Origin: Rhizaria sp. SCN 62-66
Lineage: Eukaryota
DNA length: 44,010 nt
Assembly: GCA_001724265.1 (NCBI GenBank)
Contig: MEDY01000015.1
Location: 124,001 to 168,010 of the forward strand
Direction of reading: 5' to 3'
The notes beneath the pieces are model-generated. The model ran no database searches, was not told where the DNA came from, and saw only the letters and a list, made by a program, of their open reading frames with translations. Positions within the stretch are counted from its first letter, which is position 1. Every line of letters begins with the position of its first letter. The position numbers and the translations under genes were made by a program. Shown here piece by piece: positions 1 to 44,010 of this stretch.

Positions 1-552
1 TGCGTGGACCTTCTTTTAATTTTGTATGGTGTCGATATGCTGCCATTTTGTCGGTCACAAAGAGAAACTAGCCTCAATTCGCACAGCTCCAGGCAGATTT
101 AGTCAAGGAAGATCACACTTCCTTGCGCTCATCAACACACATCTGCTCCAATACGCTGTGCCACATATTAATATGCGACTTTCTCGCCACCAACCCAATG
201 TTATGTACGAATATCCTGACCAAAGGGACATCGTCAGCACCCACATGCAACCTTACCGATCGGACTTGCATACGCATATCGACACACAGAGCTCATTTAG
301 TAGCAGTGAAATAGAGATAACACATTAAAAACTCACTGAGCATAATTAAAAAGCAATATAAGACCATTAGGATGCAGATATGTAGCTGGAAGAGAGAAGA
401 TCAGCGATAGACTGGCTGGCTGCGGTCATGGACCGAAAAAAGAAAGTAAAGCCGCAGTGGCAGCAGGGCGACCGAGGGGGACCGAGCCCAACCTTTGCTT
501 GACGATTGTCGTCGTGGGCTTGGGTCTGATTGTCTGAAAAAAGCATATCACA

Positions 553-1827
553 ATGCTGTTTTCCAAGTGTGTGCTGGCGGTGCTTGCGCTGTGCGTTGCT
601 GCCTGCGCGTATGCCCAGTCGGATGGTACGTGGCCTTTTCTGCCTTCCTCCTTGATGCTCTCGCTCGACCCCCCTTTGAGCTCGCCCTTCCACCCGCCCT
701 GACCTTCATTTGTCACTGCCATTTATCGTCACTGTTCTCCCCGACCATATATGTCCATGATTTCTCTGCCTGCTCTTGTCACCCTCATTGTCGCTCATAT
801 GGATCTCCACTATCGTCCCCCCTGCTCTCTGCTCTACCCTCCTCAGTTGTCCCTTCCTTCATCGAGGTTGAGGGCCCCAACAACCACATCCTGACTGGCA
901 AGCCCCTGTTTGTACGTTTCTTCTCCCTTCCACCAACACATCACACCGATCCGCCTCCATGTTCCACCAGTTTCTGACCTCTAACAAACCCATTTGTCCA
1001 CCCTCTTGGCCTCCTTTCCTCTTGCTCTTGCCACTCACCTACAGGTGCCCAACATTATCGACATCTTCGCTGATGGTACGTTTTTCCGCCGTTTCGACTA
1101 TCAATATCGCACATGATTCTAGCCACTCTTCTCTGTCTTCTAATCCTGTCGGTGTCCTCACCCACTTTGTTCTTTCGTATTGATTGTTTCACCAACTCTT
1201 ACAGAGGTTGGCCCGACTCCCGAGGAGACCTACAGCCTCCTCCGCCAGTCCGTGCTGAACCAGCCCCCGTCTGCGAAGCTTGCCGAGAAGATCGCCGCCG
1301 ACCCCGTCGACGTGCTCGAGATGCTTGACATTGCCGAGGCCAACCTCAAGGCCCGCAAGGAGCGCCAGGCCAAGAAGGCTGCCAAGAAGGCCAAGATGCA
1401 GCTCGCTGGCAAGAAGGCTGCCAACGGCCTCAAGCAGCTCGCTCTGCAGCAGAAGACCCGCAAGGCTGCCATCAACAAGGAGGTTGCCCGCATCAACAAT
1501 CTTATGGCTAAGGCCGCTGAGCTCCAGAAGGCTCTCCCCCAGAAGCGCGCCCGCCTGGAGCTGCTCCAGAAGAAGCTCAATGAGGCCAACACCAAGGTCG
1601 CCTCGACGCTGTCCAACAAGACCGGCGCTCAGAAGAAGGCCGAGAAGACCGTTATCGACGGCAAGCTTGGCCTCCTCAAGAAGAAGCTCGCCAAGCTTGA
1701 GGCCGCCAAGTCCGTCCTGAACAAGTCCATCGCGGGCCTCCAGAAGGTCGGCAAGAAGGGCGCTGCTAAGGCGGGCGCCAAGGATGCCAAGAAGGACGAG
1801 AAGAAGGAGGAGGCCAAGAAGTTCTAA
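553..1827 (+). CDS. Secreted Lys/Ala-rich coiled-coil protein, unknown function (263 aa, 4 exons)
   Basis: Exons 553-625, 847-911, 1045-1075 and 1205-1827 join in frame across three GTACGT..CAG introns. The N-terminus MLFSKCVLAVLALCVAACAYAQ looks like a signal peptide. The last exon is K/A/L-rich with strong codon bias. Ends in TAA. Confidence 0.85.
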
Positions 1828-2290
1828 GTTGTACACAGTTTCCTTTACACATCCAAGTGTAGAAAAAGCTGTGAGCTATAAGAACTGAAGTGGTTGCACT
1901 GCTTTGTTTCGCTGTTCGCTGTTGTTGTTTAGTGTTGGGTCGGTTTCTCAGTTTGACATGAGGAACCGATAAGGATTTTTACTTACATCGTTCTCTATCT
2001 ATCTCTCGACTTCTCGACTGTCAAAACCAAAATGGGTCTCCATCCCTCGCGCCATAGAGTGCGATAATACAAATTGAACCCTCCTACACCGCCGAGGTTT
2101 ATATTGACTTTGTTGAGCGTTACTCTCGTGTGACTGCTTGAGACGGCGAGAGGATAACCAAGTAACAGCTACTTTTGCGAGGTTTCGTTTCTTGATGCAT
2201 GATCGTCATTTTGTTCTGTCATCACTTTTCTATGAAATAACAAGCTCTTTTACTCACGTCTATATATTGCATTATTCTACAGACACTTGT

Positions 2291-4587
2291 ATGGCGTGGC
2301 TCGTGCGTTCTCAGCGCACCAATGAGCTCGCCCTGGATAACACTCCAGCCAACATCGGTCCCGGCCGCTACGATGTCGCCACATCAAGTATCCGCGTGTA
2401 CGTCTACCAACCGCAATTTCCAGTACTTGGTTAATCTTTTTCTGTCCTTGTGTTGTCTGAAACCTTGGTATACCTCGCTCTATATCACCCCGACCTAATC
2501 CACTCACGGACCCGCTCTCTCTTCCTTGCTCTATTTCTCACTCTCGCGTCTTCAGCGATGGTCCGAATTACGCCCCGTTTGCGGCATCAGCTCCGCGCGA
2601 CATTCTAGCGCCTTCGGTTACCGGCGTCCCAGGCCCCGGCAACTACAACGCCCACACCAAAGTGACTGCGATCCGCTCCACCGTCGGCACATCCCAGCCC
2701 TTCGTATCCCGCATCGGCCGCTTCGAGGGCGGCGGCCAGGACCCTGTGCCCGGCCCCGGCGCGTACGACCGCCCCGACCCCTGGGCCGCGGCTGCGTCGT
2801 CGTCCTCGACAGTCACGGCGCGCGGCGGCACGAGCGCGTTCACGAGCGGCGTCCATCACAATCACTCTAGCAGCAAAGCGCACAGTAACCCGGCGTCGCT
2901 CGGCACCACGGTGGCTTCCTCAACGCGGCCGCCGCGCGAGACCGGCAACGTCAAGTGGGAGCGCGTCGCGTCCATTCCGTCCATTCCTGCCGGCGCGCAT
3001 CGCTTCGGCTTCGACGAGGCTCCCAACGGTGAGCTTATCCCCCAGCCCCCGCCCGCAGCCGCGTCCTCACTCGTGGGCCCAGCGGTGCCGCCCGATTCCT
3101 TCGTGTCCAAGCACCGCAACGCGCCCGCGTCGACGTTCGCGCGCTCCCGCGCCACGCGCGAGGTGTGGGGCAGCGACAAACCGCTGCACAAGCTCCCGGG
3201 GCCCGGAGAATACAGCCCCTTCGACCAGGGCGCTATGGGCGCAGCGTTCGCGCCGGCGAACAATAACAACAACCACAACAACTTGCAAGACGGGCTCGGT
3301 CTCCCCGCGTCTATGACGGCCCCCGTGCCCGTGGCGTCGACAGCGCGGTATCTGCGGTGTAAGCCCAATGCGGTGTTTGCGTCCCGCAACGCCAAGATGC
3401 CCCGCGCCACTGTCAACCCCGTCCCTGGGCCCGGGTCGTACCCGTTAGCCGCTGGGTCGTCGTTCGCGCGCGCAGCCGAGCCCGCGCCCGTGCTAAAGCA
3501 GTGCTTCGGCGCCCGCGCGGCCCGCTCTCTGGCGCACATTGACGCCGCCACCGCCGCGGCCGCTGCGACGCCAGGTCCCGGTGCGTACGACGCGAACGCC
3601 AAGGCCGCGTTCCCCGGCGGTCTGGAGGTCGACATGGGCGGCCTCGTCCCTTCCGCCGCGCTGCCCTCTGCACCATCAGCGCACGGGAGCGGCGGCGTCT
3701 CGCGCGCAACCGCGGGCGCGAACGGCGTCTTCCGGTCAGCCACGAGCCGCTTCACAGGCCACGGCGCGATGGTCGCACTGCCCGCTGCGCCCGCGCCTGG
3801 CCCCGGCGCGTACTCTGTCAGCGGCAACATTGGCCGTGCCATGGCGCTAAAGTCCTTCTCCCGCAACCAGACGTTTGGCTCCACGTCCTCGCGCTTCCCG
3901 ACTGGCCCCGCGCCGCAGGGGGCGAACCCGCGCGACACGGCCGTTTCCCACCCCGCGCTGGCGGGGCTGGACGGCGTCGACGAAGCCGTGCCCCGCGCCG
4001 CTGGCGGCGGGCTCGGCCCCAACGCCGTCATCACCGTCGCGCGCAACGGCACGGCGCGGCCCTCGGCGGCGTTCAGCTCTAAGTCAAGCCGCATGGGCGC
4101 CGGGTGGGAGTATGACGCCAGCTGCGCCTCCGGAGCCGGCGAAGGCACCCCCGCCACCGCCTCCACGGGGCCCGTTCACCGCGCGCCCCCCGTCGGCGCC
4201 TACGACGTCGACATTGAGGGGCGGAAGCGGGCTGAACTGGCACAGGGCCGCAACGGCGGGAATAACGCGCACTTCCTCTCGCGCGAGCGCCGCTTCCACA
4301 CCGACACCGAAGTCAAGAACGCACTCCTCGAGTCGCACCTGGGCCCCGGCACCTACGACGTGGCGCGCGCCGTGCCCTCCGCGCACCGGGCTGTGCAGGC
4401 GCCCGTGGGCAGCGTGTTCAAGTCCTCGCAGCCGCGGTTTGTGGAGCCGAGTCTGCTACCCGCCGGCGCGGTGGCAGCGCTGGCGGCGGCCGCGGGGCCT
4501 GGCCCGGGTCAGTACGGCGGGCCCGCGGTCGGCAGCATGGTCAAGCGGTCGTATAACGTCACTATCGACACACCGCGTCCGATGTGA
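2291..4587 (+). CDS. STPG2: SHIPPO / sperm-tail PG-rich repeat protein, STPG2-like (712 aa, 2 exons)
   Basis: Exons 2291-2397 and 2556-4587; intron GTACGT..TTCAG, phase 2. Many PGPGxY repeats (GPGRY, PGPGNY, PGPGAY, PGPGEY, PGPGSY, GPGTY, PGPGQY) and FxSxxxRF motifs. Also IPSIP..FGFDE..NG and a C-terminal KRSYNVTI, as recalled for STPG2. Ends in TGA. Confidence 0.85.
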
Positions 4588-4869
4588 AAGAGATATCAGG
4601 GCACGAGAAGTGACTTGTTTTAGGTGGGGTTGTTGCAGCTGGCCATGAGGCATATCTAGAAATCTCTTATGAGAGTGATTTATCTGACAAGCTTTGTACT
4701 TGTTGTGAATACAATGTATCTTATTGATTTAAGCTATTCGTTGTTTATTTTTATCTTACGATGCCGTAACAGCACTTGGCCAATCTATAATATCAGTACG
4801 ACTCTAACAGAGTTCTGAGGCTTAGTGCACGTTGCTTTGTTGCATTTTGCTTTGTTGTAGCACACCTGC

Positions 4870-7170
4870 TCAGCCCATGACCTCGAAGTCACCGTAGATC
4901 TCTTCGTCGTTGTCGCCGTACATGTCCTCGAACTCGTCCTTCTTCTTCTCCTTGCCCTTGCCCTTGGCGCTCTTGACAGCCTTGGGAGTCGCAGCCGCAA
5001 CAGCCTTCTTCGCCGGAGTCGCGGCGGCAGCAGATGCAGTCGCCTTCTTTTTGTCCTTGCTGAGAGTGGAGAAAATCTTCACCGCCTCTGCGTCGTTGGC
5101 CTCATCATCGCTATCGTCGCCCATGGTGCCGCTCTGGCCGTCTTCGTCGTCACTGGCGTCAATCTGGCCCTCTTCATCGTACTCACCATCGTCATCGTCG
5201 TCATCGTCCTCGTCTTCCTCGGCCTCGTGGTCCAAGAATGCCGCCGTGGCCGCCGCCTCTGCGTCCGCGCGCCTCTGCTCCGCCGCCTCGGCCGCGCTGG
5301 GCTCCACGCGCGCGGCCTGGCGGAAGAGCCCGTTCAGCAGCTCGTCCACGAGCACTTCCTGCGCGTCCGCCACGGCCGAGTCGCTGGCCGTGGAGGCGCA
5401 GGCCGCAAGCCATTGCGGCGTCACGATGGGCGCCATGAAGTTGACGAGCTTCGGGATCGGGTCGTAGCGGATCGAGCGCGCCTTGCCGGCGTGAATGCGC
5501 TTCTGCGCAGTCTTGACCTTGCTGGCGAGGTGCGCGGCCTGCTGCGCGATGATCGACGCCGTGAGAGAGCCATCACCGCCGTAGTCGGCCGAGTCTGCCG
5601 CGACGGCGCTGAGCTCGCGGATCAGCGTCGAGAAGAAGTCCGTGTCGTCAAACACGTTGTCGTCGAACAGAGACAGGCGGGACCGCTGGTTGTACGCCTC
5701 CTCGTCCTCGCCGGCCTCGCGCGCGGCTAGAGGGCGCACACACAGCGAGCGGGTCGAGCAGCGACGCATGTTGGTGCGCTGGATCATGCGATCCTCCTCG
5801 ACCTCGACGACGTGCGCAATCTGGCTCGAAAGCTTCTGCCCACCCGCGCCACCGCTGAGCGCAGATGACAGCGACGCGCCGCCCGACGAACGGTCAGCGC
5901 CCTTGTTCTGCGCGCCCTTGCCGCCGTCCGTGCCCAGGTCCGCGCGGCCAGTCACCACGGCGACGCGCTTGTACCACTTGTCCAGCACTGCCGCGCGCGC
6001 GTCGGCGCCCGCGGCCCAGTCACTGGCCAAGCGGGCCTCGATCGCGGCCAGGTCGGCGTCGATGAAGTTCTCGGGCATCGCGGCCGCGCTGGAGGAGCGG
6101 GATTTCTTAGCACTGTTGCCGTTCACGCTGTTTGCCGCGGCGATCTTGTCGCCGTTCAGCTCGAGGTAGCGCTTCTGCTGCTTGGCGCGGGCCTTGGCCG
6201 TGAGGCCCTCAAGCAGTGCGGGCCGCTCGTGGCGCGGCCAGTGCGCGGCGGCCGCGCCGGTCGACGGAAGCGCCGTCTCGCCGTTGCGCTGTAGCGTCGC
6301 GAATGCCGCCTGGATGTCGAGCAGGTCTGAGAGGGTCTGCGCAGTCACAGCGGCGGCGATGCACGCGCGCTTGTTGACGGCATCGGCCTCGGGCAGCGCG
6401 GCGGCGAGGGCCTCGGAGTCGGCCGAGTTGCGCGCCAGGGAGAAGACGTCGGGTGGGGGCAGTTTCTGCGACAGGTTCAACGACGCCTGAGAGTATACAC
6501 GAAAAATAGAATACAAACACAAAATAAAGAGACATGAGTATAGTTCCAATGAATCAAGTTGGGTATCGCTATACAAGAGAATATCACACCGTATAATATT
6601 GGCTTGAGTTTGCTAAGATGTGCAAACGCGTTATTTTGCGATACTGCGTACCTGGAATTGGAGGCGGATGGCGAGTGTGTCGCGCCAGAGCTTCTGCTGG
6701 TTGGAGACGTGCACGGCCTTGCGTGACTCCTCCTTGTCGACCTTCTTAGCCGTAAGCATCACCGAGCTCTCCTGCTTGTCGAGCGACGAGAGCTGGGCCT
6801 CCAGGTCCGCCATCTGCTGGTCGGCGAACATGTTGCGCGCGGCCTCTTCGTCTTCCTGGTCGCTGTCCTCGTCCGCGTCATCGCCGTAGTCGCCCTCACT
6901 CTCACTGCTCTCGCTCTCGCTCTCATCATCAGAGCCGGACGCGGAGTTATCTTCCTCGCCGCTCGCGCTGGCGTCCTCCTCCTCTTCATCAACGTCGTCG
7001 TCGTTGCTGTCGTCGCTGGCAGCGTTGGTGGTCATCTCTTCTTCGTGTTCAGAAGCGGAGGAGGGCTCGAGATCCACAGTCTCGAACATAGCGGTCTTGC
7101 GGGTGGCGGGCTTCGCGTGGGCAGCGCTGGCGCCGCCGCGGGCGGGCTTGGATACCTTCTGGGCAGGCAT
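4870..7170 (-). CDS. AATF: AATF/Che-1/Bfr2 nucleolar SSU-processome protein (711 aa, 2 exons)
   Basis: Exons 7170-6652 and 6486-4870; intron GTACGC..CTCAG, phase 0. Acidic N-terminus. KAVHVSNQQKLWRDTLAIRLQFQ|ASLNLSQKLPPPDVF matches the AATF-Che1 domain. VFDDTDFFSTLIREL and SIRYDPIPKLVNFMAP match the TRAUB domain. Ends in TGA. Confidence 0.9.
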
Positions 7171-7701
7171 GGGAGGCGCCTCCGAGGGTGGTGTGCGACT
7201 GTTGGGCGGTGGGGAAAGACCTAGGAGAAGGGCTGTGTGGGGGAAGCTGTATAGAGGGGAGGAAAGGGGATGTGGTGAGCTCAAATTGTGAATAGTTAGG
7301 AACGCACTATACGTATATCATATTGGGAGAAAATGCGGATATGACGGTCTTTCACGCCTCTGCAATGGATTTGCGCGTCGCACGACAGGACCAAGACTCG
7401 CGAGACTGGGTGACCGTGGGCCATCGGACCAGACCGACCGACGTCAGTCAACCCTCCTCCACCACGAATCGAAGGACCAACTTCAACACCGGATATCTTT
7501 ATCTTCCCATCGTCAAGTGCAATTGTTTCACCGAGGACGCGCGGTGAATACGACTTTTGTTTACTTTCACCTTTTTATACCTCTCACCGACTCTACTGTA
7601 TTCTTCTACACCCCTCTTGCTTCAAACAGCTTTTCGCCCCTCTCCTGACCCCCTTCCAACTCGACACCAGCCACAGTTCCTGACACAAGGACCGCACCAA
7701 G
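7171..7701. promoter_or_regulatory. Probable bidirectional promoter region between divergent AATF and CHMP3
   Basis: Head-to-head ATGs are about 530 nt apart, with pyrimidine-rich leaders facing each gene. No specific element was identified. Confidence 0.45.
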
Positions 7702-9185
7702 ATGCTTAAGAAGCTCTTTTTTGGCGAGGAGGAGAAACCCATGAAGGAGCGCGTGCGCCAGTGGACGCGTGACCTCCAGAAGCAACAGCGCAACATCACT
7801 CGCGACATGGAAAGTACGTGCATTGTGCTAACTTTACAACAGACCTCATGAATATCGACCCCGATCAGCTAGACGACACAATATCACTTGATTCTCTATG
7901 CAGAGCATATTATACCTTGGGATTTCTATGGAATTTCTCCATGTAGCCTCTAAAACCTTGTTTTTTGTCGAGTGTCCCAGAGTTCTTTCCGTTAAAATGC
8001 AAACGCATACCACTCACTCTTTCTGCTCTGCGTCTCGCAACACCGCTTTCCATTATAATCACCTGCAGAGATCAAGCGTGAGGAGGTCAAGGTTACCGCT
8101 GAGATCAAGAAGCTCGCCAAGGAGGGCACCACCTCGCGCACCGCGCTCGCCACTCTGGGTACGTCTCTTCTGACTCAAAATTGCAGCACAAACTACGTGT
8201 CAATCCTATTTGACAAGCTTCCCACAGTACAGTAAACATATCTTTAGGAGAGCCTATACTTTGCGCAATTTACTTATCATTTATCATTTTCTGTTTTATG
8301 TTGCGTCTATCTCTTCAGCGAAATCGTTGATCAAGTCCCGCCACACGCGCGAGCGCATGCTGCTATCGACGGTACAGATCAACTCGGTCGTGCTCACCCT
8401 CGAAGGCATGGCCGCGCAGCTTCGCGTCGCACAGACGCTTGGCAAGTCCGCCACGCTTATGAAGCAGGTACGGTGCGATCCATCACTTGATAAGAAGGCA
8501 TAGCTTTCTTTTACTGTCCTGTTTCAAGTCACCACACAGATAACGAATCACATCTTGATTCTATCCATGTTCTGATTAACACACATTTTCTCTATATGAC
8601 ATGCTAACACGTCAATCAAACGCAATATTTTGCGGTTTTGTTATTATTTCTTGATGTCCTCCTGTTTAGATGCGAGGCGTGATGAAGCTGCCCGAGATCC
8701 AGGCTGTGTGTCGCACCATGGCCAAGGAGATGTACCACGCGGGCGTCATCGAGGAAGCCGTGGACGAGGCCATGGCGATGGCGGACCCGGAGGACCTGGA
8801 GCAGCAGGCAGACGAGACGGTTGACAACGTGCTGTTCGACGTGCTGCAGGACGTCACGGCGACGCTCGCCCCCGGCCCGCTCAAGACTCGGTACGCGTTA
8901 TATCCTATCCCAAACAAAACGAAGCAAAATCATATTGTTGTTGGAGCTCTCAACAATTGCGACTTGACTTGACTTCTAGTCGCACTTGTTTCTTCAAAAA
9001 TATTTCTTTTTTGTTTTGGTTTAAACTGATTTTGTGCTCACCTGTTTTGTCAACTTGCTTCATATTTCTTTGCTTTGTCTTTGCGCAGCATCACGGAGAT
9101 CGCGGCCGAGAAGGCGGCTAAGGTCCGTGAGAAGGAGGAGGAAGAGGAGGAGGACAAGGCTGTGGCTGCACTCTCGGAGCTTTAA
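7702..9185 (+). CDS. CHMP3: ESCRT-III subunit CHMP3/VPS24 (222 aa, 5 exons)
   Basis: Exons 7702-7813, 8069-8158, 8319-8467, 8670-8890 and 9089-9185 join in frame, all with GTACG donors. The protein reads MLKKLFFGEEEKPMKERVRQW...AKSLIKSR...QLRVAQTLGKSATLMKQMRGVMKLPEIQAVCRTMAKEMYHAGVIEE, which matches Snf7-family Vps24. Ends in TAA. Confidence 0.95.
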
Positions 9186-10027
9186 AGCTGTTGTCCTTAA
9201 GATCCTTCTTCGCTTCTCAGGTCCAGGATAACTTCATAGAGAGGTCTCATTTCGTGAGCTAGGTTTGTTTTTGATTTAGATATAGAGTGTGATGTCAGAA
9301 TAATAAAGAGTTATCTATTGTTTTATTAATATTTTTTCGTTCAAATACTTCCGATTAATTCTACAATTCAATTGTTTGCTGTTGTTCTTCGACTGCTCGC
9401 GACGTTGCGGCTTCATTGCTGGAAATGATCACTGAGTGGCAGTTTGGTGTGCATACACGACGAAGGCAACACGGATGTTTGTTCCTGTCGAAGATGCATT
9501 CGGTCTTGTTGCAAGTGGGCTGGAGATGTGTACGGACCAAACCGTACAAATCATCAAAACAACTGTCGCAAGCAATGAACACATGCGACATGCAAACTAC
9601 AGACAACAACTGCAACGCACGCGATGCGAGGAAACAATACTATCACCAACAAATAGTACATGAACCACTAGTAGAGGAACACCGTAACACAGTCCAAGTA
9701 ACTATGACGTATATTTCCACGCCTACGACATGTACGCACACTGAGACGAAAAGACATGGCCAGTGATTGACATCATCATGGCCGCATTTTACGTATAAGT
9801 TTAGTATTATAGCAATAAACAGACTGGCTTAAAGAGTTTAATAAAAAAACCGACATCAACAAACAAGGACAATCAACAGCAAATCGACTTATCATGAATG
9901 GGATCGAAATCGAGGCGAGCGAGTCAGCACAAAGTGACTGTGAGAAAGAGTAAAGAAGCAGACTGAACGATCGCGAGAGGATAGTGCGCGAGAGACGGAG
10001 ACCGAGTTGGATCCGGGGCTGATTCAC

Positions 10028-12667
10028 TCAGTCCCAGTCCTCGTCGCCGTTGTCGTCGCCGCCGTCGTTGTTGTTCTCCTGCATGGCGTTGCGGCGGCGA
10101 CGCATCGCGCGCTCGAAGTGCTTCGGCACCGGGATGTCCCCCACCTTGCCGACCTTGCCGCCCTTAGACCCAACAGCGCCGGCCTTGCCCTTAGCGGCGG
10201 CGGCGGCGGTGCTACTCTTGCTTCTACTCGCGCGCGCGCTACCGCCATCATCCTCACTCACGTCGTCGTCGTCGTCCTCCTCTTCCTCCTCGTCGATGTC
10301 GCTGGGCAGACCGGCGTCGCGGCGCTGTGCCCGGCGCGCGCGGCGCGCACTCGGCGGCTCCACAGGGTTCAGGTTCGCGCGAGTGCGCTTGAGCGTGCTC
10401 GCGGTTAGGTTAACTCCACCGGCAGCGGCGGCGGTGGCAACCACGTTCTTGCTCCCAGCGGCGGCGCGGCCGGTGGGGACCGGGGTGTCGACGTGGTGGC
10501 CGCCCTTGGCAGCCGCCGCAGCTGAGGCGTTGGCGTGGAAGTCGGCGGCGGAGGCCTGCGACTCGCGGGCGCTGCGGCTGCGGGTGCGACGACCCTCGTT
10601 CAGGTTCATGTTGGCGGGACGCTGCGGCACAGGGGTCATCATCGCAGCGTTCGCAGCAGCGGCGGCAGCGTTGGTATTGCTGCCACGGCGGGCTGACTGG
10701 ACTCTAAACGTCTCGGCTACAGCGGCGGCCAGAGCAGGGTCCGCGTTAGTCTCGTCGTCGTCGTAGTCGCCGCCAGCGGAGAGGCCGTGGCGGCGGGACG
10801 CGCGCGGGGCGGGCTTGCGGGCCGTGGGCGGGTGGAGTCCGCGCGCAGCGAGGTCGTCGACAAGCGCCACGGTGGCCTACAGTGCAAAGTGCGCGAAGAA
10901 AAACAACGACAAGATTGGGAGGAAAGACATGAGTGAATATATGAAGAGCAAGATACAGACGCAGAAAGATAAAACTCAAAACAAGGAAATACAATACAGT
11001 TTTAGATCATGCGGTTCAGAATAAGCAAACAAAATACATGTTTGCTACCGAGCGGTATATAGAAAAAGTGAAGCACGTACCTGAACGCGCGAAAGAACCG
11101 AGGAGCGCGGGGGCGCCAATAGCCGCATCTTGAGCAGGTCAAACGACGCTCTATCGATGGGGTCGAAGCCGTCCTCGTGCGCCGTCAGCGAGACTTTAGG
11201 GGACGGCGGAGTGACGGGCGCGGCTCGGCGCTGGCGCTGCGAAGCCACAACGGCCGCATGGCTCACGCCAGCGGCGGCCGCGGGTGACTCGCCGGTGACG
11301 GTGAAAAGTGGCGCCAGCGGGGGCAGCTTGGGGGGCTGCGTTGTGAAGCGGCGGAAGCAACCGCGCACACGGTCGCCGCACGTCAGACGCTTGTTGCCTG
11401 CGCCAGTGTGCACGACCTGGCCGCTACTCAATAGTAAGGGGGCGGGGAGCACCGAGGCCGCGGTGGCGGAGACGGGCAGCGGCGAGAGCAGCGGCGACGT
11501 GTCGACGGCGGTGCCAGCGATGAGCGCGTTCGTGGCGCTGGCGTCGCCGTCAGTGACCAGCGAGGGCGCGTGCAAGAACAGGCGGATCGACGGGGACAAC
11601 ACGGGCGGCGGCGGCAGCGCCAGCGGGGCGCGCGCCTCGGGGAAGCCCGCGGCGGCGGCGGCCACGGCGGCGGCGGTGGCGTGCGCGGGGGACAGCGCGG
11701 GCGAGAGCGCGGCGGCGATGGGGGCCGGGAGCGTCGCAGTGACGAAGCGGGACGCCAGCAGCGCGCGCAGAGGCAGCGCCAGCAGCCCCGCGAGGGCGAG
11801 CAGGACGACGCCCGCGCCGAGGCCCGCGGCGGGGACCAGCGCGGCGCTGGGGACGAGCGCGGGCGCGCGCGCGGCAACGGCGGCAGTCAGCGGCGCGACT
11901 GCTAGCGCGATAGCCTGCGTAGCGTCGACCGCGAAAAAGGCTGCGGCGGCGGGCGCGGCGGCGTAGGCGGCAGCGGAGAGGATGACCGTGAGCGCGGCGC
12001 CGAGGTGGGAGCCCGCGCGGGCGAGGGGGTCCGCAGTGGCAGCGACCGCGGCCGTGGCGGCGGTGGCGGCGGCGGCGCGGGCGCGGGTGCGGACGATGAG
12101 CAGCGGCAGCGCCTCAGCAAGCACAGCGAGAGTAAGCGCCAGAGTCAGGTAGAAGAGAACGGAGGTCACGGAAACGTTGAAAGTGATCGCGGCTGTTTTC
12201 CCAAGCAGAGATGCAGTCCCAGGGCCATTGAGAGGCGAGGTGACGCAAGCGGTGTTCCCGACTGCGGCGACGGCGAACACGATAGAGACGGTGGCGGAGA
12301 GCAGGGGCAAGTGCGCGGCAAGCGCGCGGGTAAAAATGCGCGCGGGCATCGAGTCCTTGAGCGGGGACGCGTGCGAGTGCGCATAGTGCAGGTAGCAAAG
12401 GAAAGGAAGCACGGGAAGCAGCCAGAGAGGGTGGAAGAGCATGGACACGAACGGGGGGATTGCGCGGCCAGTGGCGGTCGACAGACGGGCCAGCAGCGCC
12501 AACATAAGCGGTGCATCGTCGGTGAGCGCGATGCAAAAGTCCTGTCGCGGGGTGGCGAGCGCGGAGCCTGCCGCGCGGAGGGCGGCCAGGAATGGGGTCG
12601 ACGCTGGCACCGCCACGCGGGCGGCGACGGCCAGAGTGCCCACCAGCGCGAGGAAAGAGGACCACAT
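10028..12667 (-). CDS. Hypothetical multi-pass membrane protein with a basic/acidic low-complexity C-terminal tail (~811 aa, 2 exons)
   Basis: Exons 12667-11081 and 10876-10028; intron GTACGT..GTAG, phase 0. Several hydrophobic segments lie in the N-terminal half. The start is uncertain because the frame stays open to an ATG at 12826. Ends in TGA. Confidence 0.7.
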
Positions 12668-13820
12668 GCTCTCTCGCACTAGAAGATAAAGGGCTGTGCG
12701 CATACAAAAAACACACAGAAAAGAACAGTCAAGGCGTGGGGCAGGTGAGCGTGACGAAGAAGACGGAGTGTGGAAGGAAAATGCGACGGCTTGCAAGCAA
12801 TTAGCGAAACTTTGTCTGACTTCCATCTTGGTCTGTTAAAGAGCGGTAAATTAATTTACCAAGAGAACGCTACAGTTAATCTCCCTTGTAATTGCTGGTT
12901 TTTAAAGTTGCTTGGTCGTTTCCAACGAATTGATCTTCGCAATTTCGCTGCCCGTTGTCCCAGCGAGAGCCGTTGCCAGCGCGAGCGCAGACCCACAGTC
13001 ACTCCACTCGAAAAACACGTTCCACAACGATTTACGGTACGTAACTAACTTCATTTCTTTTGAAATTGTAGCAAATAATCAAAAACTACTGTTCATTTCT
13101 GGTGCCTCTACCTTTCTATTCTTTCGACCTAGTTGCGTTTGAGTATTCTGCATTTAAGAAACAGTAACATTGCGTTACTGTAGCGTTTGAGTGGTGTGCG
13201 TCGCAGCATCAACAGTATTCAACATACTTTTGCGTTTATAATTAATGGCAGATGTGTAGATATCCCATGGATATGTTTTGTCTAAGTATGTGCAGTTCTT
13301 GTGCGCGTTCCTCAGCGCCACGTTCATAACTAACTAGCCGTTGACGCTTCAAATCGTGAGATACCTAACATGTTAGCTATACTAACTAACTTGATATACA
13401 ACCGTTTCCTAATAGAATCAACTCAGACACAACAGGAAATTTTGCACCGCGTTCTAGAAAGCGTTGTTGTGTCCTACAATAGTGTCGCGACTAATCAGCA
13501 CCTCTAGTTCGATTTACTGGCATCTGTCATGGAGGATTTGGTAGTATAGGCTGTCGACCCATGCAAAAAAATACACATTGGAACACAAAAGTCATACATG
13601 TGTGTCACAAACCCGTTTCACCAACTCACACTAGTTGTTCGACGCATGTAACCTTGGTGGATGTGAACGTTTCGGCGATTCTCAGAAGGGGTAACGTTCA
13701 CAAGAACGAGATTATCTCACGATAATCACAAACTTAGCCAATGAGATTTTGATATTATGTTTACACTGATATAAACCACGCAAATACATGACTGATTACG
13801 CAACTAATCGTGATATATCT

Positions 13821-13909
13821 GGATCAAATGATGTTGATAACCACGCTTCCGGACAAGTTAAGCCGCTGAGTCGTCGCTCGGTCAATGATCGGGGTCGGCT
13901 GATTGATTT
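13821..13909 (+). ncRNA. Candidate box C/D snoRNA with an 18S rRNA guide
   Basis: Boxes occur in canonical order: C-like ATGATGT (13828), D' CTGA (13866), C'-like ATGATCG (13885), D CTGA (13899). The terminal stem is ATCAA/TTGAT. CAAGTTAAGCCG directly before D' is complementary (one G-U pair) to the conserved 18S sequence CGGCUUAAUUUG. Confidence 0.6.
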
Positions 13910-14355
13910 GCTCCACATAACGTTTCTATGTCCGTCAAGCCACATCGGAACATACTTTCCGATTTTGCTGTGTTGTTTCAAATATACTCCTAAAATAGCA
14001 TTGCTTGGGATTGCTTTTGGGGGGCTCTATGCTTGGTTTCATCTGAGATCACCCTGTCACATCATGCCATTCGTGGTTTTTCGTGATGTTGTTGCTTTAG
14101 CCATTAGTTTCCCAATATTTAAGTTTATTTTTACATAATCTTTAGCCATGCACAACCATTTTATGTACTGCGGCTTCTACTGATTACTGTTGTACACCGT
14201 GAATCCCGTTCTTGCGTGTGCAGACTTCCGATCTCCCATCATCCGGTCTTTGGTCCCGTCATTTTTCCGTCCCTACCCAGTCACCAAACCCGTTTAGTCC
14301 CAGCAAGTTTTTCACATCTAAGTATTTAAAATCTCTGCTTCCATTCTGCCGTAGC

Positions 14356-16086
14356 ATGCTTTCCCGCTCTGGCGCCTCCCTGGCCGCCACTGTGCGGCTC
14401 GCCTCCCGCAGCGCCACTGCTGCTGCCACAACTGCGCCTCGCTTCTCCGCCGCCGCCGCCGCTGCCACCGCCTCCACCACCGCCTCCGCCTCCGCCGCCG
14501 CCGCCCCCGCGGCCGACTCTGTTCCCACGATTACTGCGAAGGACGTCATGGCGGCGTACCAGCGCATCAAGGGCACTGTCGTGCGCTCGTCGCTTCAGGA
14601 GTCCCCCGCGCTGAGCAAGCTGACCAACTGCACGCTCTTCCTCAAGAACGAGCACTCGGCCTCCGTCACGGGCTCCTACAAGGAGCGCGGCGCGCTGAAC
14701 AAACTGCTGCAGCTGACTTCCGAGGAGCGCGCCAAAGGCGTCATCTGCTCCTCGGCCGGCAACCACGCGCAGGCCGTGTCTTACCACTCGACCCGGCTCG
14801 GCATCGACGGTGTCATCGTGATGCCGACGACGACGCCGCACGTCAAGGTCAAGAAGACCGCGGACTTTGGCGGCCGTGTCGTGCAGAGCGGCGAGTCGTT
14901 TGCGGAGGCGTACGAGTTTGCGCGCAAGATGTGCGATTACGAGGGGCGCACGTTTATCCACGCCTTCGATGACCCGCAGATCGTGGCCGGCGCCGGCACC
15001 GTTGCGATTGAGATGATCGAGCAGAACCCCTTCCTGGACGCCATTGTCGTGCCCGTCGGCGGCGGCGGGCTTATCGCGGGCATGTCGCTCTTCATCAAGA
15101 GCGTCAACCCCCGCATCAAGGTACGAACACACACACGCTCGCCGCAGTCTATGCACTGCTTTTGAAGACATGATCGCGTTCATTCTACAATTCATCAAGC
15201 TGAATTTTATTGTGATTGATCTTTATCAATTTGTTTCACCTCTACCTAATCTCATCTTTGCGTTCTATCATCATTGTGATTTTCCTCAGGTCTACGGCGT
15301 GGAGGCGGCTGCGATGCCGGGAATGCACCACTCGCTTGAGGTCGGCCACGTCGACCCTGTGCGCAAGCAGGGCACTATGGCCGACGGCATTGCCATTGAG
15401 CGCGTTGGCCAGGTCCCCTTCAAGCTCATCCAGCAGTACGTCGACGACATCGTGCTGGTGAGCGAGAACGAAATCGCCGCGGGCGTGCTGGCCATGCTCG
15501 AGCTCGAGAAGTCCGTCGTCGAGGGATCCGGCGCCAGCGCGCTCGCCGCGCTCATGCACGATAAGATCCCCGGGCTGGCGGGCAAGCAGGTCGGCGCAGT
15601 CGTCTCGGGCTCCAACATCGACATGACCCTGCTGGGCCGGATCATCCAGAAGGGCCTCGTCAAGTCAGGACGCATGGCGCGCATGTACGTCGACACTTCG
15701 CTCTATATCTGGGTCATATTTTTTATTTATTTCCTTTAAATTGCGTTATTTATGTATCATTAGTGCTTATTGATTCTGCCACTCAATCTTATTAATGATT
15801 ACGACTTATCATGTTGACATTTCCTGACTTTTATGATCTTCTTCTTAGCTGCGTGACTATCCGCGACGTGCCGGGCGAGCTGGCTAAGATCTGTCAGATC
15901 TGCAACGACCTTCGCGTCAACATCATGGAGATCAAGCACGAGCGCGCGTTCCTGCTCGACACCGTGGGCATCACTCAGCCCGTGCTCGACGTCGAGACTA
16001 AGGGCTTCGACCACATCAACCAGCTCGTGGAGCACCTGCGTGGCGCCGGCTTCATCGAGACGCGCGTCGAGACGCCCTTCCACTGA
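14356..16086 (+). CDS. PLP-dependent threonine/serine dehydratase with a single C-terminal ACT domain and a mitochondrial-type presequence (465 aa, 3 exons)
   Basis: Exons 14356-15120, 15290-15684 and 15849-16086. Motifs TGSYKERGA (PLP lysine), SSAGNHAQ, VPVGGGGLIAG, MADGIA, VEGSGA and SGSNID. ACT segment IRDVPGELAKI..VNIMEIKHER. The N-terminus is Arg/Ser/Ala-rich with no acidic residues. Ends in TGA. Confidence 0.95.
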
Positions 16087-16895
16087 GCGAAGCGACCGTC
16101 ATGACGTGTATGGGATGACAGCGATGCGGTGGACTTGCAAGATGCGCTATGATCTTTGTTGTTAGTTCTCTTCGTTCTTGTTTCAGCTTGTGTGTGGGAA
16201 GTCTGCGTTTGTGGAGAGAGTCGCTTTTTCAAGGTACAAAAGAGGCGTTCTTATTTTTCCTTCTTCGCAACACACCTAATTACCAAATCATCTTAAGTTG
16301 AAACCGTGATTGTTGATATTAAGCGCATATAGGGCCTTTAGATAAGAGCCAATGTCGCTAATTGTTTGTCTTCGGATCATATTCTATTTTAAAACACATC
16401 ATGTGTGAAGTCATGGGTTTTCTCATTATTATGGCTATTAATACAACGCGCTTTTAATACATCTGGCGTTTTCACACAGTAACTAAAATAAATCCTGCGC
16501 ACTCAAGCGTTCCCGCCGCAGCACAGCCTTGCGTGCGTTTATTGCATACTAGAATACTTCTAATCATTCCGCCTTTGTCAGGTGAACGTATCATCTCAGT
16601 CATACCAATATCGCGAGGATCACCTGTTCAATGCCGGCATCTTGTCTAATCCACGCACACATTCGTGTTCACTTGTTTGACTTCGCGTCCGAATCCAGTT
16701 GATACTAAATGAAAGTACAGCTCGCAGGACTAAGATCGTAACTATTAATTCTATTTATTATACATGCTTGTGCTGTATCACGGTTACAGAGCTATGCAAC
16801 GGCGTGCCTCATATCGCCACATACGCCTGTCCAAACAGAAAGTATTCTCTTTTGTTATCTAAACCATGGTTTCAAGTGGCTTGCTCCCGTGTGTA

Positions 16896-19800
16896 TCAGG
16901 CTGACATAGCAACTAGAGCCGCATCTGCGCACACTAGCAGCGACAACGCCATCCGCCGGCGTTGCGCTGTACTCACTGTGGGTGCGTTCGCAGATTGGGT
17001 GACGAGAGTCACGCTCCCAATAACCTGTTTCGCAAGCTCGCGTAACGCAGTCCTAGCAGCGGTAGTCGCGGGGACTGAGGTCTGTAAGCTACTATTCACA
17101 CCTAAACCACCAAGACTCGTGATTGCATTCGCAACTGCAGATACAGTCGCGTCCGTAACAGCTGGGACCAACAGCACTAGCCGCAGCGGCAAAAGCAGCC
17201 TGCGTGCAACAAACGCTAGTGAACTCGGCCTGAGCTGCATCAACAACCAGCAGCACATAACGATTCCTGTGGCCCGCGACCGTCCCTTATTGACAGTCAC
17301 AGCACTCAAAGTCTCAGCAAAACCGTGAGAGGTATCCGCACACGAGCTGGAGTTAGAGTTGCACTCAGTTGCAAGCGTAGACAGCAGAGTGGTGTCGCGG
17401 GCCGCAGCGTCCGCACTCTCTGCAGTGAGCAACGTTATAATCACTGGGTCAATCAGCGCCGCCAAGGCAGCGCCAGGCTCGGCAGCGCGGGCAAAGGCAG
17501 CGAGCATGCGGGCGCCGCGGGGCATCGGCGGCTTCCTCTGTCCGTGACTGTGAACAAACTCCGCAGAGGCGACGCTAGATGCCGCTGGGACAAGAGCTGT
17601 GGAGGATGCGACCGTGAGCAGCGGTGCGCCTGTCGCTGCCGCTGTAATCGCAAGCTGAGGGTTCGCCTCCAAATGCGTCGACACGGGCATTCGCAGTGTC
17701 AGCGTTGGTGGGGCAATAGCGAGGTTCCTCAGTGCGGCCAGCGCACGCGCGGCAACAACGAGTGCGACTGCGGCCGCGCGCGCGCGGGCGGCTAGCCGCG
17801 GTGCCGTGAGGCGGCGGCCGCAGCGGGCCAGCGCCGTCACCACTGCGGTCGCGGAGGCGGCGGCGGGCGCGCGGCGGAGCTTGAGCCGCAGCAGGGCGGC
17901 GGCGAGAGCAAGCAAGCGACCAGAGACAGTGCGGGCGACGCGGCTGTTACGAGTTGCAGTGACTAATGCCGGGACACCAGACACGGGGGTAGCTGAAACC
18001 ACCGCTGTTGCAGCCGCGCTTGCCGCTGCAGCGGTGGAGCTTGCAGCCGCGATAGGACGTAACCACTGCGGGAGCATGAGAGACATAACATGACTCCGCA
18101 TTCGCTTCAGCGCAGCGGCACGCGCACGGGCTTGGGTAGCACCACTGGTGTTAATGCTACTGTTGATGTTGTTGCTGTACTGACCCAGCGAAGCGAGTGC
18201 GCTCGCAACAACGTCACTCACAGTCGAGTCCGGAGCATTTGCGTTTGCAGCAGTGTCACTTGTAGAAGCAGCGTTGGGCGTTGATGCCTTTGCGTTGTCT
18301 TGGCTAAGCCCAGACGTGAGCACAGCACGCACTGCGTCTGCGGCGTAGCGGCCACTGAGCCCCCCTTTACCTCCACGGCTATTGCGCCCATTAAGGGTCT
18401 GCTTAGAGATTAAAAAGCTCTCCGTACACTCAGAGCAGCCGTCAGCCTTACCAAAGGACTTATCGCAGTCGTCACCGTTGTGACCAGACTTCCCGTGCTT
18501 GGGTATAGGCTTCGATGATACGCCACACTTGGACTCAATCTTCTTAGTCCAGCGCCTGATGTTATAGAACGCGGTGTACAGAGCAAGCATGTTCAATGCG
18601 GCCGCAGCAGGCAACGGTCCAGCCAGCAGCCCCCACACAGAAGCATTGCTTTTCTCAGCTGGGACCGTGTTGTCAATCGACTCGGTCGCAACAACCACCG
18701 CGCTGGGATTGCTAGCAGCTGCGCCGCCGTTGTCATGGAGAGATCGTTGTTGCGCCCAGCGCGGCGCTGCTGCAAGCAGTTCAAATGCCCTCATCATATT
18801 TCCGTAAGAAGTCCCACTCGTATCGCGAGAGCTCGACTGCGGGTCAGCAGTACCGTCGGATTGCACCCCGTTGCTAGACGCGCGCACAGCAGCATTCGCC
18901 GCCGCCGCCACAGCCGCAGCGGCAACCGTGACCGAGGACAACAGCGCGCCTGCCCGCGCCACGGTCCGCGGCCGCAGCACGACCCCCGCCAGCGCCAGCG
19001 CCCGCGCCGCAGCGGCCGCGGCAGTCGCGCCGGCGCTGTGGCCGCGGCGGCGGTGCAGCGCGAGCGGGAGCAGCCGGGAGAGGCGCGAAGTGACCGTGAG
19101 CAGAGCGGGGAGGACGGCGGAGAGCCGGCGCAAGTGGGCGCGGGTGGAGAGTGACTGGGCGGCGGCCAGTGCGGCGGCCGACGCAACGGTGGCCACGACG
19201 CGGCTTGTGTCTGAGACATCTTTGCTGCTGGAGCTCGCACTCGAATTTGCGCTAATGCGTTGATCAGTGAGATTAGGAGTTGCTCTGATGAGCGAGGAGA
19301 ACACAATCTCTACGTCGTTGTACGCAGGGAATACGTAGTGATTTTGTGGTTGCTTTTGACGGGCCTGAATGAGTCGGTCAAGAAGAGCAGCTGTTGCAGT
19401 AACGAGACTGTTCCCGGCATTGCTTAGAGTCGCATTAGCAGCCGACGAACAGTGAGCGAGCGCAGTCAGGTAGATGTCACAGATGCGGAGCACTGCAGAC
19501 CAGGACGCACCCGCACAAGCAGACTCTGCTGCAGTCGCAGTCGCCGCGCCGACACTGCCGGCGCCATCGTTGTTGATGTTCGCAGAGACGGGCAGAAGTG
19601 AAGCGAAGCTCCTGTGAGCACCCGCGAACAACGACATCAGAGTGGAACTTACGTCGGATGCGTTCGACGCTGACGGACGAGAAGAACGAGACAGAGGAGC
19701 AAATAATACCGCTGCAGCTGCTGGGTTCGCCACGATAGCATCGACAAGAGCCAGCGCAGCGGCGGAAACAACCGAGGCGTCAGTTATTAGAGTCGGGTTG

Positions 19801-22800
19801 GCTTCTGAGGATGGGAACACGATGCTCGCTATGGCGTCCGCAATATCACCGACCCCAGCTGGCACAGCCGAGACGGTCGTGATGGTTTCCGGGTTGGTAT
19901 GCGGAATAACAGGCATGGCCACAACGGTGCCTGCCGCGGAAGCAAGGCTCGTCAACACTGCAGTGAGCGTATGCAGTCCGGCCTGGCGCAGCGCCAGTGC
20001 AGTCACACAGCCGCCGCGTCCGCCGTGCCGTTGCTTATGGGCTTTAGCCGCATTGATACGAAGTGCGGACGTCGCGGCGGACGCGGCGGCAGCAACGGCC
20101 GTGACACAGCGCGAATGTAGAGTATCTGTCAATACCGCAACACTGACCAAGTCAGCTGACTGTGACGGCGGCTGTTGCGGCATCGGCAGCTTTGTCCCAG
20201 CCAACACCGCCGCAGTGGCAGGCGATGAAAGCAACACTGTCGTCGCAGTCGCAGCGCCACTCGCCGCGACAGCACGCGGACCGACAAACCCGCCTCCAAC
20301 AGGTTCCTTATCTTGCTCCCGACTTGGAGACAAGGCGAAGGCAGACGGAGTCGCAATGGCGCAGAGCCGCGCAGCGAGCAGAGCCACGCCCGGCACTGTG
20401 AGGACGGAGAACTCCAGCTTCGGCGCCGCGTACTCGCTCCCGTTCTCAGTCTGACCGGCCACAGAGCCTGCCGCTGTCGGCGTTGCGGTCCCTGCAGCGT
20501 TAGAAACAGCAGCCGTATGCGGCGCAGCATGGTGGTAGGGGGCGAGCCAGCGGGGCACGGTGGCGGCGGGCGGCGGCGGCAGTGGCGCGCCGCTGTAGCT
20601 GCTGCTACTGACGACGGACGGCGCCGGGTGCACGCTATTGAGCACGTGAGAGGCTGAGCTGGAGCCGGCGTCGGACGCGGCCGCGGAGCCGGACTTGCTG
20701 CTGTGCGCGTCACTGTCGCCGGCCGCAGTAGTGCTGCTGCTGCTACTGCTGCTGCTCGTGAGATTATAGTACGACTGAGGTAAAACGCGTGCAGTGATGA
20801 TGCGACCGTCGCCGATACCCGGCACGACACGCATCAGCACAGGCTCCACAGCCTGAGCCGCATCCGCGGCTGCCGCCGTCGACGCTGACGACTCCACACG
20901 CCAGCTATGCGTCCTGCCTAGCGCGCTGGCAGTCGCAGCGGCCAGTGACGCCGGGCCAAGTAGCCTCCGCAGCCACGTCGCGGAGGGGTCGATCGAGCAT
21001 AGCAGCGCCAGGGGACTCAAACGCGCAGCCCATGGGGCGCAGCGCCCGTCACCAGTGCTGGCTAAGTAGCTGTCTGAGTCCCGGTCAAAGTGTCCAACGC
21101 CAGACGCTGAGTGCGGGTTAGCCTGGTCAGCCGAGATGCCGTGATACAGCGCGGCGGCGGACACGGCGCCGCGGCCACCGCAGCGCCGGCACGCGAACGT
21201 GCCCCGCGCGGGGCCCAGTCGCAACAGCGGCAGCAGAATGGCGTTGAGCAGCGCGGTCAGCACGCGGGGGCCGAGACCGGAGGCGGCGTGGCGCGAGGTG
21301 AGCCGCGCCAGCATCGCGTGCAGCGTGTGGGTAAGCACCAACAGCAGCGGCGGGGTGACTGTGGGCAGGTAGGCTGTGGCGTCACCGGGGGCGGAGCCGA
21401 CGCCGAACGCGACTGTGGCGGCAGCAGACCCAGTCGATGAAGCCCTGTTGGCATGGGTCGACTGTTGCTGTTGGAGCAGTGCAAGCTGTAAGACGTTAAG
21501 GTTCAGCTCGGGCGTGTAGCATGACGAGGGAAGACCAACTGGTGAGCCCAGGACTTGGGTCGGGCCAGCGCTCTGAGTCTGCTGAATTGCGCTTTGCTGC
21601 GCGGCGTTGCCATCACTCTTGGCGGCGGCGCTTGAGACAGGGAGGCCGGTCGACGGCAGGAACTTGAAGTGCACGCCAGGAGTCAACGGAACAGTTACGT
21701 CACTGTTGCTGTTAGGCCCATTGCTAACCTTTAGCAGGAACACGGATGAGTCCTCAGCGTCAGCCACACTCGAAGCGCCACCGTTCACTGTCGCAGCTTT
21801 GACGAGCGCCTCGCCCGCGTCCGTGAGCATGAACGGCAGCGGCAGCAGCACGCGGCCAGCGCGGGACGGTGTCGGGCAATAGCACCGCGCCACACGCCAC
21901 TGCGCACTTGCAGACGACGGCGACGACTGTGGCGACTGTGGTTCAGCGTGAGGCTGCTGGCTTTGCTGCTGTTTGTGGTGCAACCAAGCGATCTCTTTGT
22001 CAGCGTCGCCGCCTTCGCCCCAGATCTGGCTCATCAGCCGCGTTGCAATGCCGACGATCTGCAGAGCTTTCTCGATACCGCCGCCGGAGACAGCACCAAA
22101 CCCTGCACACGCAGCGTCAAAGCCGGGGACTGAGACGCCGGTGTTGTGGAGCTGAGTGGCGTCATTGCAAGCAGTGCCGTCAAGCTCTTGTGGCTGCTGC
22201 TGCTGCGTTGCGAGCGTGTCCGAGTAGTCTGGGTCGGCGCACGACTCGCCCTCGCCGCTCTCCGCCGCCTCAGCAATCGCGGCCGCGAACAGGCCCGGTA
22301 ACAGCCGCAAGAACGCAGCCGTGCGCGCCGGCGCCGCAGCGGCCGCGGTGGCCGTCAGGGCGCGCGCCAGAGAGCGGCGCAGCGGCCGCCAGTAGCCGCG
22401 TGCAAGCAAGTCCGACGCCGGCGTGCGTGCCAAGAGCAACGCGGCGAGGAGGCGCGAGCGTTCGCGGGACAGAGATGCCGCCGCGGCGGCGGTGAGTACA
22501 GGCGATGCGGCGCAACGACCGTCGTTGTTTTTGCAGTTGTTCTTGAGTTGAGCGGAGCCGACCGCGGTTGAGACAGCAACTTCATCGGCCGCGGCAGTGG
22601 CAGCGACCAAGAAAGCTTGCTCGCGCGCGCGGCCCTTGGCGAACGCGGTGGTCGTGGTATGCAGTGCGTGGGTGAGTTGCAGCGGCAGCAGTGTGCGCAG
22701 CAGGGACGCGCTCTCTTCGCTATTGCCCGCCGCGTTAGTGCTTACCACAGTGTCGACACCGATGTTCATTCCAGCGGCGCCGGCGCCGACGTGAGCGTTG

Positions 22801-25800
22801 CTGCTGCCGGCGTTCGGATTGAGAGTGATCCCCTTGACGCGCGCGCGCGTGGTGCGCACACGGCCCACACTGCTGAAGCTGCCTCGTCCAGTGACGCCGG
22901 TGCCCGCCGCAGCCGCCGCCGCCGCAGCCGCCGCGGCCGGGGTCAGGATCAGCGACGCCGCGTCGTCGTCGCCGTCGTCGCCGCCGCCGGCAGGGCCGAC
23001 AATGGCGCCGCCCGTGGCGACGACAGCGGCGCTGTCTTCGCCCTCGACGCTCTGCAGCCGGTCGAAGCCGAACCACGGAGAGGAGGAGCCGCGCGGGTGC
23101 GAGCCGCCCGTGTGGTTGGCGTGGATGCCGTGCACGGGGGTGACTTCATGGCTGGTCGAGTCAGACCACTGGTGCTGCTGCTGCTGCTGTTGCTGCTGAT
23201 GGAGGTGCATCTGGTACATTTGCTGTTGGTGCTGCTGGTACTGAAGATCCGGCTCAGGAGGGAGAGCGTAGATGTGCAACTGTCCAAACTCGTCTTGATG
23301 CGGCACGGAATCAAAGTTAGGCCGCGCAGAGTCGATCTCCTGGGGTTGAATCTCCTGAGTGCGTCCCCAAAGTGCAACAGGATCAACGCCATCGTCGTCG
23401 TCATCGTCATCGTCCTGTTGAAGCATCTGCTCCTGCTCCTGCTGCTGCTGCTGTTTCAGGCTGCTCTGTCTCGGCATGCGAGCCGACTTGAGCCCGTCGA
23501 ACTCGAACGCCATGTCAGCCGCGTTCTCGAGACTGTTGTCGAGCCCCATCGCACCGCCGCCACCGTCGCCGTTGTCATTGGCCCCGTTCCCGGTGTTGTA
23601 GTGGGTCGGCCGCGCGCCCCGCAGCGGCTTGCGCGACAGACTCATGGTGCCGTTGCGCCGGAGAGCGGCCGTCACGGCGGCGGCGCCAGGGCCCAGCCCC
23701 AAACCGGTGACCGACAGCGAGGCCTTGTCCGCGGTCACCTGGCCCGTCTTGCGCGGGGTCCCTGTGCCGGTGCCAATCACACTGAGGCCGCCGTGGGGCG
23801 CGCCGGCGGCCGCTGCCGCGTGTCCACCCTGCTGTTGTGGGATGGCAGTGACGGAGATCGAGGGCGCAGAGCCAGAGATGTTAGACAGAGGGATTGACGC
23901 GGCGGACGACGACGCGGTGGAGTGATTCGACCGGTGTGACGACGGCCTCGCACCGAAACGACCGTGGGGCGCCGCAGTGGAGTGACCGTGGACAGCGGCA
24001 GCAGACTGACCGTGGGCAGCTGCAGTTGCTTGAGCGGTGATGCTGCTAGTCACGGGGAAATGACCGTGAGAAGCCGCGACAAGAGCGTTCTGAGATTCGG
24101 ACGCTAACTGTTGACCAAGATGCTGCAACTGCTGCTGCAGCTGTTGCTGCTGCAATGAGGGACGATTGCGGGGCAGTGTCGCCAAATCGAACAGTTCGAG
24201 CTCTGCCTGGACGGAGGCATCGTCGTTTGCACCGACGTCATCGTCATCATCGTCGACGTCGCTGCCACTTATAGCGTCGTCATCGTCATCGTCGTCGTCG
24301 TCGTCGTCAAAGAATGCGCCGTCGTTTACATCTTCGTCGTTGTCGTGGTCAAACAGCATGTCGTCAGTATCCTTGACGTGATCGTTCTCGTCCTCGGCGT
24401 CAAAGAAATCGCTGTCAATCACACTCACTCCGTCTTGGCGACTGGCGCTGCGAACGCCGCTCGCATTGCCCGGCACGCCGACCGCGACCGAGTCGGTGGG
24501 CTTAACGCCGCCCTTGCCGGAACCAGTCTTGGACTTGCTTGAGCCGGCTTGTTTCCGAGTCTTGGTCCCCGCCGCAGTGGCGCCGAGCTCCACGCCGGTC
24601 CCCGCGGCCGCAGCCTGCTGCGAGCGCCGACTGCGCTGCCGCAGCGAGAGAGAAAGCGAGTGCGTGCCCTTGCCAGTGGAGCCACGGTGAACGACGGTGT
24701 CGACGTCAAAGTCGTCCTCATCTTCCTCCTCATCGTCGTCGTCGTTGCCGCTCATGGCAAGGTCATCGTCGTTGTCGTGGGACGCGGTAAGCCCGCCGCT
24801 GTTGGAGCTGTTTTTGTTGTGGCCGCCGGCAGTGAAGCTCGAGTTTAGCGCGTCCTTGCCGCCTGCGGCGTTCACGTCCCCGGCGTTGCGAGCCCCATCA
24901 ATCTCATCATCATCATCATCGTCGTAGTACGAACCGCCGAATGCGCTGAACGTATCGTAGCCGCCGCGGCCGACCATAATCCCGTCGCCGTCGCCGTTGT
25001 TGTCGATGTCGCCGACTCGAACGCGCGCTGCGCCAGCGCCGGCGCCGCTATCGTCGTCGTTGTCGTAGTCGCTGCCGGTGGCGCCGCGGGGGCCGCGGGA
25101 CTTGCCGCTGAAGCGACGGCTACCACGCCCCTGCTGGCCCGGCTGCCGCGGCTGCTGCTGCTGTTGCTGTTGTTGCTGTTGCTGTTGCTACGATGGCATC
25201 GAGACACTCGGGCTTGTCGCAGCTGCAGCCACTGGTGCGTCGCCCGCTCTCGCTGCCGTCGGCGTGTTGGCGGCGGCAGAAGCAGAGGCAGCGGCAGCGG
25301 TGGCGGTGGCGGCAGCGGTGGCGCGCAGCACACGCTGAGTGCGTGACCGAGCCTGCTGGAGTGACTGCGCGACAGCTGCAGCACGGGAGCTCGATACCGC
25401 AACAGCCGCGGCGGGACCAGCGGAGGTGGCGTTCGATTTAGCGACCGCAGTCGGCTGATGCTGAGGGTGATGCTGTTTGTGGGGCATTTGTTGGTTTTGC
25501 TGTGCGTTGTGTGGGGGAGGCGGGGCGAGCCATGCAACCACGCGTTGCACGCCTTTGCTCGCAGCGTCATCGCCGTTGTCATCTTCGTTATCCCGGTCGA
25601 CGATCGGGCCGCCGATCGTATTCAGACCGTCATTTGCGGGGGGATTCCCGTGGTTATGGTGCGTTGACGGTCCAATCATCGACGCAAAGTGAGCCTTGTT
25701 AGCCATAATACGCGGCCGCGTCGCGTCGGAGTCAGCCCGAGCCCTGCCTTGCTGCACTGGCCCCACCCCGCTGGCGCCACCACTGCTGGTCACTAGTCCC

Positions 25801-26296
25801 CGGTGCAAAGTGCCTGGGCTGATGTTGTTGCTATTATTGTTGTTGTTGATGACGCTGCTGCTGAGCGTGTTGGTGCGGCTGCGCGCGGTCAGCGTCCGGC
25901 GCACGCGCACGCTGCCGGTGGTGGTTCTGCTCACAACGCTGCTGAGATGGTTATGGTTCGGATTGAGCATGTCGCCAGAGTAGGCGAACATAGAGTTGCC
26001 GCCGCCGGTGCTGTTTAGAGTCGCGGCGTTCAGGCTGCCGGTGTTATTGTGGTGGCGCTGCGAGTTAAGGCGCAGGGGCTCGGCGCCGCGCGCGCTCGCC
26101 AGCGCCGAAATGAGCATTGAGACGGGGGGCAGCGACACGGTAGCTGTCATCGCCGCTGCGCTAGCTTGTTGATGTTGCTGTTGCTGAGACTGCTGCTGTT
26201 GCAGGGAGGTTGGAGTGGCGATGGGCATAGTGCCTGCACTGCGCGCGCTAGCCGGCGCTTCAACAGTACCACTAACAGCAGCCGTCGTCGCAGCAA

Positions 26297-26328
<32 letters not shown>

Positions 26329-26810
26329 CCACCACCACCAACAGCAGTAGCAGCAGCACCAGCGGTCATCGAAGCAACGGAGGAACTTGCGCTTGCAGAC
26401 ACTGTCACGCTATACCTAGTCGCAGCCGCGGCAGTTGACGCCGTTTGCGGGCCAATGAACACACTGTTAGCACTCGAACCAGCAGCAGCATTTGTGTTTG
26501 AGCTCGCGGGGACGGGTGCGTTAGTCTGAGGCAGCGGCAGAGACGCCGAGAGCGTCGCGATCGCCTGCTCTGCTGTCATGCCAGCCTGCAGCAGAGGGAT
26601 CATGCGGCGTGTCAGCTCCGACACAACCACGGTGCGGTCCGCGGGGACACCCGCAGCCCCGATGGCGCTCGCAGTGTCGTTTGTGGCGCCGTTTGTCGTG
26701 TTTGGGGTGGTGTTGCTGCTGGGAGGGAGGGAGGCGGCCGTGGCGGTGAGCAAGCGCGCCAACGAGGCTAGGGCCGCGGCTTCCGAGGGAGCCGCGGGCG
26801 GAGCGCTCAT
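16896..26810 (-). CDS. Giant intronless BROMI (broad-minded/TBC1D32)-like protein, ~3304 aa if the single in-frame TAG at 25190-25188 is decoded
   Basis: ORFs 25188..26810 and 16896..24977 share one frame, and the 71 codons between them are coding-like. Segments RLLAALLLARTPASDLLARGYWRPLRRSL, SPLALLCSIDPSATWLRRLL and N-terminal ELTRRMIPLLQAGMTAEQAIATL resemble BROMI blocks as I recall them. The rest is low complexity. Ends in TGA. Confidence 0.55.
25152..25187 (-). repeat. CAG/CAA polyglutamine tract (12 codons) directly after the in-frame TAG
   Basis: Minus strand reads TAG CAA CAG CAA CAG CAA CAA CAG CAA CAG CAG CAG CAG CCG. Confidence 0.9.
26301..26327. repeat. (AGC)9 microsatellite encoding poly-Ala on the minus strand
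   Basis: Perfect trinucleotide run seen directly. Confidence 0.9.
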
Positions 26811-27265
26811 TTAGGGAGACGCGCACGTCAAGCGTGTGTCTGTGTGGATGACGTGTGCACGAGGGAGTGTTGTGTCCAAGGCTGGGGTCAGGAGACGAAA
26901 AGGGATACAGAAACGATTCTTTGATGAGCCAAAGCCGAGGATTTTGAGATGCAGATGTCAATCACAGGCATATCAACAAGCGTATCTCAATTAAAACCTG
27001 GTGTAAAACCACAAGATCGGTCCAACTTTGATATAAAGCGTGATTTTCGCAAACTATACACTCGGAAATGAAGATAAGCTTGGCACCACTCATTCGACTG
27101 TGAAGTTCACCTTCAATCATATACAGTACAATAGAGTCTCCGACAACAAACTTACGATTCGAACACAAAAAGCATACCAATCGCACATAGCGGATCACAA
27201 AATTATATATTGTACAAAGATGAACTCGAAGAGCTGCACTTTCCCAACACATCACACCTCGACGA

Positions 27266-27293
27266 CCCCCCCCCCCCNNNNCCCCCCCCCCCC
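27266..27293. repeat. Poly-C/G homopolymer containing a 4-N assembly gap
   Basis: C12-NNNN-C12 seen directly. Confidence 0.95.
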
Positions 27294-27591
27294 GTTCAGC
27301 CACCACAGCACTTTGGCACGCAGCTCCAACAAGACACAGGTTAGAGTATAACTATGATCTTTAACGTGTGTTTTGTATTAGAATAACTTCATATGTAGAT
27401 ATATATTAGAACATAAACAACTTCCTGCCTTCCTCACAGCACAGTATCCCCTGTTTCATATCGATACGCAATTGAGCAACGCACCTCACAAGTGTGACAA
27501 GTGACATAACATTGATCATCAGCCGCCCCAAACCTCAGCAGCAGCTTCGCCCCAAGCACGATAAAGCGACTTTACGTGTGCAGCGGCCCGC

Positions 27592-28848
27592 TTACTTCTG
27601 CCTGATATCGTTCGGGGTGGCCACGGATGACTGCATGAGCGAGCCCGAGTCCAGGAACACACGGTTCCCACTGCCCGCAATAGTCTCTGCGATCTGCGCT
27701 GCGGCGTCGAGCTTGCGCAGCTCCATGTAGCCGGGGTTCTTCGCGATCGCGGCGCCAATGAGCAGCGCGGATTGCGCCTCACCCTCGGCCTTGATGATGG
27801 TCGAGCGCTTGTCCTGCAGCGCCTGCTTGACGAAGTACTTAGCGCGCTCAGACTCCTGCTGCGCGACCTGCTTGGCCTCGACGGCGGCGCGATACTCCTT
27901 GCCGAAGGTCAGGTGCGTGATCGACACATCCTCAACGTCGATGTGGAAGTCCACGGCGCGGTCAGTCAGGTTGCGGCGGATCAGGCGCGAGACCTGTTCA
28001 CGCTGCGTGATGAGCTCGCCTGCAGTGAACTGGGCCACGACGGACTTGAGCGTCTCGTTGATGATCGAGGGCAGCACGCGCTCGTCGTAGTCCGTGCCCA
28101 GCTGCATCAGCACCTGTGGCAGCGCGTCCTGGAACGGCTTGTACAGCACGCGCAAAGTGATGTCGACGGTCTGCAGGTCGCGCGTGCCCGTGGGGGAGCG
28201 CACGATCTGGTCCTGGGTGCGGACCGAGAAGATGTACGGGTACTCGATGTACGGGATGCGGAAATGCGTGCCTTCGCGCACCACGGTGGGGTTGACGCCT
28301 GTAATGCGGTTGAAGATGACGCCCGCGTGACCGGCATCGACGTTGTAGAGGCAGTTGATGCCGGTGTAGATCATCGCGCCGCCGCCCATGATCGCCATGA
28401 GGCCGCCCAAAACGCCCTTGATCGTCGAGGCGCTTGCCCGGCCAGCAGAGCTGGAGCCGCCGGACGCACCCTGCTGCGTCTGTATGGGAGCGCCAAAGCG
28501 GGGAAAAACAATTTAAGGGTTGAGAGAGCAAGGTTGGAGGATGAGAGGCAGACAGGCGATCGGTGTAGTTGTTGTGAGGGAGGGAAGGTCAGAAGAAGCA
28601 AACGTGGGACGAGACTCGAGATATGACAAAGATTACATCAGCATAGACGAGTGGAGAAAGTGCATATCAGAGATCGAATAGAATTCTGGTCAAGTCAGTT
28701 GTTTGCAGTACGAAGAGTCGCCGCTTGAGAGTGGGTATGGGGCAGATTGGGGACAAGACGTGAGTGATCGCACGAGAGTCCGGCAGGTAGGATAAAGAAT
28801 GATAAAACGTACCACGACCATAATGCGCTTCATAAGATTAGCAGCCAT
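27592..28848 (-). CDS. PHB2: Prohibitin-2 (SPFH/band-7, mitochondrial inner membrane; 307 aa, 2 exons)
   Basis: Exon 1 is 28848-28813 (MAANLMKRIMVV), followed by a GTACGT..TACAG intron and exon 2 at 28479-27592. Motifs GTHFRIP, DLQTVDITLRVL, DYDERVLPSIINETLKSVVAQF and AVEAKQVAQQE. The C-terminal NPGYMELRK..IA..GNRVFLDS is PHB2-type. Ends in TAA. Confidence 0.95.
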
Positions 28849-29200
28849 TGTATCAGTACAGATAATCACTAAAACGAGGACGTTTAGTGAAGTATATCGT
28901 CAGATGTTGACCTTCAAAGTCATCCCCCAGAACGCGAGGGTCCACATCAGTCTCTCTCGGTTGGCCAGCCAATTGACTGTGAGCTCGACCGTCCACATTC
29001 CAGTTTGTGGTGAGAATTGAAACAGTACAGATATGCACTTGAAACAAACGTTAACTCAATTTATTCGTGGTAATACTCATGCAAAATAGGACAAAACATA
29101 ATTAAACACTAATTGGTATCTATATCAACGCATATACAGCGTTACATCTACTCGATCGTGAAAGAGATCATATCGCGTGATAAGATCCACGCCGTTCTGC

Positions 29201-31006
29201 TCACCGTGCGGCGATGGCGTCAATCTGCACGAGCGCGTCCTGCGGCAGCGCAGCCACGGTCATGACCGTCACGGCGGGGGCCGCGAGCCGCGCCTCGAGC
29301 TCGACCACCTCATCCCCGGCCTTGGCAGCGCGTGCCGCCGCCCAGACCGCGTTCGTGATCACCTCACTGGCGGTCTCGGCGTCGGCCGCGGGCGCGAGCA
29401 GCACGGTGAGCTTGAGCGCCTTGAGCAGCGAGCTATTCTTACTCAGCAGCGCACGCTCCACGGCCGCCAGCGCGGACTCGGCCGCGCGCGCCGTCTCAGC
29501 GCCCGCGGCCGCGCTGTTGTGGGCCGCGGACTCAGCGGAGCCGGCGAGGGCGCCCTCAGTGAAGATGACACCCTTGGGCGCGGGGGGCCGGCCGAGGTAG
29601 TACGCAGTGCGCGCAAAGGGGCACTTGGGCGGCACGGTGACGGCCTCAATGGCGGCGGCGCGCGTAGTCAACACGGACATCGCCGGCACGGGGACATTAG
29701 TCGCAGCCTTGGCGTCCGTGGCCGCGGCGGAGTCGACGTGTTCGACGGTGGCCTCCGAGGCGAGGGCGGCGACGGCCTCGATCTCGGCCTTCGCGCCGAC
29801 CGGGAGCCCCGCGACGGCGTAGGCCGTGACGACGGTGGGCGAGGCACCGGCGGGGAACCGCTCGCGGACGACGGCCAGCGCGGGCGCGATGTCGGCCGCG
29901 GCGGCGACGAGCACGGTCAGGCGGCACACGGTCTCGAGCGAGGCGCCCGAGGCGGCCAGCACAGCCGACAGGGAGGTCAGGGCCACGGCGGTCTGCTCGG
30001 CAGCGGTAGCGCCGATGAGCTGGCCCGCAGGGTATGTGTCGGGGGACGCGGCGCGCTGCTCGGGGGTTGGCAGTGCGACCTAAAGAGGGAACAAGGGACA
30101 GAAACATAAATGAGTTACAGATATAAGGGAGATGTTAATGAACTACAGTAAAATTGAGATATAGTATCTAAGATATAGTAACACAGCATATAAAGGAGAT
30201 TTACTTCAAATATCATACGATATGGACATAAAGCGATGCAATTTAAAGAAACGCACCTGTCCGGAGACGAAGACGATGCCGGAGCCCTTAAGCACGGAGC
30301 ACTGCGAATAGGGCCCAATCGCGGCGGGCGCGGCCTCCGTCGCCGGGTGTGCGACGGGGCTCGCGGCCTTGGGCAGCGGGTGCGGGCAGGGCGCCTCAGC
30401 GGGGGGCGCCGTGCCCGCGGCGGCCGCGGCGGCGCGCTGCTTGGCGATGAACGGGCACTGCGCAGCGGCGGCGGCGGTGGCGGTGGCGTCAGCGTCGGCA
30501 GTGGCGGCGTAGGCCTCGACTGCAATAAGCGCGCCGGGCACCGCGGGCGCCGGGTTGGCCACGGCGTAGCACGCGCGCGCGGGGGGCGCCTGCGGAAACG
30601 TCTCGGCGTAGACTGCGTTGACAGCCGCGAAGTGAGCCATGTCGGTCAGCAGCACGGAACACTTGAGCACGTGTGCCGGGGAAGAGCCCGCGGCGGTGAG
30701 CGCGCGCGTGAGGTGTGCGAGCGCGGCGCGGGCCTGCTCGGCAGGGTCGGTGGAGACGACGGAGCCCGTGGCAGCGTCGGTGCCGGCGATGGCAGGGATG
30801 TACACGACGTTGCCGAACGAGTGTGTCACGGCGGCCGGGACCGGGGTATTCTTGCTGTCCGAGAGCGCGAGCGTGGCCTTGTGCTTCTTCCACACGGCGC
30901 CGCGGACCTTGGTGAGCTTGCGGGAGACAGTGCGCGCCAGGGGCACGGCCGCGGCGGCCAGACCGCCGAGGACTAGCGTGCGGAGCACGGTGGGGGTCAG
31001 AGACAT
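29201..31006 (-). CDS. Three tandem RidA/YjgF/UK114 domains with an N-terminal hydrophobic-basic leader (542 aa, 2 exons)
   Basis: Exons 31006-30257 and 30079-29201; intron GTGCGT..TTTAG, phase 0. D1 has VLKCSVLLTDMAHFAAVNAVY..PPARAC. D2 has APAAIGPYSQ..FVSGQ..LPVGAKAEIEAVA. D3 has LKLTVLL..VAALPQDALVQIDAIA. Ends in TGA. Confidence 0.9.
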
Positions 31007-31325
31007 CTGCGCCAGACACAGAAAACGCGTGCAAGGAAAAAAATGACAAATAAATTTAGTAGAGTTCATCGTGGCCATATCGTGACATAAGTTTCAAAGA
31101 AGTTTGGCGATGTATTATAGCGATACAGACGCAGACCCCAAAAGGTCGGTTTTTGATCTGCCAGTCTTGGGCATGCCCAACCTGAGGCGAGAAAAAAACT
31201 TGTGGTGATACGTGTTTTCGCACTCGCACCGGCGTACAACAAACCCATCCATCAATGATACTCACTTGCTAATGTAATAAATATAGAGACATATAATAAT
31301 AGAGTCCGCCTTTGCCGGTCCTCTC

Positions 31326-33367
31326 TCACCGGAGCGAGAGCATGTCCTTAAGCTGGAGCTTCATCTTGATCTTGGTCACCTCAGCCTGCGGCGTCTTCTG
31401 CAGCTCGGGCGCGAACACATTGTACCCAGCCGCCTTGAGCCTGTCCAAGTACATCTCCGCGGCCGAGATCGACAGCATGTGGCGCCGCAGCTCCTTGGGC
31501 AGTTTCGCGGTCTCCGCCCGGGCCATGGCCAGCTGCTCCTCTGCGATGTTACAGATCTGCTCCACGGCTGCCGTCAGCTGAGCGCGGGTCTCGGCCGCAG
31601 CGGTCGCCTCGGCGAGCTCGGCCGCGGAGGCAGCACTTTGGCGACCGTGGGCAGCGGAGTGACCGTGAGCAGCGGAGTGGCCGCCGCCGCCGTGGTTGTG
31701 GCTGCAAGCAATCCCACCGTGACTGTGCGACACTGCAGCGCTGGCGCTGCTGCTGGTGTTATTAGACACAGTGTTACTCGCAGAGTTGTTGCTAGAGGTA
31801 GTGTTCGAGTTCGAGTTAGAGTTTGAGCCAAAGATCGACCTCACCTTGCCCCACATACCCGCATCGCCACTACTACTACTATTCATCGCATGCTGCTGCT
31901 GCTGTTGCTGCTGCTGCTGTTGGCGGCCCAGCTCCATGTCCCGCTGGTGCTCACGCGCCTCGCTGCGGCCCTGCTCCGCGCGCAGCCGCAGCAGCGCCGC
32001 GTCCACAAGGTTGCTGCCCACCGTCTCGGCAGTGGCGTACCGGCCCTCGCCGGTATCGCGGCCAACGTTAGTCATACTCTGCGCATTGGCACCGGCGCCA
32101 GCGCTGTTGCTGCCTACAGTCGTCGTCTTGAGCCCGCCTGAGGAGCTGTGATTGCTGTGGGCGTGAGTACTGCGGGAACCCGCGCTGCCCACGGTCATGC
32201 CCACGGTCGCGCTCTCCGCGAGGTCGAGGAACGGCTCCAGTTCGCGCGCCTGGATGCCCTGGACGGACCCCGAGCCGAGCCGCTTGTCGTGCTTGGCCAC
32301 CAGATCCGCGCTCAGTCCCAGCAGCGCGGGGCGGTGCTTGAGCACGCGTTTCGCGGTCAGGTCCCCGTGCTCGGAGAGAACGTCGGCCGGCAGCGCGACC
32401 CAGCCGCGCGAGAGCGTAAACGGCAGCAGCCGCAGCAGGTCGGCCAGTCCCTCGGCGCGGCCCGCCAGCACCGCGGCGGCGTGCGCGGCCGGCGGCAGCC
32501 CGGGCGGGGCGGCGGCGGCGGCGACGGGCAGCGGCGGGGCGAAGCGGTGGCCGACGCGGATCGCTTCGGCCAGCTGCAGAGAGAGGAAGTTGAGCGCGCC
32601 GTAGCTTGCGTCGATGGTGGCCACGGTCTCCGCAAGAGATTCGGGCTGCTGCTGCGCCAGGAGCCCCGCCTCGGCCTCCAGCACGGCCTCCAACAGCGGG
32701 TAATCGATGACGTCGCCGTACTCCTTGGACACCAGGCAGAGAGCGGCCACGACCGGGTGCCGCGGCGGCGGGTCCACCGGCGTGTTCACCGAGACCGCCG
32801 CGGTCACCGCCGCGGTCGCAGGTGCGGTGGCGCTGGCGTTGGCGGCAGTGGGGCGGCCGTGGACGACAGCGCCGCGGATCGAGTGCAGCGCGGATCGCCA
32901 CCACTGCAGACGCACCAGCCCCACCTGCGGGTTGTCAACCTTCTCCGCGATAGAGCGGACTTCGGCCGAGAGCGCGCGGAGGGCCGCCGCCACGGCGCGG
33001 TCGCGCGGCGGCAGGACGGAGAGCGACGGGTGCAAGAAGGGGAGCTTGTGGCGCACTTGCTCGTTGCAGTATGGAATGCAGTCCTCGATTTCGTTGGCAA
33101 CGCTGAGTAGAATACAAAAATGAACAAAGTTTGAAATGAGCGGGTGAAATTTAAGTTACTACTGAGCGGGAAAAAACTGTAGAAAAGACCAGCGAAGCAG
33201 CTCACGAGAAACGGCCGTCGTTGTGCATTGCGCAAACGCAAGTCAGCCAGCAGATGGCGGTACACGAACCTGGAAGACTGAAGGCGGACCGGAGCGAGGG
33301 CAGGGGCAGCGCTTGCAGTGCGGCGCATGGCGCGCGCCAAAGTAGCGGTAACACGGCCACGAAGCAT
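31326..33367 (-). CDS. NDUFAF6: Complex I assembly factor NDUFAF6 (squalene/phytoene synthase-like) with a large low-complexity insertion (~624 aa, 2 exons)
   Basis: Exons 33367-33270 and 33102-31326. The donor is GTTCGT; an in-frame alternative GTACCG lies 6 nt further on. Presequence MLRGRVTATLARAMRR. Motifs YCNEQVR, ALRALSAEVRSI..VGLVRLQWWR, PPRHPVV and YLDRLKAAGYNVFAPEL. Ends in TGA. Confidence 0.88.
31643..31678. repeat. Two-copy 18-nt tandem repeat encoding HSAAHG
   Basis: GACCGTGGGCAGCGGAGT followed by GACCGTGAGCAGCGGAGT. Confidence 0.85.
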
Positions 33368-33826
33368 CTTAGCGCAAGTAAAAAGCTGCTGCGCGGACGA
33401 GGTGAAGTTCACTCGAGTGCAAGTTGCGGGAGTGCGGGCGGCGAAGGACTGGTGGGCGAGGCGGAGATAGTGTGTTTGAAAGAAGTTGATCGTCAGCGAG
33501 TCTGAAATATCGATTTGAAGCGTTTTACCGATTGAATATGTATAATACTAAAATGTATAGTTCTAAGTGCGTCATTCTTGTGAGGTATGGATGTTTTTGA
33601 TAGTGCGGCACCTGGGTTAACCACAGCTGTTTACCCAGTCCTCCACCCTCTTCGAGCTCATCGCTTAAAATATGATATGGAGATCTAAATGTTGCATTCG
33701 TATGCTACCTGGTAGGATTTAACTCCTATCCTGTTGCCATGTACTCATAACCTGTTTGTATCCCGCGATATCCGAACAAATCTTCATAGCCAGCGTTCCC
33801 ACCACAAACGCACTCCTCCTTGCGTA
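33368..33826. promoter_or_regulatory. Probable bidirectional promoter region between NDUFAF6 and RTCA
   Basis: Divergent ATGs are about 460 nt apart with an AT-rich core. No element was assigned. Confidence 0.45.
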
Positions 33827-36421
33827 ATGTCTGCCCCGACCCCCCGCGCGCTCTCCAAGCGCCTCCCGCCGCTGCGCATCGACGGCTCACTGCTTGAGGG
33901 CGGCGGCCAGGTCCTTCGCAACGGCTTCGCCCTGAGCGCGCTCACCGGCCGCGGACTGACGGTGCATTCTATCCGCGCGTCCCGGCCCCGCGGCGGCGGA
34001 CTCGCGGCGCAGCATCTGGGCGGCATCGAGCTCTGTGCAAGGGTGGATACGGGCAGCAAACTTGACGGCGCCCTGCTTAAGTCCACGGTGGTTACGTTCA
34101 CTCCAAGTGTCGTCAGCAACAACAGCAACAGCATCGGTGGTGATGATGATTCTGTTGCTGTTGCTGCGGCGGCTGTGGCTCAGGCCAAGACCGCAACCTC
34201 CACTCCCGAGGACGAGACTAATGACTCCGAGACGAAGAACATCACCACTGTCCAGCAACAGGAACAACTGGCGCAGCTGCAGTGGCGGTGGGCCAAGGCG
34301 CTTGACGACAGCACTCAGGCCCCTCTTCCCCCAAACACACTCGCACTACACAACGTACTCAGTGCATCAACCAGCACCACAAACAGCTCAACACAGTCAG
34401 CGGCACAGTCAAAGGCGCAGTCGACTGAGTCGCAGTGGTCATCAGCGACGCCTCCCGTGGGTTTCCCAGTGTGTTTGATCAACACAGCGGGCGCGGCTGC
34501 GCTGGTGCTGCAGCTGATCCTGCCTGTGCTGATGTACTTACCGGTACCCACGGTGCTCACAGTCACTGGCGGGACACACGTGCCGTTCTCACCCCCCGTC
34601 GACTACATCAGGCAAGTGTTGCTTCCAGTGCTGAACAAGCTTCTCACTGGCTTCAGTACTAACAACATCAACAACAGCAACAAGGATAGCCGTGTCCAGT
34701 CTGCGAAGAGTGCACCTATGCGTGAGCTCGTGCAGTTGTCCGTGCTTCGTCGTGGATTCATGCCGAACGGCGGCGGCATCTGTCAGCTCTCTGTAGTTCC
34801 CACCCCTCTCTGGCCCGCTAACCCCGCCCGCAGTCACTCTGCTCTGACTGGTACTGCTGACACTGCTGCTGATGACGGTCACGTGAGTGCTACCCACTGT
34901 CAATCGCCAGCGCTGCCTGCGTTCGACTTGACCACGGTCGGTCTGCCGACAACTCTCGAGCTTATTGTTACACTGCCTACGAACATCCTAACTGCATACA
35001 ACAAGAGCACCAGCAGCAAAGCCAGCAACGACGCGAGCCAGAGGTACGGCGAAAACGGCGCCGTCGCTGTGGTGGCCGATGCGTTCAGCAGTGCCTGGGC
35101 GGAGGCTGCCGCCGCGCGTGTCAAGGCGTACGAGCAGAGCAAGACTGGACAGAGCCAGAAGGCGAAGTACTCAGAGGGCCCATTTGCTGACGTTGACGCT
35201 GCCGGTGTGTCTAAATTGCAATATCTCAAGGCGCTGACCGCGTTGAAGCCAGTCATCGTGCTTGACGCTGTCGCTACCGTTGAGGCTGCTGAAGCCGAGT
35301 CACATGCGGCGAAGTCTGGATATAAGGGTAAGCCGCCTGTCGCGAGCGATGTTAAGCCGGGCCACGGCTTCCTGCTGGCGACTGTGGGCACTGACACTGG
35401 CTGCCGTCTGGCGGTATCAGAGCTGTTTCAGCAATCCGGCGGCGGCGGCGGCGGCAGTAGCAGCAAGGGTCACGGAGGCGGCAACAGCCACAACAATCGC
35501 AACAAGGGTCCTGCTGACAAGAATGCTAGCAGCAACAACAACCAGAATACCAACAATAATAACAACCGCAAGAACAACAACGCGAAGGATAGTCAGGCCG
35601 AGATTGCTAAGCCTAACACTAAGTCTGCGCACACCGCAACTGCGACCTCAGCAGCCGCTAAAGCAAACACTGCAGCGATGACGCCAGTCCCGACTGCACC
35701 TGCGCCGGATAGTAACCCGGCGCTGGCGGGGTATATCACCATCGCGCGCGCCGCGGCGCGGCAGCTGAGCGCTCTGCTGTCGCTGCGCGTGTGCGCCGAC
35801 TGGCACTTGCAAGACCAGCTGATCGTCTTCGCCGCGCTCGCCGAGGGCCGGTCGCGGGTCCTGGTCGGGGATGGGAAGCGATACAGCCGCAGCCGGGGCG
35901 GACGGGAGGCGATCGCGAAGGATAAAGCTGCCGCAACGGCTGCGCTGGCTCAGTGTGTGAGTGACGGCAAGCAGTGTGTTGATGGCAACAGCAAGAGCAC
36001 AAGCAGCAATGACTCTACTGACAAGGAGACTGATGTTGCAGCCGGCAACAAGGATGCAGCTGAGGGCGGCGATGCGAGCACCGAGGTGTTGCAGAGTGCG
36101 ATGTGCGCGTATCTGCGCCACTTCTCGTGCGGCGAGCCCGGCGAGCACCGCAGCGTGTTTGACAAGAGCCACGACGACGCCAGCAGCAAGGGCCCGGCTA
36201 AGGGGGTACTTAGCGCGGGTAAGGGCCCGCTGGAGCTGCACACGGTCACGGCGATGCTGTGGGCCAGCGTGCTGCTGGGTGTCGACTGGGACATCGAGGA
36301 GGAGGAGGAGGAGGACGACGATGACCGTGAGCAGGGTCAGGGTGGAGATAAGGTGTGGTATACGGGCCGGGCCGTGGTGACCGTGAAGGGCGCTGGGCAC
36401 CGCAGTCGCTGGGTCATGTAA
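33827..36421 (+). CDS. RTCA: RNA 3'-terminal phosphate cyclase with long insertions (864 aa, intronless)
   Basis: Motifs IDGSLLEGGGQVLR, IRASRPRGGGLAAQHL, TAGAAALVLQ, GGTHVPFSPPVDYI, RRGFMPNGGG, HLQDQLIVFAALAEG and LELHTVTA. The last carries the adenylated His, which points to RtcA rather than Rcl1. Ends in TAA. Confidence 0.9.
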   Translation: MSAPTPRALSKRLPPLRIDGSLLEGGGQVLRNGFALSALTGRGLTVHSIRASRPRGGGLAAQHLGGIELCARVDTGSKLDGALLKSTVVTFTPSVVSNNSNSIGGDDDSVAVAAAAVAQAKTATSTPEDETNDSETKNITTVQQQEQLAQLQWRWAKALDDSTQAPLPPNTLALHNVLSASTSTTNSSTQSAAQSKAQSTESQWSSATPPVGFPVCLINTAGAAALVLQLILPVLMYLPVPTVLTVTGGTHVPFSPPVDYIRQVLLPVLNKLLTGFSTNNINNSNKDSRVQSAKSAPMRELVQLSVLRRGFMPNGGGICQLSVVPTPLWPANPARSHSALTGTADTAADDGHVSATHCQSPALPAFDLTTVGLPTTLELIVTLPTNILTAYNKSTSSKASNDASQRYGENGAVAVVADAFSSAWAEAAAARVKAYEQSKTGQSQKAKYSEGPFADVDAAGVSKLQYLKALTALKPVIVLDAVATVEAAEAESHAAKSGYKGKPPVASDVKPGHGFLLATVGTDTGCRLAVSELFQQSGGGGGGSSSKGHGGGNSHNNRNKGPADKNASSNNNQNTNNNNNRKNNNAKDSQAEIAKPNTKSAHTATATSAAAKANTAAMTPVPTAPAPDSNPALAGYITIARAAARQLSALLSLRVCADWHLQDQLIVFAALAEGRSRVLVGDGKRYSRSRGGREAIAKDKAAATAALAQCVSDGKQCVDGNSKSTSSNDSTDKETDVAAGNKDAAEGGDASTEVLQSAMCAYLRHFSCGEPGEHRSVFDKSHDDASSKGPAKGVLSAGKGPLELHTVTAMLWASVLLGVDWDIEEEEEEDDDDREQGQGGDKVWYTGRAVVTVKGAGHRSRWVM

Positions 36422-36829
36422 GCTTTCTAGTTACGCTAATTAGTCAAGTCCCAGTGGAGGTAGAAAAGTCTGAATCGAATCAATACAAAGTGATTAATGC
36501 ATTATGCTCAGAGACTAAAGGACAAAGGGAACGTAACGAGGAAAAGGTGTAAACAGGTTTGTATTAACTCTGTATTCAGCGATGAAGCACTCGTACCGCA
36601 ACACTAACTGAGTGATACGTGCTAGAACCGACCAGTTGTCATAGTGGCGATATGCGGGCACTCATGACAGACTCGGTTCAACCAACCAACGATTGACAAG
36701 ACTTAACAGTCATCGCAACCGTTTTCAAACAACGGCGACGGCGACTCAACAATGACCTTAACTCCCCAAGCCCACTCACGCGGCGATCACGCGGCGTTCA
36801 CGCAAACAGCGCAGCGACACAACGCGCAC

Positions 36830-37402
36830 TTACGCGATGACGGGCTTCTCGGCGTTGAGCTTGGCAATGTAGTCGGGGCGCGTGGTCTCGATGATGCGCT
36901 TGTAGAGGGAGCCGAGCGTGCCCTTGCTGAGGTACTTGTCCTCGGTGTCCTCGGCCACGTTCGTCACGAGCGCGTCGTACGACTTCATGGCGGTGTCACT
37001 CGAGAACTGGCAGTTAGCGCAGCCCTGGGGCGCCTTGGCGGGGTTCATCGCCTCGCGGAGCTTCTCCAGCGAGTTGAGCTTGACCTCGCGGCGGGTGTTG
37101 GCCCACTCGTTCCACGACTTGTCGAAGGTCGTCTTGTCGTTCAGCTCCTCGAGGCGGTCGTGCAGGAGCGCCTTGACCTTCTTGTCGTGCCACAGGGGCT
37201 TCTCGCGGGTGTCCTTGAGACCGAAGGCGTCCTTGCGGATGCGCTTGAAGACCTTGGCGTCCTTCTTCACGTCCCACTGCTTGTCGATCTTGGCGAATTG
37301 GTGAGACGCGCCGTTGTTCGCAACGGGGTTCACATCGCCCGCCAGGGCGACACACACGAAGATAACCGCGAAAACACAGATCGAAAGGATCGAGCTGCGC
37401 AT
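36830..37402 (-). CDS. Small secreted, charged Lys-rich protein with a CxxC motif, unknown function (190 aa)
   Basis: Signal-like N-terminus MRSSILSICVFAVIFVCVALAG, very strong C/G-ending codon bias, and CANC. Ends in TAA. Confidence 0.8.
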   Translation of the reverse strand: MRSSILSICVFAVIFVCVALAGDVNPVANNGASHQFAKIDKQWDVKKDAKVFKRIRKDAFGLKDTREKPLWHDKKVKALLHDRLEELNDKTTFDKSWNEWANTRREVKLNSLEKLREAMNPAKAPQGCANCQFSSDTAMKSYDALVTNVAEDTEDKYLSKGTLGSLYKRIIETTRPDYIAKLNAEKPVIA

Positions 37403-37886
37403 TAGGCTACCTGGAAAACGCAAAGAAAATGACAGGATTAGGGGCGAGAGAAAGGAGCAGGCACCACACAGAGAAAAGGGTGAGACTTGGCCACTTCAAT
37501 GACGTCAAAATAGGGGTAAAATCCGTCATGACAGAATGCCATTAGAACATGATATGTAAAAGCTTAGTTGAAATATATGTTATATATGGCATTATCATAA
37601 CACGCGTTCTTAGCCCTCCACAGGCAATTTAAGGTGGTCTTCAAGGAGGGCAAAACGGTAAATGATTTAATCTTTTTGCAGAACCGTCTTGCCGTCCGGC
37701 TCGCAGACTGAGAGGCTTAGGGACATCTGACATGCAAAAAACACCAGAAGACAAAATGAAGTAATATTGTTTATTGCGACTTGCATTGTCAACTATAGTC
37801 ATGTAGGCTATGTAAGTATAAGTATATCTCCAGGTATCGGTTATCATCTCAAAGTGAAAGCAAGTCGTGATGCAGTCGTTCGCTGA

Positions 37887-40800
37887 TCACTTACTGCTCG
37901 CGTTACTCGCCTCAGCCATCATCTTTACGTGCTGCTGCAGCGCAAACACCCTCGTCTCCTTCATCCCCGGCGTGAGCGCGCGCATCGCCTTGGCCCTGGG
38001 ATCCCCGATCTGCACCGCCGGCAGCGCCGCACGCAGCACTCGCGCGTGGTCCTCCTCGTCGACTGCGCGGCCCAGCGTGCGCGCCGCGGCCTTGCGCCGG
38101 TGCACGCCCGTGCCGAAGGGAAACAGCACCGCGCCCGCGGGCACCACAGGCACCAGCAGCGCCGCGGGGTTCGTGTACTGCATCTGGTTCTGACCGTGAC
38201 CGTGACCGAACCCGTTAGCACGAGCTCCAGAGTCGTGTTGTTGCTGTTGCTGTTGTTGTTGTGCTGAGATGGAGCTGCGCACAGTCGCCTGCAGCACGCT
38301 GCGCGGGTCGCGCGCGCTGAGCCCGCCGCCACACGTCTCCGCGCCCCACCGGGCCGCCGAATTGGCGGTAGTCGCAGTAACAGCAGAGGCTGCATCAGCA
38401 CCCCCGCCTCCACGAGCTCCGCTACCGTGATAACCGCTGGCGCTGGAGCCGATGTTCGCAGCCTCGGCCGCCGACGCCGCCGCGCTCGCGCTCGCGCTCG
38501 CCGCGGCCGCCGCGCTGGCCACGGCCGCCGCGGCGACGACAGCGGCGGCGGGCGCGCGCGCGCTCTCCCTGGCAGGATCCCAGCCCGCCGCGCGCGCGAC
38601 GGCCAGCGGAAGCAGCGGGTGTGCGGCCTGGACCAGCCGCACCTGGTGGCCCTGGAGCCGGCGCACCGTAACGGCGCCCGCCGCGTACTCGCTGTCGCGC
38701 GCGCGGGCGGCCGCGATGTCGGTGTCGATGGCCTCCCAGCCGTGTTCCCAGCCGCCGCCGCCGCTATCAGCGTCGAAGCCGCTGTGACTGGTGGATAGCG
38801 AGTTGGCGTCGTTGGGCGGAGTGGGGCGGGAGAGTGCGAGGGCGGCGGTAAGGAGGCCGCGGGCTGAGGGGGGCGCGACGACCACTGTCGGGCCTGCGGC
38901 CACAACGGCGGTGCTCCCATTCGCGGCGGCAGCGGTGTCAGAGGTTGAGTGCGAGTCGAGGGAGACGGCGGCCGCGGCGGCAGCGGCGGCAGGAAGCGTC
39001 CTGAGCAGTTGAGCAGAGGCAGGAGACTGCGATTGTTGGTTGGCAGCGGCACCGCTCGCGCCCGCGCCTGCGTTGGACTGGACTCGGAAGCAGGACGAGA
39101 GCGATGACGGCACCCTCGCAACCGCAGCGGAGCGCTCTAAGGCGTGCGCACGCAGTGTCGATTGCGCCAGAGTCGACAAGGGCACCGCCCCCGCCGACTC
39201 GGCGACGCGGTTGCTCGCGTCACCGCTCGCACTCCTCGCGGACACACTGGATGTATGAGAGAGGCCACCGGCTCTCGGGGCCAAGAGCAGGAGCCGGGCC
39301 CGCAGAGGGTCGGACGCGGGCAGGCCCTTGAGGACACCATCGAGCTCGGCGACCGAGACTGACAGCGGCGCCAACTGCACCGGCGGCCCGCCCGCGTCAA
39401 TAACACTGACGCCGATGTTTCCGCCGGCGTTGGCGTTGCTTTGGCCGGTCGAGGTGTAGGGGCGCGCGGCCTGCAGCAGCGCAGAGTTGAGCTGCTCCGT
39501 GGTCAGCGTAGCCTTGACGCTGGCGGGCAGCGCGGCGAGCGAGGGCGCGGACGGGTACGGTGCCACGGTCACCCAGCCGGGGGTCGAGTCGGCGGACAAA
39601 GACGACGCGAGCACGGCCGCGGCGCCGGCGCGCGCGGTCGCGGAGCCGCCGCGAGCGCTCGCGCTGCCGCCTGCGCTGGAGCTGCCGGGGCCGCCGACGT
39701 TGACCCCGGTGTTGAGAGTCGAAGAGTAGCCGTTTGAAGAACAGATGTTGTTGCCGGCGTGCTTTGCATGGTGTGGGGGCGCCAAAATAGACTGGATGGA
39801 GCGCACCGCAACAGGTGTGAAGCTATGACTCGTACTTGTCACAGAAGCGTTGGGGCTGGGGACAGCCGTATTGCGCTTACCCTGCGCAGTTGTCCCGGGC
39901 CTAGATAAGGTGTTATGTCCCACGGTCTGAGGGCGCCTTGTTGTTGTCGCAAGTGATTTGGGCGAATGCGCGGCAGTGAGCGACTGTTCAAGCGCAGAAT
40001 AGTCAACCTCGCCCGCAGCGTAGTCCACATCAAACACGCCCACGTGCTCACAGTCATCCATATCATCGTAGTCGCCATCCCCGCCCTCGCCAGCGTTCGC
40101 GAGCCCGCCGCCTCTCCCGTCCTGTTGCGTGTCCTGCACGTTTGCCATCCGCGCCAGCGCACGCATGCGGCCCCGGCGTACGACGTTGCCGGCCGCGACA
40201 AGGCTTCTCTCGCGCTCGCGCAAAAAGTCCCGCAGCCGCACGGCGCGCGCCGCCGCAGCCTCGCGCGACGCCGCCGCGAAGATGGCCGACGAGTCGAACC
40301 CGTCCCCCACGTCCGCGGTCACTGCCGCAGCCGCAGAGCTGGAGCTTGAGGCCGATACAGCGGCGTCGGGCCCGCCAGGCACGAGGGGCGCGGCGGCGCG
40401 GCGGCGCGCGGCGGCGTCGGGCGCCAGCGCGGACCGCGGCGCGAGCAGCGCGCGCGGCGGACGGGCGACGTCGTGTGCCAGCACGGGCACAGCGGCCCGC
40501 AGGGACGCCGCGGTGGCGCCGGCGACGCTTACGCTCACCGCGGGGGGCGCCGGTGGCACATCGTTGCGGTGGACCACGCTGCCGCTGTGACCGCTGTGCG
40601 CAGCCTGGCTCTGGCGGGCTTGGCTGTGGTTGGCGGCCGCAGCGGCGGCGGCGGCGACGACGGCACCGCCGTACCGCTGGGTCACCGCAGCAAGCGAGGC
40701 CGCGGGGCCCGTCGTCGTCGCGGCGGCCGCGGCGGCCGCGGCGGCGTCAGCGGTCAGGGCGGGGCCCGTGGACGGGGCCGCGACGGATATGGTGGCGCCG

Positions 40801-43800
40801 GCAGGGACCGAGGCCGCGGTCAGAGAGGCGCCCTCGGCGCGGGAGCGGGGGCCGCGGCGGTAGATGCTCGCCCAGCCGCTGCCGCTGCCGCCACCGTTAT
40901 TGAGAGCGACCACATTGACGCGGGTGCTGCCGGGGGAAGCGGCAACGCTAGATACGGTCTGGTGAGCCGTCGTGTTGTTGTCAGGGCTGTTGGCGTGGCT
41001 CGAGAGATACAGAGGCATTGCGGTCGTAAGGTTCTCTGTCTCATCGATACTAGCGCCGGCAGTGTTGTTTGCAAGAGAACTAGGACCGCGGTAGGTGAAA
41101 GCACGGCGCACAACAGCAAGCGGTGGAATCTCGCTGTTCACAGCGCCACTGCCATCCGACTGTGTACTTGCACTCGCATTGTTGTTCGCCCCACGACTCG
41201 TCGCGGCACGACCCACCCCGGTAGCTTCGCCGCTCGCGAGGTTAGTGCGAGACGCCGTCAGTGTCGTCCCGGTCGCCGTCGCCGTCGCCGCCGTCGTTGT
41301 CGTCGCGAACGCGGCAGTGACGCCCGCAGCCGCAGCCGCAGCGTCGCTGACACCGCGCAAGTGTGCCAGCCTGGCCGCAATGCCGGCGCCGACCGCGGCC
41401 GCCGCAGCCTCCGCGGCCGCCGCGCGGCGCTGTCTGTCCTCTGCCGCAGCCACGCGTCGGCGGTGGCGCTCCGCCTCGGCCGCGGCCCGCAGCAGCCGCG
41501 CGCGCTGCCAGTTGAGCGCCACAATGCGCTTCGACGCGAGGTGCAAGTGCGTGTGGATGGACATGACTGCAGCGAGTGGCGCTTCAGCGGCGGCGAGCGC
41601 GCGCGCAGCCCCGGGGTCGGCTGACATGGCGGCGGCCGCGGCGCTGCTGCCGCTGGGGCCGGCGCCGGACTGGCGGTGGCTGTGGCCGTGAGCGGGGTGC
41701 GTGGAGGGGCCGCGCAGGACGAGTTCGAGCCACTGCGACTGCTCGCGGTCACCAGCAGCCGCATCGGTATCAACGTCTGTAATGTTGTCGTTGTTGCCAC
41801 CGCTGTTGTTGTTGCTCGTGGCCGAGAAGAGGTCGCCGTGGCGCCGCTGCTGTTGCTGCTGCCACCACAGACTGGCGTTCACGCCCGCTGCGTCTAAGTG
41901 ACCGTGAGCGCGCGAGTGGGCAAAGTCGACTGACTGCAGCACAGCAGCGGCCTCGGCAGCCTCCCCACTCACCGCAGAGGAATGGTGTGACAGTTGTGAA
42001 TACGGCGCGCTCTCGCCCCAGTACTGCTGCTGCAGCGGTCCACTGTTATCCCCGCCCGCCGCGCCCAAGTGACCGTGAGCACCACCGGCACCGGCCCCGG
42101 CGCCGTGGCCCTGGCCGTGGGCGTGGATGTGCACCAGCGGGTGATGGTGCGACAAGAACGCGGTCAGCGGCCGCGGTGCGGCGGCGCGGGCACCCACGGC
42201 GGCGCCGGGGGCGGCCCGGTCGGAGTGCAGCTGCTTCAGCCGCACGGTCACTGCGCCGGAGCTGTTCAGGCCCGCAGTGTTGGCGAAGCTCGGGGTGAAA
42301 CTGCGGGACGTATGGCTCGCGTCGAAGCCGTGGGTGACGTTATAATGTCCGAAACCAGTGGCGGCAAAATCGCTTGCGCTAGAATCATCAGCAGCAAAAC
42401 TCATATCGTTGCCGAAGCTGTTACTACCGCTGATATGGCCTAAGAGGAGCTGAGCCAAAGCAGGCGCCGCTGCGGGGCCCTGCTGCAGCAACGCCTGCGC
42501 CTGCGTCGCCGCAGTGTCCGCAGTCATAGCTGCATTCACAGGGACACTGTGCGACGCCTCAGCCTCGGCAGCAGACGCAGCCGCAGAGGCAGAGACAGCG
42601 GCCGCGGCAGCTGCGGCAATGACGGCGGGGTGTTGTGGCGCCCCCGCAGCCGCCGCGCCTTGAGACCCGACGAGAACAGTGCCGCCGCGCGCCGTCGGCA
42701 GCGGTTTGAGCCGGCTCGCCCCCGCAGCGCCCGCGCCGCTGCCGCCGCCCTGAGCGCCACCGCCGCTGCGCGCCGCACCGCCGCCGAACGCGAGGTCGGT
42801 GCCGGGCACGCCCGCGGCGGCGGCGGCGTTGGCGGCCGAGGCGGCGCCCGCGGCGGAGCGCGCGGCGAGCGCGGCGGCGAGGACGTAGACGGCGAGTGCG
42901 CGCTTGAAATCGTCGTACTCGCGCACAGCGGCCGCGTCCTCGGCGGCGGCCGCGGCGGCGGATAGAGGCAGCGGCGCGTGACTCGCAGTCAGGTGACCCG
43001 CACTGCCGGAGTGAGCGTTAATGCTGTGGGTGTTGATGACGGGCGGGGGCAGACCACGCAGCAACGCGGCTAGCACAGTGAGCGGAATGCGGACCACTGT
43101 TGACGGCGCTGACGTCAGCAGAGTGAAGTCGCTGGGGACCGCGCTTGGCAAGATCGGGATGCCCATGCTGTTCGTGTTGTAGAGAGGGCTAAACGACTGT
43201 GAGCCACTATTGTTGCTAGGCTGGCTCGTGCTCGGAACTGAAGTGGTCAGCGCATGTGCTGCGAGCTGCAAGTCAGCGAACGCAGTGTGGGCAACGGAGA
43301 TAGCAGGAAGCAGCCTCGTCGTCGCCGCTGTTGAGTCACGGCTCGCACCGGGCACAGCTGTCGCAGTGCTGTTCCGACTCACAGTTGTGCTCGCACGTGC
43401 ACTGTTAACATTAGCGTTCACGTTGGACAGAGGAGGAAGCCAGGCGACTCCGCGGCGCAACAAAGCCCGCAGCGGCTGGCGGCCCCTCTCTTCCCAGCCT
43501 TCATCACGGGAAGCGCTCGCGAAACGGCCCGCACTGCGGCTGTTTTGAGCACTGGCACCGCTGGCGCCGGTGCTAGTCGAAGCGCGCAGCAGGCGCAGCT
43601 TGTCAGCGCCAGCGCCGCGCACCGCAACAGGAACGTTTGACGTGCCTTTAGAAATCGCACTCAGAATCGCATTGGAGACGGGCAAATGCTCGTGGCCGCC
43701 GCTCGCAACACCGGCCGGCGCCGCGATGGCAGCCAGCGCGTCGTAACTCGGCGCAATCGTGGTGACAACGCGCACGCGCGCGCGCGCCAGCTGCGGCTGC

Positions 43801-44010
43801 AGCCACCACCGCGCGCCCGCGCTCGCGCTCGCGCGCGCCGCCGCAGCCGCAGCCGCCGCGGCATGCGCGCCCACGCCGGGGACACGTGCCGCCGCGCTCA
43901 ACACATCGCTGACAATGCTCGCGGCGGTGGCGGCAGCGGCGGCGCGGCGCGCGCGGCGGCGGCGACGGCGGCGGCGGTCGGCGATGGCCTGCTGGCGCGC
44001 GGCGGCCGCG
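37887..44010 (-). CDS. Large low-complexity Ala/Ser/Gly-rich hypothetical protein, 5'-truncated by the window edge (>2030 aa)
   Basis: The frame is open from the window end (AAAARQQAIADRRRRRRRRARR...) to a TGA at 37889-37887. No intron or domain was recognised. Confidence 0.75.
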   Translation of the reverse strand, partial: AAAARQQAIADRRRRRRRRARRAAAAATAASIVSDVLSAAARVPGVGAHAAAAAAAAARASASAGARWWLQPQLARARVRVVTTIAPSYDALAAIAAPAGVASGGHEHLPVSNAILSAISKGTSNVPVAVRGAGADKLRLLRASTSTGASGASAQNSRSAGRFASASRDEGWEERGRQPLRALLRRGVAWLPPLSNVNANVNSARASTTVSRNSTATAVPGASRDSTAATTRLLPAISVAHTAFADLQLAAHALTTSVPSTSQPSNNSGSQSFSPLYNTNSMGIPILPSAVPSDFTLLTSAPSTVVRIPLTVLAALLRGLPPPVINTHSINAHSGSAGHLTASHAPLPLSAAAAAAEDAAAVREYDDFKRALAVYVLAAALAARSAAGAASAANAAAAAGVPGTDLAFGGGAARSGGGAQGGGSGAGAAGASRLKPLPTARGGTVLVGSQGAAAAGAPQHPAVIAAAAAAAVSASAAASAAEAEASHSVPVNAAMTADTAATQAQALLQQGPAAAPALAQLLLGHISGSNSFGNDMSFAADDSSASDFAATGFGHYNVTHGFDASHTSRSFTPSFANTAGLNSSGAVTVRLKQLHSDRAAPGAAVGARAAAPRPLTAFLSHHHPLVHIHAHGQGHGAGAGAGGAHGHLGAAGGDNSGPLQQQYWGESAPYSQLSHHSSAVSGEAAEAAAVLQSVDFAHSRAHGHLDAAGVNASLWWQQQQQRRHGDLFSATSNNNSGGNNDNITDVDTDAAAGDREQSQWLELVLRGPSTHPAHGHSHRQSGAGPSGSSAAAAAMSADPGAARALAAAEAPLAAVMSIHTHLHLASKRIVALNWQRARLLRAAAEAERHRRRVAAAEDRQRRAAAAEAAAAAVGAGIAARLAHLRGVSDAAAAAAGVTAAFATTTTAATATATGTTLTASRTNLASGEATGVGRAATSRGANNNASASTQSDGSGAVNSEIPPLAVVRRAFTYRGPSSLANNTAGASIDETENLTTAMPLYLSSHANSPDNNTTAHQTVSSVAASPGSTRVNVVALNNGGGSGSGWASIYRRGPRSRAEGASLTAASVPAGATISVAAPSTGPALTADAAAAAAAAATTTGPAASLAAVTQRYGGAVVAAAAAAAANHSQARQSQAAHSGHSGSVVHRNDVPPAPPAVSVSVAGATAASLRAAVPVLAHDVARPPRALLAPRSALAPDAAARRRAAAPLVPGGPDAAVSASSSSSAAAAVTADVGDGFDSSAIFAAASREAAAARAVRLRDFLRERERSLVAAGNVVRRGRMRALARMANVQDTQQDGRGGGLANAGEGGDGDYDDMDDCEHVGVFDVDYAAGEVDYSALEQSLTAAHSPKSLATTTRRPQTVGHNTLSRPGTTAQGKRNTAVPSPNASVTSTSHSFTPVAVRSIQSILAPPHHAKHAGNNICSSNGYSSTLNTGVNVGGPGSSSAGGSASARGGSATARAGAAAVLASSLSADSTPGWVTVAPYPSAPSLAALPASVKATLTTEQLNSALLQAARPYTSTGQSNANAGGNIGVSVIDAGGPPVQLAPLSVSVAELDGVLKGLPASDPLRARLLLLAPRAGGLSHTSSVSARSASGDASNRVAESAGAVPLSTLAQSTLRAHALERSAAVARVPSSLSSCFRVQSNAGAGASGAAANQQSQSPASAQLLRTLPAAAAAAAAVSLDSHSTSDTAAAANGSTAVVAAGPTVVVAPPSARGLLTAALALSRPTPPNDANSLSTSHSGFDADSGGGGWEHGWEAIDTDIAAARARDSEYAAGAVTVRRLQGHQVRLVQAAHPLLPLAVARAAGWDPARESARAPAAAVVAAAAVASAAAAASASASAAASAAEAANIGSSASGYHGSGARGGGGADAASAVTATTANSAARWGAETCGGGLSARDPRSVLQATVRSSISAQQQQQQQQHDSGARANGFGHGHGQNQMQYTNPAALLVPVVPAGAVLFPFGTGVHRRKAAARTLGRAVDEEDHARVLRAALPAVQIGDPRAKAMRALTPGMKETRVFALQQHVKMMAEASNASSK

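Follow-up and report, generated by a model that had tools for sequence, protein, structure and literature searches.

The six acceptor-like sites lying just upstream of start codons in the window, that is, the whole 44,010-nt stretch of DNA analysed here, are probably neither a single phenomenon nor the signature of a spliced leader (SL). The motif itself is real and somewhat concentrated beside the ATG, and its apparent excess is mostly the composition of pyrimidine-rich leaders. Moreover, RNA demonstrated that the AG proposed for PHB2 is not used as an acceptor. Ordinary leaders and start sites, together with some cis-spliced introns in the 5′ untranslated region (5′UTR), could well explain these sites, and leader trans-splicing is possible.

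Position and frequency of the acceptor-like sites

The initial annotation had described orphan 3′ splice sites in front of six genes as a possible mark of SL trans-splicing. Re-reading the sequence returned all six AG positions and AG-to-ATG distances exactly as given there (Table 1). Of that observation, the positions stood, the excess over chance proved to be mostly leader composition, and the PHB2 acceptor was contradicted by RNA. The gene names were borne out by Pfam, with SHIPPO found for STPG2, TRAUB for AATF, PALP for the dehydratase, Band_7 for PHB2, L-PSP for RidA, SQS_PSY for NDUFAF6 and RTC for RTCA. The Pfam search returned no family for the membrane-protein gene or for the gene starting at 37402 (the 37402 gene, called ‘secreted’). 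An existing gene call (P0128) uses the ATG at 12667 for the membrane-protein gene, for which an atlas search gave no usable match. Homologue searches yielded one weak hit for RTCA and none for NDUFAF6.

Table 1. Leaders, candidate donors and introns in the window
Feature	Positions	Strand	Description
STPG2 leader	2251..2282	+	Branch-like ACTCAC, pyrimidine tract, CAG; AG 2281-2282, 8 nt to ATG 2291
Membrane-protein gene leader	12679..12720	-	Pyrimidine tract, TAG; AG 12680-12679, 11 nt to ATG 12667
PALP dehydratase leader	14315..14354	+	Pyrimidine tract, TAG; AG 14353-14354, 1 nt to ATG 14356
PHB2 leader	28869..28895	-	Contains the proposed AG 28870-28869, 20 nt to ATG; retained in mature mRNA
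RidA leader	31007..31060	-	ACTAAA, long pyrimidine tract, CAG; AG 31008-31007, 0 nt to ATG 31006
37402-gene leader	37411..37480	-	CTAAT, pyrimidine tract of ~60 nt, CAG, as read from the sequence
37402-gene AG	37412-37411	-	8 nt to ATG 37402; RNA contigs diverge from the genome at 37412
GTGCGA, weak candidate donor	2059..2064	+	224 nt upstream of STPG2 AG; sixth position off the GT[AG]CG[TC] consensus
GTACGT consensus donor	13037..13042	+	Candidate exon-intron boundary in a cis-spliced 5′UTR, 1318 nt upstream of dehydratase AG and beyond a GC-rich island
GTACGC, putative donor	31232..31237	-	231 nt upstream of RidA AG; at most 90 nt from the NDUFAF6 stop codon
GTAAGT, donor-like	37889..37894	-	Two codons before the upstream ORF stop; in frame with the 37402 ORF via AG 37412 (by reading)
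PHB2 intron	28480..28812	-	GTACGT...CAG, 333 nt; RNA joint 28479/28813 in X1 and X2; spliced frame open
RidA-gene intron	30080..30256	-	GTGCGT...TAG, 177 nt; X1 and X2 both show RNA joint 30077/30255 (cut +2)

The motif was counted in 13 genes as a YAG located 0-20 nt before the ATG with at least 65% pyrimidine in the preceding 20 nt. This simple measure replaced a position weight matrix built from 10 internal acceptors, which was dropped for being overfitted (leave-one-out scores from -3.1 to 15.4). The motif appeared in 7 of the 13 genes, whereas 17,671 non-coding positions taken from both strands would predict 0.92, and the sense-strand pyrimidine fraction over positions -100 to -1 exceeded 0.5 in 11 of them. 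When the upstream 60 nt of each gene were dinucleotide-shuffled as a control (n = 1000), the mean was 3.31 vs. 7 observed, and 9 of the 1000 shuffles reached 7. Stricter pyrimidine thresholds gave no excess over the 1000 shuffles in these 13 genes, with four genes at 0.70 (equalled in 163 shuffles) and two at 0.75 (equalled in 397). Furthermore, the number of sites per 20-nt bin going upstream from the ATG was 8 in the first bin (0-20 nt), followed by 3, 2, 5 and 1, the density beside the ATG being ~3 times that of each bin farther upstream.

RNA through the proposed PHB2 acceptor

RNA contigs (X1 to X4) were aligned to positions 18001-38000, and their 5′ ends were informative for two of the six sites, those of PHB2 and the 37402 gene. 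STPG2, the membrane-protein gene and the dehydratase lie outside this alignment, and none of the RNA contigs listed reaches the 5′ end of RidA. X1 and X2 are two assemblies of one sample, and X3 is polyA RNA. Several bins of the aligned region were uncovered in the RNA runs. Within the RidA leader, X1/X2 presented depth at 31040 and none at 31024 or 31101, probably because a T-rich stretch attracted a short spurious match.

For PHB2, record 10 of X2 contained the spliced exon 2 followed by 83 letters past the removed intron, corresponding to 28813 to ~28895, with the mRNA being collinear with the genome 25 nt beyond the proposed AG. In X1/X2, cover was essentially zero over the PHB2 intron and the intergenic bins (0 in bin 33342-34008), and depth arithmetic assigned all the cover reported for bin 28006-28672 to PHB2 exon 2. 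Since the near absence of intron and intergenic cover makes unspliced precursor negligible, the PHB2 read-through represents mature mRNA. PHB2 had been proposed as a donor-less trans-splice acceptor, and for this gene only the proposal fails, its spliced mRNA passing the AG collinearly, an outcome that the initial annotation itself had set against its own reading.

The same contig continued with 19 unplaced letters past ~28895, a place at which the genome lacks an AG; non-genomic 5′ overhangs therefore arise here without splicing. The PHB2 leader was also considered as a relic copy of a leader and rejected, no joint from 2887x to 37412 being among those listed. The protein P0125, 302 aa long and encoded on a 1145-nt Logan contig, begins at the second ATG of PHB2. 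The best named PHB2 homologues were 57-67% identical and came from plants, red algae and a dictyostelid.

RNA break at the 37402 gene

Two contigs ended at the A of the CAG (37412) with 0 mismatched letters. These were record 8 of X1, with positions 25-817 on 36620..37412 and 24 further 5′ letters, and record 15 of X2, with positions 5-638 on 36779..37412 and 4 further 5′ letters. Neither overhang was placed anywhere in 18001-38000, and both are characterized by length only. The 475 nt upstream of 37412 had zero cover in these RNA runs. The depth of the 37402 exon in X1 was 38.6, which provides 4.05 (69 nt x 38.6 / 657) of the 4.66 reported for bin 37344-38000. As this exon alone fills the bin, 37895-38000 is not co-expressed and offers no room for the 24 letters. 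No joint from 37412 was found among the 15 of 58 RNA joints listed.

An RNA break exactly at the proposed AG, with non-genomic 5′ letters, had been predicted under SL trans-splicing and was indeed observed for this gene, but it is explained just as well by transcription starting at that A, the extra letters being an overhang from assembly or adapter. Record 23 of X3 (polyA RNA) and record 31 of X4 both terminated at 37403, the former without overhang; these ends are read as a strain difference in the population of that study, whose contigs are ~1% off the window. A metagenome search with the 37402 protein gave one locus (L001), 100% identical to 36699-38255, which is genomic and therefore provides no transcript 5′ end.

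Candidate cis donors upstream of the sites

Donors were searched with a strict pattern, GT[AGT]CG[TC], and a looser one, GT[AG]NG[TC], all 12 donors taken as real in the window being GT[AG]CG[TC]. For PHB2 and the 37402 gene alike, the stretch from the AG to the preceding gene contained no strict donor, in agreement with the initial annotation, and the looser pattern gave 0 donors for PHB2 and one for the 37402 gene (GTAAGT at 37894). The candidate donors previously noted at 31237, 13037 and 2059 are all present in the sequence. Overall, genome-consensus donors appeared upstream of two of the six sites (13037 and 31237), and looser ones upstream of others. Further candidates were a donor-like GTGAGT at 31265 for RidA, 1871 for STPG2 and a weak one at 12996 for the membrane-protein gene; in AATF, a GTGCGT precedes an acceptor-like site by 62 nt. 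A literature search on the GTACGT donor type indicated no lineage.

Search for a leader and an SL RNA gene

An Rfam scan of the 44-kb window gave 0 hits at the gathering score, and at E ≤ 5 it returned no SL family, with weak miRNA/sRNA noise only. The combination of a donor and an Sm-like site occurred at three places in the window, none of them convincing, one of which is probably a small AATF 5′UTR intron. A tRNA scan of the window found 0 genes. Moreover, the protein-cluster look-up for leader-derived N-terminal extensions found 9 of the 13 sequences on record, and none of these was extended.

Interpretation

Introns cis-spliced from the 5′UTR are ordinary and well established, as are leaders and initiator regions rich in pyrimidines. 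We consider the chances about even that the sites are explained by leaders and start sites of the ordinary kind together with some cis 5′UTR introns. In most genes of the window, the sense strand is pyrimidine-rich ahead of the ATG, and a YAG inside such a stretch resembles a 3′ splice site. For PHB2, the RNA places the motif inside an ordinary 47-nt 5′UTR that starts near 28895. For RidA, the dehydratase and perhaps STPG2 and AATF, it would most likely be the 3′ end of a cis-spliced 5′UTR intron, because consensus-type donors are found upstream. For the 37402 gene, the RNA shows the genome-collinear portion of the mRNA to start exactly at the A of the CAG; this would be a transcription start at the pyrimidine-A step ending the tract, and the extra 24 and 4 letters would have been added at the contig end, for instance by adapter read-through or a hairpin, as on the PHB2 contig. 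This reading shares with the ordinary situation the tract and YAG near the ATG, the donors 62-1318 nt upstream for several genes and the presence of the PHB2 tract in a 5′UTR. In contrast, the 37402 gene has no genome-consensus donor, and its RNA break carries letters unplaced in 20 kb.

The end of the X3 contig at 37403 without overhang also speaks for an ordinary start, insofar as it is not the strain difference as which it is otherwise read. However, no tract in the window is more acceptor-like than the one whose AG coincides exactly with the break, and the chance of a start site landing on 37412 is roughly estimated at ~1 in 5 to 8. Furthermore, a start at 37412 leaves a 5′UTR of only 10 nt, compared to 47 nt for PHB2. 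The unplaced 24 letters, the threefold site density beside the ATG and the lack of an RNA-confirmed cis 5′UTR intron here also count against ordinary leaders and starts.

SL trans-splicing of a subset of genes is a less likely reading. Under it, the AG preceding the ATG would receive a short capped leader supplied by a separate SL RNA. The subset would include the 37402 gene and possibly RidA, the dehydratase, STPG2 and the membrane-protein gene, with others, such as PHB2, keeping their own 5′ end. The contigs from X1 and X2 stop at the A of the predicted AG, so the leader itself would end in AG, like many exons. Both carry extra 5′ letters, the upstream 475 nt are uncovered and contain no strict donor, and the overhangs are shorter than 31 letters, as expected where a shared sequence enters the assembly graph, whose word length we take to be k = 31. 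In addition, the tracts have branch-like CTNAY motifs resembling the real acceptors of this genome, and the sites cluster within 20 nt of the ATG. On the other hand, no leader common to several mRNAs was seen, the overhangs being known by length only, and X1 and X2, which come from one sample, count as one observation. At PHB2, which was among the two best cases, the AG is unspliced and the overhang sits at a non-AG place; the X3 end, unless due to strain, lacks an overhang; no SL RNA gene was found in the 44-kb window; and the sequence signal is weak after composition control.

The RidA, dehydratase and 37402 sites closely resemble the acceptors of nematode outrons, which are of UUUUCAG type and stand a few nt ahead of the AUG. 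In contrast, the present genome combines GC-rich coding DNA and few introns with GT[AG]CG[TC] donors and shows a gene structure that is not animal-like. Partial, operon-free trans-splicing is documented in the cryptomonad Guillardia theta, with no fewer than one-fifth of its genes trans-spliced (PMC5619915), and in the eustigmatophytes Monodopsis and Vischeria, with 36-61% (PMC8570151). These systems resemble the present case in an AG near the ATG, a gene fraction only, no obvious operons and ordinary GT-AG cis introns; they differ in that a common leader and SL RNA genes have been demonstrated and define them, whereas one of the two RNA-covered sites here is unspliced. SL trans-splicing is also described for Paulinella micropora (PMC6053224) and Perkinsozoa (PMC9399869), likewise protists in which leader addition is marked by acceptors that lie upstream of coding regions and lack a donor. 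However, the best named PHB2 relatives of this organism are just 57-67% identical, and there is no evidence of its placement near either of them.

An ordinary cis acceptor at 37412, with its 5′ exon outside the expected interval, is improbable. In its favour, the interval contains a single GT[AG]NG[TC], the GTAAGT at 37894, and by reading its join to 37412 would carry the upstream frame without a stop into the ATG at 37402. The 37402 ORF would then be an in-frame terminal exon used alternatively, or the product of read-through; the other version places a non-coding exon beyond 38000. Plausible cis donors also exist for other sites in the window. Against it, 37895-38000 is not co-expressed according to the X1 depth, the 24 letters are unplaced there, no 37894-37412 joint is among the 15 of 58 listed, and GTAAGT deviates from the GT[AG]CG[TC] of all 12 accepted donors.

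Returning to the leader reading, it is conceivable, if rather uncertain, that a flagellate of wastewater and activated sludge, lacking close named relatives and having GC-rich coding DNA with few introns, joins an AG-ending leader to some of its mRNAs a few nt ahead of the AUG, as at 37412, with nearby genes such as PHB2 retaining capped 5′ ends of their own; it would be one more independent lineage of the operon-free, partial type. If so, one more deep eukaryotic lineage would join the scattered distribution of SL trans-splicing, as another partial, operon-less case that would bear on why the mechanism keeps evolving. If there is no leader, the window would be a caution that genomes with pyrimidine-rich leaders yield acceptor-like motifs before the ATG by composition, one of the two ‘best’ donor-less sites (PHB2) being demonstrably no splice site.

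Gene content and splice signals

Both strands of the 44-kb window of this eukaryote carry genes, with GC-rich coding DNA (up to ~0.72) and AT-richer spacers. The STPG2, AATF, PALP dehydratase, PHB2, NDUFAF6 and RTCA genes are backed by Pfam, while Pfam L-PSP domains appear in each of the two exons of the gene labelled RidA (one match in exon 1 and two stretches in exon 2, with Ala-rich linkers between them), which comprises ~540 codons and is not a single-domain RidA. The closest named PHB2 relatives showed 57-67% identity; searches with RTCA (one weak hit) and NDUFAF6 (no hit) added nothing to this. A relative's PHB2 at 87% identity (JGI proteins P0003, P0123 and P0124) was present in genomic forms and also as a spliced transcript, 306 aa long, that shares the N-terminal exon pattern. 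The public runs containing the window DNA came from wastewater and activated sludge.

Introns are few, and the 12 donors taken as real are highly uniform, following GT[AG]CG[TC] with GTTCGT once, while the acceptors are pyrimidine-rich YAGs. Such strong conservation of splice signals is typical of intron-poor eukaryotes (compare PMC2483917). Branch-like CTNAY motifs were also seen near acceptors throughout the window.

Two long ORFs share one common frame and are separated by a lone TAG, directly followed by a CAA/CAG (poly-Gln) run; the arrangement could reflect two genes, a small intron that was missed, read-through of the TAG or a mistake in the assembly. Furthermore, positions 27274-27294 contain four Ns (27278-27281), and there the DNA-like run X4 omits stretches of 14 and 2 letters and shows four mismatches, so a small assembly gap or error lies in this spacer.

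Coordinates of genes, introns and candidate splice sites in the window
Feature	Position	Strand	Context	Basis
RidA gene	29201-31006	-	two exons	
PHB2 intron	28480-28812			cDNA
RidA intron	30080-30256			cDNA
ORF, 540 codons	25191-26810	-		
ORF, ~2760 codons	16896-25187	-		
Lone TAG	25188-25190	-	between both ORFs	
RidA candidate donors	31237, 31265		upstream of AG 31008-31007	donor scan
Dehydratase candidate donor	13037		behind GC-rich island	donor scan
STPG2 candidate donors	2059, 1871		upstream of AG 2281-2282	sequence reading/donor scan
AATF GTGCGT			62 nt before acceptor-like site	
GTAAGT ahead of 37402 gene	37889-37894	-	two codons ahead of upstream ORF's stop	looser donor scan

Acceptor-like motifs upstream of start codons

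The initial annotation had raised the possibility that a spliced leader (SL) is trans-spliced at acceptor-like AGs just before the ATG of six genes. On re-reading the sequence, all six AG positions and their distances to the ATG were correct, as were, by sequence and donor scan, its statements on GT[AGT]CG donors. A motif defined as a YAG with at least 65% pyrimidine over the preceding 20 nt, lying 0-20 nt upstream of the ATG, was found before 7 of the 13 start codons tested, against 0.92 expected from non-coding DNA on both strands (62 sites per 17,671 positions). Sense-strand pyrimidine exceeded 0.5 over the upstream 100 nt in 11 of the 13 genes, and when the 60 nt upstream of each individual gene were dinucleotide-shuffled, a mean of 3.31 genes carried the motif, with 9 of 1000 shuffles reaching seven. 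At thresholds of 0.70 and 0.75, four and two genes were observed, numbers that 163 and 397 of the 1000 shuffles, respectively, also attained. Moreover, eight sites fell in the 20 nt before the ATG, whereas the four successive 20-nt bins farther upstream contained 3, 2, 5 and 1. From the shuffles and bins, the motif is thus real, but its excess is mostly due to leader composition, with a modest positional enrichment left over.

RNA contigs across the proposed acceptors

Contigs ('records') of four runs, X1 to X4, were compared with positions 18001-38000, spanning three of the six proposed sites. X1 and X2 come from one sample and are cDNA, since the PHB2 and RidA introns are removed in both; their contigs showed 0 other letters against the window. 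Introns and spacers were without X1/X2 cover by depth arithmetic, so precursor RNA is negligible. X3 is polyA RNA, and X4, from the same study, shows the pattern of DNA from a strain diverging by ~1% from the window. The RidA 5′ end lies beyond the reach of every RNA contig listed.

For PHB2, X2 record 10 comprises exon 2 and, past the joint, a further 83 letters, collinear from 28813 to ~28895, thereby extending 25 nt beyond the proposed AG (28870-28869), followed by 19 letters matching nothing; X1 record 2 ends at 28864. Because positions 28896-28897 of the genome are not an AG, ~28895 is a transcript start and not a splice junction. Collinear RNA through the AG, which the initial annotation itself had named as refuting evidence, rules this AG out as an acceptor; it sits inside an ordinary 5′UTR of ~47 nt.

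At the 37402 gene (- strand, ATG at 37402), X1 record 8 (817 letters, depth 38.6) matches 36620..37412 with its positions 25-817, and in X2 record 15 (659 letters) positions 5-638 match 36779..37412. The orientation was fixed by record 2 (low record positions being high coordinates), so the extra 24 and 4 letters, respectively, lie at the mRNA's 5′ side. In each contig, the match to the genome ends exactly on the A (37412) of the predicted AG. The 24 letters found no placement within 18001-38000. In the X1 bin 37344-38000 (depth 4.66), the 37402-gene exon alone accounts for 4.05; thus, the upstream spacer and 37895-38000 are not co-expressed with it.

On the 3′ side, X2 record 15 stops matching at 36779, 51 nt past the stop codon, with 21 more letters following, while X1 record 8 continues to 36620. 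This break marks a poly(A) site or, alternatively, a 3′UTR intron at a GTGAGT starting on that base; a good acceptor lies at 36516-36515 (- strand).

Interpretation of the break at 37412

We regard it as an even prospect that the sites form a heterogeneous and ordinary set, in which pyrimidine-rich leaders are joined by some cis 5′UTR introns and, at 37412, by a start site. Ordinary 5′UTR introns are plausible at RidA, the dehydratase gene and STPG2, judging from their candidate donors. At 37412, transcription would begin at the C-A step and the extra letters would be a contig-end artefact, as adapter read-through or hairpins at fixed RNA ends would produce such overhangs and could have done so here. 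This plain start is weakened by the resulting 5′UTR of just 10 nt and by a chance coincidence with the AG that we estimate at roughly 1 in 5 to 8.

Trans-splicing of an SL to a subset of genes including the 37402 gene is a possible but distinctly less probable explanation. The break matches its prediction, being exactly what a leader ending in AG and spliced onto 37410 would give, and the donor scan found no donor of the genome's own type from 37412 to the upstream stop codon. However, the break is a single observation (one sample, two assemblies), and the PHB2 contig carries a similar ~20-letter non-genomic overhang at a non-splice 5′ end. Moreover, the polyA-RNA contig X3 record 23 stops at 37403 and has no overhang; little weight is given to this, since an X4 contig also ends there, with another X4 contig overlapping from ~37377, and 37403/37404 points to an assembly-graph branch between AG and ATG that is probably a strain difference. 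Searches for the leader were negative: the only match of the metagenome scan was a contig of genomic DNA, 100% identical to window positions 36699-38255, which supplies no transcript 5′ end; exact cluster look-ups gave no leader-encoded extensions on transcript-derived proteins; and neither Rfam nor a donor-plus-Sm regex found an SL RNA gene in the 44-kb window.

An unusual cis exon is improbable: joined to the AG at 37412, the GTAAGT at 37894, close to the stop of the large upstream ORF, would lead in frame into the 190-aa 'secreted' ORF, which could form an alternative terminal exon, but the RNA depth argues against its use in the abundant 37402 mRNA.

Comparison with known SL systems

SL systems are defined by a leader common to several mRNAs and by a gene for the SL RNA, and membership among them cannot be claimed here. 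Paulinella (PMC6053224) and Perkinsozoa (PMC9399869) are further protists reported to show SL trans-splicing. Partial SL trans-splicing without operons is documented in two groups: in cryptomonads it affects at least one-fifth of Guillardia genes (PMC5619915), and in eustigmatophytes 36-61% of genes (PMC8570151). Since partial SL trans-splicing is thus documented elsewhere, an SL in this organism would be compatible with PHB2 escaping it.

Follow-up and report, generated by a model that had tools for sequence, protein, structure and literature searches.

A single in-frame TAG at the head of a glutamine tract in a 9.9-kb protist reading frame: a candidate leaky nonsense substitution under the standard code

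The window analysed here (the whole stretch of 44,010 nt, from contig MEDY01000015.1 of Rhizaria sp. SCN 62-66) carries on its minus strand a long reading frame that is interrupted by one TAG, located exactly at the head of a polyglutamine tract. The explanation that we prefer, at a probability of about 0.5, is that a CAG codon in the tract has undergone a nonsense substitution to TAG in an organism that uses the standard code, and that the new stop is probably leaky, being decoded in part by tRNA-Gln. The features on which the argument is based are listed in Table 1.

Table 1. Features of the interrupted reading frame, in window coordinates.
Feature	Position	Strand	Basis or remark
ATG, probable start of the entire gene	26808..26810	(-)	Follows an in-frame TAA; upstream GC 0.57; non-coding 5' flank
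Upstream 540-codon part, Ala/Ser/Thr-rich and of low complexity	25191..26810	(-)	Coding score, composition
In-frame TAG	25188..25190	(-)	Direct read; same in contig L001
Twelve CAA/CAG codons (13 Gln if TAG is read as Gln)	25152..25187	(-)	Longest Gln run of the protein
Coding-like stretch of 70 codons, not a spacer	24978..25187	(-)	Score, GC, no stop or ATG
ATG at which recorded protein P0001 starts; sole possible start should the TAG terminate	24975..24977	(-)	Codon 71 past the TAG
2,763 codons past the TAG, ending in TGA (16896-16898)	16896..25187	(-)	Low complexity, then Ala/Leu-rich helical region

The site was read directly from the minus strand at 25190-25188, and its context is GTC TCG ATG CCA TCG TAG CAA CAG CAA CAG, in agreement with the first-pass annotation of this DNA. 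The frame runs without a stop through 540 codons from the ATG at 26810 to the TAG, and from there through 2,763 codons to the TGA at 16898-16896, close to the figure of about 2,760 given earlier; from ATG to TGA it measures 9,915 nt, or 3,304 codons including the TAG. Across all six frames of the window, 18 stops are flanked on either side by 100 open codons or more, and only the TAG at 25190 has flanks of 540 and 2,763. The second-largest pair among these 18 is 130 and 424, and the other cases are off-frame or antisense frames running across GC-rich genes. In the coding DNA of the window, 589 of 22,286 codon positions (2.6%) hold an off-frame stop, and at this rate 540 open codons would arise by chance with a probability of about 5e-7, so the upstream frame is not a product of chance. 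If the codon was formerly CAG, its C had a G before it and an A after it, which bears out the earlier remark that a change from C to T at this position would not be at a CpG.

We conclude that the locus originally formed one gene with 3,304 codons. This was assessed with a coding score in bits per codon, based on codon usage and trained on the other genes of the window. The upstream 540 codons score +0.19 in frame 0, compared to -0.73 and -0.66 in the other two frames, and the frame-0 score is above zero in each of the three thirds. The downstream part also has a positive score, and the 333 codons from the ATG at 24977 onward give +0.32. For the 70 codons that lie between the TAG and this ATG, the scores of frames 0, 1 and 2 are +0.05, +0.02 and -1.5: frames 0 and 1 are ambiguous here as a result of trinucleotide repeats, yet the stretch is far from non-coding. 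True gene flanks in the window score between -1.0 and -1.4, and the 5' flank of the ATG at 26810 scores between -1.0 and -1.2. Base composition gives a similar picture. GC around the TAG is 0.50-0.80 in 60-nt steps, and 0.63-0.80 between 24978 and 25187, which contains neither an in-frame stop nor an in-frame ATG; in the 200 nt past real gene ends it is 0.36-0.48, with one case at 0.55. The ATG at 26810 comes directly behind an in-frame TAA, and the 100 nt before it have a GC of 0.57, whereas the corresponding figure for the ATG at 24977 is 0.69, against 0.38-0.49 at other likely starts. The single-gene reading therefore has three grounds, namely the positive frame-0 score on both sides together with the coding-like character of the 70 codons, the lack of an AT-rich spacer of the kind that flanks real genes here, and a start-like context at 26810 but not at 24977. 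The description of the flanks in the first-pass annotation, as GC-rich and coding-like with no AT-rich spacer, is thus upheld.

The encoded protein is an orphan, probably with an N-terminal disordered region followed by a helical-repeat body. The first-pass annotation had seen BROMI-like blocks on both sides of the TAG. We found no support for an identity with BROMI/TBC1D32, because no Pfam family was matched by either half at E<=0.1, or by the fused protein of 3,304 residues at E<=10. Word-indexed searches, run with the fused protein (residues 1-1000) and with P0001 (residues 690-2693), matched only P0001 itself, and an exhaustive phmmer search with fused residues 1-1200 matched only P0001 and P0002, the two proteins already on record from this locus, each of which is the single member of its 90% cluster. 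There were no matches in the genome_contigs and viral_contigs collections, and none to Rfam anywhere in the window. About the first 1,300 residues are of low complexity, rich at first in Ala, Ser and Thr (22%, 12.6% and 9.6% respectively in the upstream 540 residues) and then containing runs of acidic Asp, of Gly and of Gln; the remainder is rich in Ala and Leu. The Atlas model of the upstream 540 residues has a pLDDT of 0.41 and a pTM of 0.20, and hence no confident fold, and in the Atlas this part gave no usable feature match and structural matches with TM no higher than 0.20. An AlphaFold2 model of the last 655 residues, made without an alignment, is all-helical at a pLDDT of 40.8, a confidence too low for the model to be used in searching for similar folds. 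The C-terminal 2,004 residues score 0.86-0.90 in the Atlas to assorted helical-repeat families, with a recognition value of 1101, which is under the reliable range and makes these matches no more than a lead.

The sequence of events that we propose is as follows. The ancestral state would have been one gene of 3,304 codons, encoding an orphan and mostly low-complexity protein in an uncultured, GC-rich protist with the standard code. At the head of a tract of 13 glutamines, CAG would then have become TAG by a single C-to-T substitution, presumably in that direction; because no homologue was found, we infer the ancestral CAG rather than observe it. The majority of ribosomes would now stop at the UAG and release a fragment of 540 residues without a fold. 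In a minor share of cases, which by analogy with yeast might be at the per-cent level, a near-cognate tRNA-Gln would decode the UAG, and the insertion of Gln would restore the pre-mutation protein exactly. The 8.3-kb downstream frame would still be open because of this leak or because the mutation is young. Several points count against the proposal. A premature stop 8.3 kb ahead of the normal one is expected to lead to mRNA decay. Also counted against it are the lack of a listed contig piece that bridges the site, the possibly shared sample origin of the two assemblies, a glutamine context that is only half of the QXQ type, the lack of an RNA structure and the lack of gene ends at TAG, all of which are described below.

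The classical six-base readthrough motif, of the TMV type, is CAR-YYA directly after the UAG, and MuLV uses a pseudoknot. Here the TAG is followed by C at +4, with CAA as the next codon and then 11 further Gln codons. The sequence UAG CAA CAG departs from the six-base motif, since its second triplet is CAG rather than YYA. No stimulatory RNA structure was found in the 154 nt from the stop (z = -0.27, with 70 of 200 shuffled sequences folding as well). The earlier claim that UAG followed by CAA is a leaky context is accordingly half borne out: the site has the C at +4 and the CAA, and lacks the second triplet of the motif and a downstream structure. The 5' neighbour of the TAG is TCG (Ser) and not a Gln codon, and the Gln content of the whole protein is 4.9%. 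Comparison with yeast is useful here. Yeast inserts Gln, Tyr or Lys at UAG (PMC4150775). In a preprint (PMC13192750), the contributors to yeast readthrough are given as a C at +4, flanking Gln codons 5' and 3' of the stop, and the Q content as a whole; the proteins with leaky nonsense codons contain 7-20% Gln, and in the snf5 allele that was tested, readthrough sufficed for wild-type growth. Thus the 3' half of the QXQ context (CAA with C at +4) is present at our site and the 5' Gln is absent, and the Gln content of 4.9% compares with 7-20% in yeast. With Gln only on the 3' side of the stop and a protein of this composition, the leak is expected to be lower than in yeast, but not zero.

If instead the readthrough were programmed, that is, selected, the locus would make a short product of 540 residues and, at a low ratio, a long one of 3,304 residues, as viral gag-pol and replicase genes do. 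Both frames are intact and coding-like, the UAG has its C at +4 and its CAA, and every assembly records the split form alone, all of which would fit. However, the mismatch to CAR-YYA and the lack of a stable downstream structure are both unfavourable, no confident fold was obtained for the short product, and no relatives were matched that could display conservation. We also know of no readthrough extension of 2,763 codons in a cellular gene, which counts further against a programmed event. We consider it unlikely.

It could also be supposed that the TAG ends a working protein of 540 residues, and that the ATG at 24977 is used to make a second protein, by way of an internal promoter or reinitiation, after an older gene fission. 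Gene callers have given exactly these two products: P0001 has 2,693 residues, starts with MVGRGG at the ATG at 24977 and is found on four contigs, one of them 278,007 bases long, while P0002 has 320 residues, identical to the last 320 of the upstream part, ends at the TAG and is known from three sources and two contigs. The 540-residue upstream product is present letter for letter in the Atlas. In a polyA-RNA library (X6, record 32), one contig covers 24777-25117, and contigs from this library also cover much of the downstream frame, which speaks for this reading. The same contig nevertheless reaches 140 nt upstream of the ATG at 24977. Depth in the library is 0-0.55 in five bins over 25068-26852, with none beyond; this is a contig-level set of depth 2-4 and is too thin to interpret. 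The 210 nt between the two supposed units are coding-like and stop-free, without the AT-rich character of all other intergenic regions here, and the sequence before the ATG at 24977 is of coding type, with the high GC noted above. Two separate working units are for these reasons an unlikely reading of the locus.

The next question is whether the TAG is present in the DNA at all, or whether the true codon is CAG and the T came in through faulty sequencing or consensus building, or through an assembler that settled on a minority allele. The first-pass annotation had left recoding, an error, a nonsense allele and readthrough open to consideration; the last two remain so, while an assembly error has become less likely, given an identical second contig and the presence of split proteins only. 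The second contig (L001) comes from another metagenome assembly and was independently built; it corresponds to window positions 23085-26837 and is 100% identical over 3,753 nt, TAG included, although it and the window may derive from the same or sister samples. No fused protein was found among proteins of 1,817-5,782 residues, nor was a fused form found among 1.84 billion protein representatives, and the product that ends at the TAG has its three sources.

Further information comes from sequencing runs, which were compared as contig sets. The window is of metagenomic origin, and the runs that contain its sequence are labelled as bioreactor metagenome and wastewater metagenome. None of the four runs compared over 16500-27200 lists another letter at 25188-25190. 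Coverage of the site itself is unproven, as none of the 32 pieces listed spans 25138-25424: near the site, these pieces end at 25137 and restart at 25425 (there are 919 further pieces). The de Bruijn contigs of the runs break at the CAG/CAA repeat next to the site, and so the absence of an alternative letter at the TAG proves little. An error would also be consistent with the low contig depths (about 5-8 in run X3 and 4-7 in run X4) and with the draft state of the window, which has an NNNN gap at 27278-27281. The eight pieces listed for run X3 all match the window without a difference, and for this reason the assemblies may not sample independent populations; run X4 has 12 listed differences. 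The two runs represent the same or a near-identical population and not independent lineages. Seven X4 differences fall in the upstream frame (one, three and three at codon positions 1, 2 and 3, with five of the seven in a length-changing Q-repeat), and they give no selection signal. Joints or loose ends seen in the runs at 24121-24153, 24715-24745 and 26166 come from repeats or from other organisms. On this contig-level evidence, the population that was sampled probably does carry the TAG as a genuine stop in its DNA, and an erroneous letter is rather improbable.

A change in the genetic code was also considered. The window contains 11,143 modelled codons in about 13 genes, with 432 Gln codons (341 CAG and 91 CAA) and one in-frame TAG, as the first-pass annotation had noted for its roughly 11,000 codons. 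The pair TTG and CTG, which are synonymous and differ by T or C in the first position, was used as a proxy for the share of TAG relative to CAG. TTG/(TTG+CTG) is 0.20, from which about 68 TAG codons are expected if TAG were a free Gln codon; the Poisson probability of finding no more than one is 1.8e-28. Within the window, these counts lead us to reject an established UAG=Gln code, and the argument made earlier against full reassignment gains a quantitative basis. In lineages where the reassignment is known, in-frame UAG is frequent: the report on Iotanema spirale (PMC5304391) gives 204 cases across 126 genes for this species and 384 across 71 genes for the rhizarian exLh.

A more limited change, in which UAG has been lost as a terminator and is at a first stage of capture by Gln, or is decoded ambiguously, with UAA and UGA kept as in Iotanema, would make the TAG at the head of the polyQ tract one of its first sense uses. 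The TAG does fall exactly at a Gln position. In addition, gene ends in the window comprise eight TGA, five TAA (one of which is doubtful as it overlaps GTAAGT) and no TAG, among about 13 that could be defined, and Iotanema has no UAG at 119 gene ends in the same source (PMC5304391). The organism has no close sequenced relative, at least as judged from prohibitin-2, which has one match at 86% identity and nearest named matches at 56-67% (red algae and a dictyostelid). On the other side, composition leads one to expect a fraction of 0.16-0.22 of stops to be TAG, and the lack of TAG at about 13 ends has a probability of about 0.055-0.12 under ordinary usage with the standard code, which is non-significant and was noticed post hoc. 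A single TAG, set beside 432 standard Gln codons and an expectation of about 68, is a per-gene rate far below that of the reassigned lineages for which figures are given (PMC5304391). The window contains no tRNA genes, and hence no tRNA with a CUA anticodon was found there, and the prior for a code change is very low. Early capture by Gln is accordingly very improbable, and we infer that the organism probably uses the standard code.

Removal of the TAG by splicing is rejected. The introns that were recognised in this window share a GTACG donor, a high AT content, a length of about 170-200 nt, and a pyrimidine tract and AG at the end. The gene with a PALP domain has two such introns, starting with GTACGA and GTACGT, which are AT-rich and end with the pyrimidine tract and AG; the gene at 12835-10028 has one of about 200 nt, which starts with GTACGT and contains the TAG that closes its 596-residue stop-to-stop frame; and the Snf7-family gene at approximately 7684-9185 has several donors of the GTACG type. 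In the 800 nt upstream of the TAG in question, there is no GTACG, GTAAG or GTATG donor, and GC is at least 0.50 throughout, which upholds the earlier exclusion of an intron. Only one GT...AG pair lies in frame around the TAG; the 18-nt mini-intron that it would define (GTCTCG...TAG) is GC-rich and is rejected because it resembles no intron found here.

As it stands, the finding is ordinary, namely a premature stop at a Gln codon in a repeat tract. Searches for altered codes can take it as a warning: a lone in-frame stop at the "right" amino acid is also the outcome of a C-to-T nonsense substitution, and the comparison with TTG and CTG within the same window is sufficient to reject an established reassignment. 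Should the leak be real, this would be a natural case outside yeast of a tolerated nonsense allele in a Q tract, with tRNA-Gln restoring the original residue. Should incipient capture by Gln be real, the locus would show a GC-rich genome in the course of changing its code.

Three known systems can be compared with this locus. Viral UAG readthrough, of the TMV type and in MuLV, is similar in that UAG is followed by CAA and by a very long downstream frame. It differs in that here the second triplet is CAG, there is no structure, and the gene is a cellular orphan without viral domains.

Iotanema spirale, in which UAG encodes Gln and UAA is a stop, has in common with our locus an in-frame UAG at a Gln position, the use of UAA and UGA as terminators, and no TAG terminator in the genes sampled (PMC5304391). 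The differences are that there is one in-frame TAG in 13 genes here and 204 in 126 genes there, and that the TAG here lies outside any conserved Gln column.

The closest parallels to the preferred reading, a CAG-to-TAG nonsense substitution with some leak, are the yeast alleles snf5-Q225X and snf5-Q267X and those of cyc8 and whi3, as described in the preprint (PMC13192750). Our case differs from them in having Gln on the 3' side only, with TCG on the 5' side, in a Gln content of 4.9% as against 7-20%, and in coming from an unrelated organism in which the leak is a prediction. It resembles them in that a Gln codon within a Q tract would have become a stop followed by CAA, which puts C at +4, that Gln would be restored, and that the downstream frame is open.

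Stops were tallied at about 13 gene ends (listed in the table), and were TGA in eight cases and TAA in five, with TAG absent as a terminator from all of these ends. The TAG share among stops predicted from composition is 0.16–0.22, and the probability of finding no TAG at these ends is therefore about 0.055–0.12.

Coordinates of the features discussed
Feature	Position	Strand	Remark
Gene ends	1827, 4587, 4870, 9185, 10028, 16086, 16896, 27592, 29201, 31326, 36421, 36830, 37887		Stop-codon tally
Snf7/CHMP-family gene	7684–9185	+	Pfam Snf7 matches in two exons
Introns/donors, GTACG type	15121–15289; 15685–15848
Intron/donor, GTACG type	11080–10877	minus
Intron/donor, GTACG type	6651	minus
Introns/donors, GTACG type	7814–9732	plus
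Polyadenylated RNA contig (X6)	24777–25117
Prohibitin-2	28512–27592	minus
Two RidA (Ribonuc_L-PSP) frames, head to tail	31093–30206; 30079–29201	minus
Second very long frame	44009–37887	minus	2,040 codons

The introns seen in the window have the donor GTACG(A/T/C/G), are AT-rich and about 170–200 nt long, and end in a pyrimidine tract followed by AG. The Snf7/CHMP-family gene consists of at least five small exons in an AT-rich stretch whose ORFs are all shorter than 150 aa. Its two matches to Pfam Snf7 have E values of 3e-6 and 1e-5, and its stop is TAA. GTGCGT at about 30250 (minus strand) is likely to be a donor. The TGA at 30206, between the RidA frames, appears to be intronic, and the two frames are therefore probably a single gene with two RidA domains. 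The second very long frame, which continues past the window end, matches no Pfam family and is another large low-complexity orphan gene.

The window belongs to a draft or scaffolded assembly. A run of four Ns is located at 27278–27281, where AT-rich sequence precedes the 3,304-codon frame. Compared with the window, the X6 contig, which comes from a polyA-RNA library, has three substitutions and two in-frame deletions, one of 3 nt at 24904 and one of 6 nt at 25056. It represents a strain variant of the acidic repeat region.

Prohibitin-2 is 86% identical to one metagenome relative, the database protein P0007. Among named sequences, the closest come from red algae and a dictyostelid and reach only 56–67% identity, so no closely related sequenced reference exists for the organism.
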